Shown: positions 1 through 40,341 of the stretch, one piece after another
Position numbering within the stretch: the first letter of the stretch is position 1
How the letters are laid out: the number at the start of each line of letters is the position of its first letter
NCBI GenBank assembly: GCA_964554085.1
Contig: CAZKMY010000001.1
Coordinates: 4,949 to 45,289, forward strand
Length of the DNA: 40,341 nt
Direction of reading: 5' to 3'
Origin: an uncultured Pseudomonadales bacterium
GTDB lineage: Bacteria; Patescibacteriota; Microgenomatia; UBA1400; RBG-16-45-19
Position numbers and translations under genes: made by a program
The notes under the pieces: model-generated
Told to the model about the DNA's origin: nothing
Databases searched by the model: none
Seen by the model: only the letters and a program-made list of their open reading frames with translations

Positions 1-84
1 CGACCCGATATTCCGCAAAATGGTATTCGTAATGGTATAGGTTGGCTCGTACATACAACCCTATTCTTGCATATCCTGCCGGAA

Positions 85-948
85 TCAGCAATTGAATAAT
101 TCGTGCATCGCGCGCGGAATAGCCTGCAATAAATCCGACGCGTTATAAAACCGCCCTACTTGATCCGCGCACAATTCCCCCGCCCGTTTATTCACTCGGC
201 TCGCAGCCACTGCCGCTGGCAAAATCTCATTTGTGGTACACAATGCCGCTGCCAATCCTGCCAACACATCTCCAGTTCCCCCTTTTGTCATCCCCACATT
301 GCCCCCCTCCACCTTTACCACCTCATCTCCTTGCACGATCATATCCGTCTTCCCTTTCAATATAATCGTCAATCCATCATGTTCCTGAGAAAATGCTTTT
401 AGTTTTTTTTCTTCCTGTGTCCTGCCCCCTGTCTCCTGTCCACTGATCCTCTCCCACTCCTTATGATGCGGGGTAATCAACATATTGCCCGTCAACAATT
501 CCGAATCAACTTCCTGTAACGCTCCTCCATCAATCACCCATCGTTTATCCGGAAACCGCCGCAATAAATGATTAACCACCTCATGGGTAGCTGCTTCACC
601 TTGTTCCAATCCCTCCTGCCGTGTCATCCCCGGTCCAATTAAAATACAATCATCTTCTGCAATATATTCTTCAACCCGTTCCCATGGCACCACTATCCCA
701 TTCCAAAAATGCTCCTTAAGCCGCGTCCGCATCAGGTGATTATTTACTTCAGCCGGACTTGTCACATGTACCATATCCACGACCCTGCTTGCCACCTCCG
801 CCGACCAAATCAAGCTCGCATGAAACAGCTCCGATCCTCCAATTACCAACAATTTCCCATTTTGTCCCTTATGCGAATCGCCTTGTGGTTGAACAAGATT
901 GAACCAATATTCTTGTAACTTGTTGCTTGTAACTTGTTGCTTTTTCAT
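85..948 (-). CDS. nnrD: NAD(P)H-hydrate dehydratase (YjeF C-terminal / Nnr family)
   Basis: 287-aa ORF with ATG at 946-948. Motifs GKLLVIGGS, ITPHHKEWERI and KGGTGDVLAG fit the YjeF_C carbohydrate-kinase fold. Codons 4-12 are encoded by a perfect 14-nt tandem duplication. Confidence 0.75.
   Translation of the reverse strand: MKKQQVTSNKLQEYWFNLVQPQGDSHKGQNGKLLVIGGSELFHASLIWSAEVASRVVDMVHVTSPAEVNNHLMRTRLKEHFWNGIVVPWERVEEYIAEDDCILIGPGMTRQEGLEQGEAATHEVVNHLLRRFPDKRWVIDGGALQEVDSELLTGNMLITPHHKEWERISGQETGGRTQEEKKLKAFSQEHDGLTIILKGKTDMIVQGDEVVKVEGGNVGMTKGGTGDVLAGLAAALCTTNEILPAAVAASRVNKRAGELCADQVGRFYNASDLLQAIPRAMHELFNC
912..939 (+). repeat. Pyrimidine-rich pseudo-tandem element, CTTGT subfamily (perfect 2 x 14 nt: cttgtaacttgttg)
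   Basis: Direct reading: cttgtaacttgttg cttgtaacttgttg. It lies inside the nnr N-terminus and reads as QQVTSNKLQ on the minus strand. Confidence 0.7.
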
Positions 949-964
949 CTTCTTATCATATCTT

Positions 965-2077
965 TCATTTACCTAGCCGCAATATCGACGATTTTCCGGT
1001 TAATTTTTGCACCACCCGTTCATCCGTAGTAGTCAATATAGTTTGCTGTCCCTCAATCATTCTCAGCACCTGCTCTTCGTGAACTTCATCCAACTCACTC
1101 AAAATATCATCTAGCAACAACAACGGGCGCTCCCGTAATCGTTCAGCCATAAACCTGAGTTGAGCTTCTTTTAACCACAACACCGCCATCCGCTGTTCTC
1201 CTCTCGACCCATAAACTGAAAGGTCCCTTTCTTCACCGTTCCCTATACCCTGTCCTCCATCAACTATCCGTATATCATCCTTATGCGGCCCCACCAAAGT
1301 GTATCCAACTGCCAATTCTTCACGCTCATACTGAGCCAGTCGTTCTACCGAAATCGTTGATCGTTCATAATGGACACCAAGATTACCTGACATGCTGGGT
1401 AATTGGTTAATATGTTGCAGCAGCTCTTCGCGCTTCGCACTCATTACCCCCCCATCACGTACCAAGACCTGATCCCAAAAAGCCAAAGCAGTCCGCTGTA
1501 CTTGCCCCTCCCGTATTAAATCCAATAGTTTATTCCGTTGCTTGAGCGCTTTTTCATAGCTAGCCAGACATCGCGCATATTCCCGGTCTACCTGTACCAA
1601 CACATCATCCAAAAACCGCCGCCTGAGTGAAGCAGATCCTACCAACAAATCCATATCCTCTGGTCGAAATAACACCGCTGGCAACTCTCCCACAAAATCT
1701 TGTTTCCTTCTCCCCGCTCCATTAATCTTAAATAACCGTTTTTGTACCCGTTTACCCTGCACCATCCCTCGTGTTACGGTTACCTGCAAAGAAATTTTTT
1801 CCATAGCATCTCCCTTATTAAGGGAGACCGGCTCATTTCCAGATGATGCCGAGAGAGTTACTTCTCCTGTCACATGTCCCACCTCATGCTTCCACGCCAC
1901 CATTTCTTCAATCCGACTAGCCCGAAAACTTTCCCCCGTAGCCAGCAAAAACACCGCCTCCAAAATATTGGTTTTCCCCCGGGCATTGTCTCCCACAATC
2001 ACGGTCACTCCCGAATTAAACTCCGACGCAAGTTGAGCATGATTACGAAATTGGACCAACGACAATGTACTAAGCAC
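965..2077 (-). CDS. recF: DNA replication/repair protein RecF
   Basis: 370 aa with GTG start. N-terminus is LSLVQFRNH, Walker A is GDNARGKTNILEA, and the C-terminal part has LLLLDDILSELD (Walker B / SMC-like). Confidence 0.9.
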   Translation of the reverse strand: MLSTLSLVQFRNHAQLASEFNSGVTVIVGDNARGKTNILEAVFLLATGESFRASRIEEMVAWKHEVGHVTGEVTLSASSGNEPVSLNKGDAMEKISLQVTVTRGMVQGKRVQKRLFKINGAGRRKQDFVGELPAVLFRPEDMDLLVGSASLRRRFLDDVLVQVDREYARCLASYEKALKQRNKLLDLIREGQVQRTALAFWDQVLVRDGGVMSAKREELLQHINQLPSMSGNLGVHYERSTISVERLAQYEREELAVGYTLVGPHKDDIRIVDGGQGIGNGEERDLSVYGSRGEQRMAVLWLKEAQLRFMAERLRERPLLLLDDILSELDEVHEEQVLRMIEGQQTILTTTDERVVQKLTGKSSILRLGK

Positions 2078-2891
2078 GATTCTCCAATGACAAATACTGT
2101 TCTAGTTTCTTTTTCTCCACATCCACTCTCCACCGACCCTTCTTCAGTCGTCGAAAAACCAAAACTAAACTTAATCCCGCCATGACTGAAAACGACAGAA
2201 ACATTGGTAATAGAAGTTGATACTCAGAAAACCGCGGATCCAACTTCTGAATCACGTACAACAACACAGCAAATGCTACCCATACCGCTCCAAATGTTAC
2301 CTTTAAGTCATTCCACCTTCCAAAGTCACCTCCCGAATACCTCGTATAGTTAAACACCGTCAAAAAGAAACTTGCCCCCAATAATATTCCCCGAATTAGA
2401 CCCCAATAAACACTTTGAGGATTTTGTAAAGGCGCATGATTTAATTCCAATATCGTTAATCCAAGCGATGCCAATATCATTCCCGCATACGTTAAGTTAT
2501 GGGAAAACGTCATATGAAAAAATGAGTTTACTTGGCGCGCTTCTGCTTTTTCATTTATTAAATACTCCTGCATCATTTTTGTTACCGCATGGATTGCTAC
2601 TCCCCCATAGGCAAACATCATTGAAAGTAAAACTGTGTCTACCAAAAAAATATCCGATAAAAAAACTGTTTCATTACGAGGTTGACGAGTTATAACCTGA
2701 AGGTAAGAAAAAACCATAGGAAATAAAACCCCTGGAATCAACACGAGATGTATCATTTGTTGAATGGATAGGTGCCAAATTTTCTTTCGATGCAATGATT
2801 GAATTCGGTATATTGAGGCCACCACAAATACAAACACTACCAAAACAGTAAAAAGTCCAGTCCCTCGCATACTACGAATTGTATCACTCAC
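2070..2891 (-). CDS. Polytopic membrane protein, unknown function
   Basis: 273-aa ORF with about 7 hydrophobic segments. It overlaps the recF start by 8 nt and abuts the fpg stop. The start is GTG at 2891, or alternatively ATG at 2870. Confidence 0.55.
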   Translation of the reverse strand: MSDTIRSMRGTGLFTVLVVFVFVVASIYRIQSLHRKKIWHLSIQQMIHLVLIPGVLFPMVFSYLQVITRQPRNETVFLSDIFLVDTVLLSMMFAYGGVAIHAVTKMMQEYLINEKAEARQVNSFFHMTFSHNLTYAGMILASLGLTILELNHAPLQNPQSVYWGLIRGILLGASFFLTVFNYTRYSGGDFGRWNDLKVTFGAVWVAFAVLLYVIQKLDPRFSEYQLLLPMFLSFSVMAGLSLVLVFRRLKKGRWRVDVEKKKLEQYLSLENRA

Positions 2892-3893
2892 TCACCTCTG
2901 GCACTGCGGACAAAAATATGTTCCCCGTCCCCCGAGAGAAATTTTCTGTATGTTCGTATGACAGGCACGACACGGCTGACCTTCTCGATCATAAACCAAG
3001 AATTGGTCTTGATAATGTCCTCCCAAACCCTTGGTGTCCACAAAATGGCTATAGCTGGCTCCACCCGCAGTAATTCCCGCCTCAATCACCTGTTTCATCG
3101 CCTCATGCAACTTTATTACCGCATGCATTTTTAATTGATTTGCAGGCATTTTTGGATGAATACCAGCAAGATATAACGCATCATTTGCGTAAATATTCCC
3201 CATCCCACCAATTTTGTCTTGGTCCAAAATCACCAACTTGACAGCTCGACCTGATGTCCGCAATACCTGACTCAAATAATCCACGGTAAAAGCGTCATCA
3301 ACCACATCTGGAGCCATTCCATCCCTATACCCTACCCACTCCTGCCTATTCACTATTCTGACCCACCCAAACAACCGCTGATCATTAAAGTAAAGGATAC
3401 TACCATCACTAAAGTGAAAGATTACTCGCGTATGCTTGCTCGGCAATTCATGTATCCAATCACGGGTAGGATGTCCACCAACTATACGGTCAGTAACAGC
3501 TTGCCCTGAGCGAAGTCGAAGGGGATGCCCCCCTACAATTCTTTTTTCTTTTTTTTCTGAACCCTGTCCCCTAGACCCTACCGCCTCGTAAATAAGTTGT
3601 CCTGCTGCGCCCCACGAAGTCCCGCCACGGCGGGACGAAGTGGGGTCATTTTCATATATTAATTGTCCCGTCATTTTCAAATGTACCAACACTACCAAAT
3701 CGTCCGTCAGTTCCACCACAATTATCTTCTGCTTTCGCGTTACCGAAACAATCTTCTTCCCCACCAAGAAAGATTTATCCTGAGCGTAGTCGAAGGACTT
3801 ATTTTTCAACACCTCAATCGAATCAATCACTTTCCCCGGCAAAACCGTTTGTAATTGCTGTACTATTGTTTCAACCTCGGGAAGTTCAGGCAT
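2892..3893 (-). CDS. mutM: Formamidopyrimidine-DNA glycosylase (Fpg/MutM) carrying in-frame insertions
   Basis: Start reassigned to ATG 3891-3893, which gives the obligatory MPELPEVET N-terminus. HLKMTGQL is present, as is the C-terminal zinc finger CRACHTN...CPQC. The protein is about 55 aa longer than typical Fpg because of insertions between HLKMTGQLIYE and KHTRVIF. Confidence 0.9.
   Translation of the reverse strand: MPELPEVETIVQQLQTVLPGKVIDSIEVLKNKSFDYAQDKSFLVGKKIVSVTRKQKIIVVELTDDLVVLVHLKMTGQLIYENDPTSSRRGGTSWGAAGQLIYEAVGSRGQGSEKKEKRIVGGHPLRLRSGQAVTDRIVGGHPTRDWIHELPSKHTRVIFHFSDGSILYFNDQRLFGWVRIVNRQEWVGYRDGMAPDVVDDAFTVDYLSQVLRTSGRAVKLVILDQDKIGGMGNIYANDALYLAGIHPKMPANQLKMHAVIKLHEAMKQVIEAGITAGGASYSHFVDTKGLGGHYQDQFLVYDREGQPCRACHTNIQKISLGGRGTYFCPQCQR
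3489..3521 (+). repeat. GC-rich CTGAGCGAAGTCGAAGG core element inserted in frame in fpg (read as LRLRSGQAVTD)
   Basis: Core ctgagcgaagtcgaagg at 3506-3522. It is flanked by two diverged copies of the host segment encoding RIVGGHP (3468-3488 and 3522-3542). Confidence 0.7.
3560..3584 (+). repeat. Pyrimidine-rich element, CCCTRT subfamily, in frame in fpg
   Basis: aaccctgtcccctagaccctaccgc, preceded by the polypyrimidine run cttttttcttttttttc. It reads as GSRGQGSEKKEK on the minus strand. Confidence 0.6.
3610..3645 (+). repeat. Palindromic GC-rich hairpin inserted in frame in fpg
   Basis: ccccacgaagtcccgcc ac ggcgggacgaagtgggg. The outer CCCCA/TGGGG and inner GTCCCGCC/GGCGGGAC arms are complementary. 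Two copies of the host segment encoding GQLIYE flank it (3585-3602 and 3651-3668). Confidence 0.7.
3779..3797 (+). repeat. GC-rich CTGAGCGTAGTCGAAGG core element in frame in the fpg N-terminal domain
   Basis: cctgagcgtagtcgaagga, flanked by the imperfect direct repeats aaagatttat (3769-3778) and aaggacttat (3793-3802). The protein reads KSF-DYAQD-KSF. Confidence 0.6.
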
Positions 3894-3946
3894 TTTCACC
3901 TCTACTGTTCTTGCCCTTCCGTAGCTTTAGCGTAGGAGGGTCTACC

Positions 3947-5080
3947 TCAGGCAATTCTGGCACGCTTCTTCTCCCACTCCCGATTTACCAACTCTTTCAT
4001 CTCCTTTACGAATCGTTCTTTCGAGAATTTTTGTGCATGAAGTCGGATTTTTGATCTCTCAAACGAGATACTCTTACACATCTCAATCCCTTTCACCAGA
4101 CTCTGAGCCGTCAATTCGTCAAAAAAGATGCCTGTTTCCCCCTCGATGATTGTTTCCAAATATCCACCTCCCCGATAGGCAATCACAGGGGTTCCCGCCA
4201 GTTGTGCTTCCACAGGTGTAATCCCGAAATCCTCATCTTTTGCCAAAGCTAAAAATGCAAATGCCCCTGCATACAATGCTCCCAATTTGTCATCGCTCAC
4301 ATGACCTAAAAATTCCACCGTAGGGCCAGCCAAAGCCCGTAAATCCCGTTCTTCATGGCCCCATCCCGCTCCTGTTCCCACCACCTTAAGGGGCATATGG
4401 AGTTGATTCGCTGCCTCGACCGCTAATCCTAATCCTTTCCCTCCAACCAATCTCGATATCACCAATAAATAATCCCCTTTTTCTATCCCCTGTAACCTAT
4501 TATCTATACCCCGTACTTCCACTGGAGGATAAATAACTTCACTTTCTCGTCGCCAGAACTTTGCTATCCGTTTTCGAACATTCTTAGAATTTGCCACTAA
4601 CACATCCACTGTCTGAGCTGTCATGTAATCAAATTGCCGCAATTCTTTGTTTACAATTGCCGCATACACCCGCACTGGCCAATATTTTCTCCAATTAATA
4701 CTCGTGTCATATCCATACAGATAGCGAGGTGGCGTATGAATATATGACACATGCAGCGTTGTATTAGGTACCCGTATTCCTTTTGTCATATACCAAGAAC
4801 TTGAAGAAATCACCACGTCATAGTCAGAAAAATCAAACGACCTCCATATTTGGGGAGCCAAAAACCGCAATGGGCTATGGAGTTTTCGAGCAAAAAATGG
4901 CACGTGGTGAGCCCATGACCCCCGGATATCTCGGTGCTTCAATCGCTCATACGCCGATGACCCACACCGAAAAAAAGCAGTGTAAATGGGAGCCTCTGGA
5001 TACATCTCCGCCAACACTTCCAGCACCCGTTCTGCCCCACCATAGTCATTCAAATAGTCATGAACCAATGCAATTCTCAT
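3947..5080 (-). CDS. Glycosyltransferase, GT4/GT1-fold family
   Basis: 377 aa. N-terminus is MRIALVHDYLNDYGGAERV and the C-terminal part has EDFGITPVEAQLAGTPVIA (EX7E-type motif). Confidence 0.8.
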   Translation of the reverse strand: MRIALVHDYLNDYGGAERVLEVLAEMYPEAPIYTAFFRCGSSAYERLKHRDIRGSWAHHVPFFARKLHSPLRFLAPQIWRSFDFSDYDVVISSSSWYMTKGIRVPNTTLHVSYIHTPPRYLYGYDTSINWRKYWPVRVYAAIVNKELRQFDYMTAQTVDVLVANSKNVRKRIAKFWRRESEVIYPPVEVRGIDNRLQGIEKGDYLLVISRLVGGKGLGLAVEAANQLHMPLKVVGTGAGWGHEERDLRALAGPTVEFLGHVSDDKLGALYAGAFAFLALAKDEDFGITPVEAQLAGTPVIAYRGGGYLETIIEGETGIFFDELTAQSLVKGIEMCKSISFERSKIRLHAQKFSKERFVKEMKELVNREWEKKRARIA

Positions 5081-5087
5081 AGCTATC

Positions 5088-5113
5088 CTCTAAACCCTAT
5101 CCCCTAATTCCTA
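5088..5113 (+). repeat. Pyrimidine-rich element, CCCTRT subfamily (intergenic)
   Basis: ctctaaaccctatcccctaattccta. It fills the spacer between the GT4 start and the exonuclease stop. Confidence 0.6.
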
Positions 5114-6079
5114 AAATAATGCTTCCTGTACTGATTCTTCAAACGTATCCCTCGGCAATTTTGGAATCAGACTTTTAAAATCATATTTTGTCAGCACTGC
5201 AATCGCCTTATTCTTATCATACGTGGTCAACTTGCAATGATCCCAATCCAACTGAATTGGCACATTCGTCACAATGGTTGCCAGTTGTTTACTATCAAAT
5301 GCCTGCTTCCTATCTCTTATCAATTTCTCTGCAATTTTTTTTGATAATTGTCTTGTTTCTTGTTTCTTGTCACTTGTATCTAAATACTCATACACCCCTT
5401 CAACTGATCCATACGCCCCAATTAAATCAGCTGCCGTCTTCGGTCCAATTCCGGTCACTCCCGGAATATTATCACTACTATCCCCCGCCAATCCCTTGTA
5501 ATCAGGTACTTGTTCTGGCCATACCCCTAATAACTCCTTTACACTCGTGCGGTCTACCATTCTTGATTGACGCATACCCGTTCCCGGCACAAACACACTG
5601 ATCACCTCATCCACCAACTGCCACATATCCCGATCCCCCGTCACAATCATCACCTGCACACCACCTTCGCCTAAACCCTGTCCCCTGTCCCCTGTACCCT
5701 GTGCCGCAGCCTGTTTGGCCAACGTCCCAATCACATCATCTGCTTCAAATCCCAACACTGAATACGTCGGAATATTTAAATCTCCTAAAATTTCCTGCAC
5801 AATCGGTTCTTGAGATTTTAATTCATCGGGCATTTTTTCCCGATGTGCCTTGTATGACTCAAACGCTTCGTGCCGAAATGTTTTTCCCACATCAAATGAC
5901 ACCGCTAAATGTGTTGGTTTTAATTCCGTCATGGTGGATAAAAGAATCCGGGTAAATCCATACGCCGCATTCACCAATTGGCCATCTGCCATCGCCAAAC
6001 TTTGAGGAAACGCAAAAAACGCTCGATAAAGGAGTGCATGTCCATCAATAAGCACTAACCGTTTGAGGTCCGTCGTCAT
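5111..6079 (-). CDS. Stand-alone 5'-3' exonuclease / flap endonuclease (Pol I N-terminal domain only)
   Basis: 322 aa. Motifs are LVLIDGHALLYRAFFA, EADDVIGTLA, IVTGDRDMWQL and GDSSDNIPGVTGIGPKTA. There is no polymerase domain. It carries two in-frame low-complexity inserts. Confidence 0.85.
   Translation of the reverse strand: MTTDLKRLVLIDGHALLYRAFFAFPQSLAMADGQLVNAAYGFTRILLSTMTELKPTHLAVSFDVGKTFRHEAFESYKAHREKMPDELKSQEPIVQEILGDLNIPTYSVLGFEADDVIGTLAKQAAAQGTGDRGQGLGEGGVQVMIVTGDRDMWQLVDEVISVFVPGTGMRQSRMVDRTSVKELLGVWPEQVPDYKGLAGDSSDNIPGVTGIGPKTAADLIGAYGSVEGVYEYLDTSDKKQETRQLSKKIAEKLIRDRKQAFDSKQLATIVTNVPIQLDWDHCKLTTYDKNKAIAVLTKYDFKSLIPKLPRDTFEESVQEALF
5349..5383 (+). repeat. Pyrimidine-rich element, CTTGT subfamily, in frame in the exonuclease gene
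   Basis: tgtcttgtttcttgtttcttgtcacttgtatctaa. It closely resembles the element at 18327-18368 and reads as LDTSDKKQETRQ on the minus strand. Confidence 0.7.
5671..5703 (+). repeat. Pyrimidine-rich element, CCCTRT subfamily, in frame in the exonuclease gene
   Basis: ctaaaccctgtcccctgtcccctgtaccctgtg. It reads as AQGTGDRGQGLG on the minus strand. Confidence 0.7.
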
Positions 6080-6088
6080 GAGAGTATT

Positions 6089-6523
6089 CTACTCTCGCTG
6101 TACATCATTCTTAAAAATAAACCGTTCTTGTTTCTCAATGCGATCTATCTTCTTTTCCATTTCATCCAACCGCTCAAACAATTTTCGATGAAAATACTTT
6201 TCTTTTGTATTTTCTAAAGCTAAAGAAAACATTGAAATGATCAAACTAAATGAAAGCACTCCTACCACCGCCAACATCATGGCAATTATCCTTCCCCAAA
6301 AGGTGACTGGCGCCTTATCAGCGCAACCTACTCCCGTTACAGTTAAAACTGACCAATACAGCCCATCAAACCATGTTCGAAAAGATGATAAAGGTTCTCC
6401 TCGTTCAATGGGAACAATTACTAAACCTAAACCTAGAGATAGTGCCACCAATCCTGCCAACAAATACCGAAATCGTCGTTGTTGTAATACTGGCCGAGCA
6501 AACGCATTCACACTCACATTCAT
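6089..6523 (-). CDS. Small 2-TM pore-loop ion channel (K+ channel-like) with a coiled-coil tail
   Basis: 144 aa with two TM helices flanking the pore-loop-like WSVLTVTGVGCAD. This deviates from the canonical TVGYGD filter. Confidence 0.6.
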   Translation of the reverse strand: MNVSVNAFARPVLQQRRFRYLLAGLVALSLGLGLVIVPIERGEPLSSFRTWFDGLYWSVLTVTGVGCADKAPVTFWGRIIAMMLAVVGVLSFSLIISMFSLALENTKEKYFHRKLFERLDEMEKKIDRIEKQERFIFKNDVQRE

Positions 6524-6547
6524 ACTGTTTTACGATACCATATCCCC

Positions 6548-8455
6548 TTAAGCTACTACAGGTTTAGCTTTAGGGAGTCCTACGATATTTTCAAATTCAT
6601 CAGCGTCCAATGACTCATCTTTGAGTAATGCATCAGCAATTGCATCCAGTTGTTTACGGTGTTTTGTAACAACTGATTCAGCCAACGTGTTTCCTGTCAT
6701 CACAATCTGAGCAATTCGTTCATCAACTTTTGCCTGTTTATCTTGAGATAATTGAGCTGGCTCCATGGCTGCTCTCCCCCAATCACTCAAGTCGTACTGT
6801 GGTCCCAGGGCAATTGGTCCCAAATCGCTCATGCCATAATCCACCACCATCGATCGGGCGATTCTCGTGGCTTTTTCAATATCATTTGATGCCCCACCTG
6901 TTAATTCACTAAAAATCAACTGTTCAGTCACCCGGCCAGCCAACAATACCGCAATCTCTTCTTCCAATTCTGATTTCGTTTGCTGATATTTATCCTGTTC
7001 CGGCGGAGTCAAGGTATACCCCAGCGCCATACCGCGTGACACAATACTCACTCGGTGAACTGGATCCGTATGTGGTAACAAATGAGTCACCAACGCATGC
7101 CCTGCTTCGTGATACGCGGTCATTTTCCGTTCTCGCTCATTCTGGAGCCGTTTCTTTTCTGGCCCTAATTTCACCTTCATCGCCGCTTCTTCTAAATCTG
7201 CCGGACCAATTTCTACCCGGTTATCCCGAGCTGTCATAATCGCCGCCTCATTCAACATGTTTTCCAAATCAGCTCCCGAAAATCCCACAGTGCGTTTTGC
7301 CATCGCTTCCCATGACACACCTTCCACAAACGGCTTGTTCGCCGCATGAATCGATAAAATTCGCTTCCTCTCTTCCAAGTCAGGTAATGTGAGCGTAACA
7401 CGGCGGTCAAATCGACCCGGTCGGGTTAATGCCGGATCCAACATGTCACCTCGGTTAGTTGCCGCGAGCACAATCACGGTATCATTGGGAGTAAATCCAT
7501 CCATTTCCACCAAAATTTGATTCAACGTCTGTTCCCGTTCATCGTGTCCCCCAGCTGATCCCATTCCCCGCATCCGTCCAATCGCATCAATTTCATCGAT
7601 AAAAATGATGGCTGGAGCACTCTTCTTGGCAGTTTGGAATAAATCTCGTACCCGGGACGCTCCTACTCCCACCAACATTTCCATAAATTCACTTCCTGCC
7701 ATAGAAAAGAAAGCTACGCCTGCTTCTCCAGCGACTGCTCGAGCCAACAGCGTTTTACCCGTTCCCGAAGGGCCGACCAACAATACGCCCTTGGGCGTAC
7801 GAGCACCCAATTTACGATATTTTTGAGGATGTTTCAAAAAGTCGACGACTTCTTCCAATTCTTTCTTAGCCTCAGGCACACCACCCACATCTTTAAACGT
7901 AATACTCTGTTTACCTTTAGAAAATAGCTTTGCTTTACTCCGACCAAATCCCATGATTCCATCTTGAGATCCCCGAGCTTGCCGGAATATGACAAACAAG
8001 AAAATCACCATCAGTAAAATGGGCAATCCATTTACCAATAAATCTGTCCATGCTCTTCCTGCCGACAAATCTTCCACATCCACCTTCGCTGTCGCCAAAT
8101 CCACTCCAGAGTTGTACAACAGTTGTGCCAAACTAATCGATTCTTCCTTTACAGCCTGTTTGGCGGGAGTACCATCCTTGTAATTAATTTTAATCTGCGA
8201 TCCAGACACTTTAATCTTTTCCACCTTACCGGCTTTAACATCTTCTACCATCTGAGATACACTAATCTTCTCTGCTCTACCACCTGAAAACAAATTCATC
8301 AAAAACGGCAAAAAGAGTAAAGCCACCAAAAACCACACCAACAAGTTTTTGCTATTAAATTCCAACTTAAACTCCATCCGTTTCATTGATTGAGGTGAGG
8401 GTGTCTTCTTTGCTTGATTAGGTAGCTCTTGGTTCTTTATGTCTTTCTTTGCCAT
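6548..8455 (-). CDS. ftsH: ATP-dependent zinc metalloprotease FtsH
   Basis: 635 aa. It has an N-terminal TM pair, Walker [18 protein letters not shown], and the zinc motif HEAGHAL. Confidence 0.95.
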
Positions 8456-8464
8456 GATGATTCC

Positions 8465-8812
8465 TTAGATTAATCGATCTCCGTTCTGTAATTTGTGATC
8501 AAAACGCACCAATTCAGGTCGTTGTTCTTCATCCACCATCGCATCAGCGGCAAACAACATACCTTGACTCTCGCCAAAATCTCCCATCTTGCGAGGAGCT
8601 AAATTTACCACAAAAGTTGTCTGTACGCCAACCAAATCTTCTGGTGTAAACCACTGCAAAATGCCAGAAAAAATCACCCGCTCTCCCAATTCGCTTCCAA
8701 AATCTATCGTCAACTTGATTAATTTCTTCGACCCTTCAGGAACTTCTGCCTTCGCAATCGTCCCCACCCGAATATCCACTTTCGAAAAATCATCATACGT
8801 AATGCAATCCAT
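8465..8812 (-). CDS. tRNA-binding domain protein (CsaA / EMAP-II-like OB fold)
   Basis: Start moved to ATG 8810-8812 (MDCITYDDFSKVDIRVGTI...), giving 115 aa. The longer track ORF reads through the upstream repeat element. Confidence 0.7.
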   Translation of the reverse strand: MDCITYDDFSKVDIRVGTIAKAEVPEGSKKLIKLTIDFGSELGERVIFSGILQWFTPEDLVGVQTTFVVNLAPRKMGDFGESQGMLFAADAMVDEEQRPELVRFDHKLQNGDRLI

Positions 8813-8834
8813 CTTATTTATTCCTTTTTTTTGA

Positions 8835-8932
8835 TTTCCCTCAGATTCTAGCAAATTCAGCGCGCAATCATCCAAAGCTGAGCTTGCCGAAGCTGAAGGG
8901 CGTGAGCACTGCAATTTGCGAATCGAGGGAAA
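8835..8932 (+). repeat. Long imperfect hairpin repeat, copy R1 (termini TTCAGCGCGCAATCA ... GAAGGGCGTGAGCACTGCAA)
   Basis: Outer stem is TTTCCCTC (8835-8842) with GAGGGAAA (8925-8932). The next stem is GATTC-ta-GCAAATT with AATTTGC-GAATC. The interior holds gctgagcttgccgaagctgaagggcgtgagcactgc. Confidence 0.75.
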
Positions 8933-8938
8933 TTCCTC

Positions 8939-10654
8939 TCACTTCTTCTCGATATTATACAACCCTGATTTGATAGATATCTTACCCGGTGCCCGTAAAT
9001 TAAACGCTTTCTTCAAATCAGCTCCATCAATAGTCACCTTCCCCTTATCGGTATCAAACAATACATTTGCAGTCACTCCATTATCTGCATACGTCACCGA
9101 CACCCCTGTCACTCGACCATACCCTCCTCCATTGGCATTCGCCTTATCTCGCAATTCCCCAATTGAATAGGGATTTCCACCCCAACAACTCCCTGTCGGA
9201 GTCACCCGATCATCACTTTGTCCAGCTTTAATGAGTACCACCCACGCATTCAAAATATCTGCCATTTCTTCCGCAGAAAGCCACGGATGAGACTTTCCGC
9301 AACTATCTCCGCCACGATCCTTGTACCATCCCTTATAAAACCACGGGCTGCCTGCTTGTTTTTCCCATGCCTGGGCTGTCCAACCACTACGTCCCGATGG
9401 AGTATCCCAAAATCCCGGCGTTGTATGGCCTTGGGAAGAATAAGACATCTGATATCCTCCTGAAGTTGACGCGTACCAAGCAGAAAAGGGTTGACCATTT
9501 TTCACCAATACCCAACCCTTTGTATCATTAACTGCTTTTTCCCAATTCCCCCCTTTTGGACTCGATTTAAACACCTGACAACTTTCCGTTGCACAAATCG
9601 AACTAGACCCATTATTAGTTCTCGCTAACGCATAACTCCGAGCTGCCACGGCCTGTGCTCTAAGTGCCGCCATACCCCCATCATCTCCCCACGAGTTTGG
9701 TACTTCATAAATCCGCTTGGCATACTCTTCCAACGAATAGCTCCCTTGTCCATCAACTTTAATCTGAATATTGGTGTCATAATCTTTTTTAATTTCGATA
9801 TCGCCATAATAAGCGCGCAGAATTTCTTCTGCACTCTGACCTGCTTTCGCTCGCCCATATGCCCCGTACTGACTCATCCCCTTATAGTGAGGTGCCCCAA
9901 ACGAGAAGGCTGCAAATGCCGGGGAAAATCCCGGATTATAATCTGGTCGCGACGCCTTATCATCCGCGAGTGGCACATCACCAACTGTCGTTTGAAATGT
10001 ACCTGTCTTAGCGGATAAAATTTCTTGTTGTCGCTTCGACAACTCCGAAATTTTCCCCGACAATTGTGCCTGATAATCTTTCGCTTTTTTAATCTCTCCC
10101 GCAAAAAAAGTTACCGTTCCTTCAAATTGCGCCCGCATCGATGCCAACTGAGCTTTCCGTTTCTCCAATGCTTTCTTATCATTTTGCAGTTTCAGCAGCG
10201 CTTCGGTCGATTTCATAATAATCGATTTATCTTGATCAACCGCAGAAGTTCGATAGGTCAGTGACCGGGTTAATCCCGCCGCTGTGCCCGAGGACAAAAA
10301 GGTTACCAAGGGGGAAAATTGGCGCGATAGTTTGTAATAACTTCGCACTCGAGCGGCTAAATAGCGGTACTGTGCATCCAATTGCAATTCCCGTGCTTCG
10401 ATATCCCCCTCCAAATGCTGAGTTTCCACATCTGCCAGCGCCAAATCACTTTTAACCTTGGCAATCTTCGCATTAATCGACGAAACTTCTTTTTCCAGTG
10501 GAGTCGTTGCTGCCTCAGACAATTGTTTTAACCGTTGTAGGTCATCAATTTGTTTCTGTAACGATTCAATTGAATCCTCAGCAAAGACAGCTAACCGAGG
10601 AAACCAAAACACGCTCAGCACTATGACAAGTCCCAACACCCAAACTTTTTTCAT
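8939..10654 (-). CDS. Secreted SpoIID/LytB-domain protein with an N-terminal coiled coil
   Basis: Start chosen at ATG 10652-10654, giving the signal peptide MKKVWVLGLVIVLSVFWFPRLAVFA. A long heptad-rich segment follows, then the SpoIID signature ALRAQAVAARSYA. Confidence 0.7.
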   Translation of the reverse strand: MKKVWVLGLVIVLSVFWFPRLAVFAEDSIESLQKQIDDLQRLKQLSEAATTPLEKEVSSINAKIAKVKSDLALADVETQHLEGDIEARELQLDAQYRYLAARVRSYYKLSRQFSPLVTFLSSGTAAGLTRSLTYRTSAVDQDKSIIMKSTEALLKLQNDKKALEKRKAQLASMRAQFEGTVTFFAGEIKKAKDYQAQLSGKISELSKRQQEILSAKTGTFQTTVGDVPLADDKASRPDYNPGFSPAFAAFSFGAPHYKGMSQYGAYGRAKAGQSAEEILRAYYGDIEIKKDYDTNIQIKVDGQGSYSLEEYAKRIYEVPNSWGDDGGMAALRAQAVAARSYALARTNNGSSSICATESCQVFKSSPKGGNWEKAVNDTKGWVLVKNGQPFSAWYASTSGGYQMSYSSQGHTTPGFWDTPSGRSGWTAQAWEKQAGSPWFYKGWYKDRGGDSCGKSHPWLSAEEMADILNAWVVLIKAGQSDDRVTPTGSCWGGNPYSIGELRDKANANGGGYGRVTGVSVTYADNGVTANVLFDTDKGKVTIDGADLKKAFNLRAPGKISIKSGLYNIEKK

Positions 10655-10796
10655 ATTTCTTGTGTCTTGTATCTTCATAGGCAGTTGCACCGCGTCCCTC
10701 GTAACCCGCCATAGGCGGGTGAAGTGGGACTTCCCCATAATACCATTGAACCGCATCTTTTCCTCTTCCCAAGAGTCAAGGTATAATACGTCAAGC

Positions 10797-11300
10797 ATGT
10801 TACGCAAAAAAATACAATTCTTTCGTTTACTCATTATCGGAATTGTTGTTGTTGGATCACTATCAAGTATCACAACTCCTGTTATTGCCCTCAGTGAGAG
10901 TACTTCCGAAGCAAGTACAAGTGGAGTTGGAGGTTCCTCAAGTTGGTCTCATACTGCTGATTTTGACATGTGTAAAGGGGTCTCTGATGCTGGATGTCGC
11001 GATTGTGTAGGGGAGGACTACAAACACATGTGGACCGCTCTTGGTTGCATTCCCACTGATCCTAAAGAATTTACGACCGCATTTTTAAGAATCTCTATTG
11101 GTGTAGCTGGAGGAATCGCTCTTCTTCTCATGGTTTATGGAGCTTTTCTTGTTTCGGTTTCTGCGGGTGACCCCAAAAAAGCTGATGAAGGTAAAGAGAT
11201 TATTACGGGTACCATTGCCGGACTTTTATTTATAATCTTTTCTGTCGTTCTCTTAAAGCTTATCGGCGTTGATATCCTTCAAATTCCGGGGTTGAAATAA
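10797..11300 (+). CDS. Pilin-like protein P1: Cys-containing ectodomain fused to a VirB2/TrbC-like two-helix hairpin
   Basis: ATG 10797 follows TATAAT (10782-10787) by 9 nt. It has a signal/anchor MLRKKIQFFRLLIIGIVVVG and 4 Cys in CKGVSDAGCRDCVGEDYKHMWTALGC. The C-terminus GGIALLLMVYGAFLVSVSAGDPKKADEGKEIITGTIAGLLFIIF matches the paralogue motif. Confidence 0.6.
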   Translation: MLRKKIQFFRLLIIGIVVVGSLSSITTPVIALSESTSEASTSGVGGSSSWSHTADFDMCKGVSDAGCRDCVGEDYKHMWTALGCIPTDPKEFTTAFLRISIGVAGGIALLLMVYGAFLVSVSAGDPKKADEGKEIITGTIAGLLFIIFSVVLLKLIGVDILQIPGLK

Positions 11301-11304
11301 TCCT

Positions 11305-11673
11305 ATGAAGAAAATCGCAAAAATTCTTTTTACTTTTTCTTTATTCCCTTTTTTTTCTCATCCTGTTCATGCCGAAGACACCGATATTACCGGAATGGTT
11401 TCTTCAGTTCCGGGATTCAAACCAATTCTCAACAGTCCAACGAATGTCATCAGCGAACTGCTTCCCTACGTATTGACCCTCGCTGGTCTTATCCTCTTTG
11501 GCATGCTCATCATGGGTGGTTTTGAAATTATGACTGCCGCCACTGATGCTAAAAAAGCTGACGCGGGCAAAGCCCGCATCACCACCGCTGTTATTGGTTT
11601 TGTGATCATTTTTGCCGCCTATTGGATTACTCAAATCCTTGAAATCATGACCGGTGTCTCCATCCTGAAATAA
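11305..11673 (+). CDS. Pilin-like protein P2 (VirB2/TrbC-like T4SS pilin family)
   Basis: 122 aa with signal peptide MKKIAKILFTFSLFPFFSHPVHA. Hairpin is GLILFGMLIMGGFEIMTAATDAKKADAGKARITTAVIGFVIIFAAYW. Confidence 0.65.
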   Translation: MKKIAKILFTFSLFPFFSHPVHAEDTDITGMVSSVPGFKPILNSPTNVISELLPYVLTLAGLILFGMLIMGGFEIMTAATDAKKADAGKARITTAVIGFVIIFAAYWITQILEIMTGVSILK

Positions 11674-11677
11674 TCCT

Positions 11678-12358
11678 ATGATTACTCCTCCACTTCAACA
11701 TATTGCCATTATTATGGATGGCAATCGTCGCTGGGCCAAAGCTCATGGATTACCTGCTGTCATGGGCCACAAAAAAGTGGTGGAGGAACGAGTTGAAGAA
11801 CTAATAGAACATGCGGGTAAACTCCATATTCCGTATATTACTTTCTGGGCCTTTAGTACCGAGAATTGGGATCGTGCTGAAGATGAGGTCTTGGGAATTA
11901 TGAATTTATTCCGTTGGGCATTTACTCACAAAGCCAAATCGCTTGTTGAAAAAGGGGCTAGGCTACGTGTAATTGGTGACATGTCTCGATTTGATCCAGA
12001 TATACGGCAAGGAATTGAAACCTGGATGGAAAAATCAAAAAAAAACACCGCTATCACCGTCACCTTTGCTCTAAATTATGGTGGTCGTGACGAAATTATT
12101 CGTGCAATCAACACACTCCCCAAAGATCAACCAGTCACCCAAGAAGAATTTGAAAAACAGCTAGACACTGCAGGAATGCCGGATCCTGACTTAATAATTC
12201 GAACGAGCGGTGAACAACGTTTATCTGGGTTTCTCCCCTGGCAATCTGTTTATAGTGAATTTTATTTCACTGACATTCTTATGCCAGATTTTGATACGCA
12301 TGCCTTTGATACTGCCCTTAGTGAATTCGCTACCCGCCAACGCCGCCACGGAAAATAA
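11678..12358 (+). CDS. uppS: Isoprenyl (undecaprenyl) diphosphate synthase
   Basis: 226 aa. Motifs are HIAIIMDGNRRWA and IRTSGEQRLSGFLPWQ. Confidence 0.9.
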   Translation: MITPPLQHIAIIMDGNRRWAKAHGLPAVMGHKKVVEERVEELIEHAGKLHIPYITFWAFSTENWDRAEDEVLGIMNLFRWAFTHKAKSLVEKGARLRVIGDMSRFDPDIRQGIETWMEKSKKNTAITVTFALNYGGRDEIIRAINTLPKDQPVTQEEFEKQLDTAGMPDPDLIIRTSGEQRLSGFLPWQSVYSEFYFTDILMPDFDTHAFDTALSEFATRQRRHGK

Positions 12359-13162
12359 CTAGTCATTTTCGATTCGCGTTCCTAATACTGGTTTTCCTTC
12401 AATCGCTTCCGACAATGTCCCATGTTCAATTCCATCAATAATTAAGCCTGGAATCCCCTGTTTTGCCAGTTCCAGTGTTTCATTCACCTTATGCTCCATC
12501 CCTCCCGTCACATCCGTTCCCCCCGAACCTCCAATAGCTGTCTGGTATTGATCAATCGTATTTGGGGTAATTACCTCAATTGTTTTCCCATTTTCGTCAT
12601 AAACACCATTGGTTTGGCCGCAGTGAATCATCCGCTCAATCACATATCCCTTTTCCTTCAAATGGAGTGCCAAATACCCGAGCACCATCTCAGTTGAAAA
12701 AATCGTACACCCCACCTGGGTATCAAGGATTTGATCTCCGTATAAAACTGGCAACAATCCCAAGCGAAGCGTCTCTTCAATACTACTGGTACAAATCGAC
12801 TGCAACTTGTGATTCTCCGCTACCATCGTTGAAAGGGGTGAAATCGATACTGCATTCACTCCCGCATTAAGGAGCGCTTTAATCACAATCCGATTCAACT
12901 GTGCTGCCACATCCGCTACCTCAGCAATCCCTCGATAACTCTCCTCATTCAGAATTCCTTTATGGGTTTGATATTTCTTTGCTGGTACATGGGCAAAACT
13001 CCCCGCTCCATGACCAACCACCAATTGCTTGCCACTGGCTTGCGCTTTTTTCACTTCATCACAAATGATTGACAGTGCCCGCTCCCGAACTGAAAACGGT
13101 TTATTCTTGTCTGTAATCAGCGACCCACCAATTTTGATAAATACCAATGGTTTTGTATCCAT
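12359..13162 (-). CDS. Isopentenyl phosphate kinase (amino-acid-kinase fold)
   Basis: 267 aa. Motifs are FIKIGGSLITDK, VVGHGAGSFAH and GGTDVTGGM. Its stop codon abuts the uppS stop with zero spacer. Confidence 0.7.
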   Translation of the reverse strand: MDTKPLVFIKIGGSLITDKNKPFSVRERALSIICDEVKKAQASGKQLVVGHGAGSFAHVPAKKYQTHKGILNEESYRGIAEVADVAAQLNRIVIKALLNAGVNAVSISPLSTMVAENHKLQSICTSSIEETLRLGLLPVLYGDQILDTQVGCTIFSTEMVLGYLALHLKEKGYVIERMIHCGQTNGVYDENGKTIEVITPNTIDQYQTAIGGSGGTDVTGGMEHKVNETLELAKQGIPGLIIDGIEHGTLSEAIEGKPVLGTRIEND

Positions 13163-13171
13163 AAGAGTTTT

Positions 13172-14173
13172 CTAAAATAAATGACTGTCAGTGAGGTGAG
13201 CTCCCTGACATGGTCGGTTAATAAATAATGTCTTCACTCCCTCCAACAAGGATAGTTTTTCTTTCAATGCATCACAATGTGCTTCCTCACAAATCACATG
13301 CACATTTGGTCCTGCGTCCATCGTAAAGTATCCCTCAATCCCTTCTTTTCGCCACTGTTGGAGTGATCTCACAATATCCAAGGTTGCGCCATTCCAATAG
13401 AAAATACCTGGAGTACTTGTCATACACACGGCATGGAGTGAAATCGCTTCTTCTTCAATGGTATTTCCCAACAAGGCCATATCTTTTGTCTGTAAAGCCT
13501 GCTTCACCCGTTGTATTCTCTCTGGTAATTCATTCAATCTCGAAGCAAATAAGGGGCTTGTTGCAGCAATCTTATGTCCGTCTGCAGATCCTGTTTGTTT
13601 TTCTTGCGCATCCACCACCACCACAATATCTACAAGTGGCCAATAATCTGCAGGGTACAAGCTTTCCGAATATGATGTCTCTGAACTAGTTCCCTTATGC
13701 CATAGTGTGAATCCATCACCAATTGAGCGACATGCTGATCCAGAACCAGCCAATCGAGTTAGTACCGATAATTCCTGCTCCGTTCCCTTCCAACCGCTTA
13801 CCTGAGCCAAGGCCATCGTCAATGCTGCAAAAGCTGACGCCGATGAAGCAATACCGGCACCCTGAGGAAATGTGTTTTGCGATACCACCCGGACAGTACT
13901 ATCTATATGCATCAATTCTCGAAACCGGTTCACCTGATTGATTACCCGGTCATACTGGGACCCGTTTACCCGTTCTCGTTTGCCTCCATAATACTGAATT
14001 TCTACCTCGTCTTCCAAAAACGACGTATCAAAAGCTACTGTTGTGGTAGTAAAACAATCCGACAAATTCATCGAAATCGTATCGCTAAAGGGCAAGATTA
14101 GTTGTTGATCCTGCTGCCCCCAATATTTAATGAAGGCAATGTTGGCTGGAGCAATGGCTGTAGCTTTTTTCAT
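13172..14173 (-). CDS. Mevalonate diphosphate / phosphomevalonate decarboxylase homologue (GHMP family)
   Basis: 333 aa. N-terminus is APANIAFIKYWG and the GHMP motif is PQGAGIASSASAFAAL. Confidence 0.8.
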   Translation of the reverse strand: MKKATAIAPANIAFIKYWGQQDQQLILPFSDTISMNLSDCFTTTTVAFDTSFLEDEVEIQYYGGKRERVNGSQYDRVINQVNRFRELMHIDSTVRVVSQNTFPQGAGIASSASAFAALTMALAQVSGWKGTEQELSVLTRLAGSGSACRSIGDGFTLWHKGTSSETSYSESLYPADYWPLVDIVVVVDAQEKQTGSADGHKIAATSPLFASRLNELPERIQRVKQALQTKDMALLGNTIEEEAISLHAVCMTSTPGIFYWNGATLDIVRSLQQWRKEGIEGYFTMDAGPNVHVICEEAHCDALKEKLSLLEGVKTLFINRPCQGAHLTDSHLF

Positions 14174-14176
14174 GAT

Positions 14177-14359
14177 CTAACATTCAACTTCCGGCCCACG
14201 TATATACGTTTCGTATATCTCAGGGTTAGCATCATACATTCTCTGCAATTCCTCAATTGTAAAACCGCACAAACCAATCTCTGCGACAGCGGCTGTGGTC
14301 AAATCACTTACTGCATTTTCCGCAACTTGCCCTTCTAAGCACTCCTGTTTTTGTGACAT
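14177..14359 (-). CDS. Small acidic hypothetical protein (60 aa)
   Basis: ATG 14357-14359 is preceded by GGAG at about 8 nt. The ORF ends 3 nt before the decarboxylase start, so it appears to be in the same operon. Confidence 0.4.
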   Translation of the reverse strand: MSQKQECLEGQVAENAVSDLTTAAVAEIGLCGFTIEELQRMYDANPEIYETYIRGPEVEC

Positions 14360-14423
14360 ATATTTCTCCAAAAAAATAAACGCTAAAACTCTAACTAACA
14401 CTTAGTCGTGTATTCTACCAAAA

Positions 14424-14684
14424 TCACTCACGTTGGCCAGCAATGATTGTGTTCAATATAGCTAACCAATACTTTTCTGCCCCCTCAACCGGAGGTCTTT
14501 TTTTTGCTTCTTCATCCAACTCTCTCACCAACGCTAATCCTTTATTTGGATTAAACGGACCCAAATTCGTACGACATTCAGGGCAAACATCTCGAGGGGG
14601 GAAAATAAACGTTCCGCAAGAACAGTGTTCGCCAACAAATTGAGTTTGTGCTTTCTGATTTCGCGCTAACCGTGCTACTTCCAT
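14424..14684 (-). CDS. Small zinc-ribbon protein (CxC...CPxC)
   Basis: 86 aa with HCSCGTFIFPPRDVCPECRT. This resembles the rubredoxin-like zinc ribbon found at the N-terminus of DUF35-type proteins. No obvious OB fold follows. Confidence 0.5.
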   Translation of the reverse strand: MEVARLARNQKAQTQFVGEHCSCGTFIFPPRDVCPECRTNLGPFNPNKGLALVRELDEEAKKRPPVEGAEKYWLAILNTIIAGQRE

Positions 14685-14712
14685 ACTCTACTAGTCGCGA
14701 GATTATTCCAAA

Positions 14713-15108
14713 TCACTCAACCTTATCTACTAATAATCCAACCGCAATTGGCCAATCAAACACCTCAATCGGTTTATCTCCTAGTTGATCAATTTGTTTT
14801 TTCGCCCTATATACAGTCGCTTCCGACACCCCAGCCAAACGCGCTACTTGTATATTTGTCGCTTCTGGATGAGATTCAAAACAACGAGCAATTATTCTTC
14901 TCTTAATTTCGGCTGGTTTTCGTAATTCACTTGGTAATTTTCCTTCCAAAACGGCTTGATTCAAAGCTCGATGAACCCCCGCCTCTGCAACATTGTTAGC
15001 CATCGCAACTGCCGCAATTTGTCCCGCATGCCTTAAAAAATCACTCACAATGGCGTCGCGAACTTCCGGAGAATAATGATCAAATTGAGTGGATTCTTTC
15101 ACGCCCAT
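14713..15108 (-). CDS. Small helix-turn-helix DNA-binding protein
   Basis: 131 aa. The HTH-like segment is TNIQVARLAGVSEATVYRAKKQ. It is divergent from the ECF sigma gene. Confidence 0.5.
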   Translation of the reverse strand: MGVKESTQFDHYSPEVRDAIVSDFLRHAGQIAAVAMANNVAEAGVHRALNQAVLEGKLPSELRKPAEIKRRIIARCFESHPEATNIQVARLAGVSEATVYRAKKQIDQLGDKPIEVFDWPIAVGLLVDKVE

Positions 15109-15145
15109 TTAGTCGCAAATTTCTTCAAAATCATTCTCTTTATTG

Positions 15146-15279
15146 TTTTGCAGATCGCTCATAAAGTTTTTTCAGCGCGCAATCACCTGCCTCGCCGGCA
15201 AGGCGGGTCCGAAGCTGAGCCTGCCGAAGCTGAAGGGCGTGAGCACTGCAAAAAAACGTATGTGCAAACTGCAAAAAAA
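15146..15279 (+). repeat. Long imperfect hairpin repeat, copy R2 (nested stems)
   Basis: Outer stem is TTTTGCAG (15146-15153) with CTGCAAAA (15269-15276). Inner stem is TTTTTTCAG (15167-15175) with CTG-c-AAAAAA (15246-15256). The interior has ttcagcgcgcaatca, then the GC hairpin cctgcctcgccggcaaggcggg (15186-15207), then gctgagcctgccgaagctgaagggcgtgagcactgc. Confidence 0.75.
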
Positions 15280-15287
15280 GATTGAGA

Positions 15288-15293
15288 TACAAT
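15288..15293 (+). promoter_or_regulatory. -10-like hexamer TACAAT, 6 nt upstream of the sigma-factor ATG (leaderless-type arrangement)
   Basis: gaTACAATaccccTATG. Confidence 0.35.
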
Positions 15294-15299
15294 ACCCCT

Positions 15300-15851
15300 A
15301 TGGAGAACTCCCAAAAAAATGATCAGGAAATAGTTGCCAGCCTTTTGGCCGGCGACAAAAAAGTCCTCCATCATTTTTATCATCAAGCCTCCAAAAAACT
15401 CCGTACCTATTTTCTTTTTCACACTGCAGATCCTCAGGACTGTGACGAACTTATCCAAGACACCTTCTTGCACTTTCTCGACGCCCTCCCCCTGTTTCAC
15501 TATCAATCCAGTCTCATGACCTTTATTACCAGTATTGCCCAGCATGAAGTCGCTGATTATTGGCGCAAAAAATACGCCAAACGGCTGATTCATACCATTC
15601 CTATTCTTAAAAATATTATTGCTCCCATCCAAACCTCCGAACGAACCGCTCTCAAATTTCATCAAGCATTAGAAACCACCTACCAACGGTTAAAACCTCA
15701 GCAATCTGCACTTCTCCGCATGAAGTATGAAGATGCCCTGAGTGTCAAAGAAATTGCCGCCAAACTAGGTTGGTCAACCAAAGCCGTCGAATGTCAGTTG
15801 TACCGTGCCCGCAAAGCCTTTCAGCTTGTCTATCAGGAACACAATACATGA
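15300..15851 (+). CDS. ECF-type sigma-70 family RNA polymerase sigma factor
   Basis: Start taken at ATG 15300 because the track start 15282 is TTG. Region 2 is DCDELIQDTFLHFL and region 4 is LSVKEIAAKLGWSTKAVECQLYRARKAF. Confidence 0.8.
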   Translation: MENSQKNDQEIVASLLAGDKKVLHHFYHQASKKLRTYFLFHTADPQDCDELIQDTFLHFLDALPLFHYQSSLMTFITSIAQHEVADYWRKKYAKRLIHTIPILKNIIAPIQTSERTALKFHQALETTYQRLKPQQSALLRMKYEDALSVKEIAAKLGWSTKAVECQLYRARKAFQLVYQEHNT

Positions 15852-16069
15852 CACACCCAAATTTTTGGCAACAAGTTGATCAACGTGTCAACGAAAACAA
15901 AACCATTATGCAAAGTGGTTTTTCTCCCAAACTTGCCCCTTCTCTTGCTTGGGTAGGCCTTCATTATTGGATTATTGGCAGTCTACTTTCGTTGTGCCTA
16001 ACAATCTGGGTGTATACCAATCACTATGCTGGCTTAATGCAAGCGATCAGGATCATGATATGGAGATAA
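15848..16069 (+). CDS. Small single-pass membrane protein, candidate anti-sigma factor
   Basis: ATG 15848 overlaps the sigma stop (ATGA). The 73-aa product has one TM helix (LAWVGLHYWIIGSLLSLCLTIWVY). Position and coupling are typical of anti-sigma partners; there is no sequence motif support. Confidence 0.4.
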   Translation: MTHPNFWQQVDQRVNENKTIMQSGFSPKLAPSLAWVGLHYWIIGSLLSLCLTIWVYTNHYAGLMQAIRIMIWR

Positions 16070-16431
16070 ATACAAATCATGACTCAAGACTTATGACTCA
16101 ACACTTAACACTATCCTGGTCCTACTGGTTTGGCAGCCGCACCCAAGGATTAATTATTCATCCCTACATCACCATGCGCGAAATTGTTCGCGAACATTTT
16201 CTTCGTCCCCTCACCTTCATCCCCACCGTTATCTGGATTATCTCCTGGATAGCAGCCATGATAATCGGCAGAATTGGCTTGTTTTTTAATCTCCATCTTC
16301 AAACCTGGACTATTCCGGTCGGAAAAAGCCTCGTCTTCGCCTGGTGCTGGCTTTCTTGGTTTTTACTCCTTTGGCAAATCCTTCTTAGCTATCTTTATCT
16401 TCGTTTTCGTTTTTTACCAAATCGGACCTAA
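16060..16431 (+). CDS. Membrane protein (123 aa, about 3 TM), unknown function
   Basis: ATG 16060 overlaps the previous ORF by 10 nt in another frame. The N-terminus is encoded by the GACTYA-type element. Confidence 0.45.
   Translation: MEINTNHDSRLMTQHLTLSWSYWFGSRTQGLIIHPYITMREIVREHFLRPLTFIPTVIWIISWIAAMIIGRIGLFFNLHLQTWTIPVGKSLVFAWCWLSWFLLLWQILLSYLYLRFRFLPNRT
16078..16112 (+). repeat. Pseudo-tandem element, GACTYA subfamily
   Basis: catgactcaagacttatgactcaacacttaacact, read as HDSRLMTQHLTL. It is related to the elements at 36607-36640 and 38142-38173. Confidence 0.65.
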
Positions 16432-16440
16432 AACACGTGA

Positions 16441-16494
16441 TTTTAGGAGCGCAAGGCGGGTCTGAGTGAAACGAAGGCGTGAGCACTGCAAAAC
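16441..16494 (+). repeat. Hairpin repeat, short diverged copy R3
   Basis: ttttaggagcgcaaggcgggtctgagtgaaacgaaggcgtgagcactgcaaaa. Confidence 0.65.
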
Positions 16495-16527
16495 TATATG
16501 GAAAACAATTCAAAAACCTTTCCCCCC

Positions 16528-16557
16528 TTGATCCAGAAAGTCGCTCCCTGGTAAAAT
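16528..16557 (+). promoter_or_regulatory. Candidate sigma-70-type promoter of the pilin array (TTGATC-18 nt-TAAAAT with upstream TGg)
   Basis: cTTGATCcagaaagtcgctcccTGgTAAAATtc. It lies 21 nt upstream of ATG 16578, with aGGAt in between. Confidence 0.45.
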
Positions 16558-16577
16558 TCAAAATATAGGATAAAACT

Positions 16578-16877
16578 ATGGATCTTGGATCAACTTTTTT
16601 TGGTGACAACGCCATTCAGTCGAGTGGATACACTCACAATTTCTCTGGCCTCATTTCTTCTATTCTCCCCACGTTCCTCATTGTCGCTGGATTCATTCTT
16701 TTTATCTACCTTGTATTTGGCGGCTTTATGATGATTTCAGCATCAGGCGATGAGAAGAAAACTGCTGAAGGCCAACAAGCCTTGACCAATGCTATAATTG
16801 GCTTTGTTATTATCTTCGCCAGTTACTGGATTATTCAGATTATTGAAGTAGTGTCTGGTGTAGGAATTGTTAACTAA
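16578..16877 (+). CDS. Pilin-like protein P3
   Basis: 99 aa. Hairpin is FILFIYLVFGGFMMISASGDEKKTAEGQQALTNAIIGFVIIFASYW. Confidence 0.65.
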   Translation: MDLGSTFFGDNAIQSSGYTHNFSGLISSILPTFLIVAGFILFIYLVFGGFMMISASGDEKKTAEGQQALTNAIIGFVIIFASYWIIQIIEVVSGVGIVN

Positions 16878-16881
16878 AACT

Positions 16882-17220
16882 ATGGCATCACCATTTGGTT
16901 CCATCACTACTCCCATCACAGGTTACAAAGATCTCCAAGGAGGAGGACTTATTGACTTTATCTCCAATATTGTCAAGCTTGTTACAATCGGTGCCGGCCT
17001 CTTTGCGTTCATCAATCTCATCATCGCTGGATTTATATATATTTCCGCAGGATCAGATGCTAAAAAAACTACTGAAGCATGGTCAAAAATCTACATGAGC
17101 TTGATCGGTCTCGTTGTCATCGTCTCTTCGTATGCACTAGCCGGAATCATTGGTATGGTTGTTTTCAAAGACCCCACTGCCATTCTTTCCCCAAAAATCT
17201 ATGGACCAGGAGGAAATTAA
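16882..17220 (+). CDS. Pilin-like protein P4
   Basis: Start at ATG 16882 sits in the same taaaactatgg context as P3. Hairpin is LFAFINLIIAGFIYISAGSDAKKTTEAWSKIYMSLIGLVVIVSSY. Confidence 0.6.
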   Translation: MASPFGSITTPITGYKDLQGGGLIDFISNIVKLVTIGAGLFAFINLIIAGFIYISAGSDAKKTTEAWSKIYMSLIGLVVIVSSYALAGIIGMVVFKDPTAILSPKIYGPGGN

Positions 17221-17223
17221 CCC

Positions 17224-17619
17224 ATGATTTCTTCATTCTTACTCGCCCAAGCTGATGGAAAAGGTATCGGTACCGTCACCGGAATTGGTGCCTTTGTCCC
17301 AGTTGAAGCAAAGGGAACAGGTTTTACTTCATCAGGTACGGTTAATGAACTTTTCAGCGTTGTTATCAGTTTTCTTACCATTGTTGGAGGTTTATCTTTT
17401 CTCATCTACTTCCTTTTAGGGGGACTTAATTGGATATTGGCCGGTGGTGATGAGAAAAAAGTTGAAGTTGCCAAAAGTTATATGACCAATGGAGCTATTG
17501 GTTTGATTATTATCATTGGTTCATACGCTATCATATCGATTGTCGGAACCATTCTCGGCATCGAAATCATGAATCCCGGGCATTTACTCGATCAATTATT
17601 TTACAAGTCAGTAATTTAA
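17224..17619 (+). CDS. Pilin-like protein P5
   Basis: 131 aa. Hairpin is LSFLIYFLLGGLNWILAGGDEKKVEVAKSYMTNGAIGLIIIIGSY. Confidence 0.65.
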   Translation: MISSFLLAQADGKGIGTVTGIGAFVPVEAKGTGFTSSGTVNELFSVVISFLTIVGGLSFLIYFLLGGLNWILAGGDEKKVEVAKSYMTNGAIGLIIIIGSYAIISIVGTILGIEIMNPGHLLDQLFYKSVI

Positions 17620-17626
17620 GGCGGAT

Positions 17627-17959
17627 ATGTTACTTGCGGGCGGTGGAACCTCATACAGTTCAATTCAAAATCGAGCTATTACGAAGTATGGTGTTGGTGA
17701 CGGTGGCCAAAACCTAGGTCAGTTCATTGGTGACCTATATCGTGCTTGCGTCATGCTTGGCGGCATTGCCCTTCTCCTCTATCTTGCCTGGGGCGGCCTT
17801 AATTGGATTACTGCCGCCGGGGACGAGAAAAAAGTCGAAGTTGCCAAAGATCGAATTACCCACGCCTTTATTGGTATGGCTGTGCTTGTTGGCACCGCCG
17901 CCATCGCCAATCTTGCTGGCAAATTATTTGGTATGGATTTACTCAATCCATCATTCTAA
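17627..17959 (+). CDS. Pilin-like protein P6
   Basis: 110 aa. Hairpin is IALLLYLAWGGLNWITAAGDEKKVEVAKDRITHAFIGMAVLVG. The loop is nearly identical to that of P5. Confidence 0.65.
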   Translation: MLLAGGGTSYSSIQNRAITKYGVGDGGQNLGQFIGDLYRACVMLGGIALLLYLAWGGLNWITAAGDEKKVEVAKDRITHAFIGMAVLVGTAAIANLAGKLFGMDLLNPSF

Positions 17960-17977
17960 CTTGGAGTTATTAAGCAT

Positions 17978-18274
17978 ATGGCTAGTACAATCAAAATCCC
18001 CATCGAAGCCAACATTGGCAAAGACGTCCCCATGGACGCCGGCGCATATATCTCCAACATCGTCAATTTCATGCTCATTATTGCCGCCATCGCCACTTTT
18101 GGCTATCTCGTCTGGGGCGGCTTCAATTTTATGACCGCTTCAGGAGATTCAAAAAAAGTTGAACAGGCTCAACATAGAATCAGTAATGCACTCCTCGGTC
18201 TTGCCATTTGTGCTCTCTCTTGGGCCATCTTTCTCGTTGCCAACAACTTCTTTGGTTTAGGAGTGGTGAGATAA
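17978..18274 (+). CDS. Pilin-like protein P7
   Basis: 98 aa with GGAG 12 nt upstream. Hairpin is IATFGYLVWGGFNFMTASGDSKKVEQAQHRISNALLGLAICALSW. Confidence 0.65.
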   Translation: MASTIKIPIEANIGKDVPMDAGAYISNIVNFMLIIAAIATFGYLVWGGFNFMTASGDSKKVEQAQHRISNALLGLAICALSWAIFLVANNFFGLGVVR

Positions 18275-18275
18275 T

Positions 18276-18305
18276 TTGACATCTCTGGCACCAGATTAGT
18301 AAAAT
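18276..18305 (+). promoter_or_regulatory. Near-consensus sigma-70 promoter (TTGACA-18 nt-TAAAAT) for P8
   Basis: TTGACAtctctggcaccagattagTAAAAT, starting 2 nt after the P7 stop. Confidence 0.55.
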
Positions 18306-18326
18306 ATCAATTAACAATATTGCATG

Positions 18327-18368
18327 TAACTCGTACTTGTTTCTTGTTACTTGTTACTTGTATCTAAT
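18327..18368 (+). repeat. Pyrimidine-rich element, CTTGT subfamily, in the P8 5' leader
   Basis: taactcgtacttgtttcttgttacttgttacttgtatctaat. It shares cttgtttcttgtYacttgtatctaa with 5349-5383. Confidence 0.7.
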
Positions 18369-18386
18369 TATAAGGAGATAGTAATC

Positions 18387-18761
18387 ATGAAGAAATTTGC
18401 CCCCCTCGCCTCTTTGGCTGGACTCGTTGCTGCCGTCACCCCCGCTTTTGCGGTCGATGGTGTCAGTGTTCCCGCTCCCTCAGGATTTCAAATCACTGAT
18501 CTTGGCTTATTTATCAGTAAGGCTATCAGTGTCGCTTTAGTTATTGCCGCCATCCTTGTATTCGTCTACCTCGTCTGGGGTGGCTTACAATGGATCACCT
18601 CTGGTGGTGACAAGGGTAAAACTGAAGAAGCTCGTAACCGTATTACCGCCGCGTTGGTTGGTTTAGCCATTGTTGCGTGTGCTTGGGCCCTCATCCAACT
18701 CATCTCCAGTTTCTTTGGCATCGACATTGTCAACGGCGCCAAAAACATGAAGGCCTACTAG
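18387..18761 (+). CDS. Pilin-like protein P8, candidate major pilin
   Basis: ATG 18387 is preceded by AAGGAG (18372-18377). Signal peptide is MKKFAPLASLAGLVAAVTPAFA. Hairpin is ILVFVYLVWGGLQWITSGGDKGKTEEARNRITAALVGLAIVACAW. It has its own promoter and terminator. Confidence 0.7.
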   Translation: MKKFAPLASLAGLVAAVTPAFAVDGVSVPAPSGFQITDLGLFISKAISVALVIAAILVFVYLVWGGLQWITSGGDKGKTEEARNRITAALVGLAIVACAWALIQLISSFFGIDIVNGAKNMKAY

Positions 18762-18788
18762 GCTTTCTACAATTCTGTTAAAAAACAA

Positions 18789-18821
18789 CCCTCCGAAGCT
18801 TCATGCGTAGGGGGGTTTTTT
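18789..18821 (+). terminator. Rho-independent terminator after P8
   Basis: CCCTCC (18789-18794), then a 15-nt loop, then GGGGGG (18810-18815, one G-U pair), followed by TTTTTT. Confidence 0.55.
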
Positions 18822-18825
18822 ATAG

Positions 18826-18831
18826 TAAAAT
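18826..18831 (+). promoter_or_regulatory. -10-like hexamer TAAAAT, 6 nt upstream of the P9 ATG
   Basis: agTAAAATagtcccATG. The layout matches that at 27597-27611. Confidence 0.35.
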
Positions 18832-18837
18832 AGTCCC

Positions 18838-19215
18838 ATGAAAACAAGGTTAAAAATATCTTTCTTTCTACTTTCTACGTTCTACTTTCTGCTCGTCACC
18901 TCTCCCGTTCGCGCCGCTTGGGAAAAAGTTCAAGATGGCGACGTCGCTACTTTTGGCAGCTTGAGTAGCCTATTCACTAATATCTTAAGTATTACCTTGC
19001 GTCTGGTTGGCATTAGCATGTTTATTATGATTGTGGTCGGAGGGTTCAAATACCTCACTGCAGGGGGTGATTCCAAAGCCACCGAAGCCGCCCAAGGTAC
19101 CATCACCAACGCCATTATTGGCCTTGTTCTCGCCATCATGGCTTGGTTTATTCTTCTTGCCATCAAAGGGTTTACTGGTGTCGACGTCACAAAATTTAAC
19201 ATCATCACCCAATAA
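18838..19215 (+). CDS. Pilin-like protein P9
   Basis: 125 aa with signal peptide MKTRLKISFFLLSTFYFLLVTSPVRA. Hairpin is ISMFIMIVVGGFKYLTAGGDSKATEAAQGTITNAIIGLVLAIMAW. Confidence 0.65.
   Translation: MKTRLKISFFLLSTFYFLLVTSPVRAAWEKVQDGDVATFGSLSSLFTNILSITLRLVGISMFIMIVVGGFKYLTAGGDSKATEAAQGTITNAIIGLVLAIMAWFILLAIKGFTGVDVTKFNIITQ
18859..18892 (+). repeat. Pyrimidine-rich pseudo-tandem element (CTACTTTCT type) forming the P9 signal-peptide core
   Basis: tctttctttctactttctacgttctactttctgc, read as SFFLLSTFYFLL. Confidence 0.5.
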
Positions 19216-19222
19216 ATCGGTT

Positions 19223-21898
19223 ATGCCAAACTACCGTATTATCAAACTCTTCGCCTTCAGTAGCATTCTTGTTACCTGTCATCTCCTCTTCTCCAGTCCT
19301 GCACACGCCATTCAAGCGAAATGTGATACCCCCGATATCGATTACAAAGGTCCTTTTGCCACTTTATTTAAAGGAGCAGGAGCCAGCAGCAAAGACTGCT
19401 CCGTCCCCGATCCAGAAAATCCCGACCTTCCTGTCAACAAAGAGGTTATAGATAGTGGAAGAGTTTTTTGCAACAAAGGTTATCTTGAAGCCTCATTTCA
19501 TGGAAAAGATCCCAAAAATGTAAATCCAGCTGGAAAACAAGGTAAAGGCAATGTGTCGCTCAACGATGTCAGCACCTATGCCATGGGAGGAAATATTTTA
19601 GCCAATCTGAATAGTGAAGATAACGACAGACTTACTGCCTTTAAACGTGCCATTGAAGCGGTCGAAAATTACAATCGATCATCAATTTATCGTGTTGCCT
19701 ATTACGAGGGGGTGCGCACCTTTGATGGAGTTGAAGCTTGGGCCAAAAACAAACCCGGTCTCACCATTGATGGTCACCTCAATCCCTCCATTTTTGGTAC
19801 TGCTCAAACTCAAACCACGCTTGAATATCAGGTTAAAGATATTGAATTGACTGTGAGTGAAATTTATGACTGCAACTATGTTGATGGGTATGCTTCAACA
19901 CATCGCTGCAGTCCCGACTATTTCACCAAAAAAGGAGAGGATGAGCGCGCCTCAGATATTGCCAAAGAAATCGGTGCAATTCTTAAAGCCGACAACCTTA
20001 TGGAAACATGGGGTAATCTTACTGGTCCCCAGCAGTTTAAGGCCGCCTCACTTCACATTACACGCTCCAGTCCCACGTTCGTTGTCTTTGTTCCCGCCAA
20101 TGTCATGTGTTCGGGCAGTTATCTTTCCTGCGCTTTTCAGTGGTTGATGCAAAAACTAAGCGCAAACTATACATTAGCCGAAGAACCCGTTCCCTATTAC
20201 ATTGAGGCTATTCTTCCAGAATCAGCCAACATACTTGGCGGGATTAATGAAGAATACAACCGTTTTAATGCGCTGTCTGAAAATACTGCCCCTCCTCACG
20301 CATCAAGTCCGGCGGCCAACCTTTCCGCCAATGCCAACAATGTTGTCATTGATACGCAAAATATCGCTCCCTCAACCCTCCTTGCCAGTGTCGACGGCCC
20401 CTCAGCAGGAGAAGGTCCAAATGGGGGAACTGAAGTTCACGTCCAGGCGACAGGCGATAAAATGCTTGATGCACTTCTCAACCGTGTTATCAAATCATGT
20501 CCTGATTGTGGGTGCGGCACCATCGACAAAACCAATAATTACGGCTCCACCGCTGATGCGACAAAGAATAAAAACAACATTTTTTGGACTTTTATTCAAG
20601 ATGCTTTAAGTGCGCTGCAGGCAGGCGAAAAAATGGAGTTGTACCACATCTATACCATTTCCCCTCCCGACATTGTGGCTGCCAATAAACGTATCTCCGA
20701 AGATAAAAACTCCATGCTTCGAAAATTCATGCCGCTGGCTGACACCAACAGCAATCCGTACACAGGATTTGAGACTGAAATATACGTCGATCAAGATCTT
20801 TCAGGTAAAAGTGATGGTGAAACTAAACCGTCTCAGCCACATTGGTATGGTGAATACGAAACGATTCGAAATGATGATGGTAGCGTCACGGTTCAGAAAA
20901 AAATGATCATTGATTATTACACCTATCATGTCGGCACAGGCGAAATTACCCAGCCAGGGGGAAATATTACCAGTTATGTGGTAAAAAACAGGATTGGTAG
21001 CAATCGGCCACTTAACAGTTATGACAATTTTAATAGCAACAACCCGACAGGAAAAAGTGATCGGTGTTACTACGAGGATTTTATCCAGCCACTCGCTATG
21101 TCAAATGGGTTTGATATTGCCAAAAAAACCAAAGCAGATCAATTCCCTCAATCTTCTTGCGAGGACCCTATCAAACCAGGAATAGCTAAAGAAATCCTCT
21201 CCTGCACCCAGCAGCAAGAAATTCCTATCAAAGCAGAATGCCAACTCACCTGTGACTCATTCAATGGCTATACCATTCCCCCCTCACTTAAAAAAACCAT
21301 CGAACAAGCCGCTTCAGCGTTTAATATTCCTCCCGGACTATTATTAGGCGCCATGTATGCTGAAGGTGGTTTCGAACCCCGTTGTTCCGGCAGTGACAAC
21401 AGCTATTCTGACGACGAAATTCAAGCCATGCTTCAGTGCGACGCCACTTCCTGCTGTAATGGGAACGCGGGCCCATTCAGTCTTATTTCAGGATACGCAA
21501 AGAAAGCTATCTACCAAGCCAAGACTCGCGCCGGACTCACGGTAGATGAGAATAATCCTGGAAATGCGTGCAATATTTTCGACAGTGCACTGGCCATAGC
21601 CGACGTTATCAGTCGCCAACGCGGGTACAACAGTACGTTATGGTACAACACCGCCATGCAAGTGTGGTCAAGTCTTCCCGCTCGTCAAATTGAAGGAATT
21701 ACCAAAGCGGATGAAAAAATCGATTCATGCGGCGGTATTCCTTACACCAATCAGTCCACGTATAGTTGTCGTGGCTGGACCGACAGTCAAGCAGTAACCG
21801 CCATTCGACTTCAACAAGGATTTTGTGGTAATGGCAATAAATGGATGGATATACACCGTCAACAAATGCTGGACGTCTTTCATCAATGCAGTCAATAA
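19223..21898 (+). CDS. Large secreted Cys-rich protein with a C-terminal lytic-transglycosylase-like (VirB1/SLT-like) segment
   Basis: ATG 19223 gives the signal peptide MPNYRIIKLFAFSSILVTCHLLFSSPAHA; 891 aa. The C-terminal segment FNIPPGLLLGAMYAEGGFEP ... GPFSLI resembles SLT motifs I and II. The upstream track extension overlaps P9 and is rejected. Confidence 0.55.
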   Translation: MPNYRIIKLFAFSSILVTCHLLFSSPAHAIQAKCDTPDIDYKGPFATLFKGAGASSKDCSVPDPENPDLPVNKEVIDSGRVFCNKGYLEASFHGKDPKNVNPAGKQGKGNVSLNDVSTYAMGGNILANLNSEDNDRLTAFKRAIEAVENYNRSSIYRVAYYEGVRTFDGVEAWAKNKPGLTIDGHLNPSIFGTAQTQTTLEYQVKDIELTVSEIYDCNYVDGYASTHRCSPDYFTKKGEDERASDIAKEIGAILKADNLMETWGNLTGPQQFKAASLHITRSSPTFVVFVPANVMCSGSYLSCAFQWLMQKLSANYTLAEEPVPYYIEAILPESANILGGINEEYNRFNALSENTAPPHASSPAANLSANANNVVIDTQNIAPSTLLASVDGPSAGEGPNGGTEVHVQATGDKMLDALLNRVIKSCPDCGCGTIDKTNNYGSTADATKNKNNIFWTFIQDALSALQAGEKMELYHIYTISPPDIVAANKRISEDKNSMLRKFMPLADTNSNPYTGFETEIYVDQDLSGKSDGETKPSQPHWYGEYETIRNDDGSVTVQKKMIIDYYTYHVGTGEITQPGGNITSYVVKNRIGSNRPLNSYDNFNSNNPTGKSDRCYYEDFIQPLAMSNGFDIAKKTKADQFPQSSCEDPIKPGIAKEILSCTQQQEIPIKAECQLTCDSFNGYTIPPSLKKTIEQAASAFNIPPGLLLGAMYAEGGFEPRCSGSDNSYSDDEIQAMLQCDATSCCNGNAGPFSLISGYAKKAIYQAKTRAGLTVDENNPGNACNIFDSALAIADVISRQRGYNSTLWYNTAMQVWSSLPARQIEGITKADEKIDSCGGIPYTNQSTYSCRGWTDSQAVTAIRLQQGFCGNGNKWMDIHRQQMLDVFHQCSQ

Positions 21899-21966
21899 TA
21901 TCTTCTAAAAACGATTATCTTTCTCCTAGCGCCACACCATCATATGTTTTATAATACGGCGGTACT

Positions 21967-23652
21967 ATGAAAAAGTTTCTCACCACTCTTCTCATCATCT
22001 TCACCTGTTTCACCATCACTGCTCGACCTGTCGCCGCTGCTTTTCCCGCATTTCTCCCTGACTTTTCCAAAGAAATTCGTAATGCAGTTGCTACCAATTT
22101 AGGTAAATTTAGTGTTGAAAGCATTTTCCGTAGTGCTGGCACATTACTCTATGCGCTCATTGGTGATTTCCTCTATTTCTTCGAGTGCGATGGCATGCTG
22201 GATTACAACAATAGTCCTGATTCATATTACGGTGGCGGTATGATCCCCGGCATGGTTCAATACACGGCTCAACTTATGAATCGCCCGATAAAATCGTCGG
22301 AATATGTTGCTGACGTCTTGCACAACACCGGAATTGTGAAGCAAGCTTACGCTCAAGGCATGGGTTTTTCTGGTCTCACCCCAATCCTTCAGATCTGGAA
22401 AGGTTTCCGCAACCTCACCTATTTCATCTTTATTCTTATTTTCGTTGTTATTGGTTTTATGATCATGTTTCGAAAAAAGATGGGTTCAAACACCATTATC
22501 ACCATCCAAGAAGCTCTCCCCCGAATTATTGTCACGCTACTTCTCATCACCTTTTCCTACGCCATTGCTGGCTTTGTTATTGATCTCATGTATCTTTCCA
22601 TCATGATTATGATGGGTCTTCTCGAACAAGCAGGTGTTATTGTCAATGCCAAAGTCGCTATCAACACCCTCTTTGATCGTAATATTATTGGTATTGGCCT
22701 CAGTTATTTCACCGGTTTCACCGAGCCTGCTGGTCAAGCAGCCGAAGCCATGGGCCAACTTGTTTCTCAAGCAGTTGGTGGAGCACTTGGGCTAGCTACC
22801 AACGTTGTTTTTTATCTTTTCTTCGCCATTGCAGTCCTCATTGCAGTTGTCAAAACGTTTGTTCAACTTGTTATTGCCTATGTTGGAATTATTCTCTCCA
22901 CCATCTTTGCTCCCCTTCAACTTGTCGGCAATGCATTCCCTGGCAATGATTCGTTCAAAAAATGGTTCCAGGGTCTTATCGCCAATGCCGCTGTCTTCCC
23001 CGTTGCGTGCGGCATGATTGTTATCGGCGCGGCTATTGGTGGCAAATCAGTTATTTTGCCCACCGACAAATGTGCGGGTGAAAACGGTTTAGCAGTAGTC
23101 ACTCAACCAGAAAATGTTGGTTTTGAATACAAAGGTTTCATCCCTCCCCTTATTTATAGTGGTGGCATGTCAGATTGGAACAACAATACCCCTGGGTTTG
23201 GTAATAAATCCGGTGGTAGTGTAAATGCAGCCAAGGCCTTGATTGGTTTTGGTATCATTATGATGCTTCCTGAGGTCGTCAAGATCACCAAGAAGACGTT
23301 AGAAGTTAAGGATGAAGACTACGGCGGCATGGCTGTCAAGAACGCCCAATCCGGCGATCTCCTCTCTGGACCTCTCAAGATGGTTGGTAGCACCGCATTC
23401 TCTGGCCTTTCTCAAAGTTTCTGGTCTTCTCAATATGCCAACTTCGTTGCAGCGCAAGCTAAAAAGAGGGCTCAAGCTGCTCTTACTGCTAAACAGGCCA
23501 ATCTTACAACTCAAGCAAAATATGGGCGTTATCTTACCAAGCCTGTAAAAACGGGCACTGGAGCAACCCAAGCAGTTGGAGCAGCTCCCTCAGCTGTCGC
23601 AAATCAAACTCAAGTTGTTCCCCCTTCAGCTCCCCCACAATCTACAAAATAA
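21967..23652 (+). CDS. Polytopic membrane protein, TrbL/VirB6-like candidate
   Basis: 561 aa with a signal peptide, about 6-7 TM helices in the middle third, and a hydrophilic Ala/Gln/Pro-rich C-terminal tail. Its position next to the pilins and hydrolase supports the call. Confidence 0.5.
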   Translation: MKKFLTTLLIIFTCFTITARPVAAAFPAFLPDFSKEIRNAVATNLGKFSVESIFRSAGTLLYALIGDFLYFFECDGMLDYNNSPDSYYGGGMIPGMVQYTAQLMNRPIKSSEYVADVLHNTGIVKQAYAQGMGFSGLTPILQIWKGFRNLTYFIFILIFVVIGFMIMFRKKMGSNTIITIQEALPRIIVTLLLITFSYAIAGFVIDLMYLSIMIMMGLLEQAGVIVNAKVAINTLFDRNIIGIGLSYFTGFTEPAGQAAEAMGQLVSQAVGGALGLATNVVFYLFFAIAVLIAVVKTFVQLVIAYVGIILSTIFAPLQLVGNAFPGNDSFKKWFQGLIANAAVFPVACGMIVIGAAIGGKSVILPTDKCAGENGLAVVTQPENVGFEYKGFIPPLIYSGGMSDWNNNTPGFGNKSGGSVNAAKALIGFGIIMMLPEVVKITKKTLEVKDEDYGGMAVKNAQSGDLLSGPLKMVGSTAFSGLSQSFWSSQYANFVAAQAKKRAQAALTAKQANLTTQAKYGRYLTKPVKTGTGATQAVGAAPSAVANQTQVVPPSAPPQSTK

Positions 23653-23703
23653 AAGGGCTAAAGAGTTCTTTGAATTTAAAGAAATTTTCAAGAATCAGCA
23701 TTC

Positions 23704-26700
23704 TTAATCAGCATTAGACACTTCTTCTGACACAACTTCTTCTCTGTTTACTGCTTGCAATGCCTCAAGTTCTTGAGCTCTTTCAATCATCCTCTGCTCC
23801 AAATCACGCAGCCGTTCTTCAATAGCATCTGCTTGCATATTAATCGCTTCTTGGTATTCGCTCTTACTCGCGCCCATTCTCACTAAAATAGAATCAACAA
23901 TGTCTTGAGGAATAACTAATTTGTCTTCAATTTGATTCAATATTCTTAGATAATGAAGTTTTTCAGGATTGCTCTTTAATCCATAATTGCCCAAAACCTC
24001 ACGCTTGCCAACCTTCACCAATTCTACCCCATCTTTTGTTTCCATTTCCATTTCCTGTTGTATTTGCATCCCAAAACGGACATATGGTTTAACCAATTTA
24101 TTCCCCGTCTGTTTTCTTGCATTTACTGCCTTTTGAAGCTTTGCGCAAAGTTCTTTTTTACTCTCATTTCCCGTAATTGCGTCTTCGCTCGTCAGTTTTC
24201 CATCTTTAATCAAATTTCCAATATAATCTCGAGGATCAGACATGAATGGAAACACCACATTCCAATCTCCCACTGTCAATGCCTGCTGAATCTTTGAAAG
24301 CGCTTCCACCGAAACCTTCTCTGTGTCCAACTCGAGCAATGGAGTATCATCCAACTCAACCCCTTTCCCACTTCCCTTTATTTTAATAAATGCAATTTCG
24401 GCGGCTTTATCCCGCAACTGGAAACAATACAAAATGATATCCTCAATATTTTCATACCGTCTTTCTCCCGTGTACCCCATTGTTGAATGCACTTCTTTTA
24501 AATATTGCTCAACATACTCGTCCGCAAAACCCAAAGATTCCTTAGGATCTCTCATTCCAGCCATTACAAAAGCTGTTTCCATCCATTGTTTAGTAAGCCC
24601 CTCAAAAAACTCATCCGCTTTATATTTCATGATATCCGGCTTAACTCCCATCAACGCCTCAAGTCTTTTGTCGACAGCATTATTCATCGTTGGTACAAGT
24701 CGTGCCAAACCATCAGCATTAGCTTTCCAATGTTGAGGATATACTTTCAAATATTTAAATATATGATCCATTTGCCCAACAAGCATATTTTGACGCGTAT
24801 CTGCCTCATTTAATCTCTGCCAACCAAAAAAGCCAATAAACTCCTCTTCAGGCAGCCCCTCAATTTTACCCTTCAACAATTCAATTTGTGGTCGATAATT
24901 AATGTGTGCCAGAGCCTCACGATTTTCCTGATTCAAAAAATTGGTACGAAGAAGTTTAGATGCTTGATCAGCAGGAATTTCTTGAATCCCCATGGTGTTG
25001 TATTCATTAATGTGTGTGTTGTGATATTCCCCCGCCCAGTTAATCCAGTGGTCATAATTAGGGTTTGGCTTTGTACTCTCCTTAACAATATTCGCGATTA
25101 TGTTATTTGGAACTTGCATATTGAAATATGCCTGAGTTCTCCATTGAGACCGCTCCCACCGAGTCACCCCATGAATTGATTTAATTCGTAAAGCCAAATC
25201 ATCATTACTGTCAAGTTTATGAAGCGGGATTATCTTATCACCAACAGTTACCATAATTGGAGGAATAACAATTTCACGCCTCGTTAAATCAATTGGGTTT
25301 AATGAAGGAACATACGAATCAAGCGGGTTGCCCTCTTCAGCCACAGTAAACCAATCACAATTACCTTTTTTCCAAGACGGCCATATATTCCCCATCGGTT
25401 GGGCTAATACACGAAAATAGTTCGGATTATTATCATATGCCTCATCATAAATGTGTCGTTTAAGACCTTTGTCAGCTATCTCAGGTGAAAACAGGTTTCG
25501 TTTTCGCGCCAAATCCCACATCCAGGATAATTGAGTTACTTCGCCAAGTGCTAACGCCGAATTCTTCATCTGTACAAACGACACCAATAACTCAATCATC
25601 ATCTTTCTTGCTGCGGCCTCAGGATCGTTGGGAAATTGAGCTGCATAGTCTTTGACAAGAGGATGATCTTTTGTCAGTTCCTGGCCATCCATGGCCACTT
25701 CCCCAAAACGTTCAACCCGCTCCAACTGAACACCATTTTTCTTAAGTTGTTCCAACATTAAAGTCGCCAACCCATCCAAACCATCTCGTTCTTGATTAAT
25801 ATTTGGATTAGTTGCAACATTTTCACCAAATTTCTGTCGACCAAATAATATTTCTGCCTCGTTAGCAAACGATATTCGGACATCAGGATTTGTTAAGATT
25901 GCCTTTCTCTGTTCTGGAGTCATCCCCCTCATAGTCATCTCTGGCCCATTCCCTATATGAAAAAAAGTGTACCCCTCCGCATCACGTTTTATTTCCAATT
26001 TGTTATCACCTTCCAGTAATGCAAAAAGTTCACCAGCTCCCAAAATAAAGCCACTCTCTCGATGATTTCTTAATTCTTTCCCCATGCCATCCGTCTTAAC
26101 ACTTCCATCCTCATTTAAAAGAGGTCCTATGTCCTCAACAACCTTAATGGGTTTGTGAAAAGCACTTAACACTGACTGGATTCCATTTTCCGTTGGTGGG
26201 GGAACTCGATCAACTTCTTTTTCTGTTGATCCCAACATTTCCTTCCGATATTCATCCAAAGCATGTATTGAATCTGGAAGTAAATTATAGAGTTCGGGGG
26301 CATCTCCTCCCTCCGCACCAAACGCCCGAACTGAATACTCAAATCTAGATCGATTAGGTATCCCTCTCCGACAAATGTTTGATACATGAAATTGACACGC
26401 CCTGACAATCCGAGCAAGTCGAACGTGCTCTGGCTTTGGATTTAACAAATTAAATCCTTCAGGCATCCCTCGATAATCTGGAAGAAATATGTGAGGATAT
26501 CCGTCCCGTAAAATTTTCCACCCCTTATAACCATGCTTTTCCCCTGGATCAGTTACCAATATGTTTGTGAAAGACTCTGATCCGCCCATTTCTGCCAAAT
26601 GTTGTGCAAACTCCTTCATTGCTCCCGAGTCGCCCTGGAAATATTCCATCATCCCTTCCATTTCCTCGGCACCAATACTTGATCTAAGCCGATCAATTGG

Positions 26701-34345: not shown

Positions 34346-35749
34346 TTAATACACATATAAGCGCTTTCGTACCGCTCCTACATCAAGGCGGAGAGACTCA
34401 GACTCTTGAAGTTCATGAGTAATCTTCTCGACTGCGTGCATGACGGTAGTATGATCTCGGCCGGAAAAAAGATCTCCTATCTCCATCAGGGGAATCCGAT
34501 AGTCAATTCGCAGTAAATACATGGCAATATGACGGGGAACCACGATCTTTTGAGTTCTGCCACTTCCTTTAAGCTGTTTGACATTGATTCCAAAATGATC
34601 AGCTACCCCCTTTATGAGTTCTGCTGGACGCAGTGGGGGTGGGGCATTCCCTCCGGAAGTAGCTGCTTCAGGCACCTTTCCCAGTGTTGCGAGCACTAAT
34701 TCTTGAGTTAACTCTTTTTTATGAAGTTTTACTTCCGTAGTAAGTTTGACCAAAAATCCCTCAATCTGACGCGCACTCTCAATATTGGCGGCAATTGCTT
34801 GGGCCATTTCCATAGATAATAGTAAATTTCGCTGCTTCGCCTTGATAAGGACAATCGCTGCCCGCAGCTCGAAATCAGGGTTCCCAATATCAACCAAGAG
34901 CCCTGCTTCAAATCGAGATCGAAGACGCGCTTCCAGCATTTTAATCTCTGAAGGGGGGCGATCACTGGTCATTACCACCTGACCTCCACCCTTCAAAATG
35001 GCATTAAACGTATGAAAGAATTCTTCCTGAACCGCATTCTTTCCGGCAATAAACTGAATATCGTCAATAAAAAGCCCTTTAACTTGACGATACCGCTGTT
35101 TAAATTCCCGAGTTGTTTTTTGTTGGATCGCATCAATGATCTCGTTGGTAAACTCCTCTCCCATACAAAAGATGAGTTTCATTTTAGGATCTTTTCTCAA
35201 AGCCTCAATAGCAACCGCTTGCATCAAGTGAGTTTTTCCTACTCCCACCCCCCCATAAATAAAGAGAGGATTGTAGGCTTTCCCCAAGTCTGCCGCTACC
35301 GCCTGGGCCGCCGCATGAGCCATCTCATTACTGGAAGACACGGCAAACGTTTCAAACACAAAATCTTCCCGCAGTCCTACCCGCTGAATTGCCCAATGGA
35401 GGTCGTCGGCCCGTTGTTCTTGGGCAGCAAATAGGGGGCCTGCATCAACAGCTCCTTTCGTGGGCTGGGCCGCAGTTGTCACAATCACAAACCTCAGCTC
35501 CACCGAAGCTTTGGTAATCCTTCCCAGCGCTTCTTGGATTTGTCCATAAAACCGCTGTTCAATAATTCGTTGATGGAACAAGGAGGGGCACTGAATATCT
35601 GCAATAATACGTCCAGACTCCGTTGTGGTGAGTTCGGCCAAGGATAAGGGCTTTATCCAACTGGTATAGGTTGCGGGCGACAGTGAGACCTGAAGATCTT
35701 CTGCCACCAGCTTCCAGACAGACGCAGGTTCATTCATAATGGTATTCAT
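34346..35749 (-). CDS. dnaA: Chromosomal replication initiator DnaA
   Basis: Walker A GGVGVGKTHLMQA, FIDDIQF, and the C-terminal DNA-binding part DHTTVMHA. The start is uncertain: ATG 35749 is chosen, ATG 35737 is possible, and the track start 35809 is GTG. Confidence 0.9.
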   Translation of the reverse strand: MNTIMNEPASVWKLVAEDLQVSLSPATYTSWIKPLSLAELTTTESGRIIADIQCPSLFHQRIIEQRFYGQIQEALGRITKASVELRFVIVTTAAQPTKGAVDAGPLFAAQEQRADDLHWAIQRVGLREDFVFETFAVSSSNEMAHAAAQAVAADLGKAYNPLFIYGGVGVGKTHLMQAVAIEALRKDPKMKLIFCMGEEFTNEIIDAIQQKTTREFKQRYRQVKGLFIDDIQFIAGKNAVQEEFFHTFNAILKGGGQVVMTSDRPPSEIKMLEARLRSRFEAGLLVDIGNPDFELRAAIVLIKAKQRNLLLSMEMAQAIAANIESARQIEGFLVKLTTEVKLHKKELTQELVLATLGKVPEAATSGGNAPPPLRPAELIKGVADHFGINVKQLKGSGRTQKIVVPRHIAMYLLRIDYRIPLMEIGDLFSGRDHTTVMHAVEKITHELQESESLRLDVGAVRKRLYVY

Positions 35750-35890
35750 ATAAAAACACGATTGTGGCAGAGTGGCAGTCTTCGGGTACAGACTAAAAAA
35801 GTTTTCCACAATTGTAAAGACCCAATTTTCATCAAGAATTGTGAGAAGAAATCAACGAAAGGATGTGGTAAGATACTCCCTGTTATTTAA

Positions 35891-35922
35891 CTACACCCTA
35901 TCCCCTACCTCCTATACCCTAA
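35891..35922 (+). repeat. Pyrimidine-rich element, CCCTRT subfamily, upstream of rpmH
   Basis: ctacaccctatcccctacctcctataccctaa. Confidence 0.6.
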
Positions 35923-35931
35923 AAGGAAAAT

Positions 35932-36072
35932 ATGATCAAACGCACCTGGCAACCAAAAAAACTCAAACGCGTCCGTAAGTTCGGCTTCATGGAACGTATG
36001 AATTCTGGTGATGGTAAACGTATTTTGTCTCGCCGCCGCCAAAAAGGCCGCACCAAATTGGTCACCGCCTAA
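35932..36072 (+). CDS. rpmH: 50S ribosomal protein L34
   Basis: Not in the ORF track because it is under 60 aa. Manual translation gives MIKRTWQPKKLKRVRKFGFMERMNSGDGKRILSRRRQKGRTKLVTA. It sits in the canonical position before rnpA. Confidence 0.9.
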   Translation: MIKRTWQPKKLKRVRKFGFMERMNSGDGKRILSRRRQKGRTKLVTA

Positions 36073-36081
36073 CCAAATAAA

Positions 36082-36402
36082 ATGATCCCCGCACAGTATC
36101 GATTAAAGCTTTCCTCGAAAAGCCGTTTTTTAGGAACTAAAAAATCGGGTTTTTGGGTCACCTACGTCACTGCTTCCGCAGACACTCCCCGGTGGGCAGT
36201 GCGCATCACCAAGCGGGTTATTCCCCTCGCCTCACATCGCAATCGCCTTCGTCGACAAATCAATCAGTGGTTGTATAAACAAAGAGAATCATTGTTAAAT
36301 CAATCTATTTTAATAATCATTATGCATGAACCCTCTACTCCAGCAGAATTAGAAGCACTACAAAATGAGCTACAACCATGTTTCAAGCAGAATCAAGAAT
36401 AG
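36082..36402 (+). CDS. rnpA: Ribonuclease P protein component
   Basis: 106 aa and basic. It contains [20 protein letters not shown] and shows synteny with rpmH and yidD. Confidence 0.8.
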
Positions 36403-36614
36403 TTCAGGGGTATAAATTTCTTCGCCAACTCTTTAGTCTCCCGTTGGCAGCCTTAGGAATTACAGAGCATAATTGCCGCTTTTCTCCCACCTGTAGCGAA
36501 TATTGTGGTGAAGCCATTCACAAATACGGATTACTCAAAGGTGGAACAAAATGTGTCGGTCGTATTGTCCGCTGTCGTCCCGGCGTCCCCGGCGGGTTCG
36601 ATCCTTTGACTTAG
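36378..36614 (+). CDS. yidD: Membrane protein insertion efficiency factor YidD
   Basis: [44 protein letters not shown]. Confidence 0.85.
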
Positions 36615-36640
36615 GACTCATGACTTATGACTTAACACTT
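36607..36640 (+). repeat. Pseudo-tandem element, GACTYA subfamily (yidD-yidC spacer)
   Basis: tgacttaggactcatgacttatgacttaacactt. Confidence 0.65.
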
Positions 36641-36647
36641 TTCTGCA

Positions 36648-36656
36648 TGATATACT
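36648..36656 (+). promoter_or_regulatory. Extended -10-like element TGaTATACT, 9 nt upstream of the yidC ATG
   Basis: gcaTGaTATACTtccccatgtATG. Confidence 0.3.
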
Positions 36657-36665
36657 TCCCCATGT

Positions 36666-37439
36666 ATGTTTCAAACACTACTAATCCAACCACTTACCTT
36701 TGTTCTCGCGACCATTACCACTACAGTGGGTAATTATGGCACGGGAATCATTTTATTAACGCTGATTATTCGGTTAGTTCTTCTTCCCATCACCCTTCCC
36801 TCTTTAAAAATGGCCGCCAAGATGCGAGACCTGCAACCCGAAATTGATAAACTAAAGAAAAAATATGGTCAAGACAAAGTTGCTCTTCAACAAGCTCAAC
36901 TCGCTTTATTTCAAGAACATAAAATTAATCCTGCGAGTGGTTGTCTTCCCAACATTTTTCAATTCATTATCTTAATTGCGCTGTATCAAGTAATTAATGG
37001 GGTTACTACTCATCATCCTGCCGGAGCAATTCAATTCTTGTGGTTAGACATTACGAAAGCCGACTCACTCTACATCCTTCCCGTCGTTGCAGCGCTCACC
37101 CAGCTTATTCTCGGAGTGATGATGTTGCCGGCTACGGACACCTCTGCTGAACAAGCTTTGGCTGCCACCACAAACACGAAAGAAGACGATAAAAAAGCTG
37201 ATGATATGACCGCTATGGCTCAATCCATGCAACAACAAATGCTGTTTATGATGCCCGTAATGACCCTCTTCCTTGCTCTTAAATTTCCCGCAGGTCTTAC
37301 GCTGTACTGGGTAATTACCACAGTTTTTAGTATTGGTCAGCAATACATTGCCTCCGGTTGGGGAGGCCTCCCACACTCGGTTACCAAAACAAAAGTGTGG
37401 CTGTCTCGAGTATCAACTCGGAAGACTTCCACAAAATAG
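36666..37439 (+). CDS. yidC: YidC/Oxa1-family membrane protein insertase (short form)
   Basis: 257 aa. Motifs are GIILLTLIIRLVLLPIT, NPASGCLP and LTLYWVITTVFSIGQQ. Confidence 0.85.
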   Translation: MFQTLLIQPLTFVLATITTTVGNYGTGIILLTLIIRLVLLPITLPSLKMAAKMRDLQPEIDKLKKKYGQDKVALQQAQLALFQEHKINPASGCLPNIFQFIILIALYQVINGVTTHHPAGAIQFLWLDITKADSLYILPVVAALTQLILGVMMLPATDTSAEQALAATTNTKEDDKKADDMTAMAQSMQQQMLFMMPVMTLFLALKFPAGLTLYWVITTVFSIGQQYIASGWGGLPHSVTKTKVWLSRVSTRKTSTK

Positions 37440-37451
37440 AAAGGATTCGTC

Positions 37452-37916
37452 ATGACTGACAATCGCCTACAAAAAATTGAAGATTTACTCAAAGGTATGA
37501 GTTTTTCTGACGCTCAAATTTCCGCTGAAGAAACTGATGGCCATGTCCAAATTGCTATCACTCTCCCCGAAACCGACTCGGGGGCCCTTATTGGGTATCA
37601 TGGGGAAAAAATCGATGCCCTTCAGTTAGTTGCCAATTTGATGTGGAATCAGAACGCCGTTGTCTATACTCCCGTCCAAATAGACATTAATGGCTATCGG
37701 GCTCGTCGCCGCCAAACTCTGGAAGACTTAGCGGACAAAGCCGCTGCTAAAGCCATCGAAAGTGGCCGAGAAATTCTTCTCCCCCATCTTCCCAGTTACG
37801 AACGCCGCATTATTCATCTCTACCTCGAAAATAGATCTGACGTTACCACCTATTCAGAGGGTGAGGGGGAAGAGCGCCGCTTAGTTGTCCGCCCCGGCAC
37901 TGAATCTGCCGAATAA
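37452..37916 (+). CDS. jag: Jag/SpoIIIJ-associated RNA-binding protein (KH + R3H)
   Basis: 154 aa. The KH-like segment is LIGYHGEKIDALQ and the R3H segment is LPSYERRIIHLYL. Confidence 0.75.
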   Translation: MTDNRLQKIEDLLKGMSFSDAQISAEETDGHVQIAITLPETDSGALIGYHGEKIDALQLVANLMWNQNAVVYTPVQIDINGYRARRRQTLEDLADKAAAKAIESGREILLPHLPSYERRIIHLYLENRSDVTTYSEGEGEERRLVVRPGTESAE

Positions 37917-37923
37917 GAGCCAA

Positions 37924-38382
37924 ATGACAGCCGCCTATACCCTAAACCCTATCCCCTCCACCCTCGTCATTCACACTGATGGTGGTTCTCGTGGAAATCC
38001 CGGACCTGCCGCCACGGGAATTGTAATCCTTACGGAAAACGATGAAGTAATTCATGAGTTTGGCACCTATTTAGGCACTGCCACAAACAACGTTGCAGAA
38101 TATACTGCCGTCATTGATGCCCTAAAATGGCTTACCACCAATGACTTAGGACTCAACACTCATGACTTATCACTTTCCTTCAAGCTTGATTCTAAACTTG
38201 TTGTAGAGCAACTCAGTCATAATTGGAAGATTAAAGAATTTCATCTTGAGAAACTCGCGCAAACAGTATGGGAAATGCTTAAATCGAGCCATATATCAGC
38301 TAAATTTGAGTATATTCCTCGTGCACAAAACGCCGCCGCTGACCGCCAGGTCAACTTAACTCTTGATGCTGCGCTAATATAA
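37924..38382 (+). CDS. rnhA: Ribonuclease HI-family protein
   Basis: ATG 37924, 152 aa. Motifs are IHTDGGSRGNPGPAATG, NNVAEYTAVIDAL, LDSKLVVEQL and AQNAAADRQVN. It carries two in-frame low-complexity inserts. Confidence 0.75.
   Translation: MTAAYTLNPIPSTLVIHTDGGSRGNPGPAATGIVILTENDEVIHEFGTYLGTATNNVAEYTAVIDALKWLTTNDLGLNTHDLSLSFKLDSKLVVEQLSHNWKIKEFHLEKLAQTVWEMLKSSHISAKFEYIPRAQNAAADRQVNLTLDAALI
37934..37965 (+). repeat. Pyrimidine-rich element, CCCTRT subfamily, in frame at the rnhA N-terminus
   Basis: cctataccctaaaccctatcccctccaccctc, read as YTLNPIPSTL. Confidence 0.6.
38142..38173 (+). repeat. Pseudo-tandem element, GACTYA subfamily, in frame in rnhA
   Basis: atgacttaggactcaacactcatgacttatca, read as NDLGLNTHDLS. 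Confidence 0.65.
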
Positions 38383-38389
38383 AAATATA

Positions 38390-38445
38390 GTCTTCCATAC
38401 TTCCCATACTTCTATACCTCCCATACTTCCCTGTATACTATCCCC
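38390..38445 (+). repeat. Pyrimidine-rich pseudo-tandem element (CATACTTCC type) filling the rnhA-virB4 spacer
   Basis: gtcttccatacttcccatacttctatacctcccatacttccctgtatactatcccc. The -10-like TATACT (38434-38439) lies 6 nt before ATG 38446. Confidence 0.65.
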
Positions 38446-40341
38446 ATGCAGCTGCCATCGCTTTTGCGTGTCAAAAAAACCGCTACCAGTACCGACACTA
38501 CCCCATCTCCTCAAACAGTGAGCGTGTCTCCTTCAGCGCAAGACATGTTGGTTAAAGGGTTAGTTTCCATTCGAGATATTATTGCTCCAGAAGCCATTGA
38601 AGTTGAGTTTTCTTATCTCAAGTTTGGTAATGCCTTTACCCAAACCCTGTTTATTGCGGGGTATCCGCGTTTTGTGTCTGCCAACTGGCTTTCTCCGCTG
38701 ATCAACTTCAACCATTCATTAGATATCTCCATGCATATTTTTCCCGTCGACGGGAAATCAATTATGGACGATCTACGGCGAAAAATTACTGAAATGGAAG
38801 CGGAAATTCAATCCGACATTCGTCGCGGTCGTATTGCCAATATTGATACCCAAGTCAAACTTGAAGACGCCCACATGTTGCAGGAACAACTTGCCAAAGG
38901 GGCTGAACGGTTTTATCAATTTGGTCTCTATGTTACGATCACTGCTGACACACTCGACGAGCTTCAAACAATCTCCGCCCAAGTTCAAAGCACACTCAAT
39001 TCCCTCCTTATCATCAGTAAAAAAGCTTCACTCCAAATGGAGGATGGCTTCAAAACTACCCTTCCACAAGGCCTCGACCGACTTCAAATCACCCGCAATA
39101 TGGACACCACCTCTCTTGCTACCACGTTCCCTTTCACGTCATCCGATCTTACGTCAGATTCGGGAATTCTCTACGGCATCAATGAACACAATGATTCCTT
39201 AGTCGTCTTCGATCGCTTTAATCTTGAAAACGCCAATATGGTGGTTTTTGCCAAATCTGGTTCTGGTAAATCGTACGCCATCAAACTTGAATCGCTTCGC
39301 GCGCTCATGTTTGATACCGAGGTGATTATTATTGACCCCGAAGGCGAATATGTAGATATGGCGGGGGCTGTTGGTGGGGACTACGTTAATTTCAGCTTCA
39401 ATTCCCCCATCAAAATTAATCCATTTGATTTATCTCAAGTGTATGATTCAGAAGAAAACGAATTAGGTTTAAAAATTCTTTCACTGCACACGCTGCTCAA
39501 AATTATGTTGGGTGACACGAGCCCTGAAGAAGAAGCAATTCTTGATCGCGCGCTTGTGGCCGCCTATCAATCTAAAGGCATTACCCCTGATCCTGCCACC
39601 CAAAAAAATCCTCCTCCTCTCATGGAGGACCTGTACAAAATGCTTATTGGGATGGAATCGCAAAGTGCTCAAAACGTAGCCAGTCGTCTGGAAAAATTTA
39701 TCAAAGGCTCTTTCCGAGGCATTTTCGATCAACCCTCTTCTCTATCCATCAAAAATCAATTCACTGTCTTTGGTATCAAAGATATGGAAGATGCCCTACG
39801 TCCAATTGCCATGTTTATGATTCTCGATTTCATTTGGACTCGAGTTAAACGGGATCTAAAACGCCGACTTCTCGTTGTTGATGAGGCGTGGTACCTCATG
39901 CAATATCCGGATTCAGCTGCTTTTCTCTACGGTATTGCCAAACGGGCCCGTAAATACTACCTCGGCGTCACCACAATTACGCAAGACGTTGAAGATTTTA
40001 TCCATACTGACCAAGGTAAAGCTATCGTTTCTAATTCCTCACTCCAATTACTCATGAAACAATCCACCGTCGCCCTCGACAGTCTGGCTCACGCCTTTAA
40101 TTTATCTGAGGGAGAGCGTCGCCTACTCCTTTCTGCTGACGTGGGCGAAGGTCTTTTCTTTGCCGCCCAAAATCACGTAGCCCTTCGAGTTGTTTCTTCC
40201 CCCGAAGAACATCAATTAATCACCTCAAATCCTCAAGAAATTGCCGCCCGTCGTGCCCAAGCAGCATCTGTCAAAACCGCCCCGACCCAACAACCGCCAT
40301 CTCCCGCTCCCGTACCTTCTTCAAATCCCCTCCCCGCCCCC
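38446..40341 (+). CDS. virB4: VirB4/TrsE-type T4SS ATPase (3' end outside the window)
   Basis: Not in the ORF track because it has no stop. Manual translation is open for 632 codons from ATG 38446 to the window end. Walker A is VVFAKSGSGKSYAIK (about 39241-39285) and Walker B is RRLLVVDEAWYLM. Also present are GVTTITQDVEDF and a Pro-rich tail. Confidence 0.85.
   Translation, partial: MQLPSLLRVKKTATSTDTTPSPQTVSVSPSAQDMLVKGLVSIRDIIAPEAIEVEFSYLKFGNAFTQTLFIAGYPRFVSANWLSPLINFNHSLDISMHIFPVDGKSIMDDLRRKITEMEAEIQSDIRRGRIANIDTQVKLEDAHMLQEQLAKGAERFYQFGLYVTITADTLDELQTISAQVQSTLNSLLIISKKASLQMEDGFKTTLPQGLDRLQITRNMDTTSLATTFPFTSSDLTSDSGILYGINEHNDSLVVFDRFNLENANMVVFAKSGSGKSYAIKLESLRALMFDTEVIIIDPEGEYVDMAGAVGGDYVNFSFNSPIKINPFDLSQVYDSEENELGLKILSLHTLLKIMLGDTSPEEEAILDRALVAAYQSKGITPDPATQKNPPPLMEDLYKMLIGMESQSAQNVASRLEKFIKGSFRGIFDQPSSLSIKNQFTVFGIKDMEDALRPIAMFMILDFIWTRVKRDLKRRLLVVDEAWYLMQYPDSAAFLYGIAKRARKYYLGVTTITQDVEDFIHTDQGKAIVSNSSLQLLMKQSTVALDSLAHAFNLSEGERRLLLSADVGEGLFFAAQNHVALRVVSSPEEHQLITSNPQEIAARRAQAASVKTAPTQQPPSPAPVPSSNPLPAP

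Follow-up and report, generated by a model that had tools for sequence, protein, structure and literature searches.

Tandemly repeated heptanucleotides of cyanobacteria go by the name STRR, for which Mazel et al. 1990 is reportedly the source. The small dispersed repeats (SDRs) of Nostoc punctiforme, reportedly called "very small mobile repeated elements" by Elhai et al. in 2008 (Genome Res 18:1484; cited in PMC3116915), are said to be 21–27 nt long, to be embedded in heptamer arrays and to have a conserved secondary structure with compensatory changes. Rehm et al. 2015 mention three tandemly repeated heptanucleotides in the cyanobacterium Calothrix PCC 7601 (PMC4692102), and the same paper describes G-rich heptamers, GGGAATC in Xanthomonas and GGGGA(C/T)T in Nostoc PCC 7120, which are 89–93% intergenic and frequently form inverted pairs; they are as common on one strand as on the other, without preference for leading or lagging (PMC4692102). 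Direct repeats of TAACTGA are found in Beggiatoaceae, cyanobacteria and Bacteroidetes (MacGregor 2015; PMC4679880); close strains differ by indels in 7-nt steps, and in Microcystis a subset of these repeats has the same chromosomal orientation. In the Microgenomates order UBA1400, a single C-rich strand over the entire chromosome is a published trait, described without mention of tandem heptamers or repeat families (Kadnikov et al. 2020; PMC7143001).

The window analyzed here, a stretch of 40,341 nt, carries 15 short pyrimidine-rich arrays. As in the cyanobacterial STRR, tandem 7-nt units form several families per genome, in many dispersed short arrays with no known function, and the unit sequences are reminiscent (CCCCAGT in STRR, CCCCTGT here); unlike STRR, the present arrays belong to a CPR bacterium whose genome is very small, two-thirds of them overlap coding sequence or first codons, they are short (3–6 units), and they keep a single chromosomal polarity throughout. 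The CCCTRTC family, which is (GGGGAYA)n on the opposite strand, is akin to the G-rich heptamers of Xanthomonas and Nostoc, as its arrays typically have 4 units, lie near ORF ends or starts and in two cases are canonical G4 motifs. However, none of the present arrays is inverted, and the CTTGT and GACTYA families cannot form G4. The TAACTGA repeats (2–6 copies, with related heptamers mixed in) are likewise heptamer direct repeats concentrated immediately upstream of start codons and sometimes in frame (at protein termini for TAACTGA), but they are oriented by the downstream gene, whereas the present arrays are oriented by the chromosome strand, have other unit sequences and show no single dominant unit. 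The SDRs, from what is reported of them, are similar in being elements of tens of nucleotides at unrelated sites, non-destructive inside genes and linked to heptamers; the present arrays differ in having no predicted structure and in being themselves the heptamer repeats. The first-pass annotation of this DNA held that no described class matched the blocks, which is contradicted by the heptanucleotide repeats of Calothrix PCC 7601, Xanthomonas and Nostoc (PMC4692102) and of Beggiatoaceae (PMC4679880).

Period-7 arrays and their unit families

The blocks are genuine short arrays of 7-base tandem repeats. All 13 that had been listed by the first-pass annotation were present, each with the pyrimidine-rich strand on the plus strand whatever the direction of the host gene, as it had stated, and two further arrays (412–448 and 10645–10677) brought the total to 15. 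Their units had been described as 6–9 nt long; instead, the period is exactly 7 nt in 12 of the 13 listed blocks, the sole exception being that at 38390 (period 9, with a 17-nt higher order). Tandem Repeats Finder returned period 7 for most listed arrays and no similar cluster at other periods. In a lag-match census requiring at least 15/21 lag matches, with low-complexity arrays left out, 11 period-7 arrays were observed in the window against 0.35 expected from order-2 Markov shuffles (n = 200, maximum 3), and the adjacent periods were slightly enriched (period 6, 5 vs 0.9; period 9, 2 vs 0.02). The outcomes that had been named in advance as contrary to the annotation, among them a count no higher than in shuffled sequence, were not seen. 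Exact 7-nt tandem duplications numbered 23 clade-wide, with 7.2 expected. Heptamer array density was ~0.27 per kb in the window and five relatives, L001–L005 (20 arrays in 74.6 kb), and 0.03–0.04 per kb across 1.95 Mb of unrelated loci. The range of array length was fairly narrow (3–6 units).

The unit families (CCCTRT, CTTGT and GACTYA) are real, in agreement with the few subfamilies proposed earlier. Their cores are far above expectation, with 5 occurrences of AACCCTRTCCCCT (0.16 expected), 10 of CTTGTNNCTTGT, 10/10 on the plus strand (0.08 expected), and 4 of TGACTTAGGACTCA when up to 2 mismatches are allowed (0.30 expected), and a repeat search of the window recovered the three families independently, as direct repeats only and never inverted. 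In each family, a 5-nt core is constant in every unit and two positions vary, these variable positions not matching codon third positions. (CTTGTNN)n is present in the window, L001, L004 and L005, with 22/22 matches on the C-rich strand, and was found in only 3/154 other loci (~1.9 Mb); isolated CTTGT words outside arrays have no polarity (42 vs 37). The two canonical G4 motifs in the 40 kb are both CCCT arrays (5671 and 37934), with the motif on the minus strand. CCCTAAA and CCCTATC unit variants also appear in unrelated viral-collection contigs. No Watson–Crick secondary structure was predicted for either strand of the arrays (z −1.1 to +0.7), nor did they match any Rfam family.

Positions of the arrays and their counterparts in relatives

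Every array reads on the plus strand. The minus-strand gene nnr holds a TCCTGTC-type array of ~5 units (412–448) at relative position 0.58, matched in position by arrays in nnr of L004 and L005, and, in codons 2–12, a CTTGT-type array (912–942; CTTGTAA/CTTGTTG, with a perfect 14-nt higher order) identical at 25/28 positions to a glycosyltransferase C-terminal array of L001. Two degenerate CCCTRT-type arrays follow, one (3560–3590) within a ~50-aa lineage-specific insertion of Fpg (minus strand), in a loop that holds other heptamer arrays in L002 and L005, and the other (5088–5118) in the 30-nt spacer immediately upstream of the start of a minus-strand glycosyltransferase gene. The latter matches, at 19/20 positions, a block at a non-orthologous site in another species, the yidC leader of L171. 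Inside the 5′–3′ exonuclease gene (minus strand) are a CTTGT-type array of 4.4 units (5349–5383), encoding DTSDKKQETRQ, and a CCCTGTC array of 4 units (5671–5709), encoding GTGDRGQGLG. The first is a 27-nt insertion missing from L001 and L002, the second a 30-nt insertion missing from L001–L003, and against PDB 6vde they amount to 9 and 12 extra amino acids, respectively. A short CTTGT-type array (10645–10677), identical in L001, covers the start codon and leader of a SpoIID-like gene (minus strand).

A plus-strand membrane-protein ORF has a GACTYA-type array of ~5 units (16078–16113) at its 5′ end and may use an ATG within the array as its start codon. At a non-orthologous site, the rnhA N-terminus, L172 and L173 carry arrays identical to it at 26/28 positions. 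The leader of the plus-strand pilin gene P8 contains a CTTGT-type array of 5 units (18327–18370) between a promoter-like site (TTGACA-18-TAAAAT) and the Shine-Dalgarno sequence, identical to the 5349 array at 30/32 positions, a common non-repeat tail (TATCTAA) included. Farther along, the P9 signal peptide (plus strand) owes its hydrophobic core to a CTTTCTA array of 4 units (18859–18896). Between a conserved TGGTAAGATACT element and the Shine-Dalgarno sequence that follows it, the rpmH 5′ leader carries a CCCTRT-type array of 4 units (35891–35925). L161 has the orthologous array, in L169 and L175 point changes have eroded it, and it is missing from L171 and L172. The GACTYA-type array at 36607–36644 (5 units) contains the yidD stop codon and fills the yidD–yidC spacer, which is 51 nt long in the window and 15 nt in the array-free L169, immediately upstream of the conserved extended −10 TGATATACT (36648–36656). 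Within rnhA (plus strand) are a CCCTRT-type array of 4 units in codons 4–14 (37934–37966; +24 nt relative to L169) and a GACTYA-type array of 5 units in a loop (38142–38178), which encodes NDLGLNTHDLS, is 31/35 identical to the 36607 array and, in alignment with PDB 3u3g, falls in a loop already present there that it lengthens by just 2 residues. The in-frame copies and the peptides quoted for them earlier were correct. The period-9 array of CATACTTCC (38390–38435) differs in kind from the heptamer arrays; its repeats are tandem copies of a −10/discriminator-like sequence beside the conserved TGTATACT of virB4, and it is shared in part with L169.

The arrays had been said to overlap −10 and start regions. 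Proximity to starts was confirmed, with 10 of the 15 arrays at most 22 nt from a start codon in a genome that is 92% coding, but sigma-70-like sites at the arrays did not exceed chance, and where a conserved extended −10 is recognizable, the array adjoins it and does not overlap. The promoter building-block role also suggested is unsupported, as relatives without arrays retain the same promoters.

In-gene arrays are insertions missing from close relatives; the insertion polymorphism in orthologous genes that the first-pass annotation had proposed as a check does exist. Comparison with relatives shows the arrays to be lineage-specific insertions at permissive sites, which are loops of proteins, the first codons of genes and short leaders. 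Several relatives hold arrays at these sites too, often of another unit family. The rnhA N-terminus has CCCTRT in the window and GACTYA in L171, L172, L173 and L175 (+21 nt, exactly 3 units), at the rnhA loop, GACTYA in the window corresponds to CCCTRT in strain L161 and in species L175, and the yidC leader has GACTYA in the window, CCCTRT in L171 and L175, and no array in L169 and L172. The families are common to species at 79–85% YidC identity, with unrelated flanks.

Orientation and chromosome-wide strand bias

The window contains 17.6% G and 26.7% C (GC 44%), and its neutral sites are ~65% pyrimidine on the plus strand regardless of gene direction. Read on the plus strand, 4-fold sites have a GC skew of −0.46 in plus-strand genes and −0.48 in minus-strand genes, and an AT skew of −0.20 and −0.14, respectively. 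At dnaA, the skew does not reverse, either in the window or in the five relatives L169, L171, L172, L176 and L178, and the window's bias agrees with the UBA1400 trait (PMC7143001). Because neutral sites favor pyrimidines on this strand whatever the gene direction, the uniform orientation of the arrays is mainly due to lineage-wide strand-asymmetric composition. The first-pass annotation was right that the arrays keep one orientation on both sides of the origin, but this is not specific to them, since the C-rich strand spans the whole chromosome. A replication-linked origin of the polarity, which it also proposed, is plausible; the polarity is nevertheless largely inherited from background mutation bias, neutral composition alone predicting it in 24.6 of 31 arrays. 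All 31 agree, which exceeds this null (joint probability 3e-4, the arrays not all being independent), and exact 7-nt duplications are Y-rich in 22/23 cases, against 0.69–0.80 expected. One exception in polarity was seen, at L175 4984–5014. In lineages without strand bias (L091, L100, L109, L137 and L183, and likewise Xanthomonas and Nostoc; PMC4692102), heptamer arrays occur in both orientations. Strand bias alone does not make arrays, as L176 and L178 are skewed yet have none in ~20 kb each; none was found in 16 kb of L169.

Origin of the arrays

We consider it somewhat better than an even bet that the arrays are STRR-like heptameric simple-sequence repeats of a Microgenomates (CPR) subclade, arising and turning over locally and filtered by selection. 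Arrays would form and be remodeled in 7-nt steps by duplication, slippage or template switching, and selection would purge them except at permissive places (surface loops, first codons and very short leaders), retaining inside genes only those that add a net multiple of 3 nt. Most would be functionless in themselves, and some old arrays may now be ordinary coding sequence. Their orientation would mainly be a by-product of chromosome-wide strand-asymmetric mutation pressure, probably due to essentially one-way replication, that leaves the C/T-rich strand at neutral sites everywhere; a modest additional strand bias in array formation may contribute. What the data show directly are the 7-nt period, the enrichment, the families, the insertion polymorphism, the recurrence of sites, the absence of predicted structure and the strand bias of the background; that the arrays came from slippage or template switching, and that they are neutral, we infer. 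Signs of local origin are the AAGTGA that L001 and L002 read where the window's array at one exonuclease site starts ACAAGTG, the two-unit proto-array of L001 at the other exonuclease site, and the decay of the rpmH-leader array by point mutation. The glycosyltransferase C-terminal array, whose register and length are kept in L001, L004 and L005, is ancient, and its L002 form, homogenized to (GCTGGAA)4, is a case of concerted evolution within the array. No 7-nt copy-number difference was found in shared arrays among strains 97–100% identical, which gives no sign of slippage going on at present.

Slippage within each site cannot by itself account for the unit order shared beyond the core at unrelated sites (5349/18327, 36607/38142, and 16078 and 5088 with the arrays of L172 rnhA and the L171 yidC leader, respectively), nor the unrelated families at one site in related genomes (rnhA N-terminus, rnhA loop and yidC leader). 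The 7-nt unit size is also unexplained by slippage and selection.

A distinctly less probable explanation, which we hold tentatively, is that each array is a non-autonomous copy-and-paste cassette, ultra-small at ~28–40 nt, from one of the few families above. Insertion would occur in trans and strand-specifically, e.g., by integration at the replication fork of single-stranded DNA or of reverse-transcribed RNA, which would fix the orientation relative to replication, and new cassettes would keep landing in the same permissive "landing pads" or replacing one another there. The IS200/IS605 family, with its replication-polarized single-strand transposition, and, reportedly, the Nostoc SDR elements would be precedents. 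Near-identical arrays at sites that are not orthologous, both inside one genome and in different species, families shared among species despite unrelated flanks, different families at one site across relatives, the fairly narrow length (3–6 units) and the polarity left over after composition all speak for such cassettes. Yet terminal inverted repeats, hairpins and target-site duplications were absent from the arrays and junctions inspected, no transposase or reverse transcriptase gene was found in the window, and the published relative Ch65 has no mobile-element genes (PMC7143001). Unit order within a family is shuffled among copies, which fits degenerate-unit mosaics and not master copies, the high pairwise identity is in part forced by the 5-of-7 conserved core, some arrays plainly erode or endure where they are over long periods, and the unit variants in viral-collection contigs make convergence possible.

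We think it rather improbable that the arrays are functional, chromosome-polar motifs, that is, reiterated sites for a strand-acting protein of the KOPS, Chi or primase-site kind or, for CCCT arrays, G-quadruplex/i-motif elements affecting replication or expression near gene starts. The constant core with variable positions off codon third positions, the strand-fixed and nearly clade-restricted (CTTGTNN)n, and the two sequence-predicted G4 motifs, 4-unit arrays like the G4-forming repeats of Xanthomonas and Nostoc (PMC4692102), would suit such a role, but G4 is possible in only one of the three families and lone CTTGT words are unpolarized, unlike true architecture-imparting motifs. Moreover, the arrays are dispensable, since the close relative L169 does without them at these genes and still has intact promoters, the families are interchangeable at one site, and location on coding or template strand alike leaves no uniform RNA- or gene-level role possible. 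The enrichment at gene starts that would favor function is also predicted by a tolerance filter in so densely coding a genome.

Contingency loci, in which 7-nt slippage would act as an on/off switch for genes or modulate promoters, are very improbable here. Heptanucleotide simple-sequence repeats have been catalogued in Haemophilus influenzae (PMC2651432), a 7-nt unit would change the reading frame, a large share of the arrays is at promoters, leaders or first codons, and breaks in short-read contigs from several samples fall right at arrays (starts at 36646 in three, ends at 37897 or 37909 in others), suggesting population heterogeneity there. Against this, the arrays are short and imperfect, hence poor slippage substrates, their length is constant among near-identical strains, in-gene copies are all in frame, and the genes that host them have housekeeping roles (exonuclease, Fpg, RNase H, YidC and rpmH) and are not surface or restriction-modification genes. 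Chance or composition, despite a strongly C- and T-rich plus strand that favors pyrimidine-rich words, and assembly artefact are practically inconceivable and were rejected on the shuffles keeping dinucleotide or order-2 composition, on family cores seen 5–10 times against 0.1–0.3 expected, and on the same arrays in independent assemblies (L161–L168 and L001).

Overall, the interpretation of the first-pass annotation is partly supported. Tandem heptamer repeats are an already known class; here they occur in an ultra-small CPR (Microgenomates) bacterium and share a one-way orientation, and it is this analysis that draws the link between such arrays and the strand bias of the chromosome.

Period and families of the arrays

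All 13 pyrimidine-rich blocks listed in the first-pass annotation were recovered where it had placed them, each with the pyrimidine-rich strand on the plus strand. Their units had been described as 6–9 nt long; by both Tandem Repeats Finder and a lag-match census, however, the period of most listed arrays is 7 nt. In the window, this census returned 11 period-7 arrays that were not of low complexity, vs 0.35 expected from 200 order-2 Markov shuffles, with slight enrichment of periods 6 and 9 and none of periods 5, 8, and 10–12. In total, the 40-kb window holds 14 heptamer arrays of at least four unit families (the CCCTRT, CTTGT, GACTYA, and CTTTCTA types among them), and 20 heptamer arrays are found in the 74.6 kb of five related loci (L001–L005). 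Each array has three to six imperfect units. Two arrays, at 412–448 and 10645–10677, had been overlooked in the first pass. The sole listed block that is not heptameric (38390–38435) is a period-9 array of CATACTTCC with a higher order of 17 nt, a −10/discriminator-like reiteration beside the virB4 promoter; its counterpart in the related locus L169 has fewer CATACTTCC copies and a hairpin-like insert of 20 nt.

Among the family cores, AACCCTRTCCCCT occurs five times (0.16 expected), CTTGTNNCTTGT ten times and on the plus strand in 10 of 10 cases (0.08 expected), and TGACTTAGGACTCA four times with up to two mismatches (0.30 expected). The three main families were also recovered by an independent repeat finder, solely as direct repeats, and this finder detected no inverted partners of the arrays in the window. 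The flanks of arrays of the same family are unrelated to one another. A longer direct repeat, 44 nt and 95% identical, is present in two copies 6.3 kb apart (8871–8914 and 15208–15251), whose translation, LQCSRPSASA, falls at the margin of two ORFs.

No Rfam family was detected in the window at gathering thresholds, and none of four arrays folded on either strand showed predicted secondary structure beyond that of shuffled sequences (z −1.1 to +0.7). REP, MITE, and riboswitch-like readings were dropped because single-strand folding of the arrays was no better than that of the shuffles. Neither the terminal inverted repeats nor the hairpin palindromes of MITE- and REP-type elements are present in the arrays.

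Strand bias of the chromosome and polarity of the arrays

The gene content of the window is typical of CPR genomes, with many TrbC/VirB2-like pilins, a VirB4 gene, mevalonate-pathway genes, and small housekeeping genes, and among named relatives "Microgenomates group bacterium RBG_16_45_19" is the nearest (exonuclease identity 53%). An exact look-up of the exonuclease protein of the window gave no entry. At 10950–19215, no fewer than eight small TrbC/VirB2-like pilin genes, paralogs that share conserved internal segments, lie in a row; with the VirB6-like, PrgI-like, TraC-like, and VirB4 genes that follow, they make up the type IV secretion or pilus cluster of CPR bacteria. Scans of the window for tRNAs and tmRNA gave no match.

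On the plus strand, C makes up 26.7% and G 17.6% of the sequence, and all 2-kb windows have a negative GC skew, with no reversal at dnaA (34346–35737) or rpmH. Read on the plus strand, the GC skew at fourfold-degenerate sites of 37 genes (window 1–40341) is −0.46 for plus-strand and −0.48 for minus-strand genes, and the corresponding AT skews are −0.20 and −0.14, T exceeding A; neutral positions are therefore ∼65% pyrimidine on this strand whatever the direction of transcription. In five relatives fetched around dnaA, the skew is likewise negative on either side of the gene. In the Microgenomates order UBA1400 (Ch65, Collierbacteria, Beckwithbacteria), one strand is C-enriched across the entire chromosome, which the authors of that work read as essentially one-way replication (PMC7143001), and the strand bias of the window matches this trait. 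A large secreted-protein gene on the plus strand (19230–21898) has reversed fourfold-site skews (GC +0.29, AT +0.29, vs about −0.5 in its neighbors), which may reflect a recent inversion, or import from the other strand or from another replicon. The fourfold-site skew is also weak in dnaA (−0.04) and yidC (−0.21).

The arrays follow this bias. The polarity is the same in 15 of 15 window arrays, and when L001–L005 are included, the pyrimidine-rich strand is the C-rich chromosome strand in 31 of 31 period-7 arrays, which are not all independent; a purine-rich exception was found in a later locus (L175, 4984–5014). With a null based on bulk mono- or dinucleotide composition, 20 of the 31 would be expected in the observed polarity (joint P ∼6e-7), and with a null based on neutral fourfold sites, 24.6 of the 31 (joint P 3e-4). 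Since the P value weakens to this extent, the polarity is not strong evidence for a strand-specific mechanism. Exact 7-nt tandem duplications comprise 22 pyrimidine-rich and one purine-rich case (expected pyrimidine-rich fraction 0.69–0.80), and lone CTTGT words outside the arrays are unpolarized (42 vs 37). The first-pass annotation had noted that the orientation does not change across the putative origin. This is indeed observed, but because the strand bias in UBA1400 is chromosome-wide and the skew is not reversed at dnaA in the window or its relatives, the pattern is a property of the chromosome and not of the elements.

We conclude that the background strand bias accounts for most of the polarity of the arrays, any extra bias in their formation or retention being at most modest. 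This fits the behavior of lineages without strand bias, in which heptamer arrays occur in both orientations and sometimes as inverted pairs (L091, L100, L109, L137, and L183), and that of the heptamer repeats of Xanthomonas and Nostoc, which use the strands equally (PMC4692102). Strand bias alone is nevertheless insufficient to make arrays, as no period-7 array was found in ∼20 kb each of the skewed relatives L176 and L178 or in 16 kb of L169; the richness in arrays is thus either restricted to a subclade or strongly variable between genomes or regions.

Insertion, turnover, and gene context

Synteny with L001–L005 is kept over window positions 85–13162, and with six further related loci (L169, L171, L172, L175, L176, and L178) around dnaA-yidC-rnhA. 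Comparison of orthologous genes, one of the checks proposed with the first-pass annotation, revealed insertion polymorphism. The two exonuclease arrays are insertions of 30 nt and 27 nt missing in L001 and L002, and relative to the solved Pol I 5′-nuclease (6vde) they are insertions of 12 and 9 amino acids. The yidD-yidC spacer is 51 nt long with its array in the window and 15 nt without an array in L169. Relative to L169, the rnhA N terminus is longer by 24 nt in the window and by 21 nt, exactly three units, in L171, L172, L173, and L175. The Fpg array lies inside a lineage-specific insertion of ∼50 amino acids, and this loop holds different heptamer arrays in L002 and L005. This insertion (3489–3650, minus strand) contains an internal duplication (GQLIYE and RIVGGHP, twice each) and an "LRLRSGQA" segment, and "GPAS...GRS" insertions are seen in a different Fpg loop of L002 and L004.

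Array sites are common to several relatives, often with a different family in each genome. The rnhA N terminus has CCCTRT units in the window, GACTYA units in L171, L172, L173, and L175, and none in L169, L176, and L178; the rnhA loop has GACTYA units in the window and CCCTRT units in L175 and in L161, a contig of a near-identical strain; and the yidC leader has GACTYA units in the window, a CCCTRT-type block in L171 and L175, and is empty in L169 and L172. At relative positions 0.50 and 0.88 of the glycosyltransferase, L001–L004 have arrays of differing units where the window falls below the threshold. One array of this gene, (GNNACAA)4, encoding KLQxTSYKxQ, is ancient. L001, L004, and L005 retain its register and length; in L002 it has been homogenized to (GCTGGAA)4, and in the window it has decayed. 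The rpmH-leader array is common to the window, L161, L169, and L175, with point changes alone. Identity to the window is itself mosaic in two of the related loci, being ∼99% over 6548–10873 and ∼79% over 85–6523 in L001, and 99% over 31438–32840 and 84% over 32947–40265 in L169. The breakpoints are intergenic in both, and the mosaic could come from homologous recombination between species-level lineages or from co-assembly chimeras.

The arrays are hosted by housekeeping genes. Coding sequence makes up 92% of the genome, and nine of the 15 arrays lie within ORFs or over first codons; the in-frame status and the peptides reported for the in-gene copies proved correct. For 10 of the 15, a start codon is at most 22 nt away, a location at which insertions are tolerated in so densely coding a genome. 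The proposal that the arrays are promoter building blocks was abandoned, as scans for sigma-70 promoters and terminators near the leader arrays found no more of them than expected by chance, and relatives without arrays retain the promoter. Where a conserved extended −10 is recognizable, the array lies beside it: TGATATACT (36648–36656) upstream of yidC and TGTATACT (38432–38439) upstream of virB4 are conserved whether or not a relative has the arrays, as is the element TGGTAAGATACT (35866–35877), located farther out upstream of rpmH. Both TGATATACT and TGTATACT sit just 5–9 nt before the ATG, a gap which suggests that the yidC and virB4 transcripts are leaderless.

Relation to known repeats and origin of the arrays

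Tandem heptamers have been known since about 1990, when they were reported from cyanobacteria. The heptanucleotides of Calothrix PCC 7601 are the cyanobacterial STRR (tandemly repeated heptanucleotides). Although no described element class had been recognized in the first pass, tandem heptamers are a described class of bacterial repeats (PMC4692102, PMC4679880), to which the three tandem heptanucleotide repeats of Calothrix PCC 7601 belong, and heptameric SSRs are generally over-represented (both cited in PMC4692102). The arrays of the window share with the STRR-like class the head-to-tail 7-nt units, the many dispersed arrays, and the several families. They differ in host phylum, in documented site persistence with family turnover, in having a single chromosomal polarity where that class uses both orientations, and in their high share in genes or at gene starts where that class is predominantly intergenic. 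The GGGAATC and GGGGA(C/T)T repeats are G-rich and G4-forming, with four units preferred, and the Xanthomonas heptamer repeats are 89–93% intergenic (Rehm 2015, PMC4692102); the CCCTRTC family of the window reads (GGGGAYA)n on the opposite strand. The TAACTGA repeats of Beggiatoaceae, cyanobacteria, and Bacteroidetes are clustered directly 5′ of start codons, with occasional in-frame copies at the ends of proteins (PMC4679880). In contrast to that system (MacGregor 2015), the units of the window are different and, for plus- and minus-strand genes alike, their orientation tracks the chromosome strand. A full-text literature search turned up no heptamer repeats reported from CPR bacteria.

A metagenome scan with DnaA yielded only relatives from other lineages with at most 48% identity, which were unsuitable for comparing orthologues and were used as a background set. 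In one of these unrelated loci (L091, 3246–11104, GC 62%), dense heptamer arrays form inverted pairs capable of hairpin formation. Scans of viral contigs for two array cores matched seven, of which four (L180, L182, L183, and L184) have heptamer arrays of their own: L180 and L184 carry (GGGGATA/GGGGACA)n arrays, and L183 has eight arrays of both polarities in 12 kb (987–6705), with CCCTAAA/CCCTATC and CCTGTCA units among them. Nothing in GenBank phages matched L183. No link of the matched contigs to the lineage of the window was found, and their composition and skew differ.

The observation made in the first pass is therefore confirmed and refined, and its interpretation, a replication- or recombination-linked origin or a role as spacers and promoter elements, is supported in part only. 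The likeliest account, which we favor by a modest measure, is that of STRR-like heptameric arrays which would arise and be remodeled locally in 7-nt steps, which selection would filter down to permissive, frame-preserving positions, and whose orientation would be set mainly by the chromosome-wide mutation bias of the lineage. Its chief rival, distinctly less probable, is a copy-and-paste process acting on cassettes, which better accounts for the shared unit order at unrelated sites and for family replacement at fixed sites. The arrays at 5349 and 18327 are identical at 30 of 32 positions with a common TATCTAA tail, those at 36607 and 38142 at 31 of 35, and matches at non-orthologous sites reach 26 of 28 (16078 and the rnhA N-terminal array of L172 and L173) and 19 of 20 (5088 and the yidC leader of L171); empty sites are present in L169. 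These values are, however, inflated by the repeated core, and the unit order is shuffled. No target-site duplication is visible at array junctions compared with relatives, and no transposase is encoded within the 40-kb window. A bolder, strand-specific form of copying, rather doubtful, would have a few long-lived families of 28–40-nt heptamer cassettes, placed in one orientation relative to one-way replication, swapping at "landing pads" in housekeeping genes and rewriting protein loops and N termini in a host otherwise without mobile elements.

That the arrays are functional polar motifs or G4 elements is improbable. The only two predicted canonical G4 motifs in the window (5676–5699 and 37940–37963) are the best copies of the CCCTRTC family, and four or more tracts of at least three G are absent from the other CCCT copies and from the CTTGT, GACTYA, and CTTTCTA families. 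Arrays lie alike on the sense strand of plus genes and the antisense strand of minus genes, which excludes a uniform role at the RNA level. Still harder to credit are contingency loci, with unit numbers that vary between near-identical strains and with surface or restriction-modification genes as hosts of long, perfect arrays, neither of which is seen here. Unit numbers at 35891, 36607, and 37934 are identical in eight contigs of near-identical strains (L161–L168, 97–100% identity), where the arrays differ by point changes or by whole-array replacement within a divergent recombination tract; the rnhA-loop array of L161 lies within a 140-nt tract ∼20% divergent, the remaining sequence being 97–99% identical. 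This lack of 7-nt copy-number change sets the arrays apart from phase-variable loci. In several samples, these short-read contigs (Logan, window 35608–38366) end at or beside arrays, three starting at 36646 and others stopping at 37897, 37909, or 38041, which suggests strain heterogeneity or graph branching; that the arrays themselves are an artefact has next to no probability.

The arrays bear on the reasons for the excess of tandem heptamers in bacteria and on the way in which such repeats spread. With a tiny, 92%-coding genome and no known mobile elements, the lineage is a clean test bed: one strand is compositionally distinct chromosome-wide, so that array orientation directly reveals any link between array formation and the replication strand, and arrays are frequent enough for individual sites to be compared among relatives and their gain, loss, decay, and family replacement followed. 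The arrays also matter for annotating and binning CPR genomes, through lineage-specific in-frame insertions in conserved enzymes and contig ends at or beside arrays. If the arrays are only neutral by-products of strand-biased slippage, they would extend a known repeat class modestly, to a new phylum; if copy-and-paste cassettes are real, they would count among the smallest known mobile DNA units and offer a way into the bacterial preference for 7 nt.

What the first reader, a model, noticed from the sequence alone, without database searches (positions are those of the whole stretch)
3468..3802. fpg carries four in-frame micro-insertions, each bracketed by a duplicated piece of host coding sequence
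The protein reads as follows, with duplicated flanks in parentheses and inserts in square brackets:
- HLKMT(GQLIYE)[NDPTSSRRGGTSWGAA](GQLIYE)
- [AVGSRGQGSEKKEK]
- (RIVGGHP)[LRLRSGQAVTD](RIVGGHP)TRDW
- further N-terminal, N(KSF)[DYAQD](KSF)

The bracketed inserts correspond to a 36-nt GC palindrome (3610-3645), a CCCTRT pyrimidine element (3560-3584) and two CTGAGCG(A/T)AGTCGAAGG cores (3506-3522 and 3779-3797). Those cores are the same one found inside the intergenic hairpin family. The duplicated flanks are diverged at synonymous positions, so the events are old. All catalytic landmarks survive: the PELPEVE N-terminus, H2TH and the zinc finger.

This resembles Rickettsia palindromic elements, which insert in frame into genes. 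Here, however, there are 9-21-nt target-like duplications and several element types stacked in one loop.
Basis: partly seen in the sequence, partly recalled or inferred. Interest (0 to 1): 0.7.

Follow-up and report, generated by a model that had tools for sequence, protein, structure and literature searches.

The report
Tiny repeat elements inserted in-frame in fpg
A DNA-repair gene (fpg) of an uncultured CPR bacterium has picked up several very small repeated DNA elements that are read through as extra surface-loop protein, and one of them is a sharply bounded 25-base unit that turns up nearly unchanged in at least 14 bacterial phyla.

Summary
The sequence features are real. The fpg CDS (2892-3893, minus strand) is intact and keeps every column that is invariant in 28 orthologues. 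It carries about 60 extra residues.

Close relatives supply empty sites:
- A 95%-identical orthologue lacks the 66-nt block (GC hairpin plus second GQLIYE).
- A 77% orthologue lacks the 54-nt block (LRLRSGQA plus second RIVGGHP).
- Others lack all the inserts.

The inserts are copies of three dispersed micro-repeat types:
- A 25-nt unit, YCCTTCGACTNCGCTCAGGRYAARC, present twice. It gave more than 120 hits in genomes of at least 14 phyla, with about 1.6 expected by chance.
- A 37-nt GC hairpin, with an intergenic cousin at 10694-10730 and copies in 55 metagenome contigs.
- A heptamer array.

All the loop inserts fall in a predicted disordered loop.

Two flank duplications are genuine. They differ only at synonymous sites, and they coincide with recombination breakpoints. 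This fits repair or recombination better than transposase-type target duplications. The "KSF" duplication is not supported, and the heptamer block has no duplication.

The closest known analogues are Rickettsia palindromic elements and cyanobacterial small dispersed repeats. The insertion mechanism is inferred, not shown. My verdict is a new variant of a known kind, of moderately high interest.

The parts
2892..3893 (-). fpg/mutM CDS (333 aa), host gene of the inserts. The real start is ATG 3893 (MPELPEVE).
   Evidence: Pfam Fapy_DNA_glyco + H2TH + zf-FPG. The AF2 model matches solved MutM structures with TM 0.86-0.90. All columns invariant in 28 orthologues are kept.
3773..3797 (-). 25-nt element copy E1b, TCCTTCGACTACGCTCAGGATAAAT, read as (S)FDYAQDK.
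   Evidence: Zero mismatches to the cross-phylum 22-mer. Present in P0002 and P0003, absent from P0004-P0010. A diverged copy sits at the same site in P0011.
3651..3668 (-). GQLIYE copy 1 (GGACAATTAATATATGAA). Modelled as the canonical beta-strand.
   Evidence: Strand E78-83 in the AF2 model.
3603..3650 (-). Unique part of the 66-nt block (NDPTSSRRGGTSWGAA). It contains the 37-nt GC hairpin element E2 at 3609-3645.
   Evidence: Absent from L001/P0002, which gives the empty site GQLIYE|A. RNA fold -25.7 kcal/mol, z -2.7. Same family in 55 metagenome contigs.
3585..3602 (-). GQLIYE copy 2 (GGACAACTTATTTACGAG).
   Evidence: 5 of 18 nt differ from copy 1, all synonymous.
3543..3584 (-). Heptamer-array block plus A-rich run (AVGSRGQGSEKKEK). 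No flank duplication.
   Evidence: 74-91% identical to arrays at 5083-5112, 5664-5702, 35891-35920 and 37935-37964. Present in P0002 and P0003, absent from P0004, P0005 and P0007.
3522..3542 (-). RIVGGHP copy 1 (AGAATTGTAGGGGGGCATCCC). Its last two bases overlap the element's first CC (microhomology).
   Evidence: Lies in the region with pLDDT below 50.
3499..3523 (-). 25-nt element copy E1a, CCCTTCGACTTCGCTCAGGGCAAGC, read as (P)LRLRSGQA.
   Evidence: Absent from L002/P0003. Same element at the same codon in L005/P0028.
3489..3498 (-). 10-nt filler TGTTACTGAC between E1a and the second RIVGGHP copy. It restores the reading frame.
   Evidence: The corresponding filler in L005 is different (AGTAAG...).
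3468..3488 (-). RIVGGHP copy 2 (CGTATAGTTGGTGGACATCCT). Continuous with the conserved GGHPTxDW motif.
   Evidence: 7 of 21 nt differ from copy 1, all synonymous. The best phylogenetic breakpoint of the gene falls here.
3575..3748 (.). Recombination patch. It is 50-78% identical to the L001 allele, while the flanks 2971-3570 and 3751-4410 are 100% identical. It contains the 66-nt block.
   Evidence: Sliding identity. Alignment.
10694..10730 (+). Intergenic cousin of the GC hairpin E2, in the 5' leader of the SpoIID-like gene.
   Evidence: CCCGCCA-N-GGCGGG occurs twice in the window against 0 expected. Same two-stem fold, -24.5 kcal/mol, z -3.6. Absent at the orthologous place in L003.
5676..5702 (-). 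Same heptamer family (CCCTGTC x3.9) inserted in frame in the neighbouring 5'-3' exonuclease gene (GTGDRGQGLGEGG).
   Evidence: Absent from the 81%-identical L003 orthologue.
5351..5381 (-). Second heptamer family (CTTGTTT x4.4) in frame in the same exonuclease gene (TSDKKQETR).

Best explanation
The fpg gene of this CPR/Patescibacteria genome is functional. It has accumulated, stepwise, copies of three kinds of very small, non-autonomous dispersed repeats:
- a discrete 25-nt unit (E1, two copies);
- a 37-43-nt GC-rich two-stem hairpin (E2);
- a short heptamer array.

Three of the four lie in the turn of one beta-hairpin of the N-terminal domain. The fourth lies in a nearby N-terminal loop. They persist for three reasons. 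Five of E1's six reading frames are open. Fillers or duplications bring each event to a multiple of three. The loop is solvent-exposed and tolerant.

Shown:
- element identity and dispersal;
- empty sites in relatives;
- location in a disordered loop;
- an intact catalytic core.

Inferred:
- The elements enter by a repair or replication route that uses microhomology, not by a dedicated transposase making fixed staggered cuts. The candidate routes are template switching and short-patch or homology-facilitated illegitimate recombination. The microhomologies are CC at CAT-CC|CCTTCGA and TCCTTC at KSF.
- Such a route can resume upstream, giving a flank duplication of variable length, or downstream, giving replacement, as at the N-terminal site.
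- Afterwards, homologous recombination between diverged fpg alleles moves whole insert-bearing patches. It also replaces one flank up to the heterology. This is why the duplicated flanks differ only at synonymous sites.
For: Presence and absence of the inserts:
- P0002 (95% identical) lacks only the 66-nt block.
- P0003 lacks the 54-nt block.
- P0004, P0005 and P0007 lack all the inserts.

E1:
- It is sharply bounded. Information content drops to zero outside positions -1 to +23.
- No recurrent transposase or reverse transcriptase was found in the 8-kb stretches around 120 copies.
- Only 15 viral contigs carry it.
- Its flanks are enriched in direct repeats (>=8 nt in 16% against 0.9% of controls) and inverted repeats (10% against 1.4%).
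- In-frame copies lie inside long open frames whose flanking peptides I recognised by eye (not run through a domain search) as ValRS, CCA-adding enzyme, PyrF and HemN.

E2:
- It has an intergenic cousin in the window and copies in 55 metagenome contigs.
- Some copies lie in frame inside long open frames that read, by eye, like RecF and a glycosyltransferase.

Same window:
- The exonuclease gene carries two in-frame heptamer arrays.

Structure:
- Model pLDDT is 80 overall, with residues 91-134 below 50.
- The canonical strands are GQLIYE copy 1 and RIVGGHP copy 2.
- The fold matches MutM.
- Query residues 80-149 correspond to only residues 81-90 of a solved Fpg.

Recombination:
- A 174-nt diverged patch lies inside 100% identical DNA.
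- The best breakpoint is at CDS nt 411, inside RIVGGHP copy 2, reached by 12 of 500 permutations.

Flank duplications:
- They differ only at synonymous sites, with P = 9e-5 and 1.3e-5 under random change.
- Their lengths vary: 15 nt in L007 (14/15 identical), 27 nt in L005 (23/27), and 18 and 21 nt here.
Against: - No insertion event was observed directly, and the donor molecule and enzymes are unknown.
- A template-switch route does not by itself explain why E1 has such sharp ends.
- E1 sits at exactly the same codon junction (CATCC|CCTTCGA) in a 50%-identical orthologue (L005). That could equally mean site-specific targeting, or ancestral presence followed by many precise losses.
- The breakpoint test is only modestly significant (12/500).
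- The 66-nt block is known from one assembly only.
- The disordered-loop call rests on an AlphaFold model built from 28 sequences.
- The synonymous-only divergence could instead mean that both flank copies are functionally constrained.
Confidence: 0.65

Rival explanations
1. The duplications are classical target-site duplications. A trans-acting transposase or integrase makes staggered cuts, inserts E1 or E2, and gap repair duplicates 15-27 nt of the host.
For: Direct-repeat flanks are enriched around both element families. The L007 duplication is almost perfect (14/15), as expected just after an event. The same junction is used in two distant orthologues.
Against: Duplication length is not fixed: 15, 18, 21 and 27 nt in fpg, and about 7-8 nt in intergenic copies. 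The elements lack terminal inverted repeats. The other in-frame copies inspected (in the frames I read by eye as ValRS, CCA-adding enzyme, PyrF, HemN, RecF and a glycosyltransferase) show no flank duplication. The N-terminal copy replaces host codons instead of duplicating them. No transposase recurs near 120 copies, and the window holds none beyond a weak HTH-only ORF.
Confidence: 0.12
2. The duplicated flanks were never identical. Each duplication is the joint of two diverged fpg alleles, recombined illegitimately or within a shared element. Homology-facilitated illegitimate recombination after DNA uptake is one such route. On this view the element is a portable joint rather than the cause.
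For: There are 12 differences between flank copies and none is non-synonymous (joint P about 1e-9). The 5' part of the gene is closer to L002 (36:20 informative sites) and the 3' part closer to L003 (20:38), with the switch inside RIVGGHP copy 2. There is a 174-nt imported patch around the other duplication.
Against: In L007 and L005 the duplicated flanks are nearly identical at the DNA level (14/15 and 23/27), which indicates real duplications that then age. The breakpoint P is only about 0.02. Both GQLIYE copies lie inside the same imported patch, so that duplication predates the import.
Confidence: 0.15
3. The extra segment is an ancestral, lineage-specific loop. The repeats are low-complexity coincidence, and relatives without it have lost it.
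For: The loop is variable throughout CPR Fpg, from 5 to about 70 residues. Direct repeats would favour precise loss.
Against: There are stepwise empty sites in 95%, 77% and 80% identical orthologues. The inserts match, base for base, elements found in intergenic DNA and in other phyla. The baseline loop is a 5-residue turn in most orthologues.
Confidence: 0.03
4. The inserts are functional or regulated. Options are an adaptive surface loop, a phase-variable segment excised between the direct repeats, or a segment skipped by the ribosome between matching take-off and landing peptides, as with mitochondrial 'byp' GC clusters.
For: Both flank copies keep their amino acids despite saturated synonymous change. 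There is a stable hairpin between identical peptide repeats. Alleles with and without the block coexist.
Against: The inserts have no stop codon or frameshift, so bypass is not needed. Insert sequences differ between lineages at the same loop. The region is predicted to be disordered. The with/without polymorphism is embedded in a diverged patch, so it is not a clean excision.
Confidence: 0.03
5. The feature is an assembly artefact or a strain chimera.
For: The 66-nt block and its patch come from a single metagenome-derived contig. A patch between identical flanks is what an assembly-graph bubble looks like.
Against: Three of the four inserts are reproduced exactly in an independent assembly (L001). 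A bubble path is still a real haplotype. The frame and conserved residues are intact.
Confidence: 0.02

Closest known systems
Rickettsia palindromic elements (RPE; Ogata et al. 2000 and 2002, as summarised in PMC10969869)
   Same: Selfish repeats inserted in frame into unrelated housekeeping genes. They are translated as extra peptide compatible with the fold, and copies of the same families also occur outside genes.
   Different: RPEs are about 100-150 bp, restricted to Rickettsia, and each has its own conserved ORF. Here the units are 25-43 nt, several unrelated types are stacked in one loop, two come with duplicated host codons, and one type is shared by at least 14 phyla.
Small dispersed repeats (SDR) of Nostocaceae (Elhai et al. 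2008, Genome Res 18:1484). The paper is not held, so features are from memory.
   Same: Discrete units of 21-27 nt without coding capacity. They are dispersed, show presence/absence differences between relatives, and are associated with heptamer tandem repeats, hairpins or palindrome centres. E1 is 25 nt and occurs in Nodularia, Anabaena and Trichormus inside heptamer arrays.
   Different: SDRs were reported only in Nostocaceae and as intergenic elements. Here the host is a CPR bacterium, the copies are in frame in genes, and the unit is cross-phylum. Whether E1 equals one of SDR1-8 could not be checked.
REP/REPIN elements with RAYT transposases; GTAG/CGTC-tagged palindromes (PMC3116915, PMC3733652)
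   Same: Short (20-40 nt) GC-rich imperfect palindromes, highly dispersed and non-autonomous. E2 is of this size and shape.
   Different: REPs are extragenic and lineage-specific and depend on a RAYT gene. No RAYT was seen here, E2 lies inside a CDS, and E1 is not a palindrome.
Cyanobacterial STRR heptamer tandem repeats (from memory)
   Same: Tandem 7-nt units of several sequence families scattered through the genome. The window has about a dozen such arrays.
   Different: Here three-unit or four-unit arrays sit in frame inside fpg and the exonuclease gene of a CPR genome.
Short-patch double illegitimate recombination and homology-facilitated illegitimate recombination in transformable bacteria (from memory)
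   Same: Microhomology-guided insertion or replacement of short foreign stretches, with variable duplications or deletions at the joints. This is the route I infer.
   Different: Those processes use arbitrary donor DNA. Here the donor is a recurrent, sharply bounded unit.

Membership tests
Fpg/MutM DNA glycosylase (host gene) | N-terminal PELPEVE, Fapy_DNA_glyco + H2TH + C4 zinc finger, and the MutM fold. | tested here: met
   Pfam hits, invariant columns kept, PDB sequence hits at 1e-47, Foldseek TM 0.86-0.90 to MutM.
Rickettsia palindromic elements | In-frame insertion into housekeeping ORFs with the fold preserved. | tested here: met
Rickettsia palindromic elements | Element of about 100-150 bp with a long palindromic structure and a conserved encoded peptide. 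| tested here: not met
   E1 is 25 nt and does not fold (z -0.2 and -1.8). E2 is 37 nt.
Rickettsia palindromic elements | Sequence similarity to the RPE-1 to RPE-10 consensus; Rickettsia host. | not tested
   No RPE sequences were at hand. The host is CPR-like.
Small dispersed repeats (SDR, Elhai 2008) | Discrete unit of 21-27 nt with sharp ends. | tested here: met
   Information profile of 122 copies: conserved from -1 to +23 only.
Small dispersed repeats (SDR, Elhai 2008) | Dispersed, embedded in heptamer arrays, hairpins or palindromes; presence/absence between relatives. | tested here: met
   context; presence/absence and module swap.
Small dispersed repeats (SDR, Elhai 2008) | Identity to one of the published SDR1-8 consensus sequences. 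| not testable with these tools
   The paper is not held. Full-text search for the core sequence found no paper.
Small dispersed repeats (SDR, Elhai 2008) | Restricted to Nostocaceae. | tested here: not met
   Hits in at least 14 phyla. The restriction is stated in PMC5861425.
REP/REPIN-RAYT | Extragenic imperfect palindrome of 20-40 nt. | tested here: inconclusive
   E2 has the size and shape, and most metagenomic copies are intergenic, but this copy and several others are inside ORFs.
REP/REPIN-RAYT | A cognate RAYT (Y1 transposase) gene in the genome. | tested here: inconclusive
   None in the 40-kb window or near 120 E1 copies. The whole genome was not available.
MITE / classical DNA transposon | Terminal inverted repeats and a target-site duplication of fixed length. 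| tested here: not met
   E1 has no terminal inverted repeats. Duplications range from 0 to 27 nt.
Any Rfam RNA family | Match to a curated covariance model. | tested here: not met
   No match at the gathering threshold in the window. Only noise at E<=10 in 3400-3900. Nothing overlaps E1 in 17 other loci.

The most novel reading that the evidence does not exclude
E1 (YCCTTCGACTNCGCTCAGGRYAARC) is an undescribed class of ultra-small mobile DNA. It is a sharply bounded 25-nt unit kept almost invariant across at least 14 bacterial phyla. It has no transposase, no terminal repeats and no conserved flanks. On this reading it is copied into hairpin tips, heptamer arrays and, in frame, into essential genes, through a host repair or replication route that uses a discrete small nucleic-acid donor. 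The variable flank duplications in fpg would be the scars of that route.
Probability: 0.25. Interest if true: 0.85.

Novelty: new variant of a known kind. Interest (0 to 1): 0.6.

Why it matters
If this is correct, streamlined CPR genomes carry selfish micro-repeats that reshape protein surfaces in housekeeping enzymes. In this window that applies to fpg and the 5'-3' exonuclease; a 16-residue extra segment in a RecF-like gene was not characterised. This affects how CPR proteins are aligned, modelled and annotated. Peptides of the LRLRSGQA, FDYAQDK or PTSSRRGG type are element read-through, not domains.

More broadly, a 25-nt unit conserved at nucleotide level across many phyla, with no associated gene, asks what machinery copies it. 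The filled and empty fpg alleles give a concrete test bed, with datable and partly independent events at one loop, for the mechanism of the smallest mobile repeats. That question has been open since the cyanobacterial SDRs were described.

Tried and rejected
- **Rfam.** Searches at the gathering threshold and at E<=10 found nothing relevant. The only nearby hit was a single Flavo-1 RNA 7 nt upstream of one E1 copy in a Flavobacterium, which did not recur.
- **E. coli genomes.** No match to the E1 region.
- **Literature.** Searches by peptide and by DNA core found nothing. The SDR paper is not held, and a search for SDR names returned only dehydrogenases.
- **Loop peptide search.** A second protein search with the loop peptide, meant to find the donor lineage of the 66-nt block, returned no scored hit.
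- **Mobilising gene.** All-against-all clustering of ORFs in the stretches fetched around 120 E1 copies found only generic families: ABC ATPases, response regulators and kinases.
- **Tandem duplication as origin.** The inserted peptides do not resemble the sequence that follows the second flank copy (read).
- **DGR-type adenine mutagenesis as cause of the diverged patch.** The differences are of all base types (by eye).
- **Organism name.** Cluster look-up returned no name.
Full report
**1. What is at the locus**

The minus-strand ORF 2892-3899 is a formamidopyrimidine-DNA glycosylase gene.
- Pfam finds Fapy_DNA_glyco, H2TH and the Fpg zinc finger.
- The real start is the ATG at 3893, which gives the obligatory MPELPEVE N-terminus. 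The database copy of this protein (P0001) is 333 aa.

Reading along the coding strand, the layout is:

| Feature | Window coordinates |
|---|---|
| 25-nt unit E1b, TCCTTCGACTACGCTCAGGATAAAT | 3773-3797 |
| GQLIYE copy 1 | 3651-3668 |
| 48-nt segment, containing a 37-nt GC hairpin (E2) at 3609-3645 | 3603-3650 |
| GQLIYE copy 2 | 3585-3602 |
| Three AGGGNNN heptamers plus an A-rich run | 3543-3584 |
| RIVGGHP copy 1 | 3522-3542 |
| 25-nt unit E1a, CCCTTCGACTTCGCTCAGGGCAAGC | 3499-3523 |
| 10-nt filler | 3489-3498 |
| RIVGGHP copy 2 | 3468-3488 |

**2. Are these real insertions?**

Yes, for the three loop blocks, on the evidence of orthologues.
- The commonest form of the loop in this group of orthologues is a five-residue turn (GQLVFVDGKKRVVGGHP).
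- P0002 is 95% identical and comes from an independent assembly. It lacks exactly the 66-nt block (hairpin plus GQLIYE copy 2) and keeps everything else.
- P0003 (77% identical) also lacks the 54-nt block (E1a, filler and one RIVGGHP copy).
- P0004, P0005 and P0007 lack all the inserts.
- The DNA alignments give clean empty sites.
- Against a solved Fpg, query residues 80-149 correspond to only residues 81-90.

The protein core appears intact.
- The AlphaFold model has pLDDT 80.
- GQLIYE copy 1 (E78-83) and RIVGGHP copy 2 (138-144) take the canonical strand positions.
- Everything between them (residues 91-134) scores below 50.
- The core superposes on MutM-DNA complexes with TM 0.86-0.90.
- All columns invariant in the 28 aligned orthologues are retained.

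The gene is therefore very probably functional, and the inserts sit in a loop at the turn of a beta-hairpin. From memory of Fpg structures, that turn lies away from the DNA-intercalating Met/Arg/Phe residues. This point was not measured here.

**3. What the inserts are**

*E1, the 25-nt unit.*
- The 22-mer CCTTCGAYTDCGCTCAGGRYAA occurs twice in the 40-kb window, both times in fpg, against 0 expected.
I estimate about 1.6 matches from base composition alone.
- The 80 hits whose titles were shown come from at least 14 phyla. These include CPR, Cyanobacteriota, Bacteroidota, Chloroflexota, Acidobacteriota, Planctomycetota, Pseudomonadota, Omnitrophota, Verrucomicrobiota, Gemmatimonadota, Spirochaetota, Armatimonadota, Ignavibacteriota and a Binataceae MAG. 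Cultured isolates and a complete chromosome are among them.
- Across 122 distinct copies, conservation extends from position -1 to +23 and then falls to zero. E1 is thus a discrete 25-nt unit, YCCTTCGACTNCGCTCAGGRYAARC.
- Its flanks are not conserved, but within each copy they tend to be related to each other. Direct repeats of >=8 nt occur in 16% of copies against 0.9% of shuffled pairings. Inverted repeats occur in 10% against 1.4%.
- Many copies interrupt heptamer tandem arrays, or fill the loop of a hairpin whose stem differs from copy to copy.
- Five of its six reading frames are open. I recognised in-frame copies by eye, from the flanking peptides and without a domain search, in frames that read like ValRS, CCA-adding enzyme, PyrF and HemN.
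- No gene family recurs in the roughly 8-kb stretches fetched around the copies.
- Only 15 viral contigs carry it.
- No Rfam family matches it.
- No paper in the held library contains the sequence.

*E2, the GC hairpin.*
- It folds into a two-stem hairpin with a 3x3 internal loop (-25.7 kcal/mol, z -2.7).
- A cousin with the same architecture lies in intergenic DNA at 10694-10730. That cousin is absent from the orthologous leader in L003.
- The pattern CCCGCCA-N-GGCGGG-N-GAAGTGGG is found in 55 metagenome contigs, mostly of low GC content. The conserved left arm GCCCCNCGAAK was not part of the search pattern.
- Several of these copies lie in frame in long open frames whose flanking peptides look, by eye, like RecF and a membrane glycosyltransferase.
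- Direct-repeat flanks of about 7 nt are enriched around them (37% against 8%).

*The heptamer block.*
- It belongs to a family with four other copies in the window.
- The neighbouring 5'-3' exonuclease gene carries two in-frame heptamer arrays that its 81%-identical orthologue lacks.
- In-frame micro-insertion is therefore a property of this genome, not of fpg alone.

**4. The flank duplications**

Two are real. An exact 6-mer repeat arises in only 0.19% of shuffles of the protein.

The third is not supported.
- At the N-terminal site, the host codons TCC TTC coincide with the first six bases of E1.
- The element replaces about six host codons, for a net gain of two.
- Insert-free orthologues already read KS.AQSD there.
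- In P0011 a diverged E1 at the same site adds a clean eight codons.

The heptamer block has no duplication.

The two real duplications have an odd property. The copies differ at 5 of 18 and 7 of 21 bases, and not one difference changes an amino acid. Under random change the probabilities are 9e-5 and 1.3e-5.

Other fpg orthologues show the same kind of scar at the same hairpin, at different ages:
- L007 has GQLIF twice, 14 of 15 nt identical.
- L005 has three PERVVGGHP copies (23 of 27 nt identical). They are separated by E1, joined at exactly the same codon (CATCC|CCTTCGA), and by a second E1-like variant.
- L009 has a tandem of an E1-like unit plus RVAGG.

The duplication lengths (15, 18, 21 and 27 nt) are not fixed. 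The other in-frame copies of E1 and E2 that I inspected have no duplication at all.

**5. Recombination**

- The window and the L001 allele are 100% identical over 2971-3570 and 3751-4410. They are only 50-78% identical over 3575-3748, the stretch that holds the 66-nt block. The block was therefore imported, or removed, as part of a homeologous patch. Its age is not bounded by the split between the window and L001.
- Informative sites show that the 5' part of the gene is closer to L002 (36:20) and the 3' part closer to L003 (20:38). The best breakpoint is at CDS nt 411, inside RIVGGHP copy 2, and 12 of 500 permutations reach it. This is suggestive, not strong.
- My reading is as follows. Duplications arise identical, as in L007. 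Later gene-conversion tracts from insert-free alleles end at the heterology and overwrite one flank copy with a version that has evolved under selection elsewhere. That would give synonymous-only divergence without requiring selection on a redundant copy. This is inference.

**6. Mechanism**

Shown:
- the inserts are copies of dispersed micro-repeats;
- they were gained stepwise;
- they are tolerated in a disordered loop.

Inferred:
- Entry is through microhomology-guided repair or replication, such as template switching or short-patch/homology-facilitated illegitimate recombination.
- Duplication results when synthesis resumes upstream, and replacement when it resumes downstream.
- Selection then keeps only events that total a multiple of three.

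Against a classical transposon:
- the duplication length varies;
- there are no terminal repeats;
- no associated gene was found.

Left unexplained:
- the sharp ends of E1 and its near-invariance across phyla;
- reuse of the same junction in distant orthologues.

**7. Comparison with known systems**

- In outcome this is the Rickettsia RPE phenomenon, but the elements are four to six times smaller, of several types, and in a different phylum.
- In anatomy, E1 is closest to the 21-27-nt small dispersed repeats of Nostocaceae (Elhai 2008, known to me from memory and). Those were reported only in that family. I could not compare the sequences.
- E2 resembles REP-type palindromes, but no RAYT gene was seen.
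- I file the finding as a new variant of a known kind.

**8. Context**

- The window spans the dnaA-dnaN-yidC-jag origin region and a CPR-type pilin cluster.
- It is syntenic with a 1.29-Mb CPR-like genome.

Noticed in passing
window 5111-6079 (-), arrays at 5676-5702 and 5351-5381: The 5'-3' exonuclease gene carries two in-frame heptamer-array inserts (GTGDRGQGLGEGG and TSDKKQETR). Both are absent from its 81%-identical orthologue in L003.
   Followed up: partly
window 965-2077 (-): The RecF/SMC_N-like gene has a 16-residue insert (ASSGNEPVSLNKGDAM) absent from three relatives, and a GGQGIGNG insert absent from two. The DNA of these inserts was not examined.
   Followed up: no
window 8860-8916, 15173-15253, 16446-16493, 32880-32927; L003 3440-3500: An intergenic hairpin family has conserved outer arms (TTTTCAGCGCGCAATCA ... 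GGCGTGAGCACTGCAAAA) and a variable inner module containing an E1-like CTGAGC..CGAAGG motif. At the orthologous locus in L003 the outer arms are the same but the inner module differs, as if a cassette had been swapped.
   Followed up: partly
window 10640-10790: The GC-hairpin cousin plus CTTGTNT-type heptamers lie between the conserved promoter-like region and the start of the SpoIID-like gene. The stretch is absent from L003.
   Followed up: partly
window 912-942, 5351-5381, 16077-16107, 18334-18361, 18864-18890, 36607-36634, 37934-37957, 38392-38431: There are about a dozen short tandem arrays with a 7-nt period, from several sequence families, in a 44% GC CPR window. They are reminiscent of cyanobacterial STRRs.
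   Followed up: partly
P0006, P0010 (alignment A1, columns 270-282); P0076 loop: Other Fpg orthologues carry a different GC-rich insert (GPASRRRTKASRGRS) in another loop, after HF.DG. P0076 has PTSPSRRQGYAGLRGAG nested in the same hairpin loop as here. The loop is a general sink for repeats: NSKFQ-type and SLVPS-type peptides also occur there.
   Followed up: no
window 14713-15108 (-): A small ORF has a weak HTH_Tnp_1 match (E 1.4e-5, helix-turn-helix only). It lies next to one hairpin-family copy and is the only transposase-like signal in the window.
   Followed up: no
window 32951-37916: dnaN, dnaA, yidC and jag/KhpB are present, so the window spans the chromosomal replication-origin region. 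Heptamer arrays flank dnaA (35891-35920, 36607-36634).
   Followed up: no
L022 1965-2074; L038 26-267: In a Flavobacterium, one E1 copy lies 7 nt downstream of a Flavo-1 RNA (81 bits). In another Flavobacterium, E1 lies about 110 nt upstream of a 5S rRNA gene. Neither association recurred in the other Bacteroidota loci checked.
   Followed up: partly
L125, L010, L087, L050, L062, L090: E1 copies are nested inside reverse-oriented E1-like units, or form about 61-nt perfect hairpins (CCCTTCGACGGAGTTTATCCTGAGC - CCTTCGACTTC - GCTCAGGATAAACTCCGTCGAAGGG). This suggests insertion into the centre of earlier copies.
   Followed up: no

What the first reader, a model, noticed from the sequence alone, without database searches (positions are those of the whole stretch)
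10797..19215. Nine-member family of two-helix hairpin pilin paralogues, seven in a head-to-tail array
All nine ORFs end with the same architecture. A hydrophobic helix ends in GG(F/L), followed by a short polar loop (A/S)(A/S/G)GD-x-KK-x-(E/D)-x-(A/G), then a second helix I(I/V)G(L/F)(V/I)(I/L) and a short tail. Examples are GGFMMISASGDEKKTAEGQQALTNAIIGFVIIF (P3) and GGLQWITSGGDKGKTEEARNRITAALVGLAIV (P8).

The N-terminal parts are unrelated in length and sequence. P2, P8 and P9 have classic cleavable signal peptides. P3, P6 and P7 have none. P1 carries a ~90-aa ectodomain with 4 Cys. P5 and P6 share a nearly identical loop (GGLNW..GDEKKVEVAK), which implies recent duplication or gene conversion.

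Nine distinct pilin-like subunits for one apparatus is unusual. It suggests a heteropolymeric fibre, tip or minor subunits, or a repertoire for host or antigenic specificity.
Basis: partly seen in the sequence, partly recalled or inferred. Interest (0 to 1): 0.8.

Follow-up and report, generated by a model that had tools for sequence, protein, structure and literature searches.

The report
Secretion-system pilin gene array in Patescibacteria

Summary
Exactly nine + strand ORFs share a two-helix hairpin. All nine hit Pfam PF18895 (T4SS_pilin), seven above the curated cut-off. Most pairs are significantly similar by BLASTP, and every ORF has at least one pair at E<=5e-5.

The window is the oriC region of a Microgenomatia (Chisholmbacteria-related) genome. 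It also encodes PrgI/VirB3-like and TrsD-like proteins, a candidate VirB6 and an M23 hydrolase. A VirB4 ATPase gene runs off the 3' end, so the ORF list missed it.

Arrays of 2-11 divergent VirB2-like pilins near dnaA in Patescibacteria are already published (PMC12102498; PMC10633639 shows that a pilin series is essential).

New here:
- The seven-gene array is conserved one-to-one in three relatives and evolves under strong purifying selection (dN/dS 0-0.12 where measurable).
- It splits into two units. P3-P8 ends at a terminator, and P8 is the likely major subunit.
- P9 heads an ~8.6 kb hypervariable, recombining island (P9, an 891-aa protein, the VirB6-like protein, a 1144-aa protein).
- P5/P6 are old sister paralogues, not a recent duplication.
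- Natural fused multi-hairpin proteins exist.

Verdict: new member of a known kind, moderate-low interest.

The parts
10797..11300 (+). P1. T4SS_pilin-like paralogue with a signal-peptide-like N-terminus and a 4-Cys ectodomain. It is the first gene of the separate P1-P2 pair, which lies upstream of uppS.
   Evidence: PF18895 E 3.2e-5, 24.3 bits, just below the gathering score. HMM of the nine gives 100 bits. Sequence read.
11305..11673 (+). P2. T4SS_pilin paralogue with a classic signal peptide (MKKIAKILFTFSLFPFFSHPVHA|ED). Its closest paralogue is P3 (49% identity).
   Evidence: PF18895 8.5e-10 and TrbC PF04956 7e-4. BLASTP against P3 gives 8.5e-21. A pilin-uppS junction is conserved in L011.
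15282..15851 (+). ECF-type sigma factor (context). It is conserved next to the pilin array in relatives.
   Evidence: Sigma70_r2 and r4_2 domains. Orthologues lie beside the arrays in L007, L008 and L011.
15848..16069 (+). 73-aa single-TM protein whose start overlaps the sigma stop (ATGA). It is a candidate anti-sigma factor (context).
   Evidence: ORF. A 73-aa orthologue lies in the same position in L011 (51% identity).
16528..16557 (+). Sigma-70-like promoter with an extended -10 element (TTGATC-18-TGgTAAAAT), upstream of P3.
   Evidence: Promoter scan. The same elements are conserved upstream of the first pilin gene in L011.
16578..16877 (+). P3. Pilin paralogue without a signal peptide.
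   Evidence: PF18895 3.6e-9. Orthologues are 80% (L007), 69% (L011) and 35% (L008) identical.
16882..17220 (+). P4. Pilin paralogue without a signal peptide. The listed ORF opens at TTG 16867, but ATG 16882 matches the orthologues.
   Evidence: PF18895 1.9e-7. 98% identical in L013 and 84% in L011.
17224..17619 (+). P5. Pilin paralogue without a signal peptide, and sister paralogue of P6.
   Evidence: PF18895 4.3e-5, 24.0 bits. BLASTP against P6 gives 4.8e-18. Natural fusions in P5-P6 order exist: P0135 and P0145.
17627..17959 (+). P6. Pilin paralogue without a signal peptide.
   Evidence: PF18895 6.9e-9. Hairpin dN/dS is 0.01 against L007.
17978..18274 (+). P7. Pilin paralogue without a signal peptide. 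Its closest paralogue is P8 (47% identity).
   Evidence: PF18895 1.6e-10. dN/dS is 0.006-0.03.
18276..18305 (+). Best sigma-70-like promoter match in 10.3-22 kb (TTGACA-18-TAAAAT, 11 of 12), directly upstream of P8.
   Evidence: Promoter scan. It is followed by AAGGAG 8 nt before the P8 ATG.
18387..18761 (+). P8. Pilin paralogue with a classic signal peptide (…TPAFA|VDG). It is the candidate major subunit.
   Evidence: PF18895 7.3e-10. Identical or 98-99% identical protein across strains whose DNA differs by 8%. It is the most conserved member against L008 (61%). 735 homologues at E<=1e-5. AF2 hairpin model.
18789..18821 (+). Intrinsic terminator (CCCUCC…GGGGGG stem followed by U6) that ends the P3-P8 unit. 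It is also the left edge of the hypervariable island.
   Evidence: RNA fold. A hairpin plus T-run occupies the same place in L011. Strain similarity stops at 18844.
18838..19215 (+). P9. Pilin paralogue with a signal peptide. It is the first gene of the variable unit P9-X891-X561.
   Evidence: PF18895 2.1e-9. Alleles of 137, 119 and 123 aa exist in strains that share P8. A recombination breakpoint lies inside P9 in L007.
19223..21898 (+). X891. Secreted 891-aa protein with no known domain, starting 7 nt after P9. It is hypervariable between strains.
   Evidence: No Pfam, NCBIfam or PDB hit. 99.9% identical in L007, 51% in L004, and no detectable similarity to the 813-aa protein in L001/L013.
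21967..23652 (+). X561. Polytopic membrane protein and candidate VirB6/TrbL-like channel subunit.
   Evidence: The L008 orthologue (32% identity) has a weak TrbL_4 hit at 7.4e-4. 45-56% identical between strains.
23704..27138 (-). X1144. Large protein with no known domain, in the hypervariable island. Syntenic proteins in relatives show no detectable similarity.
27609..30062 (+). 817-aa protein with a C-terminal M23 peptidase domain. It is a VirB1-type cell-wall hydrolase candidate.
   Evidence: Peptidase_M23 2.1e-9. A syntenic M23 gene is present in L011.
31055..32146 (+). PrgI (VirB3-like) protein with a C-terminal CarboxypepD_reg-like domain.
   Evidence: PF12666 PrgI at 2.3e-7, above the cut-off.
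32167..32841 (+). TrsD-like protein, resembling the N-terminal domain of VirB4.
   Evidence: NCBIfam TrsD 5.1e-7 and VirB4_plasma 1e-8, both below the family cut-offs.
38446..40341 (+). VirB4-type ATPase gene. The frame is open to the end of the window, so the gene is incomplete and was not listed by the ORF tool.
   Evidence: Open frame 38383-40341. P-loop_TraG 6.8e-26, AAA_10 6.8e-11 and DUF87 2e-10. Walker A motif GSGKS.

Best explanation
The nine ORFs are paralogous VirB2-like membrane hairpin proteins (Pfam T4SS_pilin). They belong to the chromosomal type IV secretion system of a Patescibacteria (Microgenomatia, Chisholmbacteria-related) bacterium. This system flanks oriC and resembles the conjugation machinery of Gram-positive bacteria.

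Shown:
- Family membership.
- The two-helix hairpin.
- Linkage to VirB4, PrgI/VirB3, TrsD, a VirB6-like candidate and an M23 hydrolase.
- The seven tandem genes are an old, fixed set with one orthologue per position in relatives.
- P3-P8 are under strong purifying selection.
- A terminator after P8 and a recombination boundary separate P3-P8 from P9 and its downstream genes.

Inferred:
- Each protein inserts with its N- and C-termini outside and the GD-x-KK turn on the cytoplasmic side. P1, P2, P8 and P9 would insert after signal-peptide cleavage. P3-P7 would insert by tail translocation.
- The VirB4/VirB3/VirB6 machine then uses the proteins to build a pilus-like surface structure that contacts the host cell.
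- The paralogues have distinct, non-redundant roles. P8 is the major subunit: it has its own strong promoter, a Shine-Dalgarno sequence and a terminator, and it is the most conserved member against the most distant relative, L008. P3-P7 are minor, priming or base subunits.
- P9 is an adaptor co-transcribed with, and co-inherited with, a strain-variable cassette (the 891-aa secreted protein and the VirB6-like protein). That cassette may set partner specificity.
For: Family and similarity: PF18895 hits for all nine, significant pairwise BLASTP, and exactly nine members in the window. AF2 gives a confident hairpin.

T4SS context:
- PrgI.
- TrsD.
- VirB4.
- A weak TrbL_4 hit on the orthologue of X561.
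- dnaA, dnaN, rnpA and yidC lie nearby, matching the published oriC-proximal arrangement (PMC12102498).

Taxon: the closest named genome is Ca. Chisholmbacteria.

Fixed heptad: 7 tandem genes in L007, L008 and L011. Best hits run along the diagonal.

Purifying selection:
- P5-P8 have dS of 0.4-0.7 with dN/dS of 0-0.03.
- Against L007, P3 is 0.12, P6 0.06, P7 0.03 and P8 0.03.
- P4-P8 are 97-99% identical in protein at 90% DNA identity.

Unit structure: promoters and the terminator. Similarity breaks at 18844 or inside P9.

Non-redundancy: fused multi-hairpin proteins, including fusions in P5-P6 order, argue that neighbouring hairpins act together.

Function in relatives: Tn-seq in Southlakia shows that its T4SS pilin series is essential (PMC10633639).
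Against: - No filament made of these proteins has been seen in any Patescibacterium. 'Pilin' rests on remote homology.
- PF04956 (TrbC/VirB2) hits are below threshold, at 20.2 bits at best against a cut-off of 27.9.
- Neither a profile search of PDB sequences nor Foldseek recovers solved VirB2/TraA pilins.
- Covalently fused proteins with 6 to about 17 hairpins are hard to reconcile with subunit-by-subunit extraction into a fibre.
- Five of the nine lack a signal peptide.
- The case for P8 as major subunit rests only on expression signals and conservation. At the depth of L011, P4 (84%) is more conserved than P8 (74%).
- The P8 strain comparisons were ascertained by exact P8 identity.
- The promoter match upstream of P8 is not conserved in L011.
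Confidence: 0.6

Rival explanations
1. The hairpins are not fibre subunits. They form a membrane-embedded hetero-oligomer (a ring, platform or channel lining) of the T4SS, with the paralogues packed side by side in a fixed order.
For: - Natural single-chain proteins carry 2-12 or more hairpin domains (17 matched stretches in P0134). Each has one N-terminal signal peptide and no cleavage-like linkers: P0121 has 6, P0134 about 17.
- Fusions occur in the same order as the array (P5-P6).
- The number (7) and order are fixed.
- Hairpins evolve more slowly than the N-terminal parts in P3, P5 and P6; in P7 and P8 both parts are near-invariant.
- No structural match to solved pilins was found.
Against: - The domain is homologous to TrbC/VirB2, though only weakly. 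Some homologues carry both PF18895 and PF04956 hits.
- The fused proteins could be processed, or could be assembly or gene-calling artefacts. I could not inspect their DNA.
- The variable, exposed N-terminal tails and P1's Cys-rich ectodomain suggest surface display.
Confidence: 0.22
2. The array is a repertoire of interchangeable alternative major pilins used for antigenic variation or host-range switching, as proposed for the Bartonella Trw trwL and Anaplasma virB2 paralogues.
For: - The N-terminal parts differ completely between paralogues. They evolve faster than the hairpins: dN of 0.2-0.55 against 0.01-0.12 for P3, P5 and P6.
- P9 exists as at least three very different alleles in strains that share P8.
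- The literature raises this idea for Patescibacteria (PMC12102498).
Against: - Each position has its own orthologue in genomes as distant as 61% P8 identity.
- Copy number is constant at 7 in three relatives.
- P4-P8 are 97-100% identical in protein between strains with 8-13% DNA divergence.
- Pairwise dN/dS of each N-terminal part is 0.53 or less where measured.
- There are no silent or partial copies and no long repeats that could drive switching.
Confidence: 0.1
3. The shared motif is only a generic TM-loop-TM composition, or the ORFs are unrelated small membrane proteins such as holins, and the T4SS linkage is accidental.
For: - The proteins are short hydrophobic hairpins.
- Foldseek finds only generic helical hairpins.
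- Cell-wall hydrolase genes (M23, SpoIID-like) lie nearby.
Against: - Composition-corrected BLASTP E-values reach 1e-21.
- A curated Pfam model is matched above its threshold by 7 of 9.
- 17,751 representative clusters match at E<=1e-10.
- Synteny with T4SS genes is conserved in relatives and in 1,135 published assemblies.
Confidence: 0.02

Closest known systems
VirB2-like pilin arrays of the Patescibacteria T4SS (Quinonero-Coronel et al. 2025, PMC12102498; the essential pilin series of Southlakia epibionticum ML1, Wang et al. 2023, PMC10633639; the review PMC12857230 counts 6 pilins in that locus)
   Same: - Same Pfam family (PF18895).
- Tandem arrangement.
- Low identity between members: 25% on average and 54% at most in the published arrays, 17-50% here.
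- Chromosomal location near dnaA, dnaN and rnpA.
- Association with VirB4, TrsD and PrgI.
- Enrichment in Microgenomatia.
- Array sizes of 7 and 2 fall within the published range of 2-11.
   Different: Nothing categorical. The features added here are not stated in the passages of those papers that I read:
- Strict positional orthology of the heptad.
- Strong purifying selection.
- The split into a conserved P3-P8 unit and a recombining P9-led cassette.
- VirB4 lies about 19 kb (about 16 genes) away, on the other side of oriC.
TrbC/VirB2 conjugative pilins of Gram-negative T4SS (Pfam PF04956; A. tumefaciens VirB2, RP4 TrbC, F TraA)
   Same: - A small protein with two hydrophobic helices joined by a short charged turn.
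- A signal peptide in some members.
- Encoded with virB3/virB4-type genes.
- Weak HMM similarity (P2 7e-4, P4 3.7e-3).
   Different: - The PF04956 scores are below the family threshold.
- The host has a single membrane.
- Five members lack a leader peptide.
- Nine paralogues replace the usual one gene.
- No VirB5 tip protein was recognised.
- No pilus has been demonstrated.
Tandem virB2/trwL paralogue arrays in Bartonella (Trw) and Anaplasma phagocytophilum
   Same: Several tandem VirB2-type genes serve one T4SS. The proposed link is to host-surface specificity.
   Different: From my own knowledge, those arrays are lineage-specific amplifications, and they are thought to diversify surface contact. 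Here the paralogues are old, have fixed positions and are under purifying selection.
Mbov_0395-family pilin-like conjugal transfer protein of Mycoplasma ICEs (NCBIfam NF045849)
   Same: P8 matches this model (1.1e-6, 28.2 bits). The TrsD-like ORF matches the neighbouring Mbov_0397 VirB4 model. Both are systems of single-membrane bacteria.
   Different: The score is below the model's cut-off of 40. From my own knowledge, the ICE carries one such gene.

Membership tests
Pfam PF18895 T4SS_pilin | Match to the family HMM at or above the gathering score (26.6 bits) | tested here: met
   Seven of the nine score 31.5-41.3 bits. P1 (24.3) and P5 (24.0) are just below, but they are tied to the others by BLASTP (P1-P3 5e-5, P5-P6 4.8e-18) and by the nine-member HMM.
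Pfam PF18895 T4SS_pilin | Two hydrophobic helices joined by a short polar turn | tested here: met
   Hydropathy peaks. AF2 models P8 with helices 38-71 and 76-110 at pLDDT >90.
Patescibacteria VirB2 array (PMC12102498) | Two or more pilin genes in tandem, or separated by one non-pilin gene | tested here: met
   P3-P9 are seven consecutive genes and P1-P2 are two.
Patescibacteria VirB2 array (PMC12102498) | Host genome is Patescibacteria | tested here: met
   The closest named genomes are a Ca. Chisholmbacteria MAG and a 'Patescibacteria group bacterium'. Synteny extends to a 755-kb contig with the same gene order.
Patescibacteria VirB2 array (PMC12102498) | T4SS genes nearby (virB4 within about 20 coding sequences; TrsD, PrgI) | tested here: met
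   VirB4 at 38446->40341, about 16 genes after P9. PrgI at 31055. TrsD at 32167.
Patescibacteria VirB2 array (PMC12102498) | Members highly divergent (mean about 25%, maximum 54% identity) | tested here: met
   17-50% identity over the 70-residue core.
TrbC/VirB2 pilin (Pfam PF04956) | Match to the family HMM at or above the gathering score (27.9 bits) | tested here: not met
   The best scores are P2 at 20.2 bits (7e-4) and P4 at 17.9 bits. Some P8 homologues do carry a precomputed PF04956 hit.
TrbC/VirB2 pilin (Pfam PF04956) | Fold resembles solved VirB2/TraA pilins | tested here: inconclusive
   Foldseek against the PDB gave no match at E<=0.001, only generic hairpins. A profile search of PDB sequences gave nothing relevant.
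TrbC/VirB2 pilin (Pfam PF04956) | Polymerises into an extracellular conjugative pilus | not testable with these tools
   This needs microscopy or biochemistry. The papers read here treat a VirB2-type pilus in Patescibacteria only as a possibility.
Bartonella Trw-type amplified pilin array | Recent lineage-specific tandem amplification with variable copy number | tested here: not met
   Positional orthologues exist in L007, L008 and L011, with 7 copies in each. There are no long DNA repeats among the copies.
Type IV pilus (T4P) pilins | Class III prepilin leader (G|F/M-x-x-x-E) followed by a single N-terminal hydrophobic helix | tested here: not met
   Direct reading of the nine sequences shows no such leader. 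Each protein has two C-terminal hydrophobic helices.

The most novel reading that the evidence does not exclude
The seven conserved paralogues are obligate, ordered parts of one heteromeric assembly, and in some organisms they are fused into a single chain. This would be the first heteromeric VirB2-type structure. Whether it is a fibre with a defined base-to-tip order or a membrane ring is left open. The last member, P9, would couple the assembly to an ~8.6 kb cassette (P9, X891, the VirB6-like protein and X1144) that is swapped by recombination between strains and would set which host cell the epibiont can engage.
Probability: 0.3. Interest if true: 0.6.

Novelty: new member of a known kind. 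Interest (0 to 1): 0.3.

Why it matters
The Patescibacteria T4SS is essential for epibiotic growth in the one species tested, and nobody knows what it transports or what its many 'pilins' build. This locus adds no new category, but it gives a clean, well-conserved case in Microgenomatia with testable predictions:
- P8 is the major subunit.
- P3-P7 are non-redundant minor subunits.
- P9 belongs to a recombining cassette that is a candidate determinant of host specificity.

The fused multi-hairpin relatives offer a handle on whether these proteins form a fibre at all.

Tried and rejected
- Foldseek of the P8 model against the PDB and a profile search of PDB sequences gave no informative hit. A two-helix hairpin is too simple for these searches.
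- Pfam, NCBIfam and PDB searches of X891, X561, X1144, X326 and X145 found nothing. The VirB6 assignment of X561 therefore rests on a weak hit to its orthologue.
- Exact-protein look-ups of P9 and the TrsD-like protein found no contig. The window's own contig was not recovered.
- A homologue search with P5, meant to find P5-P6 fusions whose DNA could be inspected, returned only single-domain proteins. The fusions remain unverified at DNA level.
- Rfam and tRNA scans of the window were empty.
- Recent P5/P6 duplication is rejected.
- A role for the ECF sigma factor as the direct regulator of P3-P7 is not supported. The conserved promoter upstream of P3 looks sigma-70-like with an extended -10 element.
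- The repeated 21-nt motif is not a simple promoter, because two of its four copies lie where no + strand gene follows.
- My first script for signal-peptidase sites was faulty. The signal-peptide calls rest on reading the sequences.

Full report
**1. Observation**

| ORF | Coordinates |
|---|---|
| P1 | 10797-11300 |
| P2 | 11305-11673 |
| P3 | 16578-16877 |
| P4 | 16882-17220 (listed ORF opens at TTG 16867) |
| P5 | 17224-17619 |
| P6 | 17627-17959 |
| P7 | 17978-18274 |
| P8 | 18387-18761 |
| P9 | 18838-19215 |

The similarity is genuine homology.
- All nine match Pfam PF18895 (T4SS_pilin). Seven exceed the curated cut-off, and P1 and P5 fall 2-3 bits below it.
- BLASTP with composition correction gives E of 1e-4 to 1e-21 for most pairs.
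- An HMM of the nine recovers exactly these nine from all six-frame segments of the window. The next hit has E=0.19.
- Hydropathy shows two hydrophobic segments in each protein. P1, P2, P8 and P9 have an extra N-terminal signal-peptide-like segment (sequences).
- AlphaFold2 with a 51-sequence alignment models P8 as a signal helix, a disordered linker and two long helices (38-71 and 76-110, pLDDT >90) joined by the SGGD turn.

- P1 and P4 deviate from the GG motif.
- P1's mature ectodomain is about 65 aa (4 Cys confirmed).
- P4 and P5 also lack signal peptides.
- P5 and P6 are only 40% identical in protein and 55% in DNA over the core.

**2. Context**

The window is the replication-origin region of a small genome.
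- Housekeeping genes nearby are rnpA-yidD-yidC-jag, dnaA and dnaN.
- T4SS genes surround the origin:
  - PrgI/VirB3-like at 31055-32146.
  - TrsD-like at 32167-32841.
  - An M23 hydrolase at 27609-30062.
  - A polytopic 561-aa protein whose orthologue has a weak TrbL_4 hit.
- A VirB4 ATPase gene occupies a frame open from 38383 to the window end. The ORF tool does not list ORFs that run off an end. It scores P-loop_TraG 6.8e-26.
- Between the two pilin clusters lie uppS, isopentenyl-phosphate-kinase-like and mevalonate-decarboxylase genes, an HTH gene and an ECF sigma factor with a small overlapping membrane protein.
- The nearest named genome is a Ca. Chisholmbacteria MAG, class Microgenomatia.

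**3. What is already known**

Quinonero-Coronel et al. 2025 (PMC12102498) searched 3,035 Patescibacteria genomes with PF18895 and PF04956.
- They report 441 arrays of 2-11 VirB2-like genes in 383 assemblies.
- The arrays are especially common in Microgenomatia and Saccharimonadia.
- Mean identity between members is 25% and the maximum is 54%.
- T4SS genes often lie near dnaA, dnaN, rnpA and rpmH.
- Chisholmbacteria genomes are in their dataset.

Wang et al. 2023 (PMC10633639) showed by Tn-seq that the pilin series in the Southlakia T4SS cluster is essential. A 2025 review repeats this and speculates about a pilus-like conduit (PMC12857230). The kind of feature is therefore published, and this window fits it on every criterion I could test.

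**4. What the tools add**

(a) The array is a fixed, old set.
- Seven tandem pilin genes occur in L007 (same species), L008 (Chisholmbacteria, P8 61% identical) and L011 (755-kb contig, P8 74% identical). L010 has six.
- Best hits follow the diagonal against L007 and L011, and mostly against L008, where P7's best hit is the P8 orthologue: each window paralogue otherwise has its own orthologue at the same position.
- Against L011 the pilins are 55-84% identical. Housekeeping neighbours are in the same range (uppS 87%, MVD 69%, sigma 72%).

(b) Selection is purifying.
- Against strain contigs with 8-13% DNA divergence, P4-P8 are 97-100% identical in protein. dS is 0.4-0.7 and dN/dS is 0-0.03.
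- Against L007, dN/dS is 0.12 for P3, 0.06 for P6, 0.03 for P7 and 0.03 for P8.
- The N-terminal parts of P3, P5 and P6 change faster than their hairpins.
- Caveat: the first set of contigs was found by exact P8 identity. L007, L011 and L013 were not.

(c) The array is two units.
- A conserved extended -10 promoter precedes P3.
- Gaps between P3 and P7 are 3-18 nt.
- The best promoter match in 12 kb, plus AAGGAG, precedes P8.
- A hairpin plus U6 terminator follows P8, and one is also present in L011.
- P9 starts a new unit and is followed after 7 nt by X891.

(d) The terminator coincides with a recombination boundary.
- L013 is 89.9% identical to the window over 16777-18844. Beyond that it loses similarity:

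| Gene or region | Similarity in L013 |
|---|---|
| P9 | 72%, hairpin only |
| X891 | none |
| X561 | 49% |
| X1144 | none |
| 27496-27603 | 78% DNA identity (weak return) |

- L004 has P8 at 371/372 nt identical but P9 at 74.5%.
- L007 shows the opposite pattern. It is 80-90% identical up to mid-P9 and about 100% from about 18900 to 23000.
- At least three cassette alleles therefore circulate behind a conserved P3-P8 block.

(e) The family is very large. The nine-member profile finds 86,268 representative clusters at E<=1e-3 and 17,751 at E<=1e-10.
- The top hits are single polypeptides with 2-12 or more hairpin domains.
- One has six near-identical repeats behind one signal peptide (P0121).
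- One 1775-aa protein has about 17 repeats (P0134).
- Two-domain proteins occur in P5-P6 order (P0135, P0145).
- The topology is consistent, because each hairpin starts and ends outside.
- I could not inspect their DNA, so artefacts are not excluded.

**5. Mechanism**

Shown: family, fold, T4SS linkage, fixed heptad, purifying selection, unit structure and the variable cassette.

Inferred:
- The hairpins sit in the membrane with the GD-x-KK turn inside.
- The VirB4/VirB3/VirB6 machine uses them to build a pilus-like surface structure.
- P8 is the major subunit.
- P3-P7 have distinct minor roles.
- P9 links the structure to the strain-variable X891/VirB6-like cassette.

The main rival is a membrane-embedded hetero-oligomer rather than a fibre. 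The fused proteins favour that rival, and no filament has ever been observed. The antigenic-repertoire reading fits P9 at most. Chance similarity is excluded.

**6. Verdict**

The finding is real and correctly assigned in broad terms, but it is a new member of a published kind. The claims of unusualness and of a recent P5/P6 duplication do not hold. Interest is moderate-low (0.3). The heteromeric-assembly and swappable-cassette reading is the most novel possibility left open.

Noticed in passing
window 18844-27496: This is a hypervariable island. In strains whose P4-P8 genes are about 90% identical in DNA and 97-99% in protein, P9 is replaced by diverged alleles. X891 and X1144 are replaced by proteins of similar size with no detectable similarity. 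The VirB6-like X561 is only 45-49% identical. Breakpoints lie at the P8 terminator (L001, L004, L013) or inside P9 (L007). At least three cassette alleles were seen.
   Followed up: yes
window 38383-40341 (+): A VirB4-type ATPase gene (P-loop_TraG 6.8e-26) runs off the 3' end of the window and is therefore absent from the ORF listing. It lies on the far side of dnaA/oriC from the pilins.
   Followed up: yes
proteins P0121, P0134, P0135, P0145 and about 145 others: Public data hold single polypeptides made of 2 to about 17 tandem T4SS_pilin-like hairpins, including fusions in P5-P6 order. If real, they argue that neighbouring hairpins work together and are not extracted one by one. Their DNA and taxa could not be checked with the tools allowed.
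   Followed up: partly
window 8896-8916, 15233-15253, 16473-16493, 32907-32927 (all + strand): A 21-nt motif, GAAGGCGTGAGCACTGCAAAA, occurs four times with a conserved AGCGAAG-rich 5' flank (0.01 matches expected for the 18-nt core). One copy lies upstream of the ECF sigma gene and one upstream of P3. The other two lie in intergenic spots where no + strand gene follows. A copy is kept upstream of P3 in L007, and a degenerate one upstream of sigma in L011. Its function is unknown.
   Followed up: partly
window 15282-16431; L008 7239-7802; L011 7046-8135: An ECF sigma factor, an overlapping 73-aa single-TM protein (candidate anti-sigma factor) and a further small membrane protein are conserved directly upstream of the pilin array in all relatives examined. 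In L008 the orientation is reversed.
   Followed up: partly
window 18387-18761 and 32167-32841: P8 matches NCBIfam NF045849 (Mbov_0395 pilin-like protein of Mycoplasma ICEs, 1.1e-6). The TrsD-like ORF matches the neighbouring Mbov_0397 VirB4 model (1e-8). This hints that VirB2-like hairpins are native to T4SS of single-membrane bacteria rather than borrowed from Gram-negative systems.
   Followed up: no
L007 (CAZKZW010000037.1): This 8-kb contig belongs to the same species as the window (X891 99.9% identical) but is filed in a MAG labelled 'uncultured Pseudomonadales bacterium'. This is probably a binning error. L009, with a P8 orthologue, sits in an 'Omnitrophota' MAG.
   Followed up: no
window 11678-14173; L011 290-6888: Isoprenoid genes (uppS, an isopentenyl-phosphate-kinase-like gene and mevalonate diphosphate decarboxylase, plus thiolase, HMG-CoA synthase and reductase in relatives) lie between the P1-P2 pair and the main array. 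uppS starts 4 nt after P2. The pilin-uppS junction is conserved in L011.
   Followed up: partly
window 31055-32146: The PrgI/VirB3-like protein carries a long Pro/Ser/Thr-rich linker and a C-terminal CarboxypepD_reg-like (Ig-like) domain. That is not typical of VirB3 proteins.
   Followed up: no
window P3, P4, P6 versus L008_1, L008_2, L008_4: The Chisholmbacteria orthologues of P3, P4 and P6 carry signal peptides. The window's copies and those of L011 do not, and there is no room upstream for one. The leader is therefore dispensable or was lost in this lineage.
   Followed up: partly
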